Shown here: one piece after another, positions 1-64,000 of the stretch | Position numbering within the stretch: position 1 is the stretch's first letter | Layout of the letters: the number at the start of each line of letters is the position of its first letter | From: Chitinophaga pinensis | Lineage (GTDB): Bacteria; Bacteroidota; Bacteroidia; Bacteroidales; GCA-2748055 | Reading direction: 5' to 3' | NCBI GenBank assembly: GCA_945863035.1 | Contig: CAMAZH010000001.1 | Location: 42 to 64,041, forward strand | DNA: 64,000 nt | Notes under the pieces: generated by a model | Database searches by the model: none | Told to the model about the DNA's origin: nothing | Seen by the model: only the letters and a program-made list of their open reading frames with translations | Made by a program: the position numbers and the translations under genes

Positions 1-2117
1 GGATCAATTTCACCGATGTAGTTGACTTCATCCCAATCCCTGATCCCAATAACCTGTTTGTATTGATCAAATACCGATTCTTCATTGGCTCTTCCGGCAG
101 CCTGATAGACATACCAAACCGGTTTCGCTCCACCGGGATCAGTTTCATCATCCGGAAAACGTCGCAACCCGATTCTTAAGCCACCCTCACCCCGGTGATC
201 GAACCAATTATGCCATTGGAATCCATCGATTCCGTCCAGGTTTTTCATTTTTTTCCAGGCATAGGCAAAACCTGCGGCTTGTTCTTTTAAATCCTGATCG
301 GAATAAGTTCTTGAATTGGTACCATTTTCGGAAAGCCACAGAGTCCGTTTAATCTTTCCCTGGTAAAGTGCTTCGGGCTGCTTGATCCAGGCATCCAAAA
401 CCTCAAGGTTTTTAAAGGTTATCAGAGGGGAATTGAAATCGAAGGTCACCTTGTTGTCCAACCAGGTTTTTGGTTCGAAAAGATCTTCGGGATAGGGGTG
501 CTGAGCCACGGCCCACTTAAAATCGCCTTCAGCTTTGGTGTATTCCAACAAGATTTCCATAAGGTCTTTGGAAGGGTAAAAATTAGGATGCGAGGTCCAG
601 GCCCAGTAATGGGTAAGAGTAACAAAAACCTCTGAATAGGGATTGTAGGATCGGGCAATATTGTAACACATCCGCATGGATTTGATATAGGTATCCATAA
701 AAACCAATGCTGTTTTGTCCCCTGCATTTGTCCAGACCCATCCCGCATCGACTTCATTGTGCATAATCCAGTGATTGCATCGGCCATATTTTTTATCGGG
801 ACGGCTGTAGCGGCTTGCCAGGAAATCAAGTGCCGCAGCATAACATTCAACGCTTTCAGGATTGGTCATATTCGGCATGGCATAAATACCCGCAGGATCG
901 CAGTCGGGATGTTGGAGCAACCTTCCGATTTCCGGATCGGCACAATTCTCGATTTTGTCGATAAGCAGAATTGCCGCGGTAATTATATTTCTCTGCGCAG
1001 TGGTTCTGAAAGTTGAATCGAAGACATCAACATTTTCCTTGTCGAAATAATACGACCGGCCATTATAATTATGTTCAATCCGGCCCGGTCCCGGCTTACT
1101 GTGCATGAAGCGGGTAATCCAGATATTTACCGTGGCGCTGGTGATATCCAACTCTTCAAGATCCTCGATATGTCCCCTTCCTGTGCTGAATCCCCCAAGT
1201 CCTTTCCTGCTGCTGGCTTTTTCTTCGGGAAGACTGTTTATGGCGAAAATTTTATCGGCATAACGGGCATTAGATACAAGTGAGAAACCTTGAGGTCCTT
1301 TTTGTGCCAGAACCCATTTGGAAAGAAGCCGATCGTAGCTCACCCCGTCTTTTTTCACGAATCGATCGGAGGATATGCTGAACTTATTTGTCTTCACCGG
1401 AATGACGGAGGCAAAAGACTGTTCTTCGGTAACATCCTGGTAAGGTGTGACTTCGCAAAGGAAAAGGTTGGCGGTTGAAGAAGCAGTCCCTGAAATGGTT
1501 AGTTTGTTTTCTCCCACTTCAATTTTTTCCAGGGAGGAAGAATAATCAAAGGACAGGTAGTTCTTCAGATTTGTTTCGAGGATTGCTTCTTTCTTTTTTC
1601 TCTCTTCATAGCTGGCGGCCAGCTCTATTTCCCTTGAGGTTCTTGAGCGAATCCTGAGGTTTCGGATATGAACAGAAATCCCTGAAATGCTTCCAATGTC
1701 AAGCCGCAGGTAATCTCCCTGTTTTCCCCAGTTTTTAATATCCTTACCAAGATCAACAGAAAACTCAACCCAGCCTTCGGAAGGTGAGATACTACTAATC
1801 ATTTTAGAATGATTTACATCCAGAGGCGGACAAAAAAATATCTCGAGAAGATCGAGTCCGGATGGACAGAAATATTCAAATGACAGCACGTTGTTTTCAG
1901 GATCGACAGCCTGATTAAGGGGTTTGGTATATATCCAGGGATCATTTCCGGTGGTTTTTATTTCAATAATCAGCCCCTCCAATTCGGTAGCTGTCAGATC
2001 ATTTACATTGTTGGTTTCCAATAGGAGTATTGAAGATGAAATGATATGAGTATCTAGTCTTGCCCATCCCTGGAGAGAAAGTGCAGATAGAAGTAACAAA
2101 ATTGAAACGTGCTTCAT
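1..2117 (-). CDS. Partial CDS (first 705 codons; the C-terminus lies beyond the left window edge). Secreted clan GH-A-like (beta/alpha)8 glycoside hydrolase candidate with an N-terminal beta-sandwich module.
   Basis: This gene is absent from the supplied ORF track because it has no in-window stop. My own reverse-strand translation from the ATG at 2117 stays open to position 1. It begins MKHVSILLLLSALSLQGWA (signal peptide). It contains CNHWIMHNEVDAGW, whose GAA codon at 753-755 is in frame with 2117 (acid/base-type NE motif). It also contains KRTLWLSENG (nucleophile-type SE motif) and then FQWHNWFDH. Confidence 0.6.
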   Translation of the reverse strand, partial: MKHVSILLLLSALSLQGWARLDTHIISSSILLLETNNVNDLTATELEGLIIEIKTTGNDPWIYTKPLNQAVDPENNVLSFEYFCPSGLDLLEIFFCPPLDVNHSKMISSISPSEGWVEFSVDLGKDIKNWGKQGDYLRLDIGSISGISVHIRNLRIRSRTSREIELAASYEERKKKEAILETNLKNYLSFDYSSSLEKIEVGENKLTISGTASSTANLFLCEVTPYQDVTEEQSFASVIPVKTNKFSISSDRFVKKDGVSYDRLLSKWVLAQKGPQGFSLVSNARYADKIFAINSLPEEKASSRKGLGGFSTGRGHIEDLEELDITSATVNIWITRFMHSKPGPGRIEHNYNGRSYYFDKENVDVFDSTFRTTAQRNIITAAILLIDKIENCADPEIGRLLQHPDCDPAGIYAMPNMTNPESVECYAAALDFLASRYSRPDKKYGRCNHWIMHNEVDAGWVWTNAGDKTALVFMDTYIKSMRMCYNIARSYNPYSEVFVTLTHYWAWTSHPNFYPSKDLMEILLEYTKAEGDFKWAVAQHPYPEDLFEPKTWLDNKVTFDFNSPLITFKNLEVLDAWIKQPEALYQGKIKRTLWLSENGTNSRTYSDQDLKEQAAGFAYAWKKMKNLDGIDGFQWHNWFDHRGEGGLRIGLRRFPDDETDPGGAKPVWYVYQAAGRANEESVFDQYKQVIGIRDWDEVNYIGEID

Positions 2118-2556
2118 CTGTTTTTTTTTTAATTTTTACGTAAGAAGTCCAGATGAATGAGCTATAAATGAAAATAATGGTTCGAAGACAATTTATTATT
2201 CATAGCTATATCATGAACTGAAGTATTGATACTTATTTCTGGGTCCGGGGATGCGGTTTGACTGATCTGATTTGCATAACAAACATATATACCCCGATTC
2301 ACTGATTCAAATCATATTAACGATCATATTAAAAAATGGGCTCGGAATAGATTTAAGCAAGAAGATTATAAAATCTGAGAGTAAAATAACAAAATATCAG
2401 AAATAATAACGTTGTATTTAATGGGCTTTAGTTTGTGTTATTTGACCATTTGACTTTGTTACCGGAGCATCGAAATCATCATGCATGACAATTAATCCTT
2501 TAGCACAGCCAGATATTCCTTCTTTTATTATTTTGTTCCAGGAAGGAATAGTATTG

Positions 2557-4122
2557 TTATTCAATTTCAAATCCCTCAAACTTCAAAACCCAAGCATATT
2601 TGCAGGCTCGCTGAAATGGATATAAAGACGGAAAACTTACCGATACTCTATTGGATACAATTTCAAAATCCAAAGGCTGATCATAGCCCAAAAGGGAGAC
2701 TCTTGCATCCTTCTTTACATTCTTAAATACTGGCAGATTCAGATTCACATTCTCCGATGGCCAGCCCATTATTATGGCGTATAGCGTGTTTTCTTTGGTG
2801 GTGTAACGAATGTCTTTCTCCGAGAATATCAGAACCTCTCCGGTTCCATTTACAAGCCCTTCTCCAAAGTCCCTGAATGGCCTGGTTTCGTATATTGCTT
2901 CTCCGTTTACTTGAAGCCAGTCACCAATTTCAAGAAGTATATCTTTAATCCGTAAGGGAATTGCGCCATCAGCACGTGGGGTAATGTTCAGCAGGAAAGT
3001 CCCGTTCTTACTCACAATATCGATCAGTGTATGAATTAAAACTTCCGGAGATTTATAAACATCATCCGGTCTGTAGCTCCAGTTAATGCCGATGGTGCCA
3101 TCCGTTTGCCAGAAAGGGTAGGAAACTTTGTCTTCCCTATGGCGTTCAATATCCCTTACAATGGTTCCGGAAGGGAATGCGGCACGTTTTTCGTTGATGG
3201 CCACCTCTTTTCCCCACTCGACACCTCGGTTATAATAGTGAGCAGCTATTTTTTTACAGAATTCTTCACTCCGAGGGCCTTCCACACCTGCATCGAAATA
3301 AAGAATATCGGGTTTGTAATTATCAATGAGTTCTATGGTACGATGTAACTGTTCCGTTACAAACTGATTGCTTGGTTCGCTTTCAGTATCATGGGGTTTC
3401 CAGTAAAGGTTCCAATTATCCGGATTCGGCTCGGAGATGTCGAATTCCGGCTTGGCATCATAAAATTTCCAGTTCCATGCCCGATGCGAGGAAACCCCGA
3501 ATTTGAGGCCGTATTTATCTGCCGAACTATGCAGTTCACGGATAACATCCCGTTTCGGGCCTGAGTTGGCGGCATTTTTTATTGAAAAACTGCAGTCGTA
3601 CATCGGGTAACCATCATGATGTTCAGCAACCGGCATTACATATTTTGCCCCGCAGTTTAGGAAAAGCTCCATCCATTCATCAGGATTGAATTTTTCCGCC
3701 TTGAATAAAGGGATCAGGTCTTTATAACCGAAAATATTCTGTGGCCCGTAGGTATTTTTATGGTGGTCATATACCGTGGCCCATTCGGTGTTCTGTTGAT
3801 TCTGTTTTACAAGGTCTTCGGGTCTTTTATACATATAGAATCCATACCATTCTGTTATGTATTCGGGCACTACAGTCAGATACCAATGAATGAATATACC
3901 GAATTTTGCGTCTTTGTACCATTCAGGAATCTGGTATTGTTTTATGGACTCCCAATCGGGAGTATATTTCCCATCCAAGATAAGAGGAGGAGCATTGGTA
4001 ATTCTATTGGCTACAGACTTATCAAAAGCCTTAACTGCATCGATGCTGTCTTTGTTAATCTTTTGGGCTGAACAAATTATTGAGAACAGAACAAAAGGGA
4101 TGAGAAAATAAAGATTTTTCAT
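2557..4122 (-). CDS. alpha-L-fucosidase, GH29 family, secreted
   Basis: 521 aa with signal peptide MKNLYFLIPFVLFSIICSAQ. The GH29 hallmark block is present: YVMPVAEHHDGYPMYDCSF...GPKRDVIRELHSSADKYGLKFGVSSH. A C-terminal beta-sandwich follows. Confidence 0.9.
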   Translation of the reverse strand: MKNLYFLIPFVLFSIICSAQKINKDSIDAVKAFDKSVANRITNAPPLILDGKYTPDWESIKQYQIPEWYKDAKFGIFIHWYLTVVPEYITEWYGFYMYKRPEDLVKQNQQNTEWATVYDHHKNTYGPQNIFGYKDLIPLFKAEKFNPDEWMELFLNCGAKYVMPVAEHHDGYPMYDCSFSIKNAANSGPKRDVIRELHSSADKYGLKFGVSSHRAWNWKFYDAKPEFDISEPNPDNWNLYWKPHDTESEPSNQFVTEQLHRTIELIDNYKPDILYFDAGVEGPRSEEFCKKIAAHYYNRGVEWGKEVAINEKRAAFPSGTIVRDIERHREDKVSYPFWQTDGTIGINWSYRPDDVYKSPEVLIHTLIDIVSKNGTFLLNITPRADGAIPLRIKDILLEIGDWLQVNGEAIYETRPFRDFGEGLVNGTGEVLIFSEKDIRYTTKENTLYAIIMGWPSENVNLNLPVFKNVKKDARVSLLGYDQPLDFEIVSNRVSVSFPSLYPFQRACKYAWVLKFEGFEIE

Positions 4123-4233
4123 TCGGAAATAATTGAGTTATATTATTGTGTGCTAAATTGTTTCTCATGTAACCCACATGTATGTGATTTTGTCATAATG
4201 GTCTGAGAATCATTATTTGGAAAACTGTTTTAT

Positions 4234-4271
4234 AAAGTAAAGCTGTCTTATTTTTAAGACAGCTTTACTTT
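4234..4271 (-). terminator. Perfect 17-bp stem / 4-nt loop hairpin between two minus-strand genes
   Basis: aaagtaaagctgtctta (4234-4250), loop tttt, taagacagctttacttt (4255-4271) form an exact inverted repeat. It lies 70 nt downstream of the stop at 4342. A U-tract is convincing only on the plus-strand reading. Confidence 0.45.
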
Positions 4272-4341
4272 TTGTGTGAATACTTAATTCTGGGTCAGAA
4301 ATCCTGCTAAGGATATCCAATGAAACTACCTGAAATAGCAA

Positions 4342-6129
4342 CTATTGTTTGACAAGTTTCATTGAGTAGTCGTAATCATTACTGGTCACTATTTTAAGGA
4401 TATATATACCCTTATTCAGACCAGAAATATTAATGTTCTTATGAATCAGATTCTGAGATTCCAGATTCATTACCAACTTACCAGTAACGTCAAAAACGTT
4501 TACATTTTTCAATGACTGCTCACAGTTGATCTGAATCAAATCATTAGCCGGGTTAGGATAAATGCTAATGTTTTTAGCCTGGATAATATTCTTAACACCA
4601 GTAGTGATTGTATACTTAGATTCATTTAATGATAAAATATGTGCTTCAATCTGTGTTTTTTCAGATTCCCATCTTGCTTTTTGTTCAGGGAACCAGTTCA
4701 AATCACCAAGAGGCAAACCTTCAATTGAAGCGTTAAGAAGCTCTGGATTGGAATATTTACCATTGAATCTTGGCCATACAGTTGGGTATTCTGAATTTGG
4801 AGTCCCTGCCCAGCGGTCAACATCCCAGTTATAACTGGGCGCTTCTGATTGCTGCATTCCTGCTTCACCAAATAAAACGGTTTTATACCAGTTTATTACA
4901 TTGAGATACATACTGTCATTCATCTGATTAATCACGGGGTCTAAATACCCGGGATCCTTATCATACCAGTTATTATTGTATTTCATATATGGCCAGTTGG
5001 TTTTATCTGCAAGAATTTTTGCTTCACGACTGGAATCTGCCGGACTTGCAACCGGGAAACTTGCATAATCCTGAGGTGCGTCATTGTTCCAAAGCATTGG
5101 AATTAAATATAATGGCGATTTATCATTTTCTGCAGAATATTTGGGGATTTTCTTCAATTGAGGAGAATTGTACTGCAAGTTATATTGCCAAAACATTTTT
5201 CTGTCAGAAGGTAGTGATTCGTTGGTTACTACTCCATCTGTGTCAACACTGTAAGCAGTATCGATTGCGGTCAAACTAAGCATCCTGTTTCCCTTGGTTG
5301 TGTAGTCCGGGAAAAACTGGCCCCAGGCATACATCTGGGCAAAAATGCTCATGTCATGCAAAAGGTTATTGGTAAAGAAAAAGTCCTTGTCATTGTAGGT
5401 TTTCTTAATCCATACATCATGCCAGATAAAGGTATTGTGGTTAACCCAGATAAATTTGTTCTGCATATTTGAGTGGAAATCGCCATTTATAAAGTCCTGG
5501 CCGGAAGAAATAAAAGAATTGTTTTCAACCCAGATGGTGTCATATTTTGCATAGCCACCAAACAATCCGCCATCATTTGGCCCTAAAACATGCCCATGTC
5601 TTAAAACAAGGTTATTTGTGAAAAACCACTTTGAACCGTTTGCAGGAATATCCGCAAAAACAGTATTGTTAATACCGGCTGGATCAATAACACACTTGTC
5701 GATAACAACCTTTACGGGTGCATTCAGTGTCATCATACCTGCTCCTGCAATGCCTTCAAAGTCCTGAAGTGATAAAAACAGATTTTTCAAAGTAATATCA
5801 GAATAGACGTTGAAAATATTGGGAAAAACGCTACCATCAGAAGCATTTCCAACCTGTATTATTGCAGGCATTTCATTGGTTTCTTCTCCGATAAGAACCA
5901 GAGCTTTTCCAGCACCTTTCAGAGTGGTTTCATTTACTTCGATAATACTCTGGCAACCATACCAGGCACCAGCCTCAAGCTTATAGACAACATCTCCGCC
6001 ATTGGCAGTTATTGCTGCTTCCAACGTCCCTAAACCGGGAGCAACCGTAATAGTATCGGATGCATTTATAACATTAGGGGCAAGAAAAAACAAAGCGGAA
6101 ACAATACTTAGATAGTTTAATACTTTCAT
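4342..6129 (-). CDS. T9SS-secreted protein with a beta-helix-like repeat region (candidate polysaccharide lyase, hydrolase or surface glycan binder)
   Basis: 595 aa with an N-terminal signal peptide. Asn-rich repeat turns are present (FFTNNLVLRHGH, VENNSFISSG, VNHNTFIW, FFTNNLLHD). A type-A T9SS C-terminal domain follows (ISIYPNPANDLIQI...GIYILKIVTSNDYDYSMKLVKQ). It lies directly downstream of the TonB-dependent receptor gene. Confidence 0.6.
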   Translation of the reverse strand: MKVLNYLSIVSALFFLAPNVINASDTITVAPGLGTLEAAITANGGDVVYKLEAGAWYGCQSIIEVNETTLKGAGKALVLIGEETNEMPAIIQVGNASDGSVFPNIFNVYSDITLKNLFLSLQDFEGIAGAGMMTLNAPVKVVIDKCVIDPAGINNTVFADIPANGSKWFFTNNLVLRHGHVLGPNDGGLFGGYAKYDTIWVENNSFISSGQDFINGDFHSNMQNKFIWVNHNTFIWHDVWIKKTYNDKDFFFTNNLLHDMSIFAQMYAWGQFFPDYTTKGNRMLSLTAIDTAYSVDTDGVVTNESLPSDRKMFWQYNLQYNSPQLKKIPKYSAENDKSPLYLIPMLWNNDAPQDYASFPVASPADSSREAKILADKTNWPYMKYNNNWYDKDPGYLDPVINQMNDSMYLNVINWYKTVLFGEAGMQQSEAPSYNWDVDRWAGTPNSEYPTVWPRFNGKYSNPELLNASIEGLPLGDLNWFPEQKARWESEKTQIEAHILSLNESKYTITTGVKNIIQAKNISIYPNPANDLIQINCEQSLKNVNVFDVTGKLVMNLESQNLIHKNINISGLNKGIYILKIVTSNDYDYSMKLVKQ

Positions 6130-6235
6130 AATTGTTAAGTTTAGTAATTAATAAATAATGTGATTTAAAAATGAGTACATCGATTATTAAAACAACTGAT
6201 TGTAATTCTCTGTCAACCTCCTTTCTATTAATTTG

Positions 6236-9200
6236 TTAAAATGTATACCTGAATCCGAAATCACTTGTCCATCCATAATTCTCAAGGAAATTCGGTCGGG
6301 TTTCCCCTTTGAATATTGTTTGTTCCTGAATATTATTGATATTTGAAACATTGAACAGCATATCCAGTCCTTTGATAGGTAAGCCCCATTTTCCCTGAAG
6401 ACCCCAGAGGGTGAATGCTATTTTGGTCTGATCATATTCTTCCTGCCCGCCAATTCCTATCCACTGTTCTCCGATATATTGATAGGATAGCCACAGATCA
6501 AAGGTTTTATAACTAAATCCAAGGGATACGTTTGCCAGTTGTTTGGGCTGATTCAGCATGGGGCCTGTATAAGTGGAGTCCAGCCTGATCTTCTCATAAA
6601 TCGGCCGTCCCCGGTCTGTTACCCCAATCTGAATAATCTTCACTTCTGAGTATGGATAACTTGCTTCATTATGAATAAGTGAATAGTTGGCTGTTAAGGT
6701 AAAAAAGCTAAAGGGTTTGGGAAGGTACCAGAAATTCGTTTGCCATTCAATCTCAAATCCGCTTACAATAACATCTTCTTCATGATTATAGTAGGAGTTT
6801 ACATCATAGGCATCACTGTCTTTGAAATGAGTTGTGATCCTTTCATCTCCGGGTAATCGTTTCCATGTTCTTTGCCATACCTTATCCTGTACGTTTTTAT
6901 AAAAACCGTTTAATGATAGCAAACCCAATTTGTTACTATGGAATGCCACACCAAGATCATAATTTGTCCATCTTTCAGATTTAAGGCCAGGGTTTCCAAA
7001 TTCATATCCGAAAGGATCCAGATCGTCTTTAAGAAACTCGTAAGGGATAATGTAATTATAATTCGGACGATTAATGGTTTTAGTATAGGATAAATGAAGG
7101 TGCAACCATTTCAGAGGTTTATACTTTAAATGAACCATTGGAAGAATGAATTCATTTTGAGTGGTAGTGTCCTGCTTATATCCGGGAACCCTCAAACCTT
7201 CATCAATACTGGTATGTAGCCACCAACCCTCAAGCCAGTTATGCATTTTTTCATAACGGAAACCAGGGGTAAGTGTGAGTTTTTTTCCAACGTTGAGTTG
7301 TGTCATTATGTAACTTGCATAATAGGTTTCGTTGGTCTTATTATCGTTCATGGCACTTGGCTTGGGATCATAATATCCAATCATCCTCGGCTGACCGAAG
7401 ATTGTAAGCAGCCTGTCCATATTGGGATCATCCTTATACAGGTTCATGTAATAGCTTGTAATATCCTGCCACCACTGATACACTTCATTAAGACGATTTA
7501 CATCGGGATACCAGCCAAAATTGAATCCTCCCTGAAGGAATTCACCTTTTGTTCCTCCAACCATATCGGACATATACACGTTATTAAACTCATTCAGTTT
7601 CACCCAATCCAGAGCCCAATCGATACCATCCGGTGTTTGCTGAATACCTGAGATCAGTTTATGAAATGGAGGGCCTCCGAAAATCCGGACATCAGAGTCA
7701 AAATAGTGGTCTTTATATTTGAACTGGCCGCCAATTTTTAAATAACCTGCCAGCAAATTTGAGATTCTGTAAGGTATTTTAAAATTCAGGTGGGAAGAGT
7801 AGCGATTTTCGCCAAGATCATTAAAATAGTCACTTCCAGGCCCAGCCATTCCAAAGTTCTTTAGGTTTTCTTCTGTTGGATCATCATCGGCCATTTCAAT
7901 AAGTTCGGATAAGGATAGCTCGTGTCGTAATTCCGAGGTTATCGATTCGGAGTATCCACGCATATTATTTATACCAAAACTTCTTGCTTCGTTATTGCTT
8001 TTGGAGAGTGAATAGGATACACCATAATCAATTTCCAATATTCCCAGGTTATGCAGACCGTTTAGAGTTCCGGAATACAAATAGGATTCATCTTTTATAA
8101 GGTCATGCACATTAATAGAAGTATTAGCCCCCTTCGGATTGAAATTTTTGCTGATGTTGGTATGCTCGCTGGGTGTATAAGCAAAGAAGTTGGAAAATTC
8201 AATGCTTGACATGGGTGAAAACCGGTAATCAAAAACCAGAGAGCCGGAGTTTCTGTATTTAAACTGTTGAATATCATTCAGCCCAATGTTGGTAACACGC
8301 ATAGGTTCGTATTCTCCATCCGGAGCAGTATTGGTGGTAATTTCATAACCAGCAGTCATCAGATGGGTGCTACGGTTAACCTTTTCCGAGGAAACATTGA
8401 AGTCGACTCCGAATTTCTGATTCAGGAATCGATTACTGAGACTTGCATTGAACTTATAGTTTCCAAAATAGTTATTTTGGGCATTATACCCGCCCTGAGC
8501 CATTACGCTGCTATTAAAACCATCGGGGGCAGTTCTTAATTTCATATTTACCGCTCCAGAGACGGTATTTGCATCCATGTCGGGAGTAATGGTTTTGAAC
8601 ACCTCAATACCCTGCAGGGAATACTGGGAAACTCCGCTGAGATTAGCGCTTCGGCCTACACCACTATTGGAAGGCAACTCAATTCCATTTAGCATCACGG
8701 TATTGTATTGGGGAGCCAGCCCTCTGATTACGATATCACTGGCCTCTCCACCTGAACGGGTAACAGATATCCCGGGAAGTCTTCCCAGTGCTTCTGTTGC
8801 GTTGGCATCCGGATTAGACTGAATCCTGTCGGAGGCAACTACGTTCTTTACGTTTATTGAAGACAGTTGCTGGTTAATAGCTTGCAATTGTCCCTTAGCC
8901 TGAGTAGTAATAACGATTTCTTCCAGATCCAAAGATTGGTGTTCCATTTGGATGTCGATATTCACATTCGCATCGGGGCCGACCTGTACCTTCAATTCCT
9001 GGGTTTTGTAACCCACATAGATAACAGAGATAACATAGGTTCCTTCGGCAATGGGAGAAAGCATAAAAAAACCACCCAGATCAGAGGATGCGCCAATCTG
9101 AGTTTTAAGTGGGACTTCTGCCCCATTAATAATCTTCTTCGAAATAATAATGTTCGCAAAAGAAAGCGGCTCCCCTGACTCATCGGTAATGCGGCCGCTT

Positions 9201-9289
9201 ATGGAACCTGCCGCAAAAACAAGAGTGGTGTTAACCAATAATAATAAGCAAACAGCATTAAAAGCTATTCCAAATTTCCTCCATTTCAT
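6236..9289 (-). CDS. TonB-dependent receptor (carboxypeptidase-regulatory-like N-domain, plug and 22-strand-type barrel); not obviously SusC-type and has no SusD partner
   Basis: 1017 aa. SISGRITDESGEPLSFANIIIS matches a CarboxypepD_reg-like domain. The plug block is DANATEALGRLPGISVTRSGGEASDIVIRGLAPQYNTVMLNG. The C-terminus ends in an aromatic residue (...FGFRYTF). Confidence 0.85.
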   Translation of the reverse strand: MKWRKFGIAFNAVCLLLLVNTTLVFAAGSISGRITDESGEPLSFANIIISKKIINGAEVPLKTQIGASSDLGGFFMLSPIAEGTYVISVIYVGYKTQELKVQVGPDANVNIDIQMEHQSLDLEEIVITTQAKGQLQAINQQLSSINVKNVVASDRIQSNPDANATEALGRLPGISVTRSGGEASDIVIRGLAPQYNTVMLNGIELPSNSGVGRSANLSGVSQYSLQGIEVFKTITPDMDANTVSGAVNMKLRTAPDGFNSSVMAQGGYNAQNNYFGNYKFNASLSNRFLNQKFGVDFNVSSEKVNRSTHLMTAGYEITTNTAPDGEYEPMRVTNIGLNDIQQFKYRNSGSLVFDYRFSPMSSIEFSNFFAYTPSEHTNISKNFNPKGANTSINVHDLIKDESYLYSGTLNGLHNLGILEIDYGVSYSLSKSNNEARSFGINNMRGYSESITSELRHELSLSELIEMADDDPTEENLKNFGMAGPGSDYFNDLGENRYSSHLNFKIPYRISNLLAGYLKIGGQFKYKDHYFDSDVRIFGGPPFHKLISGIQQTPDGIDWALDWVKLNEFNNVYMSDMVGGTKGEFLQGGFNFGWYPDVNRLNEVYQWWQDITSYYMNLYKDDPNMDRLLTIFGQPRMIGYYDPKPSAMNDNKTNETYYASYIMTQLNVGKKLTLTPGFRYEKMHNWLEGWWLHTSIDEGLRVPGYKQDTTTQNEFILPMVHLKYKPLKWLHLHLSYTKTINRPNYNYIIPYEFLKDDLDPFGYEFGNPGLKSERWTNYDLGVAFHSNKLGLLSLNGFYKNVQDKVWQRTWKRLPGDERITTHFKDSDAYDVNSYYNHEEDVIVSGFEIEWQTNFWYLPKPFSFFTLTANYSLIHNEASYPYSEVKIIQIGVTDRGRPIYEKIRLDSTYTGPMLNQPKQLANVSLGFSYKTFDLWLSYQYIGEQWIGIGGQEEYDQTKIAFTLWGLQGKWGLPIKGLDMLFNVSNINNIQEQTIFKGETRPNFLENYGWTSDFGFRYTF

Positions 9290-9442
9290 AGTTATGCTTT
9301 TTGTTTGAATTAGTAAACTCCTTTTTGAATTTGTTAAATTTGATTAGAAGACTTTTCAAAAAACGTTTAAATGCTTCACTGAATTAAGTCTGCATTGAAC
9401 CCATTTTAATAACGAATTACTTAATAATTATCCTGGTAATTA

Positions 9443-9473
9443 TTTAAAAATTGCTCAGATTCTTTAAAAATTG
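9443..9473 (-). promoter_or_regulatory. Candidate operator: 11-bp direct repeat TTTAAAAATTG x2 with a 20-bp period, upstream of the TonB-receptor operon
   Basis: Exact copies lie at 9443-9453 and 9463-9473, in the 342-bp gap between the HTCS stop (9632) and the receptor start (9289). The sequence is AT-rich, so chance occurrence is not excluded. Confidence 0.25.
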
Positions 9474-9631
9474 TTTCAAAATGGAATTTCATATGTATTA
9501 AGGAATCCTTTATAACATATTAAGAGCAGACTATTCACTTAAGATGATTACAAAGAACTTAAGAGGATGTTTCTGTAGAAAAAAGCTCGGGTTTTTTGGA
9601 ATTGGATTGCTGATTTATTGCGTTTTTCTTA

Positions 9632-12600
9632 CTAAAGAATGTCAATCTTTTCAGTTTTGAGTTTATTAAGATACTCCGTGGGAGTCAAATTATTTTCCTG
9701 TTTAAAGGCTGTACTAAAGTAGGAAGAGGAGCTGAATCCTGACATATCGCTGATTTCCTGAATGTTATACAACCCATCCTGCATCAGGGATATAGATTTG
9801 TTGATACGATATTTCATAATATAAGAAATAGGAGACAGTTTAGTCAGATTAGTGAATTTTCGATAAAAAGTTGATCGGCTCATATTCATTTTTCCTGCAA
9901 TTAGGGATATTCCCAAATCCGGATTAAGCAATTCAATTTCCAGGATTTGATTAAGCTTTGAAAGAAATTGGACATCCACGAGCGAGTTATCCGCATTTTC
10001 CAGTTTTGGCATCAATCCGTTAAGAAAAATATTCAGAATATGTTCCCGGTTTTTCAACTGAGAATTTATTATATTGAGCAAATAATCAATATTAAAAGGT
10101 TTTGCGATATAGTAATCTGCCCCCGATTTAATACCTTCTATCTGATTCTCTACTTCCGCTTTCGCGGTAAGAAGTATAACAGGAATATGAGAGAATTCGT
10201 TACAGCTTTTAAGGTAACTGGTTAATTCAAGACCATTCATTCCTGACATCATGACATCAGAAATGATAATATCAGGCTGCTTTTGTTTCACCAGCTCCAA
10301 AGCTTCCTGACCATTAAATGCAGAAAAAACCGTATAATATTTCCTGAGTATATTTTTCAGAAATGAATTCAACTGCGGATCGTCTTCTGCAATAATCACA
10401 ACCTTTTTAAAATCGGCAGGAACACTGACCATTTCGGATTCCAGATTGTTCTTTTCCGCCGATAGGTACTTATCATTTGAGTTGTTTTCAGCAAAATATT
10501 GCGTTTCGTAAATAGAATCATCAAGAGGAATAACAAAAGAAAATGCAGAACCCTTATTAAGTTTACTAACAACTTTAATGAAGCCCTTATGGAGTTCTAC
10601 AAGCTTTTTCGTGAAATTTAAACCTATGCCGATGCTTGAAAAATCTTCAGAAGATTTATAACCATTTGTTTTGGACTGATACCTGTTAAATACTGTTTTT
10701 AATTGATAATCATCCATTCCGATGCCATTATCCTCAACAATAATCTCAATATAGTCTGAGGCCAATTCTTGTTCTGTAGTTTGCGCTGATGGGTATGAAT
10801 GTTTCATTTTCTCCCCTGATATTTTCTTTAGGGTAATTTCAATATAGCCTCCCTTACCCGTGTGTTTGATTGCGTTGGATAAAAGATTGCTTAGAATTTT
10901 TTCAATTTTATCCTCATCAAAATATACAATGAAGGCGTTATCTTCAATAAAATCAATATTAATTTGTTTTTCAATTGCCAGAATCTTGAATGTTTTCAAT
11001 ATTTTCTGTATGGATTCATTTAAATCAGCTTTCTCAATCCATAGGCTCATTGTTTCACTTTCCATCATTTTAAATGCCAGTAACTGGTTCACTAGTTTAA
11101 GCAGACGGGAGATATTCAATCCGGCAATCTGAATATATTCTTTCACTTCCCGCGGAATTTTTTCCAGTTTTTCAATATGTTGAATTACTCCTCCGATCAG
11201 TGTAAGTGGAGTTCTGAATTCATGGGCAATATTTGAAAAAAACCTGAGCTTCATTGTATTTATTTCCTTTTCCCTTTCGCGATCCATTTGCTCAAGTTCC
11301 AGCTTTTTCCTGACAACTGCGGCTCTGAAGAGCAGTTGCAGGATTATAAATATAATGCTTATCGTGACTATCACATAAGTTGCCCAAGCCCAGCCAGAAA
11401 ACCATGGAGCAGGTTTAATATTTATCTTGAGGGAAGCGGTTGAATCACTCCAAACGCCATCGTTATTAATTGCTTTTACTTTAAATTCATATCTTCCCCT
11501 TTTAAGATTCGAATAGGAGACGCGGCGCAGATTCCCTGCATCCTGCCATTCCTTATCAAAACCTTTCAGCATAAAGGAATATTTTATATTATGAGAAGAG
11601 AAATAATCGAAAGCGAGGTAATTAATGCTAAAATTCTTTTCTTTATGCGTTAAGGTTATTTCATCCGTAAAACTTAAGCTTTTATTAAGTGTTTTCCCCT
11701 GAGATTCCGGAACCACTTCTTTGTTATTAATATACAGGTTCTCAAGAATAATTTTGGGAGAAGGACTTATGCTAGAGTCAATTTCGTTAGGTCTGAAATA
11801 GGTCAATCCAAAATTACCTCCAAAATAAATCATACCTGACTGGTCCCTAAAAGATGCCTTTTCATGAAATTGAATGTTATTTATGCCTTCATTGGCAAAA
11901 TATTTTTTTACGGCATAATTATCTTTATTAAATTTTATTAGTCCAAATGAAGTGCTCAGCCATAAATTATTCATAAGGTCCTCTTCTATTGCCAATACAT
12001 CGCTGCTGGGTAATCCGTCCTTCATGCTGAAATTGATAATAGAGCGTCGTTTTAAATCCAGTCTTAAAAGACCATAATTATAAGTGCCAAGCCAGAGTAT
12101 TTCATCATCATCAAGGTAAGCAGTAATAACCGACATGAAGCCCGGATCATTTTCCCTGCCCGGTATTTCAATTTTTCTGACCGAAAAATTAAAAACATTC
12201 ATCGCATAAAGCCCATGATCATAACTGGAAAAAAAAACTTCAGAATTATTTAATTGAATAATTCTGGTAATATTGGTACCATATTCTGTAGAATGGAACA
12301 GTTTATTCCCGTCAAGGTCATAGATTAACAGTCCCTGAGTGTTGATTCCTGCAAATATCATTTTATTTGTCTCATGCAATGACACAATTCCATTGTTAGG
12401 TTCCGGTACCTGCAGGGTTTTGAAGTTGGATTCGTTTAAATCAAGTGTATGCAGGCTATAATTCGTGCCTATCCAATATTGGTTTCTTGAGTCGACAAGA
12501 AGAGAACGAATATACGGATATCCCAACTTACTATTATCCCTTGTAAATTTCTTATATGTTTTATCATTCAGGTTGTAAAGTATGAAACCCTCTTTTCTGG

Positions 12601-13807
12601 TAGTGATTATAAGTTTGTCTTTATTTCTGGCTACTCCGGTAATAAACTCATTCTTTGTTACTTCATTAAGTGTTGCGTCGGTATTGAAAATCTTGGTCTG
12701 TTTAAAATGTACATCAATCCCATTATCAAAAGATCCCAACCAGATATTTCCAATTTTATCAATAAAATGAACCATATAGGTATTCGAATGAATACTATAT
12801 GGAACTTGTTCACTGAAAGAAAAATGATCCAGACATTGAGAATTACTGTTAAACTTATATAAACCCTCTGTCTGAGTTCCATACCAATAATCATGAGGAG
12901 CATACTCAAAAATGAAATTTATTTCTTTTCCTTGCAATACATTGGAAAGCTTTTGAAATTTGGAAGGAAAAACGAACTCCTTATTTATGATATCAAAATA
13001 GCTTACTCCCGAATTGGTACCTATAATCAACAGATCATCAGAAGCCTGATGGAAATAATTAATAGTGTTATTCTTTATGGGATCTGCTGTATCCTGTATT
13101 TTGAAAAAATCATATTTACCTGATTTGTTGTTATATACACCTAATCCATTTCCGTTATCAAGGCCGAACCATATTTGTCCGTGATTGTCAGTAAAAATTA
13201 CTGTTATCGACTTCTCTGTATTCCAAGTCCCTATTTGTTCAAGTTTTAAACCATCTTTGGTAATCCTGCATACACCCAGGCCAAGTGTTGCCACGTAAAC
13301 ATTATCTTCATAACCGGTAATACTGGTTACTATTCCTTGATACTCCGGAAAAAGTCGTCCAATTTTACCCATTTCGCAATCATAGTAACAAAGTCCCTTA
13401 TTTGTTCCGATGTAAATTTTTCCATCGATGTGGCTGTATAAACTATTTATATTATTGGAAAAAATGGATGCGGAATCTTCAGGACTGAACAGGTAATGTT
13501 TAAACTCCTGGCCATCATAGCGGTTAAGTCCCCTTCTGGTTGCAAACCACATATAACCTGCTTTATCCTGTGTAATTGAGGTAATATTCAAATTTGAGAG
13601 TCCATCATTAAGGGATATGTTTGAAAACCTCATGACGTCTTGGGCAATAATCACATTATTAAAAAACAAGCCTGCTATTGTCGCCATACAAATTATTAGT
13701 AAATGGCTGTATTCCTTCATGGCGGGTTTATCCTTATTCTGCATTCTATCGGGATTTGTTTTCATCAAATTCGAATCCATATAAATTTCAAGCCTCCTAC
13801 TTTCCAT
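9632..13807 (-). CDS. Hybrid two-component system regulator (beta-propeller/YYY sensor, TM, HisKA, HATPase, REC, AraC-type HTH)
   Basis: 1391 aa. Y_Y_Y block: KYSFMLKGFDKEWQDAGNLRRVSYSNLKRGRYEFKVKAINNDGVWSD. TM segment: WAWATYVIVTISIIFIILQLLF. H-box: FFSNIAHEFRTPLTLI. REC: VVIIAEDDPQLN...DIIISDVMMSGMNGLEL. AraC HTH: MSRSTFYRKF...SSSYFSTAFKQ. The real start is probably the internal MKEYSHLLIICMATIAG near 13720. Confidence 0.9.
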   Translation of the reverse strand: MESRRLEIYMDSNLMKTNPDRMQNKDKPAMKEYSHLLIICMATIAGLFFNNVIIAQDVMRFSNISLNDGLSNLNITSITQDKAGYMWFATRRGLNRYDGQEFKHYLFSPEDSASIFSNNINSLYSHIDGKIYIGTNKGLCYYDCEMGKIGRLFPEYQGIVTSITGYEDNVYVATLGLGVCRITKDGLKLEQIGTWNTEKSITVIFTDNHGQIWFGLDNGNGLGVYNNKSGKYDFFKIQDTADPIKNNTINYFHQASDDLLIIGTNSGVSYFDIINKEFVFPSKFQKLSNVLQGKEINFIFEYAPHDYWYGTQTEGLYKFNSNSQCLDHFSFSEQVPYSIHSNTYMVHFIDKIGNIWLGSFDNGIDVHFKQTKIFNTDATLNEVTKNEFITGVARNKDKLIITTRKEGFILYNLNDKTYKKFTRDNSKLGYPYIRSLLVDSRNQYWIGTNYSLHTLDLNESNFKTLQVPEPNNGIVSLHETNKMIFAGINTQGLLIYDLDGNKLFHSTEYGTNITRIIQLNNSEVFFSSYDHGLYAMNVFNFSVRKIEIPGRENDPGFMSVITAYLDDDEILWLGTYNYGLLRLDLKRRSIINFSMKDGLPSSDVLAIEEDLMNNLWLSTSFGLIKFNKDNYAVKKYFANEGINNIQFHEKASFRDQSGMIYFGGNFGLTYFRPNEIDSSISPSPKIILENLYINNKEVVPESQGKTLNKSLSFTDEITLTHKEKNFSINYLAFDYFSSHNIKYSFMLKGFDKEWQDAGNLRRVSYSNLKRGRYEFKVKAINNDGVWSDSTASLKINIKPAPWFSGWAWATYVIVTISIIFIILQLLFRAAVVRKKLELEQMDREREKEINTMKLRFFSNIAHEFRTPLTLIGGVIQHIEKLEKIPREVKEYIQIAGLNISRLLKLVNQLLAFKMMESETMSLWIEKADLNESIQKILKTFKILAIEKQINIDFIEDNAFIVYFDEDKIEKILSNLLSNAIKHTGKGGYIEITLKKISGEKMKHSYPSAQTTEQELASDYIEIIVEDNGIGMDDYQLKTVFNRYQSKTNGYKSSEDFSSIGIGLNFTKKLVELHKGFIKVVSKLNKGSAFSFVIPLDDSIYETQYFAENNSNDKYLSAEKNNLESEMVSVPADFKKVVIIAEDDPQLNSFLKNILRKYYTVFSAFNGQEALELVKQKQPDIIISDVMMSGMNGLELTSYLKSCNEFSHIPVILLTAKAEVENQIEGIKSGADYYIAKPFNIDYLLNIINSQLKNREHILNIFLNGLMPKLENADNSLVDVQFLSKLNQILEIELLNPDLGISLIAGKMNMSRSTFYRKFTNLTKLSPISYIMKYRINKSISLMQDGLYNIQEISDMSGFSSSSYFSTAFKQENNLTPTEYLNKLKTEKIDIL

Positions 13808-14157
13808 TGGAATACATTATTATTGACATAAGGATCACCTCCCTCTATGGTAAATTTGAGTGCTCCATCTGAATGAGATACTCCTCCGTCATGAGTATTG
13901 TTGTCCCAACCCTGCAAATCGCGTGAAAATTCCCATGCGGTTTTTTGACCCGTATCATTAATGGTTATTTTAATACTCCCGGTTTTACCGCTTCCATCCT
14001 TTGCCAGGGCTGTCACAGTAACCACACCGTCATTGATTGGAGTTAATAAACCTTGATGATCAATGGTGCCATTATCCAATTCTATACTTTCCTGTCCGTA
14101 TAAAACAACTGGAGCCACAATTAACAGAAGTGTCATGCAATTTTTTATTACATTCAT
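13765..14157 (-). CDS. Small secreted Big_2-like protein ending inside a recurring 'DPY' beta-sandwich module; probably the 5' remnant of a larger gene
   Basis: 130 aa with signal peptide MNVIKNCMTLLLIVAPVVLYGQ. An Ig-like block is present (VTVTALAKDGSGKTGSIKITI). It then reads WEFSRDLQGWDNN...GALKFTIEGGDPYV...KFIWIRI*, which matches only the first ~45 residues of the ~130-aa module seen in the 960-aa and 1397-aa proteins. Confidence 0.45.
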   Translation of the reverse strand: MNVIKNCMTLLLIVAPVVLYGQESIELDNGTIDHQGLLTPINDGVVTVTALAKDGSGKTGSIKITINDTGQKTAWEFSRDLQGWDNNTHDGGVSHSDGALKFTIEGGDPYVNNNVFQWKVGGLKFIWIRI

Positions 14158-14192
14158 TTGTCTTTTTTTATTGTAATCCAGATTTAGTCATA

Positions 14193-17075
14193 TTACTCTT
14201 TGAGAAACTTTTTGGTGTATATTTTATTTTGGCATTTTACAGTTATTATATAAGCTCCTGTTTTTATGTGACTTATATTAATAGAATTGGTTTCAGGGCC
14301 AATAGAATTAAAAGGAAGAACCTTAGACAACAAGGTTCTTCCCTGCAGATCCTTTATTGTGATCCACATTTCATCGGCAAGCTTTTCTGATACATTACCG
14401 TGAAGGATTGACAAAGTTTCGTTGGCGGGATTTGGATAAATACTAAACGATTCTTTCTTTATATTCAAGGTAGAAGTATTTGTTGCCCTTGTGATGGAAT
14501 AAAAATCAAGATCAAGGCCGCCAGTCGCATAAATAATGTAAACACGCAATACCTGAATTCCTGAAGTCAAGTAAATTTTATCTTCATAATTTGAGACTAT
14601 TCCGTCTGTGAATGGTAAATTGATGATGTCTGTAATATTTTTTCCGTCAACTGAAAATTGAATCTTCTGGTTTTCCAAGAGGGTAAAATATTGAATATTT
14701 AAAAGATAATATCCGGAGCTGTCAACATCTATTGTATATTCCATCCATTCATCGGTTGCCAACCATCCGGTCATATATCCACTGCCAGCTGCATGAATAT
14801 CCACTCCTTCATCGATTCTGTAAGCACCCCCTTCATTTATCGAAGTCTTGTCAAGATAAGCAACGTCAATTCCTCCCGCGTCAAAGTCTTCAGCTTCCAC
14901 TTTGGATGGTATTGAAACAGGTGTTCCATGATATGGTTTTTGATCGCCCGTTTCCTCATCATCCGGATCCGGCTCAGGATAGGCTTCTTGCCTGCCCACT
15001 TCTTCTATCAGCCATTTGGCAAATCCGGTTGTTGAATGGGGATCGGTTTCAGGCCCTACAGGTGCCTGTGCACCACAATCATGAGGAAAGTTATTGAGAT
15101 AAAAATGCATTCTGTCGTGGTGTTTGGGCATTCCTGCCTCCCAATATTTATATAACCAGTCTCTTACTACATCATCGTAATACTGTGAACAGCTCTGTGA
15201 TAGCCAGGGGCCATAATAGAATACATAGTCAAGTTCATTGGCAAGGGTCCACCGGATGCCTTTGCCAGTAGCTTGTAAATCTTTTTCTATTCCCTGATCT
15301 AACGGCCAGTGCACGTTATATTGGTGAGATTCAAGGCACACCCCATCCATGCTTTTTATGATAGACCTTGCCTCCGGGCTTTGGTAGTAAAAGCTGGGAC
15401 TGATACACATCTGAATGAGTTTATAGTTGTTGTGTTCTATGATGCCTGCTGTAAATGCATTCTGAAACACTTGTCTGAAATCATCCACGTCACGCTGGTA
15501 AAGAATACGGCTATCCTCCGGGAAAGGACCCCATTTGCCCGAACCATAGAGTTCCGCCTCACGACAGATAAGAATATGCTTCACGGAAAATCCATATTTT
15601 TCAACTTGCCTGATCTTTTGAACCAAAGGGTTAGTATTGGGATTGGTATCGATCCAGTCCCTGTCGAATGGCAGGTAATGCTCAAAAAATGCCTGTCTTG
15701 TCCGGAAGTCGCCTTTAAAATTACAGTTAAAGTCATTAGGTGTGATCACATCCATGTGACTGGCAACAAAAGGATATTGCCCGGCTAAATCAACAAAGTA
15801 TCCTCCGGGGTTGTTGGGCCAAAGATTTTTGTCAATGTCCGTCATGGTTCCCCTGGGCAAAGGACGGATTCCTACTTTGGAATTCCCTGCAAAAAGCTCG
15901 GTTATGGCTGTATCCAATGGAGTTCCGGATTCATCAAGGGCAATGGCCTTTATGTTGTAATAACCCGCTTCTATGGCTGAGATTACATGTTCATAGGGAG
16001 CAGTCTCATCTTCACTAAGTTTCTGATCATTATGATAAAACGCTACTTTTCTTACCGAATCCGCAATGTCTTCACTGACAGATACAACAAGGCTGGCATC
16101 CGCTCCAGGCTTGTAACTTCCTGTTTCTCCAGGTATTGAGAAAGAGACAGGGGGTGTATAAGGGATGATTTTAAGGTTGTTGATATTTAGCACATCCTTA
16201 CAATAATCAGCAACCAGTCTTAATACAAAAATACCCTGCGGGAGTTCAATTTCCTGACGGATAGAAGTCCATGCACCGCTTGTGTTGTCAGTAATAAATG
16301 GTTCGCCTATGTTTTGGCCATTAAGTTCCAGATGGATTTGATTGCTATCAGCATGTGAGGCTATGCGCATATCAAAGAAATACTTGAACTTCCCAGGAAC
16401 TTTGATCATATATTCCATCCATTCCTTGCTTTCCATCCTGACATGATAGTTGCCAACCGTATCGGTTGTGGTTTTGATATCAACATCTCCTGTTAACCTG
16501 TATTGATTTCCCTCATTTCCCGGGGTGTTATCATGAAAAGCATTGCCTTCGCCTCCCAGGTTGTAATTTTCGGCCTCCATGGTGACAGGAAGTACAATGT
16601 CAGCACTCGCATAGGTACCAGTCAGTTTGATGAAGTCGATGTGAACACGGCCAGAGCTGCCGGCCGGATCGAAACGTAAACTTTTAATCGTACCTTTCCA
16701 ATCCGGGTTTTTGCTAAGATCCAGTATATAATAGCGCATACTGTCATCATTGGCTATTACAGACATGGAAGTGAAAGACAGTCCCGCCGACGTTGTCCAG
16801 AACAAATTAGCCCCTGTACCGGTTGTGCTATTCTGCATTCGTATTATAAAATATTTATAATCCAAAGCAGGAATATTAAGGGAGCCGGGAGATCCAATAT
16901 AGGGATCATTGCCGTTGATATTGAGTTGCAAAATCCCATCGCTTACACTCCCTGTTACATGGTTGTCAAACGACCATCCTTCCTGGTTGGTACTGAAATT
17001 CCATAGGGTTGTCTGGCCAACTAGTGAGAGTACAACCAGAAGAAGTGAAAATGTAATCAAAAAAGCTTTATTCAT
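14193..17075 (-). CDS. T9SS-secreted multidomain protein: 'DPY' module, CBM6/35-like, Ig-like, unassigned ~330-aa core, CBM6/35-like, T9SS CTD
   Basis: 960 aa. N-terminal module: TLWNFSTNQEGWSFDN...LQLNINGNDPYIGSPG. First CBM6/35-like module: MEAENYNLGGEGNAFHDN...EWMEYMIKV. Second: VEAEDFDAGGIDVAYLDK...DEWMEYTIDVDSSGYY. CTD: FSIYPNPANETLSI...GAYIITVKCQNKIYTKKFLKE. The core (about DFNCNFKGD to FAKWLIEEV) has no family I recognise. Confidence 0.8.
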   Translation of the reverse strand: MNKAFLITFSLLLVVLSLVGQTTLWNFSTNQEGWSFDNHVTGSVSDGILQLNINGNDPYIGSPGSLNIPALDYKYFIIRMQNSTTGTGANLFWTTSAGLSFTSMSVIANDDSMRYYILDLSKNPDWKGTIKSLRFDPAGSSGRVHIDFIKLTGTYASADIVLPVTMEAENYNLGGEGNAFHDNTPGNEGNQYRLTGDVDIKTTTDTVGNYHVRMESKEWMEYMIKVPGKFKYFFDMRIASHADSNQIHLELNGQNIGEPFITDNTSGAWTSIRQEIELPQGIFVLRLVADYCKDVLNINNLKIIPYTPPVSFSIPGETGSYKPGADASLVVSVSEDIADSVRKVAFYHNDQKLSEDETAPYEHVISAIEAGYYNIKAIALDESGTPLDTAITELFAGNSKVGIRPLPRGTMTDIDKNLWPNNPGGYFVDLAGQYPFVASHMDVITPNDFNCNFKGDFRTRQAFFEHYLPFDRDWIDTNPNTNPLVQKIRQVEKYGFSVKHILICREAELYGSGKWGPFPEDSRILYQRDVDDFRQVFQNAFTAGIIEHNNYKLIQMCISPSFYYQSPEARSIIKSMDGVCLESHQYNVHWPLDQGIEKDLQATGKGIRWTLANELDYVFYYGPWLSQSCSQYYDDVVRDWLYKYWEAGMPKHHDRMHFYLNNFPHDCGAQAPVGPETDPHSTTGFAKWLIEEVGRQEAYPEPDPDDEETGDQKPYHGTPVSIPSKVEAEDFDAGGIDVAYLDKTSINEGGAYRIDEGVDIHAAGSGYMTGWLATDEWMEYTIDVDSSGYYLLNIQYFTLLENQKIQFSVDGKNITDIINLPFTDGIVSNYEDKIYLTSGIQVLRVYIIYATGGLDLDFYSITRATNTSTLNIKKESFSIYPNPANETLSILHGNVSEKLADEMWITIKDLQGRTLLSKVLPFNSIGPETNSINISHIKTGAYIITVKCQNKIYTKKFLKE

Positions 17076-17120
17076 TTTTTAAAGTTATTTCAGAATTTAA
17101 TATATTTTCAATGGTCTGAA

Positions 17121-17252
17121 CAATAACTATATCCAACTGAACCCGATATTTCCCATAGTAAATAATTATTTAGAGATATTCTATTTAATATCTGTTTAAA
17201 AATGGATGATTTATTTCCAGGAAAGAGGTTTACCGCCCATCGCTCGATTCTT
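17121..17252. repeat. Left arm of a 132-bp inverted repeat (partner at 18867-18998)
   Basis: The reverse complement of 17121-17252 aligns without gaps to 18867-18998, with 116/132 identities by hand alignment. The gene-proximal 26 nt are identical (tcgggttcagttggatatagttattg). It ends 45 nt upstream of the start codon at 17075. Confidence 0.8.
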
Positions 17253-17594
17253 AAATGCACCACACATAAGTTATATAGTCTGTCCCGCTCAAATGGGAGT
17301 TTTTACCATGTAACCTGTTGCTTCATAGTTCAAATCCTCATTAAGCAGACTTATTCAAGCTGAGGTATGTCCTTTAAGTAGTTAAAGCCAACTGCTAAAA
17401 ATAATGAAAGGTGATATAATTAGCATTACACAATTTGGGCATCCGTTTAAACTGAATGGCGGTTATGTTGATGATAAAGGAGATGTTAATTGATAAAAAT
17501 AAATATTATGAGATTTCATTAAAAGAGACATGAACAAAGCTTTGGCTCGTCAAGCTGAATCATTCGCCGGGTAGGCTAGAGTTTCTGATTTCAG

Positions 17595-18059
17595 CTACCA
17601 GACTTTAATTTTAATCCTGCCGATTCCTGGCTTTTCAAAGGGATCAGCCGAAGGACTGCCTGGATTCCTTTTTGCACCAGTGTAATCTGTCGTTATTTCA
17701 ATTTTCGATCCGTCAGGATTCATGAAGGGAGCATTAACAAACATGGTTGTGCCCAAGCGTGTAGTTGTTATCAATGTCTGGCAGGACTCAGTGATTAGGG
17801 AATCGATGTTCATTTCAAGATAGACAATTTCGTTTTCAGAGATCAGGCTAATCGAAGGGTCAAACTCTGGAAAAACTGCGGCCTCGGGTTCAGCGAAATA
17901 TGGTTTTGCAACCTTAAGGTAAACATTGCCTTCTGCGAGCATAGGCTGTGCGGTTGTATCATATACGTTCAGACCGTAACCTGATTTTCCTCACCAGACA
18001 GTTGGAACTCAAAATGTATTACCTATAGTAGTGCCAGCGACCAGAATATTATTGATTTG
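17595..18059 (-). pseudogene. Decayed C-terminal fragment of a right-handed beta-helix protein, paralogous to the gene at 62454 to beyond 64000
   Basis: Reverse-strand reading gives QINNILVAGTTIGNTF*VPTVW*GKSGYGLNVYDTTAQPMLAEGNVYLKVAKPY...LITTTRLGTTMFVNAPFMNPDGSKIEITTDYTGAKRNPGSPSADPFEKPGIGRIKIKVW. This matches YYNNIFAPKDTNDTDYLFVHEHWGSLDYSLNVYENNIELPMFIESNVYYQGTRPY...LITTEFLGKAIITGCYFENPDGTPITIDTDYLGNKRNVNNPVPGPFEIDASGLVKIKIW in the intact paralog. In-frame TGA stops lie at 18009-18011 and 17991-17993. The first ~400 residues of the family are missing. Confidence 0.75.
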
Positions 18060-18160
18060 CCAGGTAACATGGTGAAAAAAATTTGTAAGTCACTGTTGAT
18101 TGTTATTCTTCCTTTTGGATAGATCGTTTTTATTGAAATTTTGGAAATGAAAATTTTGCA

Positions 18161-18168
18161 TATATTTG
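18161..18168 (+). promoter_or_regulatory. Bacteroidota sigma-A type -7 box (TAnnTTTG) upstream of the ECF sigma gene
   Basis: TATATTTG at 18161-18168 lies 22 nt upstream of the ATG at 18191. A possible -33 TTTG at 18140-18143 gives a 17-nt spacing, slightly short of the usual 19-21 nt. Confidence 0.35.
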
Positions 18169-18190
18169 TTTTTTCACCATAATAATTTTA

Positions 18191-18775
18191 ATGCTCCAAC
18201 CATCTGAAGATCATAGCATAATAAAAAAGCTTAGAAAGGGTGACGTGCTTTCATTTGATATGGTGTATGAAAAATACCATAAAAGGGTGTATTATTTTGC
18301 TCTTGGTTACCTTAAGAGCAGGGAGGATGCAGAAGAAGTAGTACAGGAAGTTTTTCTAAACTTATGGAAATCAAGGGATCAGATCAAGGAACATTTTGTC
18401 TTCAGCCGGTACCTGTTCCGGATTACTTTTAACTCCATTCATAAGGTATTCCGTAAGCAAACCTCCGATAGGAAACATCTTGAACAATTCATGAAAGATA
18501 TTGTCATTGAAGATGATTCAACCAATATCGATATTGAATATGACAACCTGCTGGAAACAGCCAATTCCTACATTGAAAAACTGCCTGCCAGACAAAAGCT
18601 TGTTTTTCAATTGAGTATTAGCGAACACCTTACCAATGAAGAGATCGCTAAGAGATTCAATATTTCGAAAAAGACAGTGGATAATTATATTAGTGATGCC
18701 AGGGCTTTTCTGAAAAAATCATTCATTGATGGCAGATTAATATCTGTACTATTCTTTTATCTGTTCCTGAAATAA
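18191..18775 (+). CDS. ECF-type RNA polymerase sigma-70 family factor
   Basis: 194 aa. Region 2 reads EDAEEVVQEVFLNLW. Region 4 HTH reads LPARQKLVFQLSISEHLTNEEIAKRFNISKKTVDNYISDARAFLKK. Confidence 0.9.
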   Translation: MLQPSEDHSIIKKLRKGDVLSFDMVYEKYHKRVYYFALGYLKSREDAEEVVQEVFLNLWKSRDQIKEHFVFSRYLFRITFNSIHKVFRKQTSDRKHLEQFMKDIVIEDDSTNIDIEYDNLLETANSYIEKLPARQKLVFQLSISEHLTNEEIAKRFNISKKTVDNYISDARAFLKKSFIDGRLISVLFFYLFLK

Positions 18776-18866
18776 ACAGAATTTTTGTTGTCAATTTTTT
18801 CTACTTTCCGAATGGATCACATGGACATGACGCCATTAGCTTCAGTTTAACTGAGATGAGATCTCT

Positions 18867-18998
18867 AAGAATTATGCGATGGGCGGTAATCCTCTTTTTT
18901 GGTAATAAATCATCCGTTTTTAAATAGGTGTTAAGTAGAATATTTCTAAATAAGTATTTATTATGGGAAATTTCGGGTTCAGTTGGATATAGTTATTG
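18867..18998. repeat. Right arm of the 132-bp inverted repeat (partner at 17121-17252)
   Basis: See the left arm. It ends 119 nt upstream of the anti-sigma start at 19118. It fills most of an unusually long 342-bp sigma/anti-sigma spacer. Confidence 0.8.
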
Positions 18999-19117
18999 TT
19001 AAGGTTATAGAGATAAAAAGAAAATTCAGGATTTTTTTTATGGCGGGTAAGATTCAGGTGAGTTAACTATGAAACTGGACGGAATTTCCTTTCCAGCTTC
19101 ATAACTTCAAGAAAAAT

Positions 19118-20203
19118 ATGCAAGATTCAGCAAATAAGGTTAATAAAGATCTTTTAGAAAGATACAACAAGGAGAAGGTAACTTCTGAGGAAAGAGCAAT
19201 TGTAGAGCGATGGTTCGCCGACAATAATCTTAAGGATCAATTGTCAATATCCTCAATTAATTTATGGGAAAACATTCCTTTGGATATTGATTTACCGGAA
19301 CTTGAAGGGCACCGGATCCTGGACAGGATTCACCATCAGATAAACAGAGAACAATCCGTATTTGTCACTGAAAGCAGGAAGCGATCAGTAGTTCTCAGAT
19401 ATCTTGGCAGGGTCGCTGCAATCCTTTTATTACCGGTTCTTCTGACCACTGTTTTTTTATACTATAAGATCAATGCAATTTACAATGAAGGTGCTTATTC
19501 AGAGATCTATGCTCCGGCAGGGGCCAGCACAACTTTTCATCTTCCGGATGGCTCATCAGGCTGGCTAAATGGAGGATCTTCTATAAAATTCCCAGCTCAT
19601 TTTCATAAAAAAAACCGTTGTATTGAGCTTAGCGGGGAAGCTTATCTGAACGTAACTGAAGATCCCTGCAGGCCATTTATAGTAACTACTTCAAACATTA
19701 AAGTGAGAGTAATTGGAACCTCATTCAATATAATGGCATATGATGATGATTTGAAAACAGAGGTGACATTGGAAAGCGGAAGTGTTGAAGTTTTGAAAAA
19801 GCGAAATAAAAACACTGTGTGTATTGGGAAATTGAAACCTGATCAGGCTCTGATTTATTACCATAAATCAGATTCTTCCTATATGATCTCAGTAAAAAGT
19901 TCCGATAAAACATCATGGAAAGACGGGAAACTGGTTTTCCGGTACGATCCTTTGTGTGAAGTTATAAACAAGATTAATCGGTGGTACAATGTTGATATTA
20001 AAATTATGGATCCGGAATTGAATGATCATAAATACTATGGTACTTTCCAGAACGAAACACTGTCTGAAGTTTTAAAACTTCTTCAGTATACTGCACCGAT
20101 ACGATATAAGGATATGGGAAGACAAAAGAAGCCGGATGGTACCTATGATAAAAGGATCATTGAATTATACAGTAAAAAACAGAATAGTAAAACACATCAT
20201 TAG
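19118..20203 (+). CDS. FecR-family anti-sigma factor / transmembrane sensor
   Basis: 361 aa with one central TM segment (VAAILLLPVLLTTVFLYY). FecR block: TTFHLPDGSSGWLNGGSSIKF...GEAYLNV...PFIVTTSNIKVRVIGTSFNI. The C-terminal domain carries LSEVLKLLQYTAPIRY. Confidence 0.9.
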   Translation: MQDSANKVNKDLLERYNKEKVTSEERAIVERWFADNNLKDQLSISSINLWENIPLDIDLPELEGHRILDRIHHQINREQSVFVTESRKRSVVLRYLGRVAAILLLPVLLTTVFLYYKINAIYNEGAYSEIYAPAGASTTFHLPDGSSGWLNGGSSIKFPAHFHKKNRCIELSGEAYLNVTEDPCRPFIVTTSNIKVRVIGTSFNIMAYDDDLKTEVTLESGSVEVLKKRNKNTVCIGKLKPDQALIYYHKSDSSYMISVKSSDKTSWKDGKLVFRYDPLCEVINKINRWYNVDIKIMDPELNDHKYYGTFQNETLSEVLKLLQYTAPIRYKDMGRQKKPDGTYDKRIIELYSKKQNSKTHH

Positions 20204-20345
20204 TATTTATTATAAAACCATTTGCCTATGCAATAAGATATATCAAATAAAAAAGGAAAGCGCGGGCACGCTTCCCTTTCAATTTAGTAAGCTTTTCCAA
20301 AGCAATTCAAACATTGTTTTTTACTAACTAAATTTATGCAAAGAT

Positions 20346-23300
20346 ATGAAAAAATTTTCCAGGAAATCAGGAGAATATTTTACTAAAATACCCTCTTGTA
20401 AAATACTTAAACATATGAGAAATACTTTATTGTTACTACTCATAACTGTCTTTCAGACCTACGCTGAAAACTCCTATTCCCAAAGTACCTTGTTGACCCT
20501 TAATTTGAAGGAGGTGACTTTAGCAAATGCTCTTGAAAAGATAGAGAGTCAAAGTGAGTTTTACTTTTTATTCAATGCAAAACTCATAGACATTGAAAGG
20601 ATAGTATCTATTTCTGCGAACAACCAAAAAGTGGTTTCCATTCTTGACGATCTTTTTAATAATTCGAATGTGGAGTATATGGTTTATGACCGGCAGATAG
20701 TCTTATCCCCGCGGGAATATATTGCAAGTCTAAAGGCTGAATCTAAGCAGCCCATCACCATTACCGGTATCGTATCCAACGAAAACGGTGAGCCTATGGT
20801 TGGAGTTACCGTGATGATTAAAGGAACATCACAAGGAACAATTACCGATGTGACCGGCAAATTTTCTATCTCCAACGTTCCGGAGGATGCAATATTGGTA
20901 TTTTCGTTCGTGGGGATGAGGACAACGGAGTTGGTTCTTGGGGGTCAAACAAGCGTCAGTGTAACAATGTTGGAAGATATGATAGGAATTGAAGAGGTTG
21001 TGGCGATCGGGTACGGAACCCTTTCCAAAAGAAATATATCTGGTTCAATTACAAATATCACTGAAAAAGAATTTAACAAGGGTGTGACACAAACAGCTGC
21101 TGACCTATTGCAGGGAAAAGCGGCAGGTTTAACTATTACTACGGAGACTGGAGATATTACCGCACAGCAAACCATGCGCTTAAGAGGTACTTCTTCCTTA
21201 ACTGGTTCAAGTGCTCCATTTGTAGTGATTGATGGTGTTCCGGGGATGGATTTAAACTCAGTGGCACCCCAGGATATAGAATCTATTAGCATTTTAAAAG
21301 ATGCATCTTCTGTTGCAATTTACGGTTCGCGTTCCGCCAGCGGGGTAATCCTGATAACCACCAAAAAAGGCAAAAAGGGGCAGGAAAGTGTTCAATACAG
21401 TTCTTATGTGGCGGTTGATATTGCTTCAGATAAACCTGAATTGCTCTCAGCTGCTGAATGGCGTGAATATACAAAAGACCAGAACGTCTCCGGGCTTGAC
21501 CTTGGTGCTGATACCGATTGGTTTGATGAGATCATGAGAGTGGGTATTTCTCATAACCACAATCTTTCAATTACAGGAGGCATAGAAGGCGGAAGCTACC
21601 GGGCATCAATCAACTACCTTGACAGGCAGGGAATTATGAAAGATAATGAGATGGAACGTTATAACAGTATGTTCTCTTTGAACAAAAGAGTTTTAAATGA
21701 CAATTTAGATATAACCCTGACAGGAGGTTCTGTGTTAAGCAATTTTACTCCAACGAATTCTTACAATACAGTATTGGCATACAACATGTTACCTGTTTAT
21801 CCGGTAAAAAATCCGGATGGTTCATGGTTCTCTATTCAGGAATGGGAACAGGGAAACCCGGTACACAATATCGAAGAGAATAGGAACCTTAATAAAACCA
21901 GTTTATTATACGGAAATGTAAAAGCTGTGATGGAAGTCGTTCATGGACTGAACGCTGGTATTAATCTGTTTAAACAACGGAATTCGACGGATAATTCGTT
22001 TTATAATGCATCAACTACACAGGCCGGAAGACAGGTCGGAGGATATGCAAACCGGGGGAACCAGTTGTGGAATAAAGATTTGATAGAGTTAACACTTGAT
22101 TACTCGGCGGAATTTGGTCAGCACGACATAAAAATGTTAGGAGGGTATTCATATGAATATAATACCTACGAGTCAGTTAGAGCTTCAAACAGGACATTTA
22201 TTTCAGATATGTTCGAGTATAATAACCTGGGAGCAGGTGAGAACCTGTTCGCAACGGACGTAAACTCTTATAAAAATATGAGTAAGTTGATTTCCGTATT
22301 CGGGAGGTTAAACTATACCTTTCATGGAAAGTATATCCTGACTGCTACCATAAGGCGGGATGGTTCCTCAAAATTTGGAGATAACAATAAATGGGGAACT
22401 TTCCCATCCATTTCCGGGGCATGGAGGTTGTCTGATGAACCGTTGATAAAAGATATGGGGTTGTTTGATGAATTAAAAGCCCGGATTGGTTATGGTGTGG
22501 TGGGTAACCAGGATGGTATCGGACCCTATACTTCTATTGCCCTGTATGGGCTTGGTGATGAGTATTTTGACAATGGGAAATGGAGAAATACTTACAAGTA
22601 TGCACAAAATGATAACCCTGATCTAAGATGGGAACAAACAGCATCATTTAATCCGGGTATTGATTTCTCTGTACTAAATTATCGATTGAGTGGTTCCGTG
22701 GATTATTATATCAAGAACACCAGTGATTTACTGTATGTGTATAATGTGCCTGTTCCTCCATACCTATATCCCACAATGCTGGCAAATGTTGGGGATATTT
22801 CGAATAAAGGGATAGAAGTTGTATTAAGCGGAACGATAATCAACAGCTCTGACTTTAAATGGACTGCCACTGTAAATTTTGCGCACAACAAAAATATGAT
22901 CGACAGATTATCCAATGATGTCTATCAAACTGATTACATTAAAACAGGTTTTATCGATTTAAGGGGATCTGGGTATCTGACAAGTCATATTGTTGAAGAA
23001 GGCCAGGAAGTTGGCACATTTTATAATCTTAGATGTCTTGGTCTGGATGAAAATGGAAAGTTTATTATAGAAGACACCCATGAAGATGGAGTAATCAATA
23101 ATCTCGATTATACATACATTGGTAATGCAATGCCTCGGTTTACTTATGGTATACTGAATACATTGTCCTATAAAAAGATTGATTTTTCATTTTTCATACG
23201 AGGCTTATATGGAAATGATGTCCTAAATAGTCCCAGGGTACAATACAGCAACCCAAAATGGCTTCCCGGAGGAAATGTATTGCGGGAAGTACTGACAAAT

Positions 23301-23579
23301 GGAATAACCGATGATCCGTTATTCTCTTCATACTTTATTGAAGATGGTTCATTCCTACGAATGGATAATGTGAACTTGGCCTACAATTTTGGTTCACTGA
23401 GCAGGACCGGAATTAAGGGCCTTAAAGTTTACGCTACGGCACAAAATCTTTTTATAATTACAAAGTTTACAGGCCCTGATCCCGAAGTGCGGATGAGTGG
23501 ATTGAATCCTGGCGAACTTGACAAATACTTTGTGCCTAAGCCAAGAACTTTTTCAATTGGTATTGATGTGAAATTTTAA
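20346..23579 (+). CDS. susC: SusC/RagA-family TonB-linked outer-membrane transporter with an N-terminal STN signalling domain
   Basis: 1077 aa. STN block: LNLKEVTLANALEKIESQSEFYFLFNAKLIDIERIVSISANNQKVVSILDDLF. CarboxypepD_reg block: ITGIVSNENGEPMVGVTVMIKGTSQGTITDVTGKFSI. The plug contains SILKDASSVAIYGSRSASGVILITTKKG. The terminal residue is F. It is immediately followed by susD. Confidence 0.9.
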   Translation: MKKFSRKSGEYFTKIPSCKILKHMRNTLLLLLITVFQTYAENSYSQSTLLTLNLKEVTLANALEKIESQSEFYFLFNAKLIDIERIVSISANNQKVVSILDDLFNNSNVEYMVYDRQIVLSPREYIASLKAESKQPITITGIVSNENGEPMVGVTVMIKGTSQGTITDVTGKFSISNVPEDAILVFSFVGMRTTELVLGGQTSVSVTMLEDMIGIEEVVAIGYGTLSKRNISGSITNITEKEFNKGVTQTAADLLQGKAAGLTITTETGDITAQQTMRLRGTSSLTGSSAPFVVIDGVPGMDLNSVAPQDIESISILKDASSVAIYGSRSASGVILITTKKGKKGQESVQYSSYVAVDIASDKPELLSAAEWREYTKDQNVSGLDLGADTDWFDEIMRVGISHNHNLSITGGIEGGSYRASINYLDRQGIMKDNEMERYNSMFSLNKRVLNDNLDITLTGGSVLSNFTPTNSYNTVLAYNMLPVYPVKNPDGSWFSIQEWEQGNPVHNIEENRNLNKTSLLYGNVKAVMEVVHGLNAGINLFKQRNSTDNSFYNASTTQAGRQVGGYANRGNQLWNKDLIELTLDYSAEFGQHDIKMLGGYSYEYNTYESVRASNRTFISDMFEYNNLGAGENLFATDVNSYKNMSKLISVFGRLNYTFHGKYILTATIRRDGSSKFGDNNKWGTFPSISGAWRLSDEPLIKDMGLFDELKARIGYGVVGNQDGIGPYTSIALYGLGDEYFDNGKWRNTYKYAQNDNPDLRWEQTASFNPGIDFSVLNYRLSGSVDYYIKNTSDLLYVYNVPVPPYLYPTMLANVGDISNKGIEVVLSGTIINSSDFKWTATVNFAHNKNMIDRLSNDVYQTDYIKTGFIDLRGSGYLTSHIVEEGQEVGTFYNLRCLGLDENGKFIIEDTHEDGVINNLDYTYIGNAMPRFTYGILNTLSYKKIDFSFFIRGLYGNDVLNSPRVQYSNPKWLPGGNVLREVLTNGITDDPLFSSYFIEDGSFLRMDNVNLAYNFGSLSRTGIKGLKVYATAQNLFIITKFTGPDPEVRMSGLNPGELDKYFVPKPRTFSIGIDVKF

Positions 23580-23597
23580 TTTAAATTAACTACTACC

Positions 23598-25148
23598 ATG
23601 AATAAATATATAAATGCGCTGCTTATTGTTTTAATAATTGCAGCTTTTTCCAATTCATGTACAGATCTTGAAGAGACTGTTTACAGTGAGGTTGCAGTTT
23701 CCGAATTTGGTTCTGCTCCGGAACAAATCGATGCATTGGTAGCATCAATATACAGCACTTTAAAGTTCCATGTTCTTAGTTGGGATTCATACACTTGCCG
23801 TGATGAACTTGCCGGAGATATGATGGCAATTCCTGGATTTAAGGGAGGTGACTGGGGTGAGCCAATGTTTAGTGAAGCCATGAAGCATACTTGGGACGCA
23901 AGCAGCACCGGTTATGATGCTGCATATAATTACCCAACTAGCAGCATAGCATTGTGTAACCAGATTTATTACATGATTGAAACAAGCCCGGGAATATCCG
24001 AAGCAAACAAAGTGAGGTTTCTTTCTGAAATCAGAGGAGTACGGGCCTTCTGGTACTATATTTTGTGCGATCAATTTGGGAATGTTCCTATTGTTACTGA
24101 TTTCCTTGATCGGTCTCAACCTGAGACTAACTCCCGCAGCGAGGTTTATGATTTCATTATTAAAGAACTTATTGAGATAAAAGATAGTCTTAGATCTGAT
24201 GTTCCTGGATTGCAAAGTTACGGAAGGTTTACAAAGGGTGCAGCCTATGCTCTGTTGGCCAAAATGTACCTGAATGCCGGGGTATACAAACCGGAAGGCG
24301 GCTCTAAATGGGAAGAATGTATTGAAGCCTGCAACGGGGTAATGGCATTACCCTATGTACTTGAAGGAGTCTGGAAAAAGAATTTTACTCCTGACAATCA
24401 TTTATCTGAAGAGGCGATCCTTTCAGCTGCGTTTAAAGCTGGTGGCAGCGGAATTGAGAATATTATAGCGTTAAATACTCTTCACTATTTAGATCCAATT
24501 GCACTGGGGCTGAATATCAGCCCATGGAATGGAATTGCTGCAAACCCTGACTATGTTAAATCCTTCGACACACTTGATATAAGATATGAAGGTTCTTTCC
24601 TCGTTGGACCAATGATTGATCCGGCGACCGGTGAAGTATTGGTAACCTCTCACGGCCGCCCCCTCATTCACACGGTTGAGATGGTTCTTAATGAGGTAGA
24701 TGGAGATGGTTGGGGATGGATAAACCAGGAAGAAGGTGCACGCGTTGCTAAATGGGATTATGAACCAGGGCTTAGTACCTCCATGGAAAATGATATCCAT
24801 ATTTTCAGGCTTGCGGATATTTATCTGACCAAGGCTGAAGCATTGCTCAGAAGCGGGGGAAGTATCGCAGTTGCCACAGATCTTGTTAATGCTATTCGCG
24901 CCAGGGCATTTCCGGGTAAACCCGAAAAGTTATACAGTTCTGTTACACTGGATGATGTTTACAACGAACGCAGGTTAGAATTTGCATGGGAAGGGTTCAC
25001 CAGACAGGATATGATCCGGTTTGGGACGTTCCTTTTACCTCGGACACCTTTTAAACCCTACCAAAGCGATTCAAAATACTTGTTATATCCGATACCCCAA
25101 TCAGCAATTGATGCAAATAATAAATTGAAACAAAATCAGGGATATTAA
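23598..25148 (+). CDS. susD: SusD/RagB-family nutrient-binding outer-membrane lipoprotein
   Basis: 516 aa. Lipobox: IIAAFSNSC. SusD blocks: AYALLAKMYLNAG, FRLADIYLTKAEALL, ERRLEFAWEGFTRQDMIRFG. The start lies 18 nt after the susC stop. Confidence 0.9.
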   Translation: MNKYINALLIVLIIAAFSNSCTDLEETVYSEVAVSEFGSAPEQIDALVASIYSTLKFHVLSWDSYTCRDELAGDMMAIPGFKGGDWGEPMFSEAMKHTWDASSTGYDAAYNYPTSSIALCNQIYYMIETSPGISEANKVRFLSEIRGVRAFWYYILCDQFGNVPIVTDFLDRSQPETNSRSEVYDFIIKELIEIKDSLRSDVPGLQSYGRFTKGAAYALLAKMYLNAGVYKPEGGSKWEECIEACNGVMALPYVLEGVWKKNFTPDNHLSEEAILSAAFKAGGSGIENIIALNTLHYLDPIALGLNISPWNGIAANPDYVKSFDTLDIRYEGSFLVGPMIDPATGEVLVTSHGRPLIHTVEMVLNEVDGDGWGWINQEEGARVAKWDYEPGLSTSMENDIHIFRLADIYLTKAEALLRSGGSIAVATDLVNAIRARAFPGKPEKLYSSVTLDDVYNERRLEFAWEGFTRQDMIRFGTFLLPRTPFKPYQSDSKYLLYPIPQSAIDANNKLKQNQGY

Positions 25149-25168
25149 AGCTGTTGAAAACTTAAAAC

Positions 25169-25231
25169 TGGGCTTGTTGAGGTTCCGTTACTGAAGGCTG
25201 GATGGTTAAAATGGAAGACAAGCCCATTTTT
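25169..25231 (+). terminator. Possible terminator after susD (9-bp stem, long loop, T-tract)
   Basis: tgggcttgt (25169-25177) pairs with acaagccca (25218-25226), followed by ttttt. The 40-nt loop makes this weak. Confidence 0.3.
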
Positions 25232-25444
25232 AAGATCAGATTAAGTTTGGGAATATTTGATTTCGTAAAACATTATTTTGTTGATTTAACTTAACTTTTG
25301 GTTCAGCAGGAAAATATGCTTTGTGGATAATGGACGAGCAATATTTTTATAAATCTTATAAAATAATCTGATCTTTTTTTTCAGGTTGAAAATATTTGTA
25401 ATACTTCCGTTGAGTCGGGGAAAATAAATAATAAAACTATAGAA

Positions 25445-26614
25445 ATGAATAGAAAAAAATTTTTATCAAATCTTGGAATGATGGGGACCGCTGCTATGAT
25501 TGCTCCGTCAATGATGGCTTCATCTCCATCTGTTAAATTAATCAATACATCCGGTAAGAAAATCAGAGTTGGGGTAATCGGATGTGGCAGTGTATCCGCA
25601 TATTATCTAAAGCACCTATCAAAATGTCCGTATGCCGAAATAGTAAGCCTTTGCGACATTATCCCGGAGAGGGCACAAAACCGGGCAAGGGAATATAAGG
25701 TAAACAGTTGGTATCCGCATATTGATAAAATGCTTGCGGGTGTTGACTTTGATTTGTTTGTAAACCTCACGGATATGCAGGAGCATTATCGTTTGAACGT
25801 TATTGCTCTTAATTCAGGTAAGCATGTATGGAGTGAAAAACCAATGGCCAGTACTTACAATGAGGGCTCTGAGTTGATAAAACTCGCTTCACAAAAAGGA
25901 GTCAGGATCTGGGGAGCACCCGTTGTTGTTAATAGTCCTCAGTTTGCTTTTATCGCAAAACAGATCAATGAGGGCAATTTTGGCCGGATTTCTGCTGCGC
26001 ATGGTTGCTATGGTCACCTTGGGCCATCGTGGTCCTCTTTTTTTTATGAAAAACTTGGCGGCAGCATTCCCGACTTAGCTGTTTATAATATCACAAGCCT
26101 TACCGGATTGTTGGGGCCTGCCGTTTCTGTTTTGGCAATGACAAATATTATCTCCCCAACTCGTGAGATCGATAACAAAGGAACCGTTAAAGTTACTGAA
26201 GAAGATAATTCTCATATCCTTCTGGAACACCAGAGTGGGGCTATTTCGCATATTCAGAGCGGGTTTAACTATACGATGGCTCATAGTTATGATAGTGAGG
26301 AAATCTCTACTATTTCCATTATCGGCACAAAAGCCAGGATGGATATGATTGGGTATGATTGGGACCCCTTAGCTGTTGATGTGGCAACTCCCGCTATACA
26401 AAAGATGGAGCGTATGGCTACAGACCCGGGTACCTATGTCTGGGAGGAGGGGGCATCTGTAATCTGCGAATTCCTGGCTACAGGAAAGGAACCGCTATTC
26501 AGTGCCGGCCACGCATTGCATGCAGTAGAGATTATGGAAGCCTCAAGGAAATCCCAGGAGACAGGGAAACGTATCTGGCTGAAATCTGAATTTGTCTGGC
26601 CAGTAGTTACATAG
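25445..26614 (+). CDS. Exported Gfo/Idh/MocA-family NAD(P)-dependent oxidoreductase (tandem copy 1)
   Basis: 389 aa. The N-terminal signal MNRKKFLSNLGMMGTAAMIAPSMMA is TAT-like but has RK in place of RR. Rossmann block: KIRVGVIGCGSVS. Also present: GKHVWSEKPMA. Confidence 0.85.
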   Translation: MNRKKFLSNLGMMGTAAMIAPSMMASSPSVKLINTSGKKIRVGVIGCGSVSAYYLKHLSKCPYAEIVSLCDIIPERAQNRAREYKVNSWYPHIDKMLAGVDFDLFVNLTDMQEHYRLNVIALNSGKHVWSEKPMASTYNEGSELIKLASQKGVRIWGAPVVVNSPQFAFIAKQINEGNFGRISAAHGCYGHLGPSWSSFFYEKLGGSIPDLAVYNITSLTGLLGPAVSVLAMTNIISPTREIDNKGTVKVTEEDNSHILLEHQSGAISHIQSGFNYTMAHSYDSEEISTISIIGTKARMDMIGYDWDPLAVDVATPAIQKMERMATDPGTYVWEEGASVICEFLATGKEPLFSAGHALHAVEIMEASRKSQETGKRIWLKSEFVWPVVT

Positions 26615-26719
26615 TGTATGAAATATGCAATCAGTGGTTATGGATAAAGTAAAATGTGAAATAAAATACCACATGAACATCCAGTTTAAATTGTTTAATA
26701 AAATTCAAAGACTAATAAA

Positions 26720-27898
26720 ATGACAAATATTAACCGAAAGAAATTCCTGAAAAGAATTGGAGCATTAGGTACTGCAGCAGCCATAGCACCGTCATTATTT
26801 TCTATTAAATCGTCTGCATCAGTTCATACACCCATTAACCGCAAAATTAAAGTTGGTGTTATTGGCTGCGGTAGCGTTGCCAGAAAGTACTTGCCGCATC
26901 TTACAGGTAGTCCTTATGCTGAAATTGTGAGTCTTTGTGATATTATTCCAGAGAGAGCAAAAGAACGAGCTAGCGAATTCAACATAAAAAACTGGTATCC
27001 TCATATCGATAAAATGCTGGCAGGGGTTGATTTTGATTTGTTCGTGAATCTCACGAATATGCAGGAACATGGTCGTTTAAACCGCTTAGCCATTAATGCT
27101 GGCAAACATGTTTGGAGTGAAAAACCAATGGCCAATACTTATAATGAAGGCCTGGATTTGTTAAATCTTGCCAAGAGCAAGGGTTTAAGGATATGGGGTG
27201 CTCCGGCAGTTGTAAACAGTCCACAGTTTGCATTTATGGCACAGCAGATAAATCAAGGTAATTTAGGATTGATTTCGGCAGGACATGGTTCATATGGGCA
27301 TCAGGGACCCACATGGTCTTCATTTTTTTATGAAAAACTTGGGGGAAGCATGCCTGATCTGGGTGTATATAATATTGCCACACTTACCGGACTTCTTGGA
27401 CCGGCAGTATCGGTAACAGCAATACTTAATATTATTTCTCCTACCCGCAATATCGACGATAAAGGCACAATTAAAGTTGAAGAAGAAGATAATGCTCATA
27501 TATTGATGGAGCACAAAAGTGGAGCAATATCACATATTCAGTGCGGTTTTAATTATCTGGACCCGCATGGATATGAGGGTGATGAAATTCCTACTTTGTC
27601 TGTTATTGGTTCAAGGGGTAAGATGGAAATGATTGGATATGACTGGGCGCCCTATGCAGTTGATATGGCAACTTCAGCCGATCAAAATATGCGGCGATTG
27701 GCAACAGATCGAGGAACTTATAAGTGGGAGGAAGGGGCATCGGTAATTTGTGAATATCTGTCAACGGGAAAAGAGCCTCTGATCAATGTGGAGCATACAT
27801 TGCATGTTCTTGAAATTATTGAGGCAGCCCGAAAATCCCAGGAAACACGCAAGCGTATTGAATTAATGTCGGTTTTTAAATGGCCGGTTGTTAGTTAA
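26720..27898 (+). CDS. Exported Gfo/Idh/MocA-family oxidoreductase (tandem copy 2, close paralog of copy 1)
   Basis: 392 aa. N-terminus: NRKKFLKRIGALGTAAAIAPSLFS. It is collinear with copy 1 over its full length, roughly 70-75 percent identical by eye. Both share, for example, YAEIVSLCDIIPERA, WYPHIDKMLAGVDFDLFVNLT and WSSFFYEKLGGS. Confidence 0.85.
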   Translation: MTNINRKKFLKRIGALGTAAAIAPSLFSIKSSASVHTPINRKIKVGVIGCGSVARKYLPHLTGSPYAEIVSLCDIIPERAKERASEFNIKNWYPHIDKMLAGVDFDLFVNLTNMQEHGRLNRLAINAGKHVWSEKPMANTYNEGLDLLNLAKSKGLRIWGAPAVVNSPQFAFMAQQINQGNLGLISAGHGSYGHQGPTWSSFFYEKLGGSMPDLGVYNIATLTGLLGPAVSVTAILNIISPTRNIDDKGTIKVEEEDNAHILMEHKSGAISHIQCGFNYLDPHGYEGDEIPTLSVIGSRGKMEMIGYDWAPYAVDMATSADQNMRRLATDRGTYKWEEGASVICEYLSTGKEPLINVEHTLHVLEIIEAARKSQETRKRIELMSVFKWPVVS

Positions 27899-27929
27899 TT
27901 TATAGAAGTAGGGAAGGGCAAATGGATTT

Positions 27930-29249
27930 TTGAAACAAATCCATTGCTTTTCCTTCTTTTTTATGAAGACAAAACAGGATGACTGCGAACAATATGAAAA
28001 GTGGCTTGATACAATGATTGTTAATGTTTTTGAAGAGAAAGAAATTGAGGCTATGACTTGCAGAGCAAAGGTGCGTTCCTTGCTTTTATCGAAGAATAAT
28101 GCTTTACGGGCAGCATTTTTATTTGGATTTGCCAGCCTTTCCTCCTGGATACCTATGTTTAACTTATGGCTTGGAAACGAGGGCTTAAGCGGTTTGCAAA
28201 TCGGGATAGTTGCTGCAATTCCCTGGCTGCTGATGCTGTTTATTCAGCCATTCTGGGGAATTGTAGCCGACCGGTATGGAAAGCTTTTTTGTTTGCGGCT
28301 GAGTCTTATTTGTGCATCTGTACTATTTATCATTTATCCTTTTGCTTCGGTAGGAATTGGCTTAATTATCTGTATGACAATTTTATTGTCTGTATTTAAC
28401 ACGCCGGTACTCCCTTTGCTCGATAGTATTGCACTTGACCAGGTTGAAAGCAAACAAATTAATTCTTACAGCACAATCCGGTTTTGGGGCGCAATCGGTT
28501 ATGCAACAGGCGCGGCCGTTACCGGATGGTTAATACCATTCTTTGGAGTGAAAGTAGCTTTTTTTACAAGCTCCGGATTTTTAGCGCTCAGCTATTTATC
28601 ATCCATTAAAATTAATATGCCAGCACTCACATCCAAAGGACTTGATGTGGAATTCAGGTACCTGGGAGAGATAATTTCAAATAAGATACTGTTGGTTTTC
28701 CTGGCAATTGTTGTTGTGGTTTCTATCGGACAATCTGCAATTACATTTTTCCTTAGTCTGTATATGAGTCAGATAAAGGCCTCCCCCGAAATAACAGGCT
28801 TTGCCATAGGAATGGAAGGAATAAGTGAATTGCCTTTTTACTTTATTGCTGCCTGGCTGCTTCGGAAAATGGCTCCAGGGAAGATTGTTTTCATAGCAAT
28901 TATGGCCACCTCTATCAGGCTATTCCTTTATTCAGTGAATAACACCCCGAATTTTGTAATTTTGATAGAATCAATGAATGGCCTTACATGGACGCTCCTA
29001 TGGGTTTCTTCGGTTGAATTTGTGAATAGTCTTATTCCGGCAAAATGGAGAACTACCGGCCAGTCGATGCTTTGGGCGGCATATTTTGGAGCGGGTTCAG
29101 TAACCGGAAACATTTTATGCGGATGGATGTACCAGCAAATGCCAATGAAACAGGTTTATGCAGCAACAAGCCTGATGATATTTTTAACTGGAATTGCAGC
29201 TTTTTTTATTTTCTTTAAAAGAAAAAAGAACAATACTATTGCACGATGA
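27930..29249 (+). CDS. MFS-type transporter (12-TM, LacY/MFS_1_like-type)
   Basis: 439 aa and highly hydrophobic, with the GIVADRYGK loop motif. The track start is a TTG. The real start may be a downstream ATG (MKTKQDD or MTCRAK). The stop overlaps the next gene's ATG (ATGA at 29246-29249). Confidence 0.8.
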   Translation: MKQIHCFSFFFMKTKQDDCEQYEKWLDTMIVNVFEEKEIEAMTCRAKVRSLLLSKNNALRAAFLFGFASLSSWIPMFNLWLGNEGLSGLQIGIVAAIPWLLMLFIQPFWGIVADRYGKLFCLRLSLICASVLFIIYPFASVGIGLIICMTILLSVFNTPVLPLLDSIALDQVESKQINSYSTIRFWGAIGYATGAAVTGWLIPFFGVKVAFFTSSGFLALSYLSSIKINMPALTSKGLDVEFRYLGEIISNKILLVFLAIVVVVSIGQSAITFFLSLYMSQIKASPEITGFAIGMEGISELPFYFIAAWLLRKMAPGKIVFIAIMATSIRLFLYSVNNTPNFVILIESMNGLTWTLLWVSSVEFVNSLIPAKWRTTGQSMLWAAYFGAGSVTGNILCGWMYQQMPMKQVYAATSLMIFLTGIAAFFIFFKRKKNNTIAR

Positions 29250-30709
29250 TAAAACTCCTGTCAGATGGCACTGTAGAACAGATGATTTCAACCGCCTGCA
29301 AACTTGTTGTTGAAAAGGGAATGATGACCCGCAACTCAAAATTGCTTGAGTCTGCCGAACAAAATGAATCTCTTCAGGTAAAAGGTAACCGTATTTTTTG
29401 TTCCACTGAAGCAGTTGAATCATGCCTGAACCATCTGAAACAGAACCGCATTTCAAGAGCTGATTTCTATGAAAATCAGCATGGATGGCAGGATATGTTA
29501 ATGGATAACGCGGCTCAAAACGATCTGCTTATAAAATTGACCGATTTGCCCTACCAGTTTTGCGATCATCGTGCTCAGCAAATAATCCCGTTAAACCGCC
29601 AACATGTTATTGAAGGGACAAAATTGATGCATGTTTTGTCGGTACAGCAAGACATAAAGGGCTACACTTGCGGTGTGCCACAAGACACTGCAAATCCCCT
29701 TAAACCGATTGAGCAATATCTGATCGGCTTTTGTTACAACCAGAATGGCGGAGGCACAATTCAATCGGTAGCAGCCGAAGTTGAAATGGATTTTACTGAA
29801 ATGAAATGTATTGCAGAAGACCGGGAAAATCTTCACGAAAGAAGCCTGATGCTTTTCTCACCAAGCCCTATGATTCTCGATGCTGATGAGCTTTATCTAT
29901 GCTTCAAACCCGGGATCACCATCAACAGTTTTATGGTAGGCTCAATGCCTATGATGGGGATGACCGGACCCATTGACCCGATTGGATCTTACACTCTCGG
30001 AATTGCTGAAGTGATAGGTGCGGCAAGCATTTTACATGCTCTTTTCCCAATGGCAAAAGCTTATGTATATCCGCATCCCCAGGCTATGGATCTACGAAGC
30101 GGACAAATGGCTTTTGGTACTGTGGAGCACGCACGACTGGAGATGCTGAAGTTGCAGGTAATGAAAACACTCGGTCTGCAGTATTATAATCTGAAGGACA
30201 TTATGACCTCGGCACAAATGCCCGGAAGCATGGCACAGGGCGACAAGGCTTTGGGATTTTTCACGGGACTTATGGCCGGATACAAAGCATTTAACCTGAT
30301 GCCTTTATCAACAGATCAGGTCTGGTCGCCTGTTCAGGCACTTTTGGATATTGATGCATTGAAAAATGCCTGGGCAGCAACCCGTCCGGTCAAAGCACCG
30401 GATTTTAAAAATACATGGGAAACAATTTGTGAGGTTATTGATAATGATTGCCTTTTTGCCGAAATGAATGATACCTTGATGAATATGGCAGAGAACTATG
30501 ATATGAATTCTTTGCATACTCGTTTCTTTTCTTCAGAAGTTTGGAGTTCCGCCGGAAGGCCTCATGAAATTAGTGCTGTTGAAGATAAATGCAACGAATT
30601 GATTACTTCGTGGAACTTTCGCCCTGACCAGGATAAATTGGAGAAGATTTTAAATATTTATCATAAATTATGTAAAAAGTATAACACAGATCCTATTCAG
30701 ATGGATTGA
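29246..30709 (+). CDS. MttB-superfamily-like (trimethylamine/quaternary-amine methyltransferase fold) protein, non-pyrrolysine; function unknown
   Basis: 487 aa with no signal peptide. The N-terminus LSDGTVEQMISTACKLVVEKGMMTRNSKLLESAEQNESLQVKGNRIFCSTEAVESCLN follows the family-typical pattern 'L-x-E-x-I-x-A-x-x-[LIV]-L-E-x-G-[LIV]...A-x-x-L-x-x-A-G-x-x-V-x-G-x-R-[LIV]-x-F'. The length also fits the ~490-aa family. There is no in-frame TAG. The assignment comes from pattern memory only. Confidence 0.5.
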   Translation: MIKLLSDGTVEQMISTACKLVVEKGMMTRNSKLLESAEQNESLQVKGNRIFCSTEAVESCLNHLKQNRISRADFYENQHGWQDMLMDNAAQNDLLIKLTDLPYQFCDHRAQQIIPLNRQHVIEGTKLMHVLSVQQDIKGYTCGVPQDTANPLKPIEQYLIGFCYNQNGGGTIQSVAAEVEMDFTEMKCIAEDRENLHERSLMLFSPSPMILDADELYLCFKPGITINSFMVGSMPMMGMTGPIDPIGSYTLGIAEVIGAASILHALFPMAKAYVYPHPQAMDLRSGQMAFGTVEHARLEMLKLQVMKTLGLQYYNLKDIMTSAQMPGSMAQGDKALGFFTGLMAGYKAFNLMPLSTDQVWSPVQALLDIDALKNAWAATRPVKAPDFKNTWETICEVIDNDCLFAEMNDTLMNMAENYDMNSLHTRFFSSEVWSSAGRPHEISAVEDKCNELITSWNFRPDQDKLEKILNIYHKLCKKYNTDPIQMD

Positions 30710-30731
30710 ATAAATAATTGCAATAAATAAT

Positions 30732-31565
30732 ATGAGTTGTTATATCGGTATTGATCTTGGAGGCACCACAATAAAAGGTGGTTGCATTGAATCGGGCAGG
30801 CTGGCCGGAAGGGAGGTATTTCCGGTAAATCCGGCTGGATCGAAGGAGAGTATCTTTAGCGATATATGCGAATTAATCGATCGCCTTTGGAATGAACATG
30901 TGGAAGGCATTGGTTTTGCAGTACCCGCGGTGATTGATTTCGCGAGCGGTACGATTTATGGTCTTTCCAATATCCCACAGTTTAACGGTTTTGCTATTCA
31001 GAAAGCTCTTGAAGATCGGTTTAAAGTTCCAGTCAGGATTCAAAATGATGCAAACTGTTTTGTTCTGGGGGAAATGTATTTTGGAGCAGCCGGAGGGTTC
31101 AGAAATATAGTCGGACTTATTACCGGAACTGGAGTTGGAGCAGGAATAGTTATTGGCGGCAAAATCCATAACGGCGTACATAACGGCGCAGGAGAATTTG
31201 GCATGATACCTTATAAAGAATCATGCTTTGAAGCCTATTGCAGCGGTCAGTTCTTTTCAGCATTTTATCAGGTAACAGGCGAAGAAATGGCCAAAAGGGC
31301 TGGTGAAGGTGATACTCAGGCTTTATTGGCCTTTTACAATTACGGATTACATCTGGGAGAATTAATTAATTTGATTTGCTATGCTTTGGATCCGGAAATA
31401 ATTATCATAGGTGGTTCGGTAAGTAAGTCATTTGAGTTGTATAAATCCGGATTAACAGAATCTCTGAAAGGATTTTACTTTGATCACAGGGAAAAAGTCA
31501 AAATTTCGCCATCCACTGTGAAAGATATTTCAATTTATGGTGCTGCAGGCTTATTCTTCAATTAA
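30732..31565 (+). CDS. ROK-family sugar kinase (variant lacking the zinc site)
   Basis: 277 aa. Motifs: IGIDLGGTTIKGG, QNDANCFVLGEMYFGAAGG, TGTGVGAGIVIGGKIHNGVHNGAGEFGM. The usual ExGH plus CxCGxxGC zinc motif is replaced by EFGMIPYKESCFEAYCSG. Confidence 0.85.
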   Translation: MSCYIGIDLGGTTIKGGCIESGRLAGREVFPVNPAGSKESIFSDICELIDRLWNEHVEGIGFAVPAVIDFASGTIYGLSNIPQFNGFAIQKALEDRFKVPVRIQNDANCFVLGEMYFGAAGGFRNIVGLITGTGVGAGIVIGGKIHNGVHNGAGEFGMIPYKESCFEAYCSGQFFSAFYQVTGEEMAKRAGEGDTQALLAFYNYGLHLGELINLICYALDPEIIIIGGSVSKSFELYKSGLTESLKGFYFDHREKVKISPSTVKDISIYGAAGLFFN

Positions 31566-31693
31566 GATGGAAAGTCAATTGATTACTAAAACTTGTGGAA
31601 ATAATAGATATTTTTAGTTTCATGAATAAAAGCATTAGAATGAATTTTTTGTAGACTCTGTTGTAGCTGAACTAACTTAAAATAAAAACTAAG

Positions 31694-32743
31694 ATGACGA
31701 AATTTTTAGAAGATATACTCAAACAACCAGAACAACTCCAGCAATCATTGGAATATACCTTTTCCGACGGTTGGAATGAGATTGAAAAAGCAAACAGGCT
31801 TATCAGGTCAGCCAAAACAATTTTTATTTCCGGAATTGGAGCCAGCTGGAACGCCGGATTGGCTATCCAGGCTGCGTTTAATGAGCTTGGTATTCCATCC
31901 ATTCTCTGCGATTCATCAGAATTTCTGCATTTCACAATCATACCAAAAAGTTCAGTCGTTCTTTTTTTATCCAGAAGCGGGAAAAGCGTTGAAATTGTTA
32001 ATTCCATATCAAAATGTAAAGCCTCCGGTTCAAAAATAATCTCAATAACCAATGACGCAAATAGCACATTGGCGAAGCAATCTGATGTCTGTCTTTCAAC
32101 TCATGTTGATTTTGACAATAGCATTTCTGTAAATACCTACACCTCAATAATCCTTACTGGTCAGTTGCTGGTATCCGGTTTTGCAGAAACATTCTCAAAA
32201 ACTGCACTATCTCATTCCTTAAAACAAAGCTTTAAACAGGTGCAACTGAGGATGCTTCAGTGGCAGGAAGAAATTATCAATTCAAAATGGCTGGACAAAG
32301 AATCCACAACTTACTTTTTAGCCAGGGGAAGCAGCCTGGCTTCTGCCTTTGAAAGTATGCTGATCTGGCAGGAAGGGGCAAAGCAACCCGCTTCAGCCAT
32401 GACAACCGGAGCTTTCCGACACGGTCCCCAGGAAATATTGCTTAACCGGCTTAGCATTGGATGTTGGATCGATAATCAAATTGCAAGGGAATATGATTTT
32501 AAATTACTTAACGATCTGCATAGCCAGGGTATTTCACTACTGACAATAGGTTTCAATTTACCACTTGATCTGAAAGGAATGAAAATCGAAATACCGGAGA
32601 TAATCCATACGTTTCAGCCAGTGATTAATATTATTCCCATGCAGCTGGCAACTGATCATTTTGCTGAAATTAAAGGGGAAGACTGCGATAGTTTCAGGTA
32701 TTGCAATTTTGTGGTGGAACATGAGGGCGGTTTATATACCTAA
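31694..32743 (+). CDS. Double-SIS-domain sugar-phosphate isomerase/deaminase/deglycase-like protein (AgaS/FrlB/GlmS-isomerase type)
   Basis: 349 aa. First SIS domain: IFISGIGASWNAGLAIQAAF...VVLFLSRSGKSVEIVNSISKCKASGSKIISITNDANSTLAKQSD. Second SIS domain: TTYFLARGSSLASAFESMLIWQEGAK. Confidence 0.8.
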   Translation: MTKFLEDILKQPEQLQQSLEYTFSDGWNEIEKANRLIRSAKTIFISGIGASWNAGLAIQAAFNELGIPSILCDSSEFLHFTIIPKSSVVLFLSRSGKSVEIVNSISKCKASGSKIISITNDANSTLAKQSDVCLSTHVDFDNSISVNTYTSIILTGQLLVSGFAETFSKTALSHSLKQSFKQVQLRMLQWQEEIINSKWLDKESTTYFLARGSSLASAFESMLIWQEGAKQPASAMTTGAFRHGPQEILLNRLSIGCWIDNQIAREYDFKLLNDLHSQGISLLTIGFNLPLDLKGMKIEIPEIIHTFQPVINIIPMQLATDHFAEIKGEDCDSFRYCNFVVEHEGGLYT

Positions 32744-32949
32744 GCCATTAGTTGTTGCGAAAAAAACCGGAAAAGAGGTAAATAGTTAAAGTGGTTTTAA
32801 ATTCTAATTGGTATAAAAATGAAACTTCCATGCCACAATGTTTAATTCAGATGGAGGAGGCACAAAAGGACATGATAATTACGCATAAATCAGGAAGCTA
32901 GGCGCATGGAAGTTCCATGAGTCCAACTAATTAAATAAACTATTTTCGA

Positions 32950-33690
32950 ATGAAAAAGGTAAATACTGTTTTTTTTGTTTTCGGAATGCTTTTAATGAGT
33001 TTCAGTGCTCAAACTGAGGCACAGAGACCTGTTTCAAATACCGGAATCAAAAATATGCAAGCTAACGAAAACAGTTCTCTGAAGGCTGATAGCAGTCAGT
33101 GGAAGCAATTATTCAATGGGAAAGATCTGACTGGCTGGAAACAGGCAGGACCGGGATCACATTATGTGGAGGAGGGTTTAATTAAATCTCATGGAGGGAT
33201 GGGATTGCTTTATTGGGAAGGTGAAAAATTTGGTAATTGCCGGATTCGGGTAGTTTTCCGGATGCGTGATACCCTTGATAACTCAGGCGTATTTATCAGG
33301 GTTCCCATTGAACCTGTTGAAGCGTGGATGCCGATACACTATGGTTATGAGGTTCAGATTGATAATCACCCTGAAATATGGGACGAAGACGAGTATCATT
33401 ATACAGGTACCTTGTATTCGCTGACAAAACCAATGGCTATGGTTGGAAAACCCGGTCCGGAGTGGAATACTTTTGAAATTATCCTTCAGGGATCAAGAAC
33501 AGTTGTTTACGTCAACGGCACAAAAGTTACTGATTATAATGAGGAGGATGAGGTTCCTGCCCGTGTGTTTGATTGGGAACCAATACGCGGACCTCGTCCG
33601 GAATATGGATTCATTGGTATACAAAACCATGATGAAGAGAATGTTGTTTTCTTTAAGGAGATTTCTGTAAAACCCCTGTTATTGCAATAA
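32950..33690 (+). CDS. Secreted DUF1080-family protein (3-keto-disaccharide hydrolase / concanavalin-like fold)
   Basis: 246 aa with a signal peptide. Motifs: WKQLFNGKDLTGWKQAG, DNSGVFIRVP, YEVQIDN, EWNTFEIILQG, GFIGIQNHDEENVVFFKEISVKPL. Confidence 0.8.
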   Translation: MKKVNTVFFVFGMLLMSFSAQTEAQRPVSNTGIKNMQANENSSLKADSSQWKQLFNGKDLTGWKQAGPGSHYVEEGLIKSHGGMGLLYWEGEKFGNCRIRVVFRMRDTLDNSGVFIRVPIEPVEAWMPIHYGYEVQIDNHPEIWDEDEYHYTGTLYSLTKPMAMVGKPGPEWNTFEIILQGSRTVVYVNGTKVTDYNEEDEVPARVFDWEPIRGPRPEYGFIGIQNHDEENVVFFKEISVKPLLLQ

Positions 33691-33732
33691 AAGACAAATA
33701 ATTTTAAACCCTGTTTCTAAAATTTCCACATT

Positions 33733-35259
33733 ATGAATAAAGAATTAAAAAAAACAAAGAGTTCGAGCGGGCTTTCGAGAAGAAATTTTGTAAAAATGAC
33801 TGCTTCCGGAGCAGCAGCTTTTACTATTCTTCCCAGCTATGTTGTAAGTGGCCTTGGTCATGTATTGCCCAGCGATAAGCTCTACATTGCAGCAGTTGGT
33901 TGCGGTGGAGAAGGAGCATCCGATATTCATACTTTAATGAAAACGCCAAAAAAGAATGCCGTGATTTCATGCCTTTGCGATGTTGATGACCGTATGGCAC
34001 TGCCCCGGAGGAAAGAATACCCGAATGCCCCGTTTTACCACGATTGGCGTGAGATGTTCGATAAGGAAAGTAAAAACTTCGATGCTGTTACCGTTGCAAC
34101 TCCAGATCACAATCATGCTATTATTGGCTTTAGTGCTATGCAATTGAAAAAACATCTTTACCTTCAAAAGCCGTTATCCCATGATATATATGAAGCCAGG
34201 ATATTAACACAGGCAGCCGAAAAATACAAAGTGGTAACCCAAATGGGAGATCAGGGAGCATCATGCGAAGGAATGCAGACATTGCGTGAATGGCTGGAAG
34301 CTGGTCTGCTTGGAGACGTCGAAAAAGTTTATTGCTGGACCGATCGTCCCGTATGGCCACAGGGGATTCCATGGCCAAAACAGACTGCTGCTGTGCCAAA
34401 AGAGTTGAATTGGGATTTGTGGTTGGGTACAGCTCCTGAAACCGGGTATATTGAAAACCTTGTACCATTTAATTGGAGGGGCTGGTGGCAGTTTGGAACC
34501 GGAGCGCTTGGCGATATGGGGTGTCACATTATGGGCCCTCCATTTAAGTTGCTTGGATTGGGCTACCCAACTGAAGTATCGGGAAGTGCAAGTACAGTTT
34601 ACGATGGCATTTTTTCAGAAGCACAATACCCGGAAAGTGGTCCGGTTTCGAGCTCTCTGAAATTTAAGTATACACTAAAAAATGGTAAAAACCTGGACAT
34701 GTACTGGATGGATGGGGGTATTACACCTGATCGTCCCACTGAATTAGCCGGTGAAGCAAACATGAATGAAATTCTTGGCGACTTTACCGGTTTGAATGAC
34801 TACGAGGGCAGCACATTATTTGTTGGAACAAAAGGAAAAGCTGCCTGTGGATGGGGTGGTCGTAGTCCAGTATTATTACCACTTTCCCGGAATAAAGAGA
34901 TTAATGTTCCTAAAAAATATCCACGTGTAACAGGAGATATGGACGGCCATTACTGGCAATGGATCGATGCCTGTATTGCAGGGTATGGAAACGCTGAAGT
35001 TTCATCGCCGTTTGTAGGATACGCCGGACCACTTACCGAAACGGTTCTGATGGGCAACTTAATCCTGAGAAGTTTTAATATCCGTGAAAAAATCAAGCGG
35101 GTTGATCCGGTTTATGGCGAAATGGATGCATATTCTTTCCCGGGCCGTTATATAAACTATAAATGGGATGGTGAAAACATGAGAATTACAAATTTCGAAC
35201 AAGCCAATCAGTTTATTAGGAGAGAGTATAGAAAAGGTTGGGGCGAATTGAAATTATAA
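33733..35259 (+). CDS. TAT-exported Gfo/Idh/MocA-family oxidoreductase (glycoside dehydrogenase-like)
   Basis: 508 aa. Canonical twin-arginine signal: SRRNFVKMTASGAAAFTIL. Rossmann block: LYIAAVGCGGEGASD. Also present: TPDHNHA and KHLYLQKPL. Confidence 0.85.
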   Translation: MNKELKKTKSSSGLSRRNFVKMTASGAAAFTILPSYVVSGLGHVLPSDKLYIAAVGCGGEGASDIHTLMKTPKKNAVISCLCDVDDRMALPRRKEYPNAPFYHDWREMFDKESKNFDAVTVATPDHNHAIIGFSAMQLKKHLYLQKPLSHDIYEARILTQAAEKYKVVTQMGDQGASCEGMQTLREWLEAGLLGDVEKVYCWTDRPVWPQGIPWPKQTAAVPKELNWDLWLGTAPETGYIENLVPFNWRGWWQFGTGALGDMGCHIMGPPFKLLGLGYPTEVSGSASTVYDGIFSEAQYPESGPVSSSLKFKYTLKNGKNLDMYWMDGGITPDRPTELAGEANMNEILGDFTGLNDYEGSTLFVGTKGKAACGWGGRSPVLLPLSRNKEINVPKKYPRVTGDMDGHYWQWIDACIAGYGNAEVSSPFVGYAGPLTETVLMGNLILRSFNIREKIKRVDPVYGEMDAYSFPGRYINYKWDGENMRITNFEQANQFIRREYRKGWGELKL

Positions 35260-35351
35260 TTTCTTGAGATATTACCTGCTATTCAATTGGAATGGAATTT
35301 TAGGACTTAACTCAAAGAAAATTTTTACTAAAAAAGAATACTTATGTCACT

Positions 35352-35393
35352 AATCAGGTAGGATTATCTCTTGCTGTATCTTCCTACCTGATT
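35352..35393. terminator. Bidirectional hairpin between convergent genes (12-bp stem, 18-nt loop)
   Basis: aatcaggtagga (35352-35363) pairs exactly with tcctacctgatt (35382-35393). It lies between the plus-strand stop at 35259 and the minus-strand stop at 35405. Confidence 0.5.
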
Positions 35394-35404
35394 TAAACAA
35401 TGAT

Positions 35405-38400
35405 TTACTGCAACAGGAATTTGTGGCTTATAACAGAATCATTTGTGATGCATCTTACAATGTATAATCCCCTGTCGAAACGATTTGTATTTAAGCGCTT
35501 TATCCCTGAGAAATTTTCGAGATCGGAATAGACAAGACATCCCTTTGAGTCGAATACAGAAAACTGTTTGATTCCAGTATTCGCGGCGTCGATAATGATG
35601 TAAGAACCTGCCGGATTTGGATATATGCTGATTACCTGGTCAGTACCTCCAATCGACCCGATAGCGGTATTAAGTTTTGGGTAGAGTTGATAAAAAGGCA
35701 CAACTTCTTTTGGAAGGCTTGAACTTTCCCATTCAAGTTTCACGAAAGCATCCCCTGATTTTTCTGCGTAATCGAGACGGATGTTTACTTTCTGACCTGC
35801 CGTCAGCGCAATCGTTCCGGTATGGGTTTTTCCTGTTGAGGTTGCAACCCACGCATCGATTACCAACTGGTCGTTCACCCAAAGTTTTCCGATGTCATTA
35901 ACAGTTAAACTGAAAGTATGCTCTTCCGTGAACAGAGGTTCCAACTGTCCTTCCCACCTGATATTCCAGAAATCTTTATCAATTCCGCATCCGGGTGATA
36001 CATCGGCCCATTCCTCATCAATAACAGGATCAGTTTCACCGCACATAAGCTCAACAAACCATGTTCTTCCTCCAATGGATGCTTTCCAGAGACTCTTGTA
36101 CAAACCTTCGCCATTTCCGGGATAGACAACGTCCTTTTCTTTAAAAACAATATTATCGATGCTAAAACCTCCCATGGCATTCTTTACAAAAAACCTCATG
36201 ATATGAGTTCCGGCAGTAAGCCTGAATTCAGTGTCTATAGTTGACCAGACATTCATTCCGCCGGTTGCAGGCAGAGAAATAACACCCGATTTTTCCATTC
36301 CGTCAATATATATTACAGCTTCTTTGTTTTCATTCTCTGCTGCATAATGAATGGCGGCTGTAAAGAGACCTATTGCCTTTACATCTACAGTGTATTCGAG
36401 CCATTCATTGGAATTAATAAAGGAAACACAATTTTCTCCTTCGGATTTTTCCTCAATATCTACCGATTCTTCCGGCCTGTATTTGCCGCCCCTGTTAATA
36501 ATATCTGCATCTGCATAAGCTACTCCTACGCCGCCATTATCAAAGTCTTCGAATTCTATGGTTCCCGGAATTTCCAATTGAGTGAATGGTTCCCGTGGGA
36601 GTGTTGTGACCTTGGAAGAACTGTAATTATAGTTAAACCTCCTGTCTGGCGCGGATTCCCCATCGGTAAAAAAAGCACTGATGTCTTTCAGGTGCTGTGG
36701 GTTATCGGCCCAGTGAAAATACAATTCAGGTGTACCTATTTCCATACCGAGGTCGGCTCTTGAAATACTGATCTCCATCTCCCGTCCCTTAACATGGTAC
36801 GCGGCAACGCCTGCATTGCCCCAGCTAATGCCATCCCATTGTTTCACAAAAGTTGCCAGACCTGGAATAACTTCCATGTTTACCGCATAATCGTACCCTT
36901 CCCATCCGGTGCCGTTTTTCCTGTCTACATCAAGAAATAGCAGCATCCAGTTGTTTCCTTCCGGGGGAGTAATGTTTTCGAGCGTTTTTACATAGAAATA
37001 CATGCTGTCATTATCGTAGGTAAGTCTGGATTCATCAATGTCGTTCCTGGCAGTTAAGTTCGTGTAGGTTGCCGTGTTATTGACATTTTTGAAATTCCGA
37101 TTTATTACATCCCCGGCAGCGTCTTTATATACAGGTGTAACATCCTGCCAGTCGGAAAAATCACCGTCAACCATGATGTTTTTTGGCTGTGAGATCGTTT
37201 CAGGAGCAGTCATTCCCTTGAACCGACGGATGTGAGAAACCAACTGGTAGAAATAGTTATCGGTATATCCCCCCTTCATTGGCTCGAGATCACGGTTAAA
37301 TTCCATGTTGAATTCGTCCACGAAATGCCAGCCGTGAGGCCATTTGTGGGTTCCGTCGGGGTTTCTGCTGAGGCAGGTTGATGGACTGACACATCTCCAG
37401 CTCGAATTGTTCCACTCTTTTCCCATAAAACGGACACCTTCGGTAGGCCATGCCCCTGCCATAAGTTCATTCCATCCGGTGATGCAAAGGATGGTTGGAT
37501 CTACTTCATGGCCTCGTGTCCATTGTTCTTCGAAGAAATAGCCATATTTAGACTGATCGGTTTCCCAATACTGATCGTATTCGGGTGCTTTCTTATTATG
37601 AGAGCTGCTTCCCTGAAGGGTAAAGTCGAAAAGGGGAGCACCCATAGCCTTGCATACCGGCATTTGCTCGGGTTTACCGTCGAGTATATAGTAATCTTGC
37701 GGGTATGTATCCAGGAAGTTCCACTGACCGGTTTCAAAAGCCCATGTTCTGCGCCAGGTAAAGAAATCCTTAACTGACTCGTCCAGACAAAGAGCACATT
37801 GTGTTGCACACTTTACCGAATCGGCCATAAGGAGGGGTTTGCCTTCCCATTTAAAAATCATCGGATCATACTGTGGATTGGTATAGATTTTTTCCATTAC
37901 ACAGGTTAGGGCAGAATTATAGTTTTCGTTCATGAAGAAAGCAATTTTCGGAACGGGGATACCTTTTCCCTGCATATCGAGGGCAACAGTCATGAAATCA
38001 TCAAGTGAATTGCAGCCCTGGTTTCCGTTGGTGAAATCAAAAAACACAAAATCCACACCTGCATTGGCAAGCATCTGGAGGTTTCTCCGGGTCGACCATG
38101 GATCGCTCGGGTGATAGAAGCCATTTTCAGGTTCACCCCAGTAATAATTCATACATTCAAAGGCAGGACTATCCGGATTTTCACGGAGAAGTTCCGGTAC
38201 CGGTCTGATGGGTTTCTGATTGGAAATGTCAGCATGCCATAACCAGTAGAAGACCCCAATATACTTGTCGGATCTGTAATTCCCGCATTCACTGTAGGAA
38301 GGAAGGATCCTTCCAATACCATCTGTTGCAACCCACTGGTCTGAATATGCTTTGAGTTGTTCTGTTTGGGTGGATGCAGAAGGATTCCAGACAAAAACTG

Positions 38401-39598
38401 TCTGCCTGACCTCGTCTGCCGGGCAATTACCTGCATCGCCGGGCTGACGTGCAGCGATTACGACCAGTCCGGGTTCGCCTGTAAGTGTTACGGTATCTCC
38501 GTCAATGCTTGCAGGGCCTGAAACAATGGAAAAGGTAACAGGCAGACCCGATGTGGAAGTGGCTGTCAGACCAAATGGCGGATCATTGATAAATTTCTTT
38601 CCGGTTTTTGTAAATGAAATTGTCTGCATTGTGCATGCTGAGCCAGCAACCTTAATATAATCTATTTCAATTGTTCCGGAAGTGGCATTTGTCAGAGGAT
38701 CAAGCCGGATCTGAGTTACAGTTCCCTGCCAGGCTGGATTCTGTGACATATCTACAACATATTCTGTATATCCGGTATCATTTGGAGTCAGACTATACGG
38801 GACAGAATTAATTTCGCTGAAGCCTGGATTCGTATTGGTGGTAAAATAAATTCGACCTTCGGTATCAGAGGTGTTATTTTTCATACGGATAATTATCGTA
38901 CGATGGTTTGTTGCTGTTATGTTCAGGTTTCCCGGTGAATTCATGTATGGATCTCCGGCAGTAATGTTCAGATTCATGATTCCCCCGACAACACTGCCGG
39001 TAAGGTTATTGGCCAATATCCACGATTCGAGTCCCGAAGTAAAATCCCATACCAGGTCGAGTGAGTTTATGGTCATTCTGTTAATATTAAAGGCTCCCGA
39101 GGCATTTATGACAGTAAATCTCAGAATATGCCTTCCTGCTTCAAGTTGAACGGTTTCATTGTACGATCTGTAAGTTTGAAGGCCTTCTCCGGTATTGGGC
39201 AGTTCTATTATCCCGGTAACGGGTATACCGTCCACATTAAGCTGGAACTTGTTGTAATCGGATGAGGAAGCTATTCTGAAATCAATGGAATAAGTGCCGG
39301 CTGAGGCAATATTTACGGTATATTCGAGCCATTCACCAACAGCAAGCCATCCGATATTGTAACCACCGCCATTATCACCACATGACTCAATATCAACCCG
39401 GGTAGCGCGGTACTTTCCTCCATTGTTGGCTTCATCGGCATCATAATAGACCTCGCCGGGGCAGCCATTATCAAAATCCTCAAACTCAACAACACCGGGA
39501 ATAGAATGTTCAATAAACGGAGTTCTTGGCTCAGTACACTGCCCGTAAAAGTTTAGGGAATACATCAAGGTTGAAATGATAAGAGTAACTTTCTTCAT
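35405..39598 (-). CDS. Giant T9SS cargo: CBM6/35-like, 'DPY' module, Ig-like, unassigned TIM-barrel-like core (copy P1), DG-x-FS-x-W beta domain, CBM6/35-like, PA14, T9SS CTD
   Basis: 1397 aa. First CBM: VEFEDFDNGCPGEVYYDADE...GEWLEYTVNI. 'DPY' module: VWDFTSGLESW...NLNITAGDPYMNSPG (nt ~38645-39058). Core at nt ~37199-38356: YWGEPENGFYHPSDPWSTRRNLQMLANAGVDFVFFDFTN ... ITGWNEL ... EFNRDLEPMKGGYTDNYFYQ. PA14: FWNIRWEGQLEPLFTEEHTF...GQKVNIRLDYAE. CTD: ISIYPNPAGSYIII...GLYIVRC. Confidence 0.85.
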   Translation of the reverse strand: MKKVTLIISTLMYSLNFYGQCTEPRTPFIEHSIPGVVEFEDFDNGCPGEVYYDADEANNGGKYRATRVDIESCGDNGGGYNIGWLAVGEWLEYTVNIASAGTYSIDFRIASSSDYNKFQLNVDGIPVTGIIELPNTGEGLQTYRSYNETVQLEAGRHILRFTVINASGAFNINRMTINSLDLVWDFTSGLESWILANNLTGSVVGGIMNLNITAGDPYMNSPGNLNITATNHRTIIIRMKNNTSDTEGRIYFTTNTNPGFSEINSVPYSLTPNDTGYTEYVVDMSQNPAWQGTVTQIRLDPLTNATSGTIEIDYIKVAGSACTMQTISFTKTGKKFINDPPFGLTATSTSGLPVTFSIVSGPASIDGDTVTLTGEPGLVVIAARQPGDAGNCPADEVRQTVFVWNPSASTQTEQLKAYSDQWVATDGIGRILPSYSECGNYRSDKYIGVFYWLWHADISNQKPIRPVPELLRENPDSPAFECMNYYWGEPENGFYHPSDPWSTRRNLQMLANAGVDFVFFDFTNGNQGCNSLDDFMTVALDMQGKGIPVPKIAFFMNENYNSALTCVMEKIYTNPQYDPMIFKWEGKPLLMADSVKCATQCALCLDESVKDFFTWRRTWAFETGQWNFLDTYPQDYYILDGKPEQMPVCKAMGAPLFDFTLQGSSSHNKKAPEYDQYWETDQSKYGYFFEEQWTRGHEVDPTILCITGWNELMAGAWPTEGVRFMGKEWNNSSWRCVSPSTCLSRNPDGTHKWPHGWHFVDEFNMEFNRDLEPMKGGYTDNYFYQLVSHIRRFKGMTAPETISQPKNIMVDGDFSDWQDVTPVYKDAAGDVINRNFKNVNNTATYTNLTARNDIDESRLTYDNDSMYFYVKTLENITPPEGNNWMLLFLDVDRKNGTGWEGYDYAVNMEVIPGLATFVKQWDGISWGNAGVAAYHVKGREMEISISRADLGMEIGTPELYFHWADNPQHLKDISAFFTDGESAPDRRFNYNYSSSKVTTLPREPFTQLEIPGTIEFEDFDNGGVGVAYADADIINRGGKYRPEESVDIEEKSEGENCVSFINSNEWLEYTVDVKAIGLFTAAIHYAAENENKEAVIYIDGMEKSGVISLPATGGMNVWSTIDTEFRLTAGTHIMRFFVKNAMGGFSIDNIVFKEKDVVYPGNGEGLYKSLWKASIGGRTWFVELMCGETDPVIDEEWADVSPGCGIDKDFWNIRWEGQLEPLFTEEHTFSLTVNDIGKLWVNDQLVIDAWVATSTGKTHTGTIALTAGQKVNIRLDYAEKSGDAFVKLEWESSSLPKEVVPFYQLYPKLNTAIGSIGGTDQVISIYPNPAGSYIIIDAANTGIKQFSVFDSKGCLVYSDLENFSGIKRLNTNRFDRGLYIVRCITNDSVISHKFLLQ

Positions 39599-39607
39599 GG
39601 TTGTTGT

Positions 39608-42211
39608 TTAATTTACCTTTAGGAACTTCTTTATTAGTGTCATATCTTCAGCAAACAGCATTGTGTTATAGGCTCCTTCTGAAAACCTGCTTATATCGAT
39701 GCTCTTGGAACCTTTAAAGGGTTCCGCGCTTTCATATACAAGTTTTCCATCGGATGAAAGGATCCTGATTTTTTGTATGTAATATGTGTCGCTGCTTATA
39801 TACAGTCTGAGATTTGCAGGGTTGGGAAAAACGGTTATTCCGTAATCAGAAGTTATTTCAATTTTATTTACTGATGGGGCTGAGGATTTTTTTGTCTCCA
39901 CAAGATTCCAGGTAAGCCCCCGGGATGCTTTGTCAAAAAAAACCTTGAGCTGATGCACTCCCTCCTCCAATAAAAGGGTATCCCTGATATCCTTGTAAAT
40001 ATTGGCAGCTCCGGTCTTATCCACTTTTATCGGTCCGGAAATATCCAATTCATCTATTTCAAGGTGGAAGAAATTGTCATCCACCGTTGAAGCAAAGCGG
40101 AAAGAAAATTCAAAATACCCGCTCTCATTTACATTTACTGTATAGTTCAGCCACTCGCCCGTGGCAATAAAACTCACATCATACGCTCCGGAACCATCTT
40201 TTGTGGCCACAATATCCACTCCTTCATCCGGCCTGTAGGCTCTGCTTACATTTGTAGCATCATTATCCTTATACCCCTCTTCGACACAGGAATAATTAAA
40301 ATTTTCCGCTTCAATGATTCCTGGTATTGTATTTACTTTGTATGGCATACTGCTGCCAGTACAAACAGGCTTTTCCGAAGGCTCATCCAGATAGTCCAGA
40401 AAGAACCGGCTTATTTCCCTGTCCGGGTCTTTCCATGGGTGCGTGATTCCGCTGGTAAGAGCAGATGAGCCGTTTCCAGGAGCAACAACATAGGAAGAAT
40501 CCGACATGGAGAAAAAGCAATAGGAACCATCAGGGGTTTGCAAAAGTATAAACTTTTCTGCGATGCCATCAATACCGGTTTTTATGGCCTGGATGCCACT
40601 TGCATTGCTAATGTATTTGTTTTGTCCGAGCGAGAAAATGGAATAGCTGCCATCTTCGTTATCCTCAAGCCTGTATCGTTCATTTATCCCAACAGCATCA
40701 GATGAGGCGATGAGTTGTGATGCTGAAGCCGTAAGGTATTTATTATTTGCATGGGATCTGATTGAAATTGTCTTTGTCATTTTTCCGGGTGCCATTCCCG
40801 ATATTTCACCTCCAGTGAATTTCCACCAGTTAAAATGAAATCCCCCCAATGTGAAAACGAAATAAACATCATGCACACCTGTTGCTCCACTGACATCAGT
40901 ATTAACTGTCTGCCAGGAATCATATCCCCCGGTTGCAGGAACATTAAGTCGGGCAACTGTTGTACCATTTACACTGTCGAGTCTAACTTCAATGGTTCCG
41001 CCAAGCGGTGATGCTACTCTTGCTTCGAAAGCAGACGCCCCGTTTCCAAAATCAACGCCAAACATTTTTATCCAGTCGCGGGAGTCAATATCGCTTACCA
41101 TTCTGCCACCGCCTTCGTCATTACAGGCTTCGGTTTCAATGCGCTCTTCCCTGCCAATGGTTTCGGCTTCCTGACGGATATAGGGATTCAGATATTTCAC
41201 CTGTTTCAACCCTTCTTTGGTAATGGTTTGAGGTATTATGGTTCCATCAGGATTGAAATAAATCCTGTCAAGTCCAACATTACGCTGGTAGCCGTAATTT
41301 TCATTTCGCAAAGCAGAAAGGATTTTGCTATGGTATAAACTATAATAATTTCCTCCGAATTCAAACACAGCTGGCTGAGTATTATCACCCTGAACGGGCC
41401 ACATCATGGTTCGGCCGAATACTCCGCCGGGTTCAATAACCGGACCTGTCGGTGTTGCAAGAAAGTTATAACGGTGAAAATAGTCGCCTGTCTGACCGCA
41501 TCCGTCGGGTGGCATGTTATGCTGAGAGCACGCCCAGAGTTCCTGGTCGTTAAAAGTCATGTACATGTAATAATACTTATCATTGATTTTTCTGACAAAA
41601 GGGGCTTCATGCGCATCATTGTTCCAGACATTATACTCGTGGGTATCTGAATAATCATACATATTGGCAGCGAGTTTTCTGACCAGACCGTTCGGCCAGT
41701 AAGCATAGGCTTGTCCATCATCATCAATTAAAACACCAATATCAACGCGATGCCCCGTTATCATTAAATTTCCCCTTGGATCTGTAAAGGGGCCTAGTGG
41801 ACTGTCGCTTACGCAAACTCCGGTACCTGTTGTCAGGGGATCATTTCCATAATCAGGGGTGCAAAAATACAGGTAGAATTTCCCATCTCTTTCAATGGCT
41901 TCAGGAGCCCAAAAGACTTGTTTTCCCTGAACACTAATGTAAGGAATTTCTGAAGCCATTAAAACCTCTCCATGATCTGTCCAGTTTAGTAAGTCATCAG
42001 AAGAAATACAGGTGTATCCATCCATTGAGAAATCACGCTGATCATCCAAGTCATGCGATAAATATACATAAACCCTTCCGTTGTAAACAACCACACAGGG
42101 ATCGGCGGTATATCGCTGACTGAAGATGATCTCATTGGCTTGTGTTTTAATAGCAGCAAAAGCAAGCAGCAAAGACATAAACACTATTCTTGTATTTTTC
42201 ATAATTTTCAT
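39608..42211 (-). CDS. GH43-family glycoside hydrolase with CBM6/35-like, beta-trefoil-like and CBM6/35-like modules and a T9SS CTD
   Basis: 867 aa. GH43 blocks: YTADPCVVVYNGRVYVYLSHD and FWAPEAIERDGKFYLYF. First CBM: EAETIGREERIETE...DWIKMFGVDFG. Trefoil-like repeats: NNKYLTA / QNKYISN / SSYVVA. Second CBM: IEAENFNYSC...GEWLNYTVNV. CTD: ITVFPNPANLRLYI. Confidence 0.85.
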   Translation of the reverse strand: MKIMKNTRIVFMSLLLAFAAIKTQANEIIFSQRYTADPCVVVYNGRVYVYLSHDLDDQRDFSMDGYTCISSDDLLNWTDHGEVLMASEIPYISVQGKQVFWAPEAIERDGKFYLYFCTPDYGNDPLTTGTGVCVSDSPLGPFTDPRGNLMITGHRVDIGVLIDDDGQAYAYWPNGLVRKLAANMYDYSDTHEYNVWNNDAHEAPFVRKINDKYYYMYMTFNDQELWACSQHNMPPDGCGQTGDYFHRYNFLATPTGPVIEPGGVFGRTMMWPVQGDNTQPAVFEFGGNYYSLYHSKILSALRNENYGYQRNVGLDRIYFNPDGTIIPQTITKEGLKQVKYLNPYIRQEAETIGREERIETEACNDEGGGRMVSDIDSRDWIKMFGVDFGNGASAFEARVASPLGGTIEVRLDSVNGTTVARLNVPATGGYDSWQTVNTDVSGATGVHDVYFVFTLGGFHFNWWKFTGGEISGMAPGKMTKTISIRSHANNKYLTASASQLIASSDAVGINERYRLEDNEDGSYSIFSLGQNKYISNASGIQAIKTGIDGIAEKFILLQTPDGSYCFFSMSDSSYVVAPGNGSSALTSGITHPWKDPDREISRFFLDYLDEPSEKPVCTGSSMPYKVNTIPGIIEAENFNYSCVEEGYKDNDATNVSRAYRPDEGVDIVATKDGSGAYDVSFIATGEWLNYTVNVNESGYFEFSFRFASTVDDNFFHLEIDELDISGPIKVDKTGAANIYKDIRDTLLLEEGVHQLKVFFDKASRGLTWNLVETKKSSAPSVNKIEITSDYGITVFPNPANLRLYISSDTYYIQKIRILSSDGKLVYESAEPFKGSKSIDISRFSEGAYNTMLFAEDMTLIKKFLKVN

Positions 42212-42214
42212 TTT

Positions 42215-42681
42215 CTAAAAGTTTACTTCGATTATCTCTCCTGTGAATTGTATAGTTTTTTGAAATTCAGCCTCGGGCTCGATCCCGTCCCCGTCCCCGT
42301 CCCCTTTTCCGCTTCTCACCATCATAAGTCTGAATTCACGTTGTTTGAGCATACCGGGAAACACCCCTTTTCTGTCGCTGATTTCAAGGGCTTTTTCTTT
42401 ATCTTTCCAGCTGAATGGTGGCTCCTTTGAAATCCATGTGCCCTTGCCATTGCTGACCAAGCCCATAAAAGGATTCATTTTCGGTTGTGAGAAACTGTTG
42501 ATTTACTTCGTACATGATTTCCTTTTTCATCCTCTTGGGGACGAGATTTTTTCCACCCTCTGAAGGTTCACAAAGTAACAGCTTTCCGGAATTGTCGAAA
42601 AAGCCGGCAGTGCCTGTTTTTCTGTTAATCCTGACGGATGACCAGAAGCAGGATAAGTAATTTTTTGTTCTGATTCAACAT
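42215..42681 (-). pseudogene. Frameshifted, truncated 5' remnant of a secreted glycoside hydrolase gene (GH31-like 'FYGLG' N-terminal beta-sandwich)
   Basis: Three successive reverse-strand frames are involved. The first reads MLNQNKKLLILLLVIRQD* (ATG at 42681, signal-peptide-like). The second reads ...VRINRKTGTAGFFDNSGKLLLCEPSEGGKNLVPKRMKKEIMYEVNQQFLTTENESFYGLGQQWQGHMDFKGATIQLER*. The third is the 87-aa track ORF 42215-42478. Only ~470 nt remain, where a gene of more than 2 kb would be expected. Confidence 0.4.
42284..42301. repeat. Hexanucleotide microsatellite (cccgtc)x3
   Basis: Three exact tandem units lie inside the remnant above. They encode GDGDGDG on the minus strand. Confidence 0.9.
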
Positions 42682-42685
42682 TGTT

Positions 42686-45600
42686 TTATTGTTTAATAAA
42701 TCTTTTCATAACAACTCCCTTGTTCGTTACCAAATGAATAGAATATAATCCTGTTGGCAGCTCTTTGATATCAATTGTTTTACTCCCAATGAAAGGCACA
42801 TCGTTTTTAAGTTTGATTCTACCCTGCACATCAATAATACGGATTCCGTTTATCAGAAATTCATAATTCGAAATCTGCAGATTATCGGATGCAGGATTGG
42901 GATGAATTGTGATTGCTTCATCCAAATGCGCTTCGACATCAGTTATGAGCTTGTTAAGAATGAAAAGGTTAAGACTGGAGCTTGCCATGCAGGTTGTTTC
43001 ATCCCCATTTTGGGAAGCTTCCACAGTAATTCTGTCTGACTTCGAAATTACTAGTGTATCGCCTTTCATTAATGCAGCACCTTTGATAACCTTAAAAGAA
43101 ACAGGCAGTCCAGAGCTGGAAGAAGCACTGATTAAAAACATATCATTGGAAACACGGGTATATGATGAAGAAAAACTAATTGTTTGGGGATAACAACTGG
43201 GGCTTAGGAATTCGCCGGGAATGATCTGGTCTATTCCATAAGGCCCAGTCCATTTTACCGACATGTGGTCGCCACCGACACCTTCTTTAAGCAAGGCCTC
43301 AATGTAGTACTTTTGTCCAGCAATAAGCTCAATGGGATCCGATATTTGAGTTGAGAATAAATTCCATTCCTGGTAAGCAGTCCAGCCTTCGTGAAAAGCA
43401 ATTTTCACTTTGTTGTTTTTGTCAGTATCTGTACTCAATGATAGCTGGACATTATCGTCGCCGGCAACATAGAAAGTGTAATCGCCGCTATAGGGTGCAC
43501 ATAAATAGCCGCTGATGCGAACTCCATAGTTGTCGCCAATGTTGGTAGGGGCATCCATGCTTATAATCGTTGATGAATAAGCCGGGGCAGTTTGAACAGG
43601 TATTTCTGACACGCTATTACCCGGAACATTGTCCCATCGCTCGTATGTTATGTAGCCATCAGAGTTTGTGCAGCTATTAACGGGTAGTTTAACCTGGAAG
43701 GATCGGATAACAGTGTCTGCAGCACAAAATTCATATGTTCCGGTCTGGTATGCTGTTACTTTTACGTTTCCTTTGGCTCCATGGAGAGTTAGTATATTAT
43801 TGTTAAGGGAGGCGGGGCCTTCAAGGGTAAATGAAACAGGCAGACCAACACTCGATGAGCTGACTAATTCAAACGGTGCAACATCATCTGCAAATTTATC
43901 AGCCAGAGTATCCAAAGTGATTGTCTGCGCTCTGCAATCGTGAATGATATTTAAAGTTTTTGAAACTTCAGCGGGACAAACGGTGTCATTTCCGGCAGAA
44001 TAGGTCTTCAGTGTAATTACCCCTCTGAAATCAGTCAATGTCACGATGTCCCCGCTAATAGTTGCCGGACCATTGAGAACGGAAAATTCAAGCGGCAAAG
44101 CATAGTCAGATACAGCATGAATATTAAATGGGAGTGAGGTTGAAAGCACATCCGGGAGGGCTTCAAACGTGATAGGATGAGGCCAGCAGACATACGCTTC
44201 ATTTGAACTGACTGAAAATGCAATTCCGTCAGATGCTTTTACACGCCATCGTGCATTTCTGGGAGTGGTTACGGTATTGTCAACAAAGGTGCTGATATTA
44301 AAGTCAACGATTCCTGTCTGCTGAAATTCGCCTGCACCATCCTTGCGTTCAATTATAAACTTGGTTTCGCCGGCAGAATTGTCTGTCCAGTTCAGTTTTA
44401 CCGATCCATCCTGGTTCAGAATTGCTGAGAGCTTGGCAGGAGTGCCCAATATATCCAGTTTCGCACTGTAGAGTTGAATTTGCGGGACAAGTTGTTTGGG
44501 AATAGTTGGAGTGCTCCAGTCAAGACGGATTTCATTTTCGGAAATTTTTTCAGAGTATTCAAGGATTATGTCGTATCTCTTTCCAGCTTCCAAAGAAATA
44601 TTTCCTGAGCCGGATTTATGCTCGCCAGACCAATCGTTGATTAATAACTGGCCATTTACCAGGAGTTTGCAACGTTCGTCATATTGAGCTGAGAAAGTGT
44701 AAGTTTCAGTTGTAAGCGCCTGTACCTGACCTGTCCAGCGTATACTGAAATAGTTCCTGTCTTGCCCCGGAACGTAGCCATGGTCTTCCCTTGGCTGAAA
44801 AACATATGGATCTACACGTGTGAGAACAAGATTGTTGAATTCTTCACCATTATAATATTTTGCCGTCAGACCATCACCCTTGCCATAAACCAGTCCGGAT
44901 ATTTTGGTGAAATTTATCTTGTTGATTTTCCCACCCTGCGCTTTATTTACAAAAAGTTTTAATGTGTGAGTGCCTTCAGGTAATTGGATAGATGCGGAAA
45001 TATTTTGCCATTTCTGTTCTCCTCCGGTAGCGGGTGTAGTAAGTTGTTCTGAAATAACTGCACCATCCAGCAATAATTGGAAAGCATCATTTCCATTTAC
45101 TGAAGCAACGGCCACATCAGCCTGGTATAATCCGGATTCAATTATTGATACCGTATACTCGAGCCATTCACCATCGGCAAGGGAAGTCAGGTTAAACCCC
45201 CCATCAGAACAGGTTTCGATATCGACTTTTTCCGTATCACGGTATTTCCCGCCGGAATTGATTTCATCGGCATCATAATAAGCAAGCATTTGTCCTCCGA
45301 GGTCAAAATCTTCTACTTCGATAACACCGGGTATTTCATGGGTAATAAATGGTTTCTGACAAATGTTATTATCCTGAGCAGCATTGAAATAGTAGCTGAA
45401 CCGACGGTCGGGAGCGGCATCGCCGTTGATAAGCACATCTTTAATGTCCATAAGCTTTTGCTGATTGTCTATCCATTTGAAATAGAATTGCGGTGTGTTT
45501 GAGGTAATTCCAACTGATGCTTTTGAAACAACAATTTCAAGTTCATTGCCGGATGAAAGAAATTTAGTGGTTCCAAGTATTTCCCATGCTTCATTGGCAA

Positions 45601-47221
45601 AGGATTTTATAGTGGTCGTATTCAGATTGATAATTTCCATGTTTATTGCGAAGTCATAACCATTCCATCCTGTAGTGAAATCCCTATCTGCATCAATGTA
45701 TAGTATCATCCAGTTATTGTCCTGCCAGGATGTAAGAATTTCATTTGTTTTAACGTAGAAATAAATGTTTGAATCATCATAAGTAATTTTTGATTCGATG
45801 ATGTCATTTCGTCCGGTATTATTTGTGTTGAGGTAAACTTTTTCATCATCAAAATAACTGCGGTGTTTGGTGTCGCCTGTTGGATCCCTGAAAACAGGAG
45901 AGATATTGCTCCATTCAGAAAAAGCCCCGTCAATTTGGATTGTTGAAGCAGGGCTTACCTCCTGCGGGGGTTGCATTCCTTTGTATTGACGGATGTAATT
46001 CATCACCTGGTAGTAGTAATTGTCGGTAAAGTAGTTTTTCAATGGCCCCATATCGCGGTTGTATTCGATATTAAAGGCATCTATCATCCAGCGATCGGTG
46101 GCTTTATTTAGTTCTCTTCCATAAAAGCAAAAGGTGTTTGCTTCACCTACCGAAGGTCTCCAGACTCCTGCACCGCCTTCGTTCCACTGTGAGAAAGTCA
46201 TAAATCTGGGGTAGGAGGGTAGTTCAGGGAGGCGTTTAAACTGTTCTTTGAGAAATTCGCCTTTGCCGGTTAGGCTGTCGTTGTACCATAGTTCGTTTAA
46301 AGGAGGCTGATAATTGTCGGCTAACCTTCCACTTGAGCCAATAGGCGGAGTTGAACACTTGTCTTTGGTGTTAAAAGCTCCTCCAAATGCTTTCATCATC
46401 ACAAGCTGTTCAATGTTTCCCTCAGGGTCTTTTCCTGCTTTTTGCGGATAACCAGACATGAAGTTCCATCTACCCGGGCCATCCTGGTCTGCCCACATGA
46501 ATCGCCAGTTGAAAAAGTCAATAATCTCCTGATTCTTAACCAGGTGTTTTGGCCCCATTATAAGTGGCTTTCCATCCAACATAAACCATGCATCTTTGTA
46601 TTTTCCAGGTTTGTAAATGTTATTGTAAATATCGTTTATTTGGATGGTGTCAGCTGTAACCGCACCAATCCATTGACCAGCATGGTCATTGGTCCATAGA
46701 ACGATTTTAGGGGAAGGATATCCCTGTTTCTGCAGTTCGCAAATTTCGCGCATGGTGACTTCGAGGGAATGCCAACTGACAATGGTATTGGTGTAATCGA
46801 TAAAAATATAGTCAACACCAGCATTTCCAAGCATAATGAGCTGGCGGCGCTCGTACCAGGGATCAGAGGAGTTAACATATCCGTCTTCGGGCTCGGCCGT
46901 CCAGTAATTGAAAACAGCTTGTCCGGGATCCAGAGTATTCCATTCCAGGTTAATATGATCTTTTTCCAGCACTTCCATCACACTTCTGGATTTGAAGTTT
47001 ACAACGGCCTTGTTATGTTCCCAGAAGCCATGGGTAAGGTTGAAATACATTCCAACATAGCAATTGTTTTTTGTAATTCCGGTCTGCTCAAATGAAGGTA
47101 GTGTGCGTCCTGCACCATCGGTAACCACCCAATTGTCGCCAAAGGCAAAGTTCTGGGGGGTGGTTTGTCCAAATGTAACAACAGAGGCCAGTAATAAGGT
47201 AAATAGGGGAATTGTTTTCAT
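42686..47221 (-). CDS. Giant T9SS cargo: unassigned TIM-barrel-like core (copy P2), DG-x-FS-x-W beta domain, CBM6/35-like, PA14, FN3, Ig-like x2, second PA14-like, Ig-like, T9SS CTD
   Basis: 1511 aa. Core at nt ~45977-47149: YWTAEPEDGYVNSSDPWYERRQLIMLGNAGVDYIFIDYTN ... FSQWNEGGAG ... EYNRDMGPLKNYFTDNYYYQ. CBM: IEVEDFDLGGQMLAYYDADE...GEWLEYTVSI. PA14: YFSIRWTGQVQALTTETYTF. FN3: VKLNWTDNSAGETKFIIERK. Second PA14-like module: GYITYERWDNVPG...GDYTFYVAGDDN...HMSVKWTGP. CTD: ITIHPNPASDNLQI. Confidence 0.85.
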   Translation of the reverse strand: MKTIPLFTLLLASVVTFGQTTPQNFAFGDNWVVTDGAGRTLPSFEQTGITKNNCYVGMYFNLTHGFWEHNKAVVNFKSRSVMEVLEKDHINLEWNTLDPGQAVFNYWTAEPEDGYVNSSDPWYERRQLIMLGNAGVDYIFIDYTNTIVSWHSLEVTMREICELQKQGYPSPKIVLWTNDHAGQWIGAVTADTIQINDIYNNIYKPGKYKDAWFMLDGKPLIMGPKHLVKNQEIIDFFNWRFMWADQDGPGRWNFMSGYPQKAGKDPEGNIEQLVMMKAFGGAFNTKDKCSTPPIGSSGRLADNYQPPLNELWYNDSLTGKGEFLKEQFKRLPELPSYPRFMTFSQWNEGGAGVWRPSVGEANTFCFYGRELNKATDRWMIDAFNIEYNRDMGPLKNYFTDNYYYQVMNYIRQYKGMQPPQEVSPASTIQIDGAFSEWSNISPVFRDPTGDTKHRSYFDDEKVYLNTNNTGRNDIIESKITYDDSNIYFYVKTNEILTSWQDNNWMILYIDADRDFTTGWNGYDFAINMEIINLNTTTIKSFANEAWEILGTTKFLSSGNELEIVVSKASVGITSNTPQFYFKWIDNQQKLMDIKDVLINGDAAPDRRFSYYFNAAQDNNICQKPFITHEIPGVIEVEDFDLGGQMLAYYDADEINSGGKYRDTEKVDIETCSDGGFNLTSLADGEWLEYTVSIIESGLYQADVAVASVNGNDAFQLLLDGAVISEQLTTPATGGEQKWQNISASIQLPEGTHTLKLFVNKAQGGKINKINFTKISGLVYGKGDGLTAKYYNGEEFNNLVLTRVDPYVFQPREDHGYVPGQDRNYFSIRWTGQVQALTTETYTFSAQYDERCKLLVNGQLLINDWSGEHKSGSGNISLEAGKRYDIILEYSEKISENEIRLDWSTPTIPKQLVPQIQLYSAKLDILGTPAKLSAILNQDGSVKLNWTDNSAGETKFIIERKDGAGEFQQTGIVDFNISTFVDNTVTTPRNARWRVKASDGIAFSVSSNEAYVCWPHPITFEALPDVLSTSLPFNIHAVSDYALPLEFSVLNGPATISGDIVTLTDFRGVITLKTYSAGNDTVCPAEVSKTLNIIHDCRAQTITLDTLADKFADDVAPFELVSSSSVGLPVSFTLEGPASLNNNILTLHGAKGNVKVTAYQTGTYEFCAADTVIRSFQVKLPVNSCTNSDGYITYERWDNVPGNSVSEIPVQTAPAYSSTIISMDAPTNIGDNYGVRISGYLCAPYSGDYTFYVAGDDNVQLSLSTDTDKNNKVKIAFHEGWTAYQEWNLFSTQISDPIELIAGQKYYIEALLKEGVGGDHMSVKWTGPYGIDQIIPGEFLSPSCYPQTISFSSSYTRVSNDMFLISASSSSGLPVSFKVIKGAALMKGDTLVISKSDRITVEASQNGDETTCMASSSLNLFILNKLITDVEAHLDEAITIHPNPASDNLQISNYEFLINGIRIIDVQGRIKLKNDVPFIGSKTIDIKELPTGLYSIHLVTNKGVVMKRFIKQ

Positions 47222-47267
47222 GATTTGTTTTATGTTTTTTTTTTACAACAATTGCGGAAACTCCGAA

Positions 47268-50108
47268 TCAATCGATAATCACAGTAAATTGATACTTTCC
47301 TGAACCAGCCTCAAATACGATATATCCATCTTCTTTTCCCCTGAATTTTAAACCATTTACTTTGTTTAGTGCTTTGTTTTTATCAAAAATCACAATATCT
47401 CCTTCCCTAATTGCAATCTTCTCCGATCCGAAATCGGGTAAATGAATTAATGAGGAAGTATTCATGGGCAGAGAAACTTCCAGTTCAAAGAGCTTTTCTT
47501 TTTTACTCCAGTTTGACACGATCATTCCTTTTACGGAGTTGTATGTTGCACGCACAAATTCAAGATCTGCCGGGATAAAGGGTTTAATTTCTATTTCTGT
47601 ATATCCTGGAGAAAGGGGGCTAATTCCAGCCAGCACCTGGAAAAAGAATGTGTTTATTGGTCCTCCGTAATAGGCATGGTTCAGAGATCCCCTGCTATCC
47701 CAGAATTCATGCATGGTGGTTGCCCCATTTTCAACCCAGTTACCAACTGAAGGATAAGTTTTCTGGGCGGCCAGCTTATACGCAACGTCTTTATATCCAT
47801 TGTCGCAAAGGGCATTCCAGATATTGAGATAGCCAAGTACACCCGTGGAAACATGAAAATCCCTGTCGCTTATATCCTTTACCAGAGTGTGGAGCACATC
47901 TTTTTTGTTATTTTCCGGCACCATTCCGAAGTTTATAGCAACAGCATTAGCGGATTGACTGCCATTGGCGTAGGTGATGTCATCCTTAAGATAAGCCTTA
48001 TTGAAAGCGACTTTAATCCTTTCAGCCAGTCGGGCATATTTTTTTTCCTCATCGGTTTTTCCGAGTTCTTTGGCTACCAATGAAAGCAGGTAGGCACTCC
48101 TGTAATAAAATGCAGTGGCAAGAAACTCCCCCGATGGCTGGTCCAGTCCGCCATGATCAACCCAGCAACTCATTTTGTGTAAGCCCCCGGGCTCTTCATT
48201 ATTTTGTGCAAAGCTGATGAAACGGGTCATCATGGGATAATATTTTTCAAGCAGATTTTTGTCTCCATAAGCCATGTAAACACTCCATGGAATATATATG
48301 CATCCCGAGGACCAGGCAATATCGAGGTAAGGATATCCCTGTTCGAATCCATCTTCATGAATAAAATTCATAGGCAGGGTATTGGGTACATATCCTGAAT
48401 TATACTCCTTGAACTGCGAATCCTCAAAATCGACAAACCATTTTCTGTAAAAAGCCTGCATATCGAAAAGCAAACATGCTCCTTCAACGGTCAGATTGGC
48501 GTCACCTATCCATCCGTGTCTTTCATCCCTTTGCGGGCAGTCGGTTTGCATACCATATTGCAGGTTATTGACCTGCCCAAGTGCATATCCCTTAAATATT
48601 TTATTTAACACATCGTTGGAGCAGCTGAAGGCTCCGGTCGGATTCACTATATTGCAGACCAGTTTTCCCTGAATATTCTCTTCGGACGGGACTCCCGGGA
48701 ATCCTGATATTTCAACATATTGAAAGCCATGAATTGTAAAACGAGGTTCCCATACCTCCACACCACCACCTTTAAGAGTATAAACATCGGTTGCATCGGC
48801 TCCTCTGCCCGGGCGCTCCGGGAAAACGGTAAGATTCGACTGATCGATGGAGTTGTCGGCGTGTTTCCTCTCGGCATATCTAAGGGTGATTTTGGTGCCG
48901 GCCCTGCCTGAAACACTAAGTTGAACCCATCCGGAAATATTTTTACCCATATCTGCAACATAGACCCCATTTCCCTGTGCCCATATCTTTACAGGGCGGA
49001 TAGTCTCCATTACTTTCATTGGGGTAAGCTGCGCGCTCATTTTTATGTTTTCGGTTTCCTTCGGACAAGCTACATTGGAAGACCAATTCCGGTCGTCGTA
49101 CCCGGGCTTGTCCCAATTGTCCTCTTTTCTTGCATCATATTTTTCACCATCATAGACATCGTTCTTTTCGTTATGGAGCAAGGGCCCATCTGCAAATGCT
49201 TTCCATTGGTCATTGGTAGTGATTATTTGTTTTGATCCGTCAGACAGATCAATCTCCAGCTGAAGAATGGTTCTTCTTTTCTGAAGCAAAGGATCATTGT
49301 CTGTTCCATTTCCAAACCATGTGCCGATCCATCCTTTTCCTACCATAATGCCCACCGCATTATTGCCTTTGCTCAACAGCGTTGTGACATCATAAGTTGA
49401 ATAATATGCCCTGTGTGAGTATACCGACATATTGGGTTCGAGTACATTATCGCCGGCTTTTTCGCCATTTATCCTTAATTCGAAGAAGCCAAAACCGGAA
49501 ACGTATGCACGGGCTTTAACAATATCGACAGGTAGACTGAACTCATGCCGGAATTGCTCATAATCTCCTCCAATCCATTCTGCCTTCCATTCGTCCATGG
49601 TGAGCATGGCCGTTTCGAAAAAGGCAGGATCGCTCCATTGTGATTTTCGCCCATGCTTATTCTTAATCTGCACCCGCCACGAATATTTTGTTTTGCCGGC
49701 GAGAGGTTTCTTTCCGGAGTATTGAATGGCACTTTGTTTTTGACTTTTAACCCAGCCGGAGCTCCAGACATCGCCATTCAGTTTATTGATATTATCCTCA
49801 TTTGAAGCGACAATGATCTTATATGCTATTTGAGTTTCTGCACGGCCTCCACCCTGATTTTTCCAACCGAATACCGGTTGACCGGTGTCAATCCCCAAAG
49901 GGTTAATGATATCCTCAACCCTGAGATCACCGGGCTTTTCAGAACTGGTTTCCAGATTATTATCCGAGCAGGATAAGAGAGAAAAAAGGATACACGAATA
50001 GAATATTATTCCTTTAAATGACATTTGCATATTGCTTAAAAGTTGATAATTATTTTTTTTGTTTTTCATGACATAATTATTGATCAGAAAGAGTGGCATA
50101 CAGTTCAT
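47268..50108 (-). CDS. alpha-L-rhamnosidase, GH78 family (probable lipoprotein)
   Basis: 946 aa in the track. The likely true start is the internal MQMSFKGIIFYSCILFSLLSC. N-domain: LRVEDIINPLGIDTGQPVFGWKN. Catalytic (alpha/alpha)6 block: MQTDCPQRDERHGWIGDA. Confidence 0.9.
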   Translation of the reverse strand: MNCMPLFLINNYVMKNKKNNYQLLSNMQMSFKGIIFYSCILFSLLSCSDNNLETSSEKPGDLRVEDIINPLGIDTGQPVFGWKNQGGGRAETQIAYKIIVASNEDNINKLNGDVWSSGWVKSQKQSAIQYSGKKPLAGKTKYSWRVQIKNKHGRKSQWSDPAFFETAMLTMDEWKAEWIGGDYEQFRHEFSLPVDIVKARAYVSGFGFFELRINGEKAGDNVLEPNMSVYSHRAYYSTYDVTTLLSKGNNAVGIMVGKGWIGTWFGNGTDNDPLLQKRRTILQLEIDLSDGSKQIITTNDQWKAFADGPLLHNEKNDVYDGEKYDARKEDNWDKPGYDDRNWSSNVACPKETENIKMSAQLTPMKVMETIRPVKIWAQGNGVYVADMGKNISGWVQLSVSGRAGTKITLRYAERKHADNSIDQSNLTVFPERPGRGADATDVYTLKGGGVEVWEPRFTIHGFQYVEISGFPGVPSEENIQGKLVCNIVNPTGAFSCSNDVLNKIFKGYALGQVNNLQYGMQTDCPQRDERHGWIGDANLTVEGACLLFDMQAFYRKWFVDFEDSQFKEYNSGYVPNTLPMNFIHEDGFEQGYPYLDIAWSSGCIYIPWSVYMAYGDKNLLEKYYPMMTRFISFAQNNEEPGGLHKMSCWVDHGGLDQPSGEFLATAFYYRSAYLLSLVAKELGKTDEEKKYARLAERIKVAFNKAYLKDDITYANGSQSANAVAINFGMVPENNKKDVLHTLVKDISDRDFHVSTGVLGYLNIWNALCDNGYKDVAYKLAAQKTYPSVGNWVENGATTMHEFWDSRGSLNHAYYGGPINTFFFQVLAGISPLSPGYTEIEIKPFIPADLEFVRATYNSVKGMIVSNWSKKEKLFELEVSLPMNTSSLIHLPDFGSEKIAIREGDIVIFDKNKALNKVNGLKFRGKEDGYIVFEAGSGKYQFTVIID

Positions 50109-50122
50109 TGGATTCCTTCATG

Positions 50123-53100
50123 CTATGCTTTTACAAATTTTCTTACAACACTCGTGTTTGATTTTCTCATTTTTATAATATAAATACCACTTCTGAATTC
50201 GCTCAGGTCAATGATTTTACTGTCGTAAAAGGCTTCACTGCAATGAAATACAAGTTTGCCGTTTTCATCTGTTATCTGAATATCATCCAGCTTTAAATTC
50301 TTGCATGTTATTTGTAGCTTATTGGATGCAGGGTTTGGAAAGACCTGTATTCCATCTTCTTTCAGATTTTCATGAATTTCATGCTGCCTGAGAGATGTGT
50401 TCAACGAGTCGGTTTGTACCAGAAAGGTGTATGTACCCGACCCGGCAATCCAACTTGTATAGTTGCCTTCTTCTTTAATAAATTTCAAACCCTTTGCATT
50501 GTTTTTAACTGAATCCTGCCAGATTAGAATATCTCCTTCATGAATGCTTTTACCTAACTTTCCATATGGGATGCGGACTATTGCTGTTATATTTGCAGGA
50601 ATTGTAAGTTCCCATATTAAGTTTGTTTTTGTTTTTTTCCAGTTGGAAGAGATGTAGCCTTTAACTGTGGCGACCTTGGCGGAAGCACTATCAAGGAGGG
50701 TTTCTGTTCCTGGTTTCAGTTGGATGGTATCAAATCCGGCCGATATGGGTTTTATACCTGCTGCATGATTAATGAGCCAGTTGGCCACCGATCCCGCTAA
50801 ATATGGATGATTTTTTGAAAGGTTTTGATTATCCCAGTGTTCCCAGAAAGTACCGGGGGCATCGGGTACAGTAAGCATATATCCCCAGCTCGGAAAGGAG
50901 GTTTGTGCAGCAAGGGTATAGGCCATATCGTTGCTTCCGTTGTCGGCGAGCGCAGGCATGAGCGAATAGGTACCAAGGGCTCCTGTTGATACATGACTTG
51001 TTTTCGCGATAGTGTTCCTCAGGTAAAGAACCACATCTTCTTTATTTGCATCAGGTACAATGCCGAAGTTAATAGCAATTGAATTTGCAGCCTGACTGTT
51101 ATTATCGTAGCGATTACCTCCAAGCAGATATTTGCTGTTGATAGCAGTTCTGATGTTTGCTGCGAGGGTTGAGAAAACAGAATCGTCGGATGTGCGGTTT
51201 AACACTTTCGCCATTTTCGCCACGATATTTGAACAATGAAAGAAATAGGCTGAGCCCATAAAATCATTGGAAGGTTTTGCTCCGCAAGTATTCCAGTCGT
51301 TCCATTGAATAAGCGGACCTTCGGTTGAATTATCGAGAATATAGTTGTTGTTTTTATCGAGGGATTTGTACCAGTTGACATAGCGTTTGCAGCGTTCATA
51401 CGTTTTTAGGAGAATAGAGATGTCGCCCGACATCAGGTAGAAATCCCAGGGGATTGAAACGCATGCTGAGCCCCAGATAACATCGTCGCCACCGCCTCCG
51501 GGTATCAGGACACCGGATGCACCATTACCTTTTTCGTCTATCAATATATCATTAATCCATTTTTCATAAAACCGGAAAGCATCAAAATACAACATTGCCG
51601 ATTCAGAGGTAACCATAGCATCAGCCAGCCAACCTGCCCGCTCAGCGCGCTGATTGCAGTCGGTAGGGTAACCCATCATGTTGTCTAACTGGGTAATTTT
51701 ATATGCATTACATATTTTCGTTACTAATGGATTTGAACAATCGAATGAGCTTTGCCGGCTTGTAATATCACTATGGATAAACTTGCCTTTTATGCTGTTA
51801 ATGGTTGGTGTTCCGGGAAAACCTCTAACTTCCACGTATCTGAATCCGTGATAGGTAAAGCGGGGCTCCCAGACTTCAATCCCGTTGCCTTTGCAAATAA
51901 AGGTGTCGATTGCTTCGGCTGGCATGCCCTGTAAGTTTGAAGTGTTGTTTAATGTCCCCGTTCGGTAGAGTCGTTCAGCAAATTTTAAGGCAATTGCTGT
52001 TCCCGCAGGAGCTTCGACGGTAATTTCAGCCCAGCCGCTGATGTTTTTCCCCATATCAAAAATGTAGATTCCGGGGCCAGGGGTAGTCATCGCAACCGGT
52101 GTAATTATTTCGTTTATCCGGATTGGCTCCAGCTGCGCCTTAACATGACCTGAAAATCCGGAGCCCCATTGTCCAAGGCCTTCATCAAATGTCTCATTAT
52201 ACTCCTGGTTTCCGGAAACAGAAATTACCAGATTATCAATATGGGAATGTTCCAACCCCGAATTCCTGATTCCGATTCTGCCGGAGGTATGAGAATTATC
52301 ATTTAGCTCATTTACCAAAACATTATTAATATATGTTTTAACAATTGGTCCGAGAGTTTCGATTTTTATATTGTACCAATCTTCTTTATTAATTGCAGAT
52401 GGAAGGTCAAATTCTCCGATCAGGGTGTAACTGCCGTTTATCATTTTATGCGGACGTAACCGGCCAGGGTTGCCGGCATTAATCTGCCACATATATAAAT
52501 TTTTCTCATCAGTTGCACGAAAAATAATACCTGTACAGATGTTGATAATTTTTATATCCCCTTCAAGGGTAAAATCATTCCAGCTTTGTCCTTCCCGGAT
52601 AAAGCCTTCCTCCCCGCCCTTAGCGTCAAGTATTCCATTGGTCACTTGCCAGCCCGCAGGGATGCCTGGGGAGGATACCACCGGACTAAGCCAGGCTGAA
52701 TCGTCAAAACCTGGCATATTCCATCCAGGCAGCTCTTTTCGTGCATCATACCTTTCACCGTCGAATACGTGCTGATGCATAACAGGACCTCCCCAGAGTG
52801 ATTTCCATGAGCCATTACTTGTAAGGGTTTGAGTGGTTCCATCGGTGTACCAGATATCGATCTGACAAAGGGCTTTTTTGTATTCGTCTCTGTAGTTGAG
52901 ACCCGTTCCAAGCATCATCCCTATCGCGTTATCTGCACCAGGATTCAGCATGGAGGTGATATCGAAAGTAACGTACAGGTAAAGATAATTCGCTCCTCCT
53001 GTTTGAGTGGGAAGCGGGTCAAGCACATGATCGCCTGCTTTGTGACCATTAACAAAGAATTCGAACCAACCTGTGCTGGTGACATATGCGCGTGCTTTAC

Positions 53101-53605
53101 TGATTACTTTTCCGTTTTGAGTTGGAAATTCATTTCTCAGCAAATTAAACCTGCCTGAAAGAAAAGAGGCTTTCCAGTCCGATTCCTTAATCATGGCTGT
53201 TTCAAAGCTTGCAGGTGCGCTCCATGTGCCCCGAAGTCCGTCTTTATCCCAGGTACAAACCTTCCACCAGTATTTTGTTCTCCCACATAAGTCAGTACCC
53301 TGATAAAACACTCCATTCTGTTTTGATGAATAAATCCTGCCTGATGACCAGATATCTCCATTATCTGCATTAATAATTGCTTCGGAGGATGCAACTATGA
53401 TTTCGTATGCGGACTGTTTTTCATCCCGGTCAGAGTCATTTACTTCCCAGCTGAACCGCGGTTGAGGATCGTCAATGCCTAAAGGTTCTATGCAATAATT
53501 CACGCGCAGGTTGGAGGGCGGAAGTGGTGCGACCTGTCCGGAAACAGGCACGAAGCAAAAGATCAATGCCAATAGCAGCGAAACAGCAATTCCAGATTTT
53601 ATCAT
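50123..53605 (-). CDS. alpha-L-rhamnosidase, GH78 family, with an inserted concanavalin/DUF1080-like domain and a T9SS CTD
   Basis: 1160 aa. GH78 blocks: NLRVNYCIEPLGIDDPQPRFSWEV and YPTDCNQRAERAGWLADA. Relative to the 946-aa paralog there is a ~190-aa insertion: GWQVTNGILDAKGG...WNDFTLEGDIKI...GIIFRATDEKNLYMWQI...WYNIKIETLGPIVKTYINN...GRIGIRNSG...IDNLVI. CTD: IQVFPNPASNKLQI. Confidence 0.9.
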   Translation of the reverse strand: MIKSGIAVSLLLALIFCFVPVSGQVAPLPPSNLRVNYCIEPLGIDDPQPRFSWEVNDSDRDEKQSAYEIIVASSEAIINADNGDIWSSGRIYSSKQNGVFYQGTDLCGRTKYWWKVCTWDKDGLRGTWSAPASFETAMIKESDWKASFLSGRFNLLRNEFPTQNGKVISKARAYVTSTGWFEFFVNGHKAGDHVLDPLPTQTGGANYLYLYVTFDITSMLNPGADNAIGMMLGTGLNYRDEYKKALCQIDIWYTDGTTQTLTSNGSWKSLWGGPVMHQHVFDGERYDARKELPGWNMPGFDDSAWLSPVVSSPGIPAGWQVTNGILDAKGGEEGFIREGQSWNDFTLEGDIKIINICTGIIFRATDEKNLYMWQINAGNPGRLRPHKMINGSYTLIGEFDLPSAINKEDWYNIKIETLGPIVKTYINNVLVNELNDNSHTSGRIGIRNSGLEHSHIDNLVISVSGNQEYNETFDEGLGQWGSGFSGHVKAQLEPIRINEIITPVAMTTPGPGIYIFDMGKNISGWAEITVEAPAGTAIALKFAERLYRTGTLNNTSNLQGMPAEAIDTFICKGNGIEVWEPRFTYHGFRYVEVRGFPGTPTINSIKGKFIHSDITSRQSSFDCSNPLVTKICNAYKITQLDNMMGYPTDCNQRAERAGWLADAMVTSESAMLYFDAFRFYEKWINDILIDEKGNGASGVLIPGGGGDDVIWGSACVSIPWDFYLMSGDISILLKTYERCKRYVNWYKSLDKNNNYILDNSTEGPLIQWNDWNTCGAKPSNDFMGSAYFFHCSNIVAKMAKVLNRTSDDSVFSTLAANIRTAINSKYLLGGNRYDNNSQAANSIAINFGIVPDANKEDVVLYLRNTIAKTSHVSTGALGTYSLMPALADNGSNDMAYTLAAQTSFPSWGYMLTVPDAPGTFWEHWDNQNLSKNHPYLAGSVANWLINHAAGIKPISAGFDTIQLKPGTETLLDSASAKVATVKGYISSNWKKTKTNLIWELTIPANITAIVRIPYGKLGKSIHEGDILIWQDSVKNNAKGLKFIKEEGNYTSWIAGSGTYTFLVQTDSLNTSLRQHEIHENLKEDGIQVFPNPASNKLQITCKNLKLDDIQITDENGKLVFHCSEAFYDSKIIDLSEFRSGIYIIKMRKSNTSVVRKFVKA

Positions 53606-53670
53606 TTCATTAACGCATTTTTATTAATAATATCCCTTTAAACCTGTACGAATCGTTCAGGTAAATTTTG

Positions 53671-56313
53671 TTATATTTTGGAGAGTAATTTCGTTATTTT
53701 CCCCATGGAGGTTGTAAAATGTAAAAAGTACAATCCATTGTTGAAACCAGTTAAATCTACTTTATTATTGCTTGAAAAGCCCGTTGATTTTGTGAGGATT
53801 ATTCTTCCGGAGAAATCGAGAATCTCGAGTTGTTCAATTTTTTCCTGATTATTGTAAGGCTCCCAGGTAATATAAACTTCTCCCTCTGTAGGATTGGGAT
53901 AGACATTGATGAATCCGGTACAGGATTTTTTTTCAATATCGGATAATGATGAAGCAGAAAGCATATAGGATTTATTCTTCCATACTGTTCGGCAATACCC
54001 GGCCCCTCCGGGCTGTAATGCTGATATTGCCACAAGCCCTCTGTCAGCCGTCAGTTTTATGGTGTCTCCGTTTAGAACAGCGGGACCTGATAAAATCTTG
54101 TATTCGATGGGTAAACCGGATGCAGAAGTGGCATTTAGCTTAAACAGACTGTCGCCAACCTGCTCACATGCAACAGGAAATTCAATGGTTTGAAATAAAC
54201 AAACAGGATCTAAAAACTGGCCTGAAATAATATCATCTATATTATTCGGACCTGTCCACCTTACACTCACATGGTCTTCACCATTGTTCTCTTTTAAGAG
54301 TATTTCAATGTAATGTTTCTGCCCTCCGGACAGTGAAACAATAGCGGATTTTTGTGATGGGAAAAGATTCCAATTCCGGTAGGGGGTCCAATCATTAACA
54401 TAGGCAATCAGTTGTTTGTTTGTCATGCTTTCATCTTTACTCATCCAGAACTGACATCCATCATCGCCTGAAAGGTAGAATGTGTATTCGCCTGTATAGG
54501 GGGCGCATAAATATCCTGATAATCTTGTGCCATAAAAGTCACCAATATTTTTTGGACTTTCTAAAACACTCAATATTGAAAAGAAACCGGATTCCGAATC
54601 AACAGGAATCAGATCAATTTTGCCGCCCTGTATATTGTCCCATCTCTCATAATTTACATATCCCTCACAGTCGTTGCATGCATGAGGCGGTAATGAAACA
54701 TAAAACGACTGGGTAACAATTGCTGCCTCGCAAAACGTGAAATTTCCGGGTTGGCTTGCTCTGATAACCACCTTACCTTCTGAACCTGTAAGTTGAAAGG
54801 AGGAATCGCTGATAAAGATGGCTGGGCCGGAAACAAGACTGAAAGTTACCGGTAATCCGCTATCGGACATTGCGAACAGAACGATAGTGTCTTTCCCTAA
54901 TAGATGATCCTGAATCGGATCAAAAGTAATACTCTGTGATTCGCATTGATTACTTATTTTAAAAGAGCATAGTGCTCCGCTTTCGCAAATAGTGTCGTTA
55001 CCGTTATGGTAGGCACGCAGGCTTACATTACCTGTGTGGTTTGTCATTTCCACCTGATTCCCATTAATAATAGCGGGCCCGGTTATAACTTCATAAGATA
55101 ATGGTAATCCGGCATTTGAGATGGCGTTAACCGTGATTATACTATCAGAAATAATTGGATCGATTTGTTCAAATACAATCGTGTCAGTCAGACAAATCCC
55201 TTTGAATTTTCTCACTTTACTTTTCAGAATTCGCATATACAAGTCGCCATGTCCACCCTTCATAGGCTCAATATCGTTGCTGCGTTCCGGATTCATTTCT
55301 TCACCCGGATTATCAGGGCAGCCTGTCCATTCGTTAAATGACTGCACCATAATAATTCTTACATCTGCCTTGATTGCTAAATCAAGCTGGTCTCTGAAAG
55401 TCTGACCATTGTTTCTTGGTACGGTAATATTTCCGAAGCCGTACTGTCCATCGTTAAGCCATCCCGGAAGGTTAATTCCTCCTGTTCCCCTTAAGCCAGC
55501 CTGAACGGTCATACACTCAGGCATGCCATTATACATTGAGTATCCAGGGTTGGTGTATTCTTCCCACGACCAATAGGAGGAATGATTGTAGTTCAGATTA
55601 TGCTTTCCAAGGCCGGATCCGATTTTTTGGCATGTGAAATCGGGGTGCGACACATTTGGGGTAAGGTTTTCAGGTCCCCAAATACCCAAAAAAGGTTTAT
55701 CGTTCAATTCAAAGTACAGCTCTCTTTTTTCAGGGTCAGTTAAATAATAGTTATAGATTTGGTTTCCCTTGTTTGTGAAAAAACCGTTTGTAAAATTGGC
55801 ATCCACCCCGCATCCACCAAGAAAAACAGCATACTTCAGAAAGCTCATTCCATTTTTCTTTCTCCAGACCTGGCGTTCAACAAATGCCATGGCATTATCT
55901 TCAATAGCCCATAAATGTTGGTTTTTGGCTCTGTTTCCATCTTCAGTTCCGCAATTGTTGCTGAAATCGAAAACAACAAAATCAACGCCTGCATCAGCAA
56001 GCCATTCAGTGTGCTGATCAATAACCATAAGGTCGGCTGATTCGTACCAGCCCAATTCAGGTTCGGCCCAGGTACAGCCTCCTTTGTTTGGCCAGGAGGT
56101 TGGAAATGAAAACCAGTTGGAGTAATAAACTCCGACTTCTTTGTCTGCATTACTATTTAAAGATTGCTCACCTTTCTGAGTTTGTTCAAGCTTTTCATCG
56201 TTCCAAACAGAAGGGGAGGGGTCTGCAGTAAGCACGTGCCGGATAACAGGATTCTGTGCCGTAGCGAAAGAGCAGCAAAGAAACATCATTCCGAAAAAAA
56301 TTATTATCTTCAT
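53671..56313 (-). CDS. T9SS cargo: unassigned TIM-barrel-like core (copy P3), Ig-like x2, PA14-like, Ig-like, T9SS CTD
   Basis: 880 aa. Core at nt ~55198-56142: TWAEPELGWYESADLMVIDQHTEWLADAGVDFVVFDFSN ... IMVQSFNEWTGCPDNPGEEMNPERSNDIEPMKGGHGDLY. PA14-like module: GYVNYERWDNIQG...GEYTFYLSGDDG...HVSVRWTGP. CTD: INVYPNPTEGEVYI. Confidence 0.85.
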   Translation of the reverse strand: MKIIIFFGMMFLCCSFATAQNPVIRHVLTADPSPSVWNDEKLEQTQKGEQSLNSNADKEVGVYYSNWFSFPTSWPNKGGCTWAEPELGWYESADLMVIDQHTEWLADAGVDFVVFDFSNNCGTEDGNRAKNQHLWAIEDNAMAFVERQVWRKKNGMSFLKYAVFLGGCGVDANFTNGFFTNKGNQIYNYYLTDPEKRELYFELNDKPFLGIWGPENLTPNVSHPDFTCQKIGSGLGKHNLNYNHSSYWSWEEYTNPGYSMYNGMPECMTVQAGLRGTGGINLPGWLNDGQYGFGNITVPRNNGQTFRDQLDLAIKADVRIIMVQSFNEWTGCPDNPGEEMNPERSNDIEPMKGGHGDLYMRILKSKVRKFKGICLTDTIVFEQIDPIISDSIITVNAISNAGLPLSYEVITGPAIINGNQVEMTNHTGNVSLRAYHNGNDTICESGALCSFKISNQCESQSITFDPIQDHLLGKDTIVLFAMSDSGLPVTFSLVSGPAIFISDSSFQLTGSEGKVVIRASQPGNFTFCEAAIVTQSFYVSLPPHACNDCEGYVNYERWDNIQGGKIDLIPVDSESGFFSILSVLESPKNIGDFYGTRLSGYLCAPYTGEYTFYLSGDDGCQFWMSKDESMTNKQLIAYVNDWTPYRNWNLFPSQKSAIVSLSGGQKHYIEILLKENNGEDHVSVRWTGPNNIDDIISGQFLDPVCLFQTIEFPVACEQVGDSLFKLNATSASGLPIEYKILSGPAVLNGDTIKLTADRGLVAISALQPGGAGYCRTVWKNKSYMLSASSLSDIEKKSCTGFINVYPNPTEGEVYITWEPYNNQEKIEQLEILDFSGRIILTKSTGFSSNNKVDLTGFNNGLYFLHFTTSMGKITKLLSKI

Positions 56314-56344
56314 TTGAGGTGCTTTGGATTTATTGTTTTTCGAT

Positions 56345-57298
56345 TTATTCTTTTGCGCTTTTTATTAACTTATCCTTCACGACATTATAATAAGCATAGG
56401 GGTCGTCGTTTGCATACTTGCGATTAGGATTGGTAACATTTTTTGTATCGTGAATTCCCCAGTGAATATTATCACAAGTATCGTCATACGAGCCAAAAAC
56501 ACTATAATGCTCAGCCTCTGTTACCCAATTTACCCGTTCTGTCCATTGTTGCTGGGTTAAAAATGTTGAGCTTCCCGGGTGTAACCCGGAAGTTGGACAT
56601 ACAAAACGTATTTTTCCATCTGAACTTTGCTGTTTATCACGATATCCCCAGCCATCTGTTGGAGTATCCTGGAAATCCTGATTATACTCGTGGGTTCCCC
56701 GATAGAATTTAGAAAGATAGGTTTTATGCTCACCCGGGGTGCCATTCCATAGTGTGTCAACTAATACACCGGGATAAAACATCGTAATCATTTTCCTGTT
56801 ATCACCAAAACCGTAAGTTCTGTAATGACTATCCTGTGCGTAATTTTCCCAGATATATTTTGCCTGGTTGTTCCAAAACTCTAAACTACCTACAGTTTTT
56901 ATATACGCCGGCATACCCTGTTCCATTCTCACAGCATCGGATACAACTGCCCCAATCATAATGAAATATTCCATCTTTTTTTCAGCACAAACGGTTCGTA
57001 TGTTGTCAATCATTGGTTTGAATTCATCCCACAATCGCGTCCATTGTGATGGATTTGTCATATCGATATATACGATATTAATACCGGCATTCTGGATATT
57101 TGAAAGTATTCCCCGAACCTGCTCAATATCTCCATAATCGTGTTTAGGTTCCCACTTCTCGTTTATTAAAAAAGGTCCCATGTTTGTGCCCCTGCAACAA
57201 ATCAGCAGGCCGGTAACAGGTTCGCCGGCTTGTAAATAATGCGGGTAAACACTTAAAATTAATACTATTAGCAGTAATAGTGTTCTTGCTTTGTTCAT
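56345..57298 (-). CDS. Secreted protein of unknown function; possibly a stand-alone, divergent relative (P4) of the P1-P3 core
   Basis: 317 aa with signal peptide MNKARTLLLLIVLILSVYPHYLQAG. The only similarity I can point to is NIQNAGINIVYIDMTN against AGVDF[VI]FFDFTN in P1-P3. Confidence 0.6.
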   Translation of the reverse strand: MNKARTLLLLIVLILSVYPHYLQAGEPVTGLLICCRGTNMGPFLINEKWEPKHDYGDIEQVRGILSNIQNAGINIVYIDMTNPSQWTRLWDEFKPMIDNIRTVCAEKKMEYFIMIGAVVSDAVRMEQGMPAYIKTVGSLEFWNNQAKYIWENYAQDSHYRTYGFGDNRKMITMFYPGVLVDTLWNGTPGEHKTYLSKFYRGTHEYNQDFQDTPTDGWGYRDKQQSSDGKIRFVCPTSGLHPGSSTFLTQQQWTERVNWVTEAEHYSVFGSYDDTCDNIHWGIHDTKNVTNPNRKYANDDPYAYYNVVKDKLIKSAKE

Positions 57299-57325
57299 CC
57301 TATTATTCCATTTATTGTTTTCTTA

Positions 57326-58345
57326 TTATTTTTCAATCACCCAAATATTTCGGTACTGCAAACAGTTAATGTGATCTTGTAAACCGATAGCGACTTTGCC
57401 GGCATTGGATTTTATTTCCTGTTGATTATGTATGATTATTCCATTCAACCGAACGGTTACAATTGCCTCTGATAGTTTAATGCCATCTGCATTAAAACGG
57501 GGCAGAGTTAAATCAACATCATAAGTTTGCCAATACAATGGAGGGCCTGCAGCATCCACTTTTGCGGGGTGAAGCTTATAAATAGAACCTGCCTCATCCC
57601 AATATCCTGGTAAGGCATAGCTGTTCAATATTTGAATCTCGCCAACGCCATGAAAAAACAGGCCACTATTTCCGCGTTCCTGACCTGTTTTACCAGGCTC
57701 AACAGGATAACGAAACTCCATGTGAAATTGCAGATCCCCAAATTCTTGTTTGGTTCGGATAGAGCCACCCAAACCGTTTTTTCGGTTTTCCCCATTGTTC
57801 CAAAATGACGAAACCGTTTCTAAAACACCATCTTTCAATTTCCAGGTTATGTTTTCATTACCGTCATCGTGTTTCCATTGCACTAAACTATTATGAGAAA
57901 GTAAATCAATAGCATTTTTTGGAGCAGGCATTCCCAGTGTTGGAGAAACGAAATTACTTTTCGACATTTTGAACCAGGTTTTATCGCCATGCAAATTGCC
58001 ATATCCGGTACAACTGTCGCCGGAGAAAGTAAAACTCCAGCCATCTTTCGTATAAACTAACTGCTGATTTTCTTCATTTACTTCAACATCGAGGTACAAT
58101 GTTGCCCGATTATACAATACTGGGAGTATATGAACCATGTAACGATTTCCATCAATCACATTTATTTGTGCGGCAATATTGGGATGTGCCACTTCATGAC
58201 CTCTTTTAGGATTAATCCACTGCCCCTTCCAATCGCCGATTAAGGGGTATTTGCTTGTCTCATCAAAACCTTGTTGTTCTGTGTTTTGTGCATAAAGCTG
58301 TATTGTTAAAAGCAATATTGCGAATGTTAAAAATTTCTGTTTCAT
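57326..58345 (-). CDS. Secreted DUF1080-family protein (3-keto-disaccharide hydrolase fold) with an extra N-terminal domain
   Basis: 339 aa with a signal peptide. Motifs: LVQWKHDDG...WKLKDGVLE, FGDLQFHMEFRY, GNSGLFFHGVGEIQILN, AGSIYKL, VAIGLQDHINCLQYRNIWVIEK. Confidence 0.8.
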   Translation of the reverse strand: MKQKFLTFAILLLTIQLYAQNTEQQGFDETSKYPLIGDWKGQWINPKRGHEVAHPNIAAQINVIDGNRYMVHILPVLYNRATLYLDVEVNEENQQLVYTKDGWSFTFSGDSCTGYGNLHGDKTWFKMSKSNFVSPTLGMPAPKNAIDLLSHNSLVQWKHDDGNENITWKLKDGVLETVSSFWNNGENRKNGLGGSIRTKQEFGDLQFHMEFRYPVEPGKTGQERGNSGLFFHGVGEIQILNSYALPGYWDEAGSIYKLHPAKVDAAGPPLYWQTYDVDLTLPRFNADGIKLSEAIVTVRLNGIIIHNQQEIKSNAGKVAIGLQDHINCLQYRNIWVIEK

Positions 58346-58358
58346 CTTACTTTTCTTT

Positions 58359-59702
58359 TTATAAATCCCATCCTTTCCGTGGCGTAGGATATCCGATTAA
58401 ATTAGATGCTTCTGCATTATTAATAATCTGTTTTGTTTGCGGATTTATTTTAAAACCCGAATTGATTTTTAAAGCAATAATTCCCCAAAGCATTGTTTCG
58501 GTTAAGCGACCACCATCATAAAACGAAGAACTGATTTTGGCTTCTCCTTTACACGCCAGAAGCCAATTATCGTAATGTCCATTCCAGTTACCGGGGTCCT
58601 CGTAAACAGCAAACTTTGGTTGTAATTCGGTGTGTTTTGAAGCTGGAATAAATCGCGGAGAACCAGAATGAGAATCCATAATAACCGTTGCCTCTGAGCC
58701 CACAATTACAGTTCCGCCCATAATATTTCCCATCTCTACTCCTTGTTCCAATCCACTTGGTCTGGGGGGTAAGAATTCACTTCCCTGATACCACGAAAAT
58801 TTCACTTTATTTCCAAATTTACTGTCAGGAAAAAGAAACGTAAGCTTCGCACTTTTCGGGAAAGATAAGTTACTAGACCCAGTGCTTTCAATTTCAATTT
58901 GTTCAGGACATCCAAGTCCAAGAGCACTATATGGAGCGTCCATATTATGGCAAGCAAAATCACCCAGAGCACCTAAGCCAAATTCATTCCATCCCCGCCA
59001 TTTTGCCGGCAAGTAGGCTTCGTTGTATTCGATTTCAGTGGCAGGTCCAAGCCATAAATCCCAGTTGAGACCTTCCGGAATACTTTGCTTTTCCGGGCGC
59101 AATACTTCAGCATCATTCCATCCGGCCTGTGTCCAGGCATAAACTTCGTTTACTTCACCCAAAAAACCTTTTTCAATCCATTCATTCAGTTGTTTAAATC
59201 CTGTACTCGAATGCCCCTGATTACCCATTTGACAAGCTAATCCAGTTTGCTTTTCCAGAGCCATCAAATCTCGCACTTCACGAATATTGTGGGCCAACGG
59301 TTTTTCGAGGTAAACATGTTTACCTTTCAACATGCAGTATTTGGCAATGTAATGGTGGGTGTGATCTGGTGTTGATATCACAACAGCGTCAATTTGTTTA
59401 CCCATTTTATCGAGCATTTCTCTGAAATCGTAAAATTTCTTTACATCGGGAAAAGCTTCAAAGGTTTTTGCGGCTATTCGATAATCCACATCAGCAAAGG
59501 CAATTATATTCATTAAAGGACTACTCTTCAGGATTTCAATTGCATGATGCCCTTTCCCCCCTGCTCCGATAAAAGCCACATTCAATTTATCGGAAAGGGC
59601 AGGTTTTCCTTTACACGATGTAATGATAGTTGGGGCTAAAAGAACTCCTGAAGTGATAATTGCACTTTTTTTTAGAAAGGACCTGCGTTTCAAATTTTCC
59701 AT
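58359..59702 (-). CDS. TAT-exported Gfo/Idh/MocA-family oxidoreductase
   Basis: 447 aa. Twin-arginine signal: KRRSFLKKSAIITSGVLLAP. Rossmann block: LNVAFIGAGGKGHHA. Also present: TPDHTHH and KHVYLEKPLA. It sits 13 nt upstream of the DUF1080 gene. Confidence 0.85.
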   Translation of the reverse strand: MENLKRRSFLKKSAIITSGVLLAPTIITSCKGKPALSDKLNVAFIGAGGKGHHAIEILKSSPLMNIIAFADVDYRIAAKTFEAFPDVKKFYDFREMLDKMGKQIDAVVISTPDHTHHYIAKYCMLKGKHVYLEKPLAHNIREVRDLMALEKQTGLACQMGNQGHSSTGFKQLNEWIEKGFLGEVNEVYAWTQAGWNDAEVLRPEKQSIPEGLNWDLWLGPATEIEYNEAYLPAKWRGWNEFGLGALGDFACHNMDAPYSALGLGCPEQIEIESTGSSNLSFPKSAKLTFLFPDSKFGNKVKFSWYQGSEFLPPRPSGLEQGVEMGNIMGGTVIVGSEATVIMDSHSGSPRFIPASKHTELQPKFAVYEDPGNWNGHYDNWLLACKGEAKISSSFYDGGRLTETMLWGIIALKINSGFKINPQTKQIINNAEASNLIGYPTPRKGWDL

Positions 59703-59846
59703 TATTCTATTTATTAGGGTTTTACATAATAATTTTAAAATGATACTCTCCAGCTGTCATTGTTGATCTACCTTGGGACAAGCCCGGTAAAGATTCCGCC
59801 ATAAATTTCACCCATGTGTGATTCGCATTTTGTTCTCCTTCATATA

Positions 59847-62012
59847 TTATTTTGTTCTATAGATCTTCCCATGATAAGGTTTTAGACTCAAATTAAAATC
59901 CACTCCCAATTCCGAAATATTGCCCGTAATTGGATCCCATTCCTCAAAATTCCCTTTTAGATTAAATGCAAGGTTTGTTGTGATTTCATTATTAGAATCA
60001 TTAATAATAAAAACCACCTCATGACCATCTATATTTTTGTGTGCCAGTCGGATAGGCAACATATCGTTTTCAACTGAAACGGGTTTTTCGAGCCAGTTAT
60101 TCAGATGGCCGTTTAGCTTATCTGCTGTCCAGTCTGTCATAAAAACAATGTTTTTGTTTTCATTGAAAAGGTTCTCAAATGTTTGCTGAACCCGGGTATC
60201 AGGAAAATTAATTTCAGAATTTACGGGTTTTCCTTCGATTGCAATTATTTTTCCACCCTGTTTGACAAATGTTTCCAATTGCTTCCAGGCTGCCTCGGGA
60301 AGTGTACTTACATAGGGCAGTACCAAAACTTTAAATTGGAGATTGTTGTGGACTAAAAGGCCATTCTCAACTTTACTGTCGATAATAGCCTGAGCATCGA
60401 GGTGGGTGTATTCCCAGCAGTTTTCAAACATAAATCGCGATACTCCCTGAAAAGTCTTGTCGATACTATTCACTTTTTCCCGTGCTCCTGTAACATCGTT
60501 CCAACCGGCTACCCTGTGATAACGGGGCATAAATTCGGTCCACAGGGTTTCAATAGGATAAACTACTCCAATTTCTGAAGCAACATGCCCGCCTTGCAAA
60601 AGCATTTGAATTCTACCCACATATTTATTCATTTCAATCCGCTCCTCCTGTGTTGAATTGTTCATTTCTAAATAGCAATTGAAATCAGTAATCCCGCCCT
60701 GCATAAGCATGTTTAAATGCCCGCGAACTTCAGGTGTTTTTGGGTCCAATCCATTAAAAAGTGGCCAGTCGGCAACCGGGCAGGGTTCGCTCATTACATG
60801 CGTTCCGCCCATTAATTCCGCGGCACTCGATGCCAGTTTTGGGGTGTGAACCGGCATATTTTCGGGCAAACAACTTAATATATCAATACCCGGAGCATGC
60901 ATTTCGCGGAAACATTTCATAATATCGCCATAAAGCGGAACGTGTGCTATCATAGATTCTTCCAGCAACAAATGCCCACCCGACAGGAGATTATGCTCCA
61001 CACACCAGTCTTTAATTTTTCTGTAGAAATTATTGGATGTCAAATCGGCAACCGTATGAAAATACTGGTAACGTATTTTTTGACCAACCGGCCCATCATC
61101 ATAAAATAGTTCTATCAACTTATCTTCCGGTTTATAACCATAGCGTTTTTCTATTTCTTCAGAGAGCAATTCTTTCCACGGGAGGATGGCATGGCGATCT
61201 TTGTAACTGTGGAATTGCAACGCCATTAACGAAGGTTCGTCGGTAAAGGTTGAGGTAAAATATTTGCCCAAATCCGTACCCATTGTTTTAGCATAAACAT
61301 CATGAGTAACCCGGATAAAAGCTTCTGTTGGTTCTGGTATTAACAATGAAGGATAGTGAGAGCCTAATTTGCTCCCGTCTTTATCGGCAGCCTGGTAACC
61401 TTCGTACAGGCGGTATTTGGTTGCTGCAAAGATGTTCCAACTACCTTTTGGTGCATTCCATTTTAAAACATCCCCTTTATACAAATCAAGCAAATCAACA
61501 GGATTCTTATAATCAGTTGTTCCATCTGTTACCGGAAAGGCTTTTATGATGAAAGGTTCTCCCCAGGGCAATAAAAAATTAGTATTTCCTTCGGCAACTA
61601 AAGTGTCTTTCATATAAATTGCCAGGGCCTCCCATTTGGGATTTTCCATGATAACCAAATCACCGGCATTGCCAGATGGATAGCCATGTTCATCGTATAA
61701 CCACAAATCCATTCCTTTGGCTTTGGCTTTTTCGCAGAAACTCAGAGTAGCTTCCAACCCTTTTTCAGTGAGGTATTCTTCATAAGGCGTATTTAGTGTA
61801 AAACCTCCCCAGCCGTTGGCAAGTGTGGCTTCAATCACAGAATCCTGTTTTGCGGATTCGAGGGGGAAACTGTGGAAATTAAGGTTCATCCGGTATTCCA
61901 AAGGTGGATTTCTAAAGGCTTCCCGAAGATTTACTTCAGATGGCTTTGAACATCCAAACAATAAAAACATCAGACTTAAAATCCAAATAGGTTGTAGGTT
62001 TTCTGTTTTCAT
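59847..62012 (-). CDS. Lipoprotein, putative glycoside hydrolase of unassigned family
   Basis: 721 aa. Lipobox: LMFLLFGCS. N-terminal block: FRNPPLEYRMNLN...LANGWGGFTLNTPYEEYL...AKGMDLWLYDEHGYPSGNAG. This is reminiscent of GH106-like 'glycosyl hydrolase' proteins, but the protein is much shorter than GH106 enzymes. The family call is not secure. Confidence 0.6.
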   Translation of the reverse strand: MKTENLQPIWILSLMFLLFGCSKPSEVNLREAFRNPPLEYRMNLNFHSFPLESAKQDSVIEATLANGWGGFTLNTPYEEYLTEKGLEATLSFCEKAKAKGMDLWLYDEHGYPSGNAGDLVIMENPKWEALAIYMKDTLVAEGNTNFLLPWGEPFIIKAFPVTDGTTDYKNPVDLLDLYKGDVLKWNAPKGSWNIFAATKYRLYEGYQAADKDGSKLGSHYPSLLIPEPTEAFIRVTHDVYAKTMGTDLGKYFTSTFTDEPSLMALQFHSYKDRHAILPWKELLSEEIEKRYGYKPEDKLIELFYDDGPVGQKIRYQYFHTVADLTSNNFYRKIKDWCVEHNLLSGGHLLLEESMIAHVPLYGDIMKCFREMHAPGIDILSCLPENMPVHTPKLASSAAELMGGTHVMSEPCPVADWPLFNGLDPKTPEVRGHLNMLMQGGITDFNCYLEMNNSTQEERIEMNKYVGRIQMLLQGGHVASEIGVVYPIETLWTEFMPRYHRVAGWNDVTGAREKVNSIDKTFQGVSRFMFENCWEYTHLDAQAIIDSKVENGLLVHNNLQFKVLVLPYVSTLPEAAWKQLETFVKQGGKIIAIEGKPVNSEINFPDTRVQQTFENLFNENKNIVFMTDWTADKLNGHLNNWLEKPVSVENDMLPIRLAHKNIDGHEVVFIINDSNNEITTNLAFNLKGNFEEWDPITGNISELGVDFNLSLKPYHGKIYRTK

Positions 62013-62147
62013 TTTAAATAATTATTAGTTTTTGAATTTGTATTTTTTCAGGATTTACAGACCTGACCAAATAAACTAATGCTTTAAGATTGTCAACCTG
62101 AATTTCTAAATTGAAAATTATTCCACAAAATATGCATGACAAATTTC

Positions 62148-62417
62148 CTATTCAATTATATCTATCTCCGCCAAAGAAATAAAATCTTGTTGTATATGTG
62201 ACGTTATAAACCTGATGTAGCGGTAAGTTGAAGGTGTTTTAAACCACATCTCTTTAGGCATTTTATTGGTAGCACCCCACCAGTTTACAGTGCCTTTCAC
62301 CTGACCCCAGTTGGATTTGTCGTTTGAACAATAGATCGTGTAATTGTTAAAACGGCCGTCTACTTTATCCTGACTGGGGATGAATCGTATGCCTCTGAAT
62401 GTTTTAGCTTTTTTCAT
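62148..62417 (-). pseudogene. Orphan C-terminal two-thirds of an F5/8 type C (discoidin/CBM32-like) domain; probable gene remnant
   Basis: 89 aa: FRGIRFIPSQDKVDGRFNNYTIYCSNDKSNWGQV...YRYIRFITSH...LAEIDII. It has no signal peptide. The N-terminal ~45 residues of the domain are absent. There is no attached catalytic module. Confidence 0.45.
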
Positions 62418-62453
62418 AGCATTCGTGTTACGTCATTATAATTTAGTTGTGCA

Positions 62454-64000
62454 TCACCATATTTTTATTTTCACAAGACCTGAAGCATCAATTTCAAAAG
62501 GTCCCGGTACAGGATTGTTTACATTTCTTTTGTTGCCGAGGTAATCTGTATCGATAGTTATAGGCGTGCCATCCGGGTTTTCAAAATAACAACCTGTAAT
62601 AATCGCTTTCCCCAAAAATTCTGTAGTTATCAAAGGATTATTCATGTTCAGAATCTCCTGGGGATACTTTACTGACAATATCGTTTCTCCATTCTGTTTA
62701 ATCACTTCAATAGTAGCATTAAATTCATTGAGATACAGACTGTTTTTTTCATCCTGATAGGGTCGTGTTCCTTGATAATATACATTGGATTCAATAAACA
62801 TAGGCAGTTCTATATTATTTTCATATACATTCAAGCTATAATCCAGCGATCCCCAGTGTTCATGAACAAATAAATAATCCGTATCATTTGTATCTTTTGG
62901 AGCGAAAATATTATTGTAATAACGGGTATCTCCAAGCTTGATTTTTTTTACGTCAACAAGTTCTGTCGAATGGGCTTTAAAATAGGGTGTTTCCCTGCCT
63001 TGTGGCAAACAATTTAATCGTCCACCAATCAGATTATGAACAAATGTACCCCCGCTTGACCAATCCCAAATAGCAACAGGAGACAAAAAAATATTATTAT
63101 CGACCAAATAGGGTCCATGATCTACCTCTGTGAAAAAATCTTCCTTATCATTGTTATATAAAAGATTTCCCGTAATTCTTGTTCCCTGTGCCATCCAATC
63201 AAGCCATATGCCTTCATAGGTATTGTGAATATGATTATTTTTGATTAATACATCAATAGCGGCATGTAGTTTAATTCCACCTTTCTCTGCACCGTCAAAC
63301 TGCCTTTTATTAAATATGTTATAAATATGATTTCCTTCTATCGTGCTGAATATAGCACCCAGACTGCCGCAAATACCGGCTACTTCACAATCAAAAATTA
63401 CATTATTGCGAACCATATGCGATCCGATAGTATCTTTGTTCCAACCTCGTTTCAACGCTTTATTAATAACATCAACATACAACCATGCCCCATCTTTTTC
63501 CGGATTTAATGTCCACACATTATGCCCGGTAGCTCGGTCTTTTCCTAACGTAATGGCTACACAACGGGAGTTGGAAATAGTATTATTTTCGATAATCCAT
63601 CCCTTACTCCAGTTAGTTCCAATCAGTCCTACCTGTTCTGCAGTTGGTGCCGCCCAATTTGTTGCAGCTTGTGTCATGTGAAAACCCTGTATGGTGATAT
63701 AGTTTATATAATTACTATCCGGATAAAAGCAAGCCTTTCTTGCATTTATTTCAACCAGTTCATGATTCGGGTCAGCTCCATTGAAATTGGCATATATTGA
63801 TGTGTTTTCATCATTGCTCTCGCAAAACCAAAACAATGTTGACCCCTGTGGGTCTCTTCTTGATTTATATGGATTCGGATGAATTAATTTGTGCAGAGAA
63901 TCCATTTCATACATAGACAATCCGTTCAGATAAACATCCCCGGTATGATGCTTTTGTCCATTGGGGGCAAACCAATCTCCCCAGATAGAATCCTGATAAG
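62454..64000 (-). CDS. Right-handed parallel beta-helix repeat protein (candidate polysaccharide lyase/hydrolase); the N-terminus lies beyond the right window edge
   Basis: The track starts the ORF at a TTG (63920). The frame stays open upstream to position 64000 (...YQDSIWGDWFAPNGQKHHTGDVYLNGLSMYEMD). Beta-helix turns: IENNTISNSRCVAITLG, VRNNVIFDCEVAGICG, IEGNHIYN, IKNNHIHNTYEGIWLD, ITGNLLYNN, VDNNIF. It ends KIKIW*. Confidence 0.75.
   Translation of the reverse strand, partial: YQDSIWGDWFAPNGQKHHTGDVYLNGLSMYEMDSLHKLIHPNPYKSRRDPQGSTLFWFCESNDENTSIYANFNGADPNHELVEINARKACFYPDSNYINYITIQGFHMTQAATNWAAPTAEQVGLIGTNWSKGWIIENNTISNSRCVAITLGKDRATGHNVWTLNPEKDGAWLYVDVINKALKRGWNKDTIGSHMVRNNVIFDCEVAGICGSLGAIFSTIEGNHIYNIFNKRQFDGAEKGGIKLHAAIDVLIKNNHIHNTYEGIWLDWMAQGTRITGNLLYNNDKEDFFTEVDHGPYLVDNNIFLSPVAIWDWSSGGTFVHNLIGGRLNCLPQGRETPYFKAHSTELVDVKKIKLGDTRYYNNIFAPKDTNDTDYLFVHEHWGSLDYSLNVYENNIELPMFIESNVYYQGTRPYQDEKNSLYLNEFNATIEVIKQNGETILSVKYPQEILNMNNPLITTEFLGKAIITGCYFENPDGTPITIDTDYLGNKRNVNNPVPGPFEIDASGLVKIKIW

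Follow-up and report, generated by a model that had tools for sequence, protein, structure and literature searches.

A divergent MttB-superfamily protein in a Bacteroidota glycan utilisation locus: a candidate for corrinoid-dependent demethylation of a methylated amino sugar

Background

The locus described here raises the question of why a sugar-catabolic operon should encode a protein resembling the methyltransferase MttB. In the literature examined, MttB-superfamily enzymes are involved in the demethylation of methylamines and osmolytes in methanogens, acetogens and marine bacteria. A preliminary description of the window, by which we mean the whole 64-kb stretch of DNA that was analysed and whose left end is 41 bases short of the contig end, had assigned a protein of 487 aa to the MttB family (COG5598). 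It had offered two readings, namely a TIM barrel repurposed for a sugar derivative or a methyl-handling step in the catabolism of a methylated or amino sugar.

Organisation of the locus

The genes concerned, from 18191 to 35259, are all located on the plus strand:

18191-18775, plus strand: ECF sigma factor, start of the regulatory unit (Pfam Sigma70_r2 and r4_2)
19118-20203, plus strand: FecR-type anti-sigma factor (Pfam FecR and FecR_C)
20346-23579, plus strand: SusC-like TonB-dependent transporter (1077-aa ORF, read from the translation)
23598-25148, plus strand: SusD-like lipoprotein (516-aa ORF, read from the translation)
25445-26614, plus strand: periplasmic GFO/IDH/MocA oxidoreductase with a TAT-type N-terminus, probable glycoside 3-dehydrogenase (Pfam)
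26720-27898, plus strand: GFO oxidoreductase, tandem paralogue of the preceding gene (Pfam)
27930-29249, plus strand: LacY/MFS_1_like permease (Pfam PF12832, 192 bits)
29246-30709, plus strand: MttB-superfamily TIM-barrel protein, proposed MT1 of a corrinoid methyl-transfer system (PF06253, AF2 model, Foldseek, operons of orthologues)
30732-31565, plus strand: ROK sugar kinase, closest to NagK and glucokinases (Pfam ROK, NCBIfam)
31694-32743, plus strand: double-SIS GlmS-isomerase-like protein, proposed amino-sugar-6-phosphate deaminase/isomerase of the AgaS / NagB-II type (NCBIfam, PDB GlmS isomerase domains)
32950-33690, plus strand: secreted DUF1080 protein, probable 3-keto-glycoside 1,2-lyase / hydratase (PF06439, 145 bits)
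33733-35259, plus strand: TAT-signal GFO oxidoreductase of the 8tdf/8tdh type (glycoside 3-dehydrogenase), 508 aa (phmmer against PDB)

The position of the ECF sigma factor is likewise occupied in orthologous loci. The SusC gene clusters with those of the orthologous loci, and in locus L080 the orthologues of SusC and SusD match Pfam Plug and TonB_dep_Rec, and SusD-like_3 and SusD_RagB, respectively. The true start of the MFS permease probably lies downstream of the TTG at 27930, the ENA product of this gene having 428 aa, and the best PDB match of the ROK kinase is an N-acetylglucosamine kinase (101 bits).

The tandem GFO proteins share 69% identity, and the best solved relatives of the second are the DgpA C-glycoside 3-oxidases (66–70 bits). 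The third GFO protein matches 8tdf with E = 1.4e-94 and 8tdh with E = 6e-91 in phmmer searches against the PDB, while the relatives of the DUF1080 protein are 8tda and 8rr2; the 8td entries presumably belong to the study of 3-keto glycoside cleavage. Judged by sequence, the window thus contains the putative enzyme pair of oxidative 3-keto glycoside cleavage, a GFO glycoside 3-dehydrogenase and a DUF1080 lyase/hydratase. The functions of both families are taken from that study (bioRxiv 10.1101/2024.03.25.586180).

Family and fold of the MttB-like protein

The ORF of the MttB-like protein encodes 487 aa from its ATG and is open throughout without an in-frame TAG, and its ATG overlaps the TGA of the MFS ORF (ATGA at 29246-29249), both as previously described. 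PF06253 matches the protein with E = 2.5e-14 and 52.6 bits (cut-off 25), residues 3-456 being aligned to profile positions 32-475 of 500, and is carried by all 64 of its 64 relatives. The clade is rare, with 64 clusters among 5.8 billion proteins. A profile of the family matches MtgB at 65 bits, and a wider profile matches MtgB and MttB over the full length at 227 and 217 bits, respectively.

An AlphaFold (AF2) model of the protein (pLDDT 90.8, pTM 0.88) was compared with the PDB using Foldseek. The top ten matches are all MttB, MtgB or 4yyc (7xcl, 9yce, 2qne, 4yyc) with TM scores of 0.74–0.78 and E values of 1e-19 to 1e-21, followed by MtmB with a TM score of 0.44 only; with the MttB and MtgB crystal structures the predicted structure has a TM score of about 0.75 at an identity of 14–15%. 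By these profiles and the predicted fold, the protein genuinely belongs to the MttB superfamily, as a highly divergent member of the non-pyrrolysine type, and the original family assignment was therefore correct. None of the NCBIfam models of named MttB-family enzymes is reached. The pyrrolysine-type MttB proper (TIGR02369, trimeth_pyl) was rejected as a candidate (35 bits against an equivalog cut-off of 525, no TAG, and Pyl334 aligned with M320).

Conservation of the cassette

The gene-neighbourhood survey proposed in the preliminary description revealed a cassette conserved in 19 orthologous lineages of Bacteroidota. Its core consists of the MFS permease, the MttB-like protein and an enzyme of the GalN/GlcN-6-P deaminase type, either a double-SIS protein or an AgaI equivalog. 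Periplasmic 3-keto-glycoside enzymes and a kinase of the ROK, PfkB or Khk type are usual companions of this core. Coupling of the MFS and MttB-like genes (overlap or a gap of no more than 4 nt) is kept in 17 of 17 distinct orthologous loci, and the synteny of MFS, MttB-like and deaminase genes is kept from 100% down to about 39% identity.

SIS or AgaI is present in 16 of the 19 lineages. The SIS protein of the window reaches 107 bits with the NCBIfam GlmS model and 54 bits with NagB-II, both below the equivalog cut-offs, and its slot is alternatively occupied by an AgaI equivalog (GalN-6-P isomerase, NF007291; cut-off 271 bits) scoring 308 and 296 bits. Both the SIS protein of the window and the AgaI of its relatives, which have a sugar kinase and a permease as neighbours, show the sequence features expected for a GalN-6-P/GlcN-6-P deaminase step. 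Because of this alternation a deaminase fits better than the FrlB-type deglycase that had been considered for the SIS gene.

In three other lineages (L013, L014 and L045) the cassette contains a Rieske oxygenase, whose best matches are GbcA with 342 bits (other Rieske families reach about 100 bits), the stachydrine demethylase Stc2 with 272 bits and CntA with 155 bits. This similarity is an independent pointer to N-methyl chemistry.

The corrinoid partner

Neither Pfam searches of every ORF of at least 150 aa nor six-frame HMM searches detected a corrinoid protein, a URO-D methyltransferase or an activation domain in the 64-kb window. Searching the window by tblastn with the corrinoid protein, URO-D protein and activation-domain protein of orthologous loci yielded only E values above 0.2, and no such genes are found among the gene calls in the 8 kb past the right end of the window, confirming the earlier remark that no corrinoid partner is in view. 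A corrinoid protein within about 10 kb is lacking in 17 of the 19 orthologous lineages, including that of the window.

Two lineages, Parabacteroides distasonis (loci L020, L039, L040, L042 and L044) and L080, encode in cis a corrinoid protein, a MetH-activation-like protein and an MtaA/CmuA-type methyltransferase. The gene order is sigma factor, corrinoid protein, Met_synt_B12-like protein, URO-D protein (MtaA/CmuA family), with or without PfkB, SIS, MFS, MttB-like protein, FecR, SusC, SusD, GFO and GH127, with gaps of 0–15 nt in the L020 operon. The corrinoid protein consists of PF02310 and PF02607 and has MtgC as its best NCBIfam match. In a neighbour-joining tree these corrinoid-linked lineages nest inside the clade of the window, the orthologues showing 59% identity. 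P. distasonis, whose orthologue is WP_287565129.1, is a cultured species of the human gut with the complete operon.

Locus L077 contains the same corrinoid protein, URO-D-335 protein and activation protein, and a second URO-D protein (358 aa) replaces the MttB-like gene, which places the MttB-like protein in the MT1 slot. A corrinoid protein is located directly downstream of the distant Chloroflexi homologues, which served as a positive control, and of the canonical-type distant homologues in the loci examined. Other more distant homologues adjoin glycosidases (GH4, GH31, GH29) without a corrinoid protein.

Substrate-site residues

All four glycine-betaine contacts of MtgB are changed in the MttB-like protein, so that the conservation of betaine- or amine-binding residues, a check suggested earlier, was not found: Y97 corresponds to L101 (MAFFT; the neighbouring D100 in HMMER), R312 to N315, H348 to N350 and F356 to D357. 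The assignment of R312 to N315 is the same in the HMMER and MAFFT alignments, and only 4 of 59 sequences in the wider alignment have an arginine in this column. All characterised non-pyrrolysine members, namely MtgB, MtpB, MtcB, MtyB and MthB, retain an arginine at the equivalent position, where it holds the substrate by its acidic group (PMC13080624). As the aromatic pair Y97/F356 and H348 are absent, an MtgB-like betaine specificity was rejected.

Conserved polar or acidic residues of the family are D100, N315, N350, D357, E156-Q157-Y158, H277 and Q279, and the likewise conserved S361 and D368 have a serine and an aspartate of 9yce_A (chain positions 358 and 365) as their counterparts. The family alignment shows 33 invariant residues, all of which are common to the corrinoid-linked lineages of P. 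distasonis and L080.

Discussion

In our view the MttB-like protein is probably, at roughly 60%, the MT1 of a three-component corrinoid system which demethylates a methylated, probably N-methylated, amino sugar, its partners being encoded in trans in the case of the window. SusC/D would take up a glycan or glycoside, from which the TAT-exported glycoside 3-dehydrogenases and the DUF1080 lyase would free an unusual sugar in the periplasm, and the coupled MFS permease would import the methylated derivative. The MttB-like MT1 would bind the imported sugar and transfer a single methyl group from it to Co(I) of the corrinoid protein, which would be unloaded by the MtaA/CmuA-type methyltransferase. 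The ROK kinase would phosphorylate the sugar before or after demethylation, and the double-SIS (AgaS / NagB-II-like) enzyme would deaminate and isomerise it to a ketose 6-phosphate. Parabacteroides has the genes of the corrinoid protein, the second methyltransferase and the reactivation protein in the same operon, whereas in the lineage of the window these partners are absent from the locus and would be supplied in trans.

The favoured substrate would be an N-methylated, possibly quaternary, 2-amino-hexose. The enamine/imine chemistry of the deaminase is closed to a quaternary nitrogen, so that removing one methyl group would be enough to render such a sugar usable. With methyl groups on the nitrogen, demethylation must precede deamination, and the order of kinase, deaminase and then methyl step given in the preliminary description is unsupported. 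More tentatively, one may envisage a PUL-embedded B12-dependent pathway in Bacteroidota including P. distasonis for an N-methylated (possibly N,N,N-trimethyl or N,N-dimethyl) hexosamine, in which demethylation by the MttB-like protein lets the AgaS/AgaI-type deaminase act. To our knowledge, N-methyl or trimethyl hexosamines do not occur in any abundant natural glycan, and the known methyl groups of pectic or RG-II-like glycans are O-linked, both of which count against an N-methyl substrate. The 17 lineages without a nearby corrinoid protein and the changed MtgB contacts speak against corrinoid-dependent demethylation of an amino sugar as a whole, as does the search for a cobalamin riboswitch, which was negative for the window and for four related loci.

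The same 17 lineages are what would be expected if the barrel had been repurposed, that is, if in most lineages, including that of the window, the MttB fold performed a corrinoid-independent step on the imported sugar. Such a step could act on a 3-keto sugar or keto-glycal from the GFO/DUF1080 enzymes (hydration, isomerisation or reduction-coupled handling), or could be an N-deacylation in the slot taken by NagA/AgaA in classical amino-sugar operons, as the cassette includes neither a NagA/AgaA-type deacetylase nor a cytoplasmic 3-keto-sugar enzyme. The replacement of all known substrate-binding residues, the conserved polar and acidic residues that would suit a sugar and the distant homologues beside GH4, GH31 and GH29 point in this direction, too. 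Nevertheless, orthologues nested within the clade share an operon with a corrinoid protein, a second methyltransferase and an activation protein and have all invariant residues, L077 has a URO-D-type MT1 in the equivalent slot, and without a methylated substrate it is difficult to account for the Stc2/GbcA-type N-demethylase of three lineages. Moreover, no non-methyltransferase activity in the MttB superfamily was found reported in the literature examined. We therefore consider repurposing unlikely, and of the two original readings the nested corrinoid operons and the Rieske N-demethylase favour methyl handling.

Alternatively, the same corrinoid mechanism might act on an O-linked methyl group, e.g. 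of 2-O-methyl-fucose, 2-O-methyl-xylose or an O-methyl hexose from a pectic, RG-II-like or algal glycan. Rhamnogalacturonan-type CAZymes flank the cassette both in the window (GH78 twice, GH106, GH29 and GH43) and in its relatives (GH140-like apiosidase, GH28, RHGA-like proteins, GH127 and GH2), and the GH78, GH106, GH29, GH43, GH127, GH140-like and GH28 members look pectic or RG-II-like. In addition, L077 is an example from Bacteroidales of a PUL-linked corrinoid system accompanied by a sugar transporter. However, there is no invariant cysteine in the family and hence no Zn-thiolate site as used in methanol and ether activation, and the characterised non-pyrrolysine members in the literature examined all use a quaternary amine. 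The Rieske partner falls into the quaternary-amine N-demethylase clade and not among O-demethylases, and the downstream enzymes are of the amino-sugar type (AgaI equivalog, GlmS-like SIS, NagK-like ROK) rather than fucose or xylose enzymes. An O-methyl substrate, whose demethylation would be the anaerobic counterpart of the oxidative P450 demethylation of 6-O-methyl-galactose known from aerobic marine bacteria (PMC6292453, PMC10033563), thus appears rather improbable.

Finally, an ordinary demethylase of betaine, carnitine or choline-type osmolytes that lies in a sugar operon by chance and uses a corrinoid system elsewhere would agree with the superfamily membership and with a partner in trans, MtgC and MtgD of Ruegeria pomeroyi serving both glycine betaine demethylation and methionine synthesis (PMC12478193), but is very improbable given the MFS/MttB-like/deaminase synteny, which together with the stop/start overlap persists at identities as low as about 39%, the asparagine in place of the carboxylate- or phosphate-binding R312 and the failure to reach any NCBIfam model of a named MttB-family enzyme.

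Our literature searches returned no description of an MttB-like PUL cassette, consistent with the earlier statement that it would be new for a PUL, and no anaerobic route for methylated sugars, but only the O2-dependent P450 route. If demethylation of an amino sugar is correct, corrinoid-dependent methyl transfer would extend to carbohydrate catabolism, and a function would be given to a cassette whose conservation spans Bacteroidales of wetlands and sediments as well as gut Parabacteroides. Cationic amino sugars without the arginine-bound acidic group of all characterised substrates would form a new class of MttB substrates, and part of glycan foraging would depend on cobamides and be newly linked to their availability. 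This might also explain how anaerobes handle methylated sugars. As P. distasonis carries the complete operon, the hypothesis is directly testable by genetics and a Co(I) methylation assay.

Comparison with known systems

The pyrrolysine trimethylamine methyltransferase MttB of Methanosarcina barkeri (PDB 7XCL, 7XCN) has the same fold (TM 0.75, E = 1.9e-21), but contains Pyl334 where the window protein has M320 without a TAG. The glycine betaine:corrinoid methyltransferase MtgB of Desulfitobacterium hafniense (PDB 2QNE, 9YCE) lacks pyrrolysine as well and shares the TIM barrel with MttB-type N- and C-terminal extensions. It is only 14–15% identical to the window protein, which has no adjacent corrinoid protein and lies in a glycan utilisation locus instead of an osmolyte/acetogenesis cluster.

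With the AgaS/AgaI and NagK/NagB pathways the cassette has in common a permease, a kinase and a SIS- or NagB-type deaminase, whereas NagA/AgaA is missing and the MttB-like gene takes its position. With oxidative 3-keto glycoside cleavage in gut Bacteroidales (bioRxiv 10.1101/2024.03.25.586180) the locus shares an 8tdf/8tdh-type GFO protein, here beside a DUF1080 protein, yet no methyltransferase, kinase or deaminase is attached to that pathway, while here it appears to feed a cytoplasmic route of the amino-sugar type. The P450 6-O-methyl-D-galactose demethylase of marine Bacteroidota (PMC6292453) also demethylates within polysaccharide utilisation, but unlike the MttB-like protein it is O2-dependent, has an unrelated fold and acts on an O-methyl substrate.

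The MthB/MthK/MthC/MthA system of Eubacterium limosum (PMC12155760) similarly combines an MttB-superfamily enzyme and a kinase with a three-component transfer (MT1, corrinoid protein, MT2). There, MthK makes the substrate of MthB acidic, which sets a precedent for the cooperation of a kinase with an MttB member (PMC12155760), although the substrate in that case is phosphocholine and the kinases of the present cassette are sugar kinases (ROK, PfkB, Khk). Reactivation in E. limosum is achieved by RamQ with ATP, whereas the Parabacteroides operons encode a URO-D-family (MtaA/CmuA) protein and a MetH-activation-like domain.

The MttB-like gene cluster

The 487-aa product of the ORF 29246..30709 (+), counted from its ATG, probably acts as a corrinoid-dependent methyl-transfer step on a methylated sugar, and we give this mechanism as a whole a probability of about 0.6. 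The MttB-like gene is part of a cluster of twelve genes on one strand which, according to Pfam annotation, encode an ECF sigma factor, a FecR anti-sigma factor, SusC, SusD, two tandem GFO/IDH/MocA oxidoreductases (GFOs) with TAT-type N-termini and 69% mutual identity, an MFS_1_like/LacY-type permease, the MttB-like protein, a kinase of the ROK family, a double-SIS protein resembling GlmS, a secreted DUF1080 protein and a third GFO, which carries a TAT signal, in this order. SusC and SusD were named from their own translations and from the Pfam matches of their orthologues in L080, a locus of a related lineage. A convergent gene bounds the cluster at 35405.

Features of the window
27930-29249, +, MFS permease as called mechanically (TTG start, 439 aa)
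29246-29249, +, ATGA, shared by the ATG of the MttB-like gene and the TGA stop of the ORF before it (27930..29249)
29246-30709, +, MttB-like protein
50123-53605, -, GH78 alpha-L-rhamnosidase (1160 aa) interrupted at about aa 291-450 by a DUF1080 / 3-keto-disaccharide-hydrolase domain, with a T9SS sorting tail
56345-59702, -, second pair of GFO (447 aa, C2-type) and DUF1080 protein (339 aa), followed by a 317-aa ORF without Pfam match

The orthologues of the permease (393-415 aa) and the ENA call (428 aa) are shorter than 439 aa, so that its true start probably lies further downstream than the TTG at 27930.

Elsewhere the window, which is part of the 145.5-kb contig k141_256685 in ENA assembly ERZ27280308, encodes T9SS-sorted CBM6/CBM35/PA14 proteins, enzymes of the families GH78 (twice), GH106, GH29 and GH43, a hybrid two-component regulator and the second GFO/DUF1080 pair, and the 8 kb of contig beyond it contain only further T9SS, CBM6 and GH43 genes. 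A Por_Secre_tail (T9SS) terminates almost all of the large CBM6/CBM35/PA14 proteins (4342-6129, 14193-17075, 35405-47221, 53671-56313 and in the collected locus L081), several of which have no recognisable catalytic domain. The 1160-aa GH78 protein is a fusion that joins a Koshland glycosidase with a domain from the pathway of oxidative cleavage.

Family, fold and predicted pocket

The protein belongs to the MttB superfamily by sequence and fold, as the preliminary description had proposed. It passes the PF06253 gathering threshold (52.6 bits versus 25) over nearly its entire length and lies far from any curated equivalog of NCBIfam (TIGR02369, 35 bits versus a cut-off of 525). Pairwise searches against PDB sequences gave weak partial matches only (E ~2e-4); the family profile matched MtgB with 65 bits, and a wider one aligned along the full length with MtgB (227 bits) and MttB (217 bits). 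AlphaFold2 models the protein with confidence (pLDDT 90.8, pTM 0.88), and strong structural matches to this model are confined to MttB (7xcl), MtgB (9yce, 2qne) and 4yyc, a homologue from Sinorhizobium (TM 0.74-0.78, E 1e-19 to 1e-21, identity 14-16%). Because the profile matches are joined by a confident model with these sole strong neighbours, the predicted MttB-type fold can be regarded as securely assigned.

In MtgB, glycine betaine is bound by Y97, R312, H348 and F356 (PMC13080624), and all four contacts are changed in the alignment.

MtgB contacts and the aligned residues of the window protein
Y97, L101 (the neighbouring D100 is acidic throughout the clade)
R312, N315
H348, N350
F356, D357

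The substrate pocket is thus predicted to be rebuilt relative to MtgB. The loss of R312 matters because this residue has been reported as conserved across all characterised non-Pyl members, the substrates of which are all acidic quaternary amines (PMC13080624). Where MttB has its pyrrolysine, the window protein has M320 in the alignment. As neither the pyrrolysine nor the conserved arginine is present, the protein is not assigned to the Pyl-MttB, MtgB, MtpB, MtcB, MtyB and MthB groups.

The family alignment shows 33 invariant positions of the family's own, including R118, E156-Q157-Y158, a GSMPxMGxxGP loop, P276-H277, S361, Q364, D368, T410, Y418 and R426; D357 is nearly invariant and there is no invariant cysteine. 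Most of these residues are located just past predicted beta strands, i.e. on the usual active-site face of a TIM barrel, the pocket residues having been derived from the alignment and from the strand ends in the secondary-structure listing of the AlphaFold2 model. The clade-specific invariants R118 and R426 could bind phosphate, and the acidic D100 and D357, which replace the cation-pi pair of MtgB, would fit a cationic ligand without a carboxylate.

An aspartate at the position of MtgB F356 was also seen in 55 of the 59 sequences of a wider alignment (A2), which includes representatives from an exhaustive profile search, down to 17% identity. Given this replacement, the set may be a large branch of the superfamily that is still uncharacterised and holds its substrate differently.

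Distribution and conserved neighbourhood

Among 5.8 billion proteins only 64 clusters of the family were found (90% identity), and besides Parabacteroides the members with a named source stem from Bacteroidales and Prolixibacteraceae assembled from metagenomes. The exhaustive profile search of 1.84 billion representatives yielded about 14 close members followed by a long tail (140 at E <=1e-30 and 2,029 at E <=1e-3). In total 81 loci were collected, with 19 dereplicated lineages at an identity of at least 59% to the window protein.

Genes near the MttB-like gene in the 19 lineages
MFS permease directly upstream, 15/19
Double-SIS or NagB-fold protein, 16/19
Sugar kinase, 11/19 (ROK 9, PfkB 1, Khk 1)
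Stc2/GbcA-type Rieske oxygenase, 3/19
Corrinoid protein, 2/19 (17/19 without)

The cassette of permease, MttB-like gene, kinase and SIS gene which the preliminary description had noted is a recurrent one. In all 17 distinct cases measured, the permease stop and the MttB-like start overlap by 4-20 nt or are separated by at most 4 nt. TAT-type GFOs, DUF1080, SusC/D and a sigma/anti-sigma pair recur in the orthologous loci as well. A clade at about 40% identity shows ROK, MFS, AgaI-like, GH4 and MttB-like genes, and still more distant homologues adjoin GH4 (with an SSF transporter and a GFO), GH31 or GH29.

In a variant locus, L036 (1-9695), the order is a URO-D gene cut off by the contig edge, an ORF of 154 aa in opposite orientation, and SDR, ROK, SIS_2, FAD_oxidored (PF12831), phosphotriesterase-family, MFS, MttB-like and AgaI-like genes, which suggests further oxidative or amine-processing steps.

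Corrinoid partners

Corrinoid proteins, URO-D-type methyltransferases and MetH-activation domains were found in the 64 kb neither with Pfam (all ORFs of at least 150 aa), nor by tblastn with the partners from orthologous loci, nor by six-frame HMM searches, and there are none among the gene calls for the 8 kb further along the contig. As a positive control, the six-frame HMM search detected a corrinoid protein directly downstream of distant Chloroflexi homologues (22-27% identity). These homologues occur in tandem paralogue arrays (L025 10942-13055, L073 1250-3491, L026 and L075), each with a downstream corrinoid protein; the array in L025 adjoins an ABC transporter.

A complete set of partners is present in a lineage of 59% identity from human-gut assemblies (L020, L039, L040, L042 and L044), named Parabacteroides distasonis or Parabacteroides sp. 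in the source records (WP_287565129.1, MFR1749759.1). Its order is sigma factor, corrinoid protein, Met_synt_B12-like protein (MetH-activation-like), URO-D, PfkB, SIS, MFS and MttB-like protein, followed by FecR, SusC, SusD, GFO and GH127, and in L020 all genes from that of the corrinoid protein through the MttB-like gene follow one another at 0-15 nt. The corrinoid protein (PF02607 and PF02310) has the betaine-specific MtgC as its top NCBIfam match (214 bits), and its URO-D neighbour scores 140 bits with the MtaA/CmuA family. The second lineage, L080, shows the same arrangement minus PfkB, with a URO-D protein that is 76% identical. Both lineages nest within the clade of the window protein in a neighbour-joining tree, and every invariant residue of the family is common to them.

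A further locus, L077 (GCA_031551395.1, JAVBNR010000029.1, 4654-9688), has no MttB-like gene and encodes SusD, GH2, an SSF transporter, URO-D (358 aa), a corrinoid protein (211 aa), URO-D (335 aa) and Met_synt_B12 (227 aa). It looks like a PUL-linked, sugar-associated demethylase with a URO-D-type substrate-specific methyltransferase. The set of corrinoid protein, second methyltransferase and activation protein is kept and an additional URO-D, that of 358 aa, stands in the place of the MttB-like gene; therefore the MttB-like protein occupies the slot of the substrate-specific methyltransferase. Neither a cobalamin riboswitch nor any other RNA family was found with Rfam (gathering threshold) in the window, L039, L080, L077 or L014, one of the loci with a Rieske oxygenase.

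Homologues of the 335-aa URO-D type number more than 7,500, and many of these are Bacteroidales proteins with 60-67% identity. In L079 (6625-9702), which carries a protein named Phocaeicola coprophilus by its source, URO-D (338 aa) and Met_synt_B12 (236 aa) directly follow serine hydroxymethyltransferase with no adjacent corrinoid protein. Because this type is widespread and found apart from the cassette, it is plausible that the partners are encoded elsewhere in genomes like that of the window.

Probable deaminase, Rieske oxygenase and periplasmic enzymes

The SIS protein of the window is nearest to GlmS isomerase domains and NagB-II, and its ROK kinase to N-acetylglucosamine kinase. In relatives the NagB-fold partner matches the NCBIfam equivalog of AgaI, galactosamine-6-phosphate isomerase (308 and 296 bits versus a cut-off of 271). 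SIS-type and NagB-type enzymes are unrelated solutions to one reaction, the deamination/isomerisation of amino-sugar 6-phosphates, and because the two alternate there is good evidence that the predicted last step of the cassette is of this kind. FrlB/FrlD-type Amadori deglycation by the SIS and PfkB pair was ranked below deamination, given that SIS alternates with the AgaI equivalog, and a MurQ-type etherase was rejected as no MurQ model matched the SIS protein.

Three lineages (L013, L014 and L045) carry a Rieske oxygenase inserted in the cassette, in L013 and L014 together with a NirB-like reductase. Among the NCBIfam models it scores best with GbcA, a subunit of glycine betaine monooxygenase (342 bits, against about 100 bits for other Rieske families), and the solved structures nearest to it are 3n0q, Stc2 (stachydrine N-demethylase, 272 bits) and CntA (carnitine monooxygenase, 155 bits); no O-demethylase is among the matches listed at E <=1e-10. 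As judged from these similarities, the oxygenase would be a second pointer to N-methyl chemistry. Two unrelated families of quaternary-amine N-demethylation thus converge on one cassette ending in an amino-sugar deaminase.

The 508-aa GFO is close to 8tdf (E = 1e-94) and 8tdh (E = 6e-91), the 8td entries being, as we assume, products of the study on DUF1080 and 3-keto-glycosides. DUF1080 proteins were demonstrated to act as 3-keto-glycoside 1,2-lyases/hydratases; together with glycoside 3-dehydrogenases of the GFO type they form a non-Koshland route of broad specificity (bioRxiv 10.1101/2024.03.25.586180). The periplasmic enzymes of the cluster probably free a sugar that is poorly handled by ordinary glycosidases. 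An assignment of the 389-392-aa GFOs to GH109 was rejected, their nearest solved relatives being DgpA-type 3-oxidases.

Discussion

The preliminary description was correct in its statements on the ORF, the ATGA overlap, the gene neighbours and the lack of a corrinoid partner in the 64 kb. It had left two readings side by side, of which the methyl-handling step in the catabolism of a methylated or amino sugar is favoured here and the repurposed barrel is the less likely one. The analysis shows the family and fold of the protein, the synteny and the partner genes of its orthologues; the activity, the substrate, the order of steps and the action of partners in trans are inferred from these. Three rivals are kept because the favoured reading has weak points: 17 of the 19 lineages have no corrinoid protein nearby; no natural glycan rich in abundance and built with N-methyl hexosamine is known to us; and the flanking CAZymes (GH78, GH106, GH29 and GH43, in relatives GH127, GH140-like, GH28 and GH2) look pectic or RG-II-like.

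A barrel repurposed for corrinoid-independent chemistry would account for the 17 lineages; it is an unlikely reading, since in L077 the corrinoid set is kept around the same slot, and the lineages with a corrinoid protein share all invariant residues with the others. Less probable still is an O-methyl-sugar demethylase of the same mechanism, which would suit the pectic surroundings, the known methyl groups of such glycans being, to our knowledge, O-linked, and would have to be reconciled with the amino-sugar deaminase and the Rieske oxygenase. An incidental osmolyte demethylase is very improbable next to the altered betaine contacts and the conserved sugar cassette.

For the corrinoid-dependent demethylation of a methylated sugar, the order of steps that we infer begins with the uptake of a glycan or glycoside by SusC/D under control of the sigma/anti-sigma pair. 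The periplasmic 3-dehydrogenases and the DUF1080 lyase would then free the methylated sugar, which would be imported via the MFS permease. The translationally coupled MttB-like protein would move one methyl group onto a Co(I) corrinoid protein, which an MtaA/CmuA-type enzyme would unload and a MetH-activation-like protein would repair. The ROK kinase would phosphorylate the sugar, and the double-SIS enzyme would deaminate and isomerise the product. The favoured substrate is a 2-amino-hexose whose nitrogen is methylated and possibly quaternary; because a quaternary nitrogen blocks enamine/imine chemistry, removal of a single methyl group would make such a sugar accessible to it.

In the literature searched on MttB, corrinoid proteins, methylated sugars, PULs, Bacteroidales and Parabacteroides we found no description of such a system, so that a PUL-linked MttB-like corrinoid system appears to be undescribed there. 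Phosphorylation could also precede demethylation, and a kinase acting before an MttB-type demethylase has a precedent in the MthK/MthB pathway of phosphocholine (PMC12155760).

Follow-up and report, generated by a model that had tools for sequence, protein, structure and literature searches.

Which enzymes, if enzymes they are, lie in the unassigned cores of the large secreted proteins that are interleaved with two rhamnosidase genes in this 64,000-nucleotide stretch of DNA (the window)? An earlier note had described three paralogous cores (P1, P2, and P3), a possible fourth copy (P4), and a TIM-barrel-like module. The ORFs exist as described, and P1, P2, and P3 each combine a signal peptide with above-threshold matches to PF18962 and TIGR04183, the pattern of T9SS cargo, whereas P4 has a signal peptide only. 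T9SS tails were also the only NCBIfam matches in the window proteins. Among the accessory modules claimed previously, Pfam confirmed CBM6/35, PA14, and T9SS domains (in P1, CBM_6 in two stretches, PA14, and Por_Secre_tail) but detected no FN3, and the Ig-like modules proved to be real internal repeats of ~85 aa to which Pfam assigns no family. The C-terminal 490 residues of P3 were 39% identical to the C-terminus of P2. Pfam also bore out the interleaving with two GH78 genes, one GH43 gene, and a lipoprotein gene; the last, formerly an "unknown lipoprotein hydrolase," is weakly GH106-like. SusC/D genes and an HTCS regulator accompany these genes. The nearest solved structure for the window GH78 enzymes was the α-rhamnosidase 6i60 (E 3e-166), those for the GH43 enzyme were arabinofuranosidases and xylosidases of its own family, and these relatives gave no substrate-specific clue; the GH106-like lipoprotein had no PDB sequence match. 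Two genes hint at fucose, a GH29 gene in the window and a GH95 gene near a fifth core copy elsewhere on the contig.

Table 1. Genes and modules of the array, in window coordinates
Feature	Coordinates	Strand	Size or residues	Description
P1 ORF	35405..39598	(-)	1397 aa	T9SS cargo: signal peptide, CBM6/35, unassigned β-rich region, Ig-like repeat, GH99-like barrel, CBM9-like sandwich, CBM6, PA14, T9SS C-terminal sorting domain
P1 CBM9-like β-sandwich	36629..37198	(-)	~aa 801-990	Foldseek match to CBM9 7nwo
P1 core	37199..38356	(-)	aa 415-800	GH99/GH71-like (β/α)8
GH43 gene	39608..42211	(-)		Pfam; two CBM6 modules and T9SS sorting domain
P2 ORF	42686..47221	(-)	1511 aa	T9SS cargo: signal peptide, GH99-like barrel, CBM9-like sandwich, CBM6, PA14, Ig-like repeats, second PA14/GLEYA region, T9SS C-terminal sorting domain
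P2 core	45977..47149	(-)	aa 25-415	GH99-like
GH78 α-L-rhamnosidase gene 1	47268-50108	(-)		Pfam; all five GH78 domains
GH78 α-L-rhamnosidase gene 2	50123-53605	(-)		Pfam; all five GH78 domains, DUF1080-like insertion, T9SS sorting domain
P3 ORF	53671..56313	(-)	880 aa	T9SS cargo: signal peptide, short GH99-like barrel (without CBM9-like domain), Ig-like repeats, PA14/GLEYA, T9SS C-terminal sorting domain
P3 core	55198..56142	(-)	aa 58-372	GH99-like
P4	56345..57298	(-)	317 aa	Stand-alone, secreted: signal peptide, no T9SS domain
Lipoprotein	59847..62012	(-)		Weakly related to GH106 α-L-rhamnosidase; Pfam PF17132, E 1e-12, C-terminal part only

P1 and P2 were 36% identical over 961 aa (BLASTP E 0). 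Direct comparison of P1 with P3 gave patchy matches only (E 3e-7), and a strict P3-subfamily profile aligned with the P1-family profile in hhalign at 99.9% probability (E 7e-35); by these profiles, P3 is a distant homologue of P1 and P2. The four motif blocks reported for the cores are present, but W-T-A-E-P-E and G-Y-V in P2 are one residue out of register, and P3 reads D-K-P-F rather than G-K-P. For P4, the match to the P1-family profile was not significant (28% probability, β2-β4 region only), no sequence match was found in Pfam, NCBIfam, or the PDB, and the P4 profile retrieved only spurious antibody matches among PDB sequences. A fold search was therefore needed to place this protein. The best structural match of the P4 model was GH99, as for the P1 model, and P4 keeps the AG[IV]-x-h-x-h-D-x-T-N motif, reading A-G-I-N-I-V-Y-I-D-M-T-N (aa 71-82). 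Judged by its model, P4 belongs to a separate, unannotated, and more remote family (117 homologues) with a GH99-like barrel, and its kinship with P1-P3 as a fourth copy holds at the level of fold only.

Profiles, predicted structures, and motif order all place the cores near GH99. First, in searches of the PDB, the P1-family profile matched BtGH99 (E 7e-7), BxGH99 (4e-5), and human MANEA (6e-4), and the P3-subfamily profile matched BtGH99 over nearly its full length (E 2e-10). Single-sequence searches with the P1 and P3 cores found nothing significant; the family profiles alone reached GH99. Second, AlphaFold2 models of P1 and P4 (pLDDT 91.4 and 92.6) had the (β/α)8 fold of GH99, as the suggestion of a TIM barrel had anticipated, with GH99 structures (BtGH99 4ACY, BxGH99 4AD1, human MANEA 6ZDC) as the top Foldseek matches at probability 1.00 and TM about 0.5-0.59 (MANEA E 7e-8 for P4). 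GH71 α-1,3-glucanases (AnGH71C 9FNG, Agn1p 8YFH) came next for P1. Third, cores and GH99 share collinear P-E-L-G-x-Y-S-x-D, G-K-P-L, and S/T-[FW]-N-E-W motifs, with I/L-E-P downstream. The similarity is nonetheless remote, with 9-13% identity at TM about 0.5. Against the Pfam GH99 model (PF16317, gathering score 33 bits), P3 scored 20.3 bits (E 3e-4), below threshold; weak, sub-threshold matches occurred in 29 of 75 family members; and P1, P2, and P4 had none. No Pfam or NCBIfam model claims the core at threshold. The core can nevertheless be placed, contrary to its earlier description, because the family profiles do reach GH99; the GH99 likeness noticed at first in P3 alone extends to all of the cores.

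GH71, which is mostly fungal and actinobacterial, resembles P1 and P2 in the β-sandwich that comes after the barrel and is tightly associated with it. In the P1/P2 subfamily, the CBM9-like sandwich follows the barrel in 79 of 80 loci and has conserved W, R-N, T-G-W-x-G-Y-D, and A-P-D-R-R-F-N-Y motifs. The cores nevertheless have no significant sequence similarity to GH71 in the PDB or Pfam. On present sequence and model comparisons, P1-P3 are remote homologues of GH99 and GH71 in the same structural clan, yet they are not GH99 members, because their Pfam scores are sub-threshold and the position of the general acid is non-acidic.

The catalytic dyad of GH99 lies in an E-W-[H/G]-E motif, in which BxGH99 has E333 as the base and E336 as the general acid (PMC6055899; PMC12394665; bioRxiv 10.1101/2022.12.21.521504), and E336Q BxGH99 is inactive (PMC6055899). 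The N-E-W motif of the family aligned with N-E333-W of BxGH99, and the counterpart of the O2-activating glutamate was invariant (E711 in P1, E348 in P2, E328 in P3). By contrast, the residue aligned with E336 was an invariant alanine in the P1-family profile, is alanine in P1 and P2 and glycine in P3, and was non-acidic in ~99% of ~310 family sequences (Ala 216, Asn 41, Ser 15, Gly 14, Glu 1, Asp 1). Thus, the "acidic pairs" proposed in the earlier note differ from the GH99 dyad, of which the cores keep the first glutamate only. Nor do P1-P3, which read N-E-x-x-A/G, have the second acid of the GH71 dyad (D-Y-G-E).

The family also conserves an acid set of its own. In 98 cores from several subfamilies, D521, W626, E644, G686, N710, E711, D770, and P773 (P1 numbering) were 100% conserved, and E772 was conserved in 99%. 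P1 has D521 in F-F-D-F-T-N, E644 in K-P-E-Q, N710-E711 in G-W-N-E-L-M-A with A714 at the general-acid position, D761, and D770 and E772 in N-R-D-L-E-P; P3 has D116 (V-F-D-F-S-N), E266, N327-E328 (S-F-N-E-W-T-G), E338, and D347 and E349 (S-N-D-I-E-P). P2 has E348 (Q-W-N-E-G-G-A), D390, and, in N-R-D-M-G-P, Gly392 at a position that is glutamate in 97 of 98 superfamily members. From this pattern, we infer that E711 of P1 is one catalytic residue and that another part of the barrel would supply the proton donor, most plausibly D521 or D770/E772 in the R-D-x-E-P loop. P2, alone in having glycine at the E772 position, may have altered activity or be non-catalytic. In P4, Y-D-D-T-C-D follows the strand at 265-270, and its D273-x-x-D276, placed from predicted secondary structure rather than by superposition, resembles the D/E-x-x-E dyad of GH71 and GH99, comparable to D-Y-G-E after the equivalent GH71 strand; with D-x-x-D at the dyad position, P4 may work more like GH71.

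The P1-P3 family is a large one, with 1,865 clusters at 50% identity; it has no name, and its genes are often tandemly duplicated. Members come from Bacteroidota, Planctomycetota, Verrucomicrobiota, Armatimonadota, Acidobacteriota, and other phyla, including MAGs attributed to gut-associated genera such as Alistipes, and many are ~600-aa proteins without a Pfam-assigned domain. In 80 genome loci, the commonest neighbor clusters with GH domains were GH106-like (12 loci), GH78 (12), and short GH78-like (7), and GH106 and GH78 also ranked first in an unbiased Pfam scan of 94 neighbors. A rhamnosidase-type gene lay one to three genes from the family gene, on the same strand, in 24 of 79 loci (in locus L003 the distance was 6 genes), a link present in only 30% of loci. 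Such genes made up 12.3%, 7.9%, and 2.9% of the genes at distances 1, 2, and 3 and 1 of 350 (0.3%) at distances of at least 4 (Fisher p 3e-10, for loci that are not phylogenetically independent). Relatives of the GH106-like lipoprotein adjoined family genes in five other loci, and P4-family genes lay near GH78, rhaM, and DUF5722 genes. These conserved neighborhoods, which put family genes directly beside GH78 and GH106 genes in many phyla, lend independent support to the proposed link with a rhamnose-containing polymer. GH43, GH2, GH3, and GH95 also recurred among the neighbors, and the neighborhoods pointed to no specific polymer. The 390-aa subfamily member P0138 is flanked by GH78 genes; single sulfatase genes occur near it and near one P4 relative.

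Taken together, the cores make a good candidate for a new family of glycoside hydrolases, whose targets would be polymers that contain rhamnose. We think it probable, if well short of certain, that P1-P3 are catalytic modules of a large uncharacterized family of the GH99/GH71 clan, secreted glycoside hydrolases that act with rhamnosidases on a rhamnose-containing glycan, and that P4 represents another family, more distantly related but alike in fold; here, too, we infer substrate and mechanism. In such a system, the secreted, surface-exposed modules would open the polysaccharide, probably by endo cleavage, and the neighboring exo-rhamnosidases and GH43 enzyme would then trim the products.

Because one residue of the essential GH99 pair is missing and the single E336Q substitution inactivates BxGH99, the barrels could instead be non-catalytic descendants of a GH99-like enzyme that serve in carbohydrate binding or as scaffolds, catalysis being left to the GH78, GH43, and GH106-like genes of the array. 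P2, which also lacks the 99%-conserved glutamate of R-D-x-E-P, fits this idea, and there may be a precedent: Robb et al. 2017 (cited in PMC13063451) report, according to their title, that a marine GH99-related protein lacks catalytic machinery. Its subject is apparently OpGH99A (PDB 5NGW), deposited as a "glycoside hydrolase-like protein"; OpGH195 did not crystallize, so 5NGW is a different protein. OpGH99A resembles the cores as a divergent GH99-like barrel from Bacteroidota without, by that title, the canonical catalytic residues, but it gave only a weak, partial match to the P3-group profile (E 1.6e-3) and none to the P1 or P4 profiles, and it ranked 23rd by fold for the P4 model. We nevertheless regard a non-catalytic role as unlikely. 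N-E and five acidic residues show little or no variation between subfamilies that are only ~25% identical, as is typical of active sites but not of binding surfaces; dedicated CBM6/35, CBM9-like, and PA14 binding modules already form part of the proteins; many members have no Pfam-assigned domain; and GH195 is an active endo-hydrolase although only distantly related to GH99 (PMC13063451).

At the other extreme, the family could be the first cellular endo-α-L-rhamnanase-type family, with the neighboring-group chemistry of GH99 kept and the proton donor moved to the R-D-x-E-P loop, and P4 a second new clan family with a D-x-x-D dyad. The glutamate would activate the axial 2-OH of a manno-configured sugar (6-deoxy-L-mannose) to give a 1,2-anhydro intermediate. 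This proposal would account for why the first glutamate is invariant and the second lost, and for why exo-rhamnosidase genes adjoin the family across phyla, but in all its parts it is decidedly unlikely. Our literature searches on endo-rhamnosidase or rhamnanase families returned phage tailspikes only, those combining GH99, GH78, and GH106 returned metagenome surveys only, and those on GH194-GH199 returned nothing related besides GH195.

The founding module of GH195, a distant relative of GH99, is that of the T9SS-secreted PbSulf1-GH195 of Polaribacter, an endo-α-1,3-mannanase of diatom sulfated mannan (PMC13063451). That the cores are themselves GH195 endo-α-1,3-mannanases for C6-sulfated mannan is improbable. 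Compared by description, distant GH99 kinship, endo action, and T9SS secretion in a marine member of Bacteroidota fit the cores in general terms (PMC13063451). However, GH195 works with a fused or adjacent S1_51 sulfatase and with GH92, whereas the present family is coupled to GH78 and GH106 and is frequent among taxa of soil, freshwater, and gut. An S1 sulfatase signature was found in 0 of 412 proteins, P4-family set included, and no sulfatase fusion appeared among these or, by Pfam, among 8 multidomain representatives. Neither sulfatases nor GH92 ranked in the top 25 Pfam families by frequency in the 94 sampled neighbors, and neither occurred in the 28 Pfam-scanned window ORFs, in line with the earlier report of no sulfatases (outside that scan lay four short left-half ORFs of ≥120 aa, at 446-850, at 13765-14157, and two inside longer genes).

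It is more improbable still that the cores are ordinary, divergent GH99 endo-α-1,2-mannanases or mannosidases acting on α-mannan or N-glycans, even though GH99 is their best match by profile and by fold, weak Pfam matches recur in the family, and one member bears the NCBI name "glycoside hydrolase family 71/99 protein." Every Pfam score is below the gathering threshold, and the general acid of E-W-[H/G]-E is replaced almost throughout. Moreover, the cores have invariant motifs of their own that are foreign to GH99, D-x-T-N (β2) and R-D-x-E-P-M-K-G-G, as well as P-E (β5), a 10-45-residue insertion between N-E-W and I/L-E-P, and, in the P1/P2 subfamily, an obligatory CBM9-like sandwich. Their genomic partners are rhamnosidases, and the usual α-mannan partners fall outside the same 25 Pfam families, a context that argues against endo-α-1,2-mannosidase or mannanase activity. 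Finally, it is scarcely credible that the cores remodel the surface polysaccharide of their own cell, as glycosyltransferase-like (WbsX-type) or transglycosylating enzymes, instead of degrading nutrients: WbsX-type proteins are reported to have a TIM-barrel-type fold, the earlier note saw a resemblance, and the proteins are surface-exposed T9SS cargo, but none of the four window proteins or 75 family members matched Glyco_tran_WbsX (PF14307) at E ≤0.01, extracellular cargo has no access to nucleotide sugars, and genes set among exo-glycosidases, SusC/D, and an HTCS regulator have a catabolic layout.

If the cores are active, at least one glycoside hydrolase family would have to be added to the known ones, and P4 might make it two. 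GH99 enzymes are retaining and act via an epoxide intermediate, and GH71 enzymes, whose substrate is α-1,3-glucan, are classical inverting hydrolases; an active family with a relocated acid would be a third natural experiment on this active site. Genes of the family are now annotated as "hypothetical" and hence are missed in CAZyme and PUL inventories. Rhamnose-containing polymers include pectic RG, arabinogalactan-protein caps, bacterial rhamnans, and algal or cyanobacterial EPS, and active cores would fill a gap in how such polymers are opened before the GH78 and GH106 exo-enzymes act.

The cores of P1, P2 and P3, three large T9SS cargo proteins, were held to be unplaceable in an earlier note on this DNA, but family profiles and predicted models matched GH99. 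All Pfam and NCBIfam models scored below threshold on every core, with P3 giving a sub-threshold match to Pfam GH99. First, a profile of 75 P1-family sequences (homologues of the P1 core) matched BtGH99, BxGH99 and human MANEA in the PDB with E-values of 7e-7, 4e-5 and 6e-4, respectively, and the P3-group profile matched BtGH99 over nearly the full chain at E 2e-10. Second, an AlphaFold2 model of the P1 core and the next domain (pLDDT 91.4, pTM 0.92) ranked GH99 structures first in a structure search (probability 1.00, target TM about 0.5), followed by the GH71 structures AnGH71C and Agn1p; its C-terminal sandwich was CBM9-like in the same kind of search. Third, the AlphaFold2 model of P4, a stand-alone secreted protein of a separate family (pLDDT 92.6), also placed GH99 first, with MANEA at E 7e-8 and TM 0.5-0.59. 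Based upon these profile and fold matches, P1, P2, P3 and P4 thus all carry GH99/GH71-type barrels. A suggested WbsX-like resemblance fell away, as no family member matched the WbsX model.

Genes of the array in the window, all co-directional from P1 to the GH120-like protein (11 ORFs), and a fifth P1-family member on the same contig
Feature	Position	Strand	Length	Remark
P1	35405-39598	minus	1397 aa	
GH43	39608-42211	minus	867 aa	Pfam
P2	42686-47221	minus	1511 aa	
GH78	47268-50108	minus	946 aa	Pfam
GH78 (GH78b)	50123-53605	minus	1160 aa	Pfam
P3	53671-56313	minus	880 aa	
P4	56345-57298	minus	317 aa	
DUF1080 protein	57326-58345	minus	339 aa	
GFO/IDH/MocA oxidoreductase	58359-59702	minus	447 aa	
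GH106-like lipoprotein	59847-62012	minus	721 aa	
GH120-like beta-helix protein	62454-63920	minus	488 aa	
Fifth member	k141_256685 39444-41291 (L090 9001-10848)		615 aa	57% identical to P1 core

Other parts of the earlier description stood: Pfam recovered the CBM6/35, PA14 and T9SS sorting domains of P1-P3 and placed array genes in GH78 and GH43 as described, the proposed cores translate to P1 aa 415-800, P2 aa 25-415 and P3 aa 58-372, and all four motif blocks were found, with small register deviations in P2 and P3. P1 and P2 are 36% identical across 961 aa. Pairwise, P1 and P3 gave only patchy matches (E 3e-7), but a profile of the 13 closest relatives of P3 matched the P1-family profile with 99.9% probability (E 7e-35), and the claim of three paralogous copies therefore holds. 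Sequence similarity between P4 and the P1 family was below significance by profile comparison; P4 retains an A-G-I-N-x-V-x-I-D-M-T-N strand motif. The array is densely packed except for a 475-nt non-coding gap (42212-42685) between the GH43 gene and P2, which may mark an internal promoter or operon boundary.

A D/E-x-x-E dyad is common to GH99 and GH71 enzymes, taking the form E-W-[H/G]-E in the former and D-Y-G-E in the latter (PMC12394665; bioRxiv 10.1101/2022.12.21.521504). In BxGH99, E333 activates O2, E336 is the general acid, and either Gln mutant is inactive (PMC6055899). The N-E333-W of BxGH99 aligned with an invariant N-E-W of the P1 family, whereas E336 aligned with an invariant alanine; the dyad site reads N-E-L-M-A in P1, N-E-G-G-A in P2 and N-E-W-T-G in P3. 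Among about 310 family sequences, the E336-equivalent position was occupied by Ala (216), Asn (41), Ser (15), Gly (14), Glu (1) or Asp (1). Aligning 98 cores of several subfamilies showed 100% conservation of D521, W626, E644, G686, N710, E711, D770 and P773 (P1 numbering) and 99% conservation of E772. D521 is part of a D-x-T-N motif where strand 2 ends, and D770 and E772 are part of an R-D-x-E-P-M-K-G-G loop, which is parted from N-E-W by an insertion that GH99 lacks. Judged by sequence, the P1-P3 cores are not GH99, having lost the E336 equivalent and having a conserved signature of their own. In P4, Y-D-D-T-C-D immediately follows strand 265-270. Across the P4 family D276 is invariant, and conservation of D272/D273 is 90% or higher. 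Placed from predicted secondary structure rather than by superposition, this D-x-x-D would stand where the dyad is expected.

P2 is the exception at E772. Its G392 (within aa 381-393, window 46043-46081) is the sole departure from the 99%-conserved Glu of R-D-x-E-P among the 98 superfamily cores, and several conserved aromatic residues are also missing; from its sequence, this paralogue may be attenuated or have no catalytic activity. The main rival explanation, that the cores are non-catalytic binding modules, is favored by G392, by loss of the E336-equivalent acid and by the title of a paper by Robb et al. (2017), but several acids are strictly conserved and the proteins already carry dedicated CBMs, both of which speak against it.

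Gene neighborhoods outside the window support the earlier idea of a rhamnose-containing polymer, although they do not single out which one. When ORFs from 80 fetched loci were clustered all-against-all, the commonest neighbors were GH106-like (12 loci), GH78 (12), short GH78-like (7) and GH2 (7) proteins, excluding a histidine-kinase cluster (7 loci). A rhamnosidase-type gene lay on the strand of the family gene, one to three genes off, in 24 of 79 loci (six genes off in locus L003), including those of Abditibacterium, Phycisphaerales, Planctomycetota, Bryobacteraceae, Chthoniobacter and Verrucomicrobia. The rhamnosidase-type share fell from 12.3% at distance 1 to 7.9% at distance 2, 2.9% at distance 3 and 1/350 at distance 4 or more (near versus far, Fisher p 3e-10, for loci that are not fully independent). 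An unbiased Pfam scan of 94 random same-strand neighbors likewise put GH106 and GH78 on top, followed by GH43, CBM6 and GH2; sulfatase and GH92 were absent from its 25 most frequent families. The pattern recurs in other subfamilies: one member of the 390-aa subfamily is flanked by two GH78-type genes, and P4 relatives have GH78, rhaM and DUF5722 nearby. DUF5722 genes adjoin P4-family genes in up to three tandem copies, once with rhaM (L082-L084 1-4225; L087 1027-4914). DUF5722 (PF18989) is also fused to a P1-family core in the 1303-aa representative P0308, and appears to be a further partner in this gene set.

The P1 core had 697 clusters at 90% identity in a word-indexed search, mostly ~600-aa 'hypothetical proteins' with one labeled 'glycoside hydrolase family 71/99 protein'; an exhaustive phmmer search, counted in 50%-identity representatives, reached 1,865 at E <= 1e-3 and 1,185 at E <= 1e-10. 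Scanning one genome per species turned up at least 582 P1-family loci, spread over Bacteroidota, Armatimonadota, Planctomycetota, Verrucomicrobiota, Hydrogenedentota, Acidobacteriota, Paenibacillus and other taxa; cultured carriers include Alistipes hominis, Echinicola pacifica, Fibrella and Dyadobacter. Two to five tandem family copies occur in 22 of 79 loci, so paralogous arrays like that of the window are typical. The P3 subfamily is small (33 matches, among them 346-aa Streptomyces and Actinomadura proteins), and the P4 family comprises 117 clusters, none annotated. The window lies on contig k141_256685 of ENA assembly ERZ27280308. The fifth P1-family member, on this contig ~40 kb outside the window, neighbors GH3, GH95, weak DUF4185, GH43-CBM6-T9SS and GH2 genes, with a second HTCS regulator ahead.

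The window also has four genes for GFO/IDH/MocA oxidoreductases and three domains of the DUF1080 ('3-keto-disaccharide hydrolase') type (25445-27898, 32950-35259, 57326-59702, 50123-53605), one of these domains being DUF1080-like and inserted inside GH78b at aa 291-450. Together they suggest an oxidative 3-keto-glycoside cleavage route beside the hydrolases. An operon for sugar uptake and catabolism with MFS, ROK and SIS genes has an unusual partner, an MTTB-superfamily (trimethylamine methyltransferase-like) gene at 29246-30709. A 595-aa T9SS protein (4342-6129), whose sorting tail is its sole recognizable domain, may be another unassigned enzyme, since relatives lie <10 kb from P1-family genes in six other Bacteroidota loci. 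A 960-aa T9SS protein with CBM6, CBM35 and Big_7 (14193-17075), adjoining an HTCS regulator, has about 550 aa without Pfam assignment above threshold and may hold a further unassigned catalytic module.

The cores belong to secreted proteins with multiple CBMs. Their GH99-like barrel keeps the E333 equivalent, has lost that of E336 and carries a set of invariant acids that is new, and their genes are tightly linked to those of exo-rhamnosidases. We propose that the cores would act as surface-exposed glycoside hydrolases cleaving a rhamnose-containing glycan, with E711 as one catalytic residue and D770/E772 or D521 as the putative proton donor, and that the GH78, GH106-like and GH43 enzymes would then complete breakdown. 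GH195, founded in 2026 on a GH99-related, T9SS-secreted endo-alpha-1,3-mannanase of Polaribacter (PMC13063451), shows that even families remotely related to GH99 can have activity, and that finds of this sort are still being made. OpGH195 did not crystallize, and 5NGW is therefore a different protein. GH195 is coupled to sulfatase and GH92, a coupling not seen for the P1 family among the 25 most frequent families of the neighbor scan or in a sulfatase-signature search of 412 proteins. The cores are not a categorically new system; they are a good candidate for a new CAZy family, probably one other than GH195. The P1 family has a barrel of the GH99/GH71 clan, but its catalytic apparatus is rearranged and its context is a different, rhamnose-linked one.
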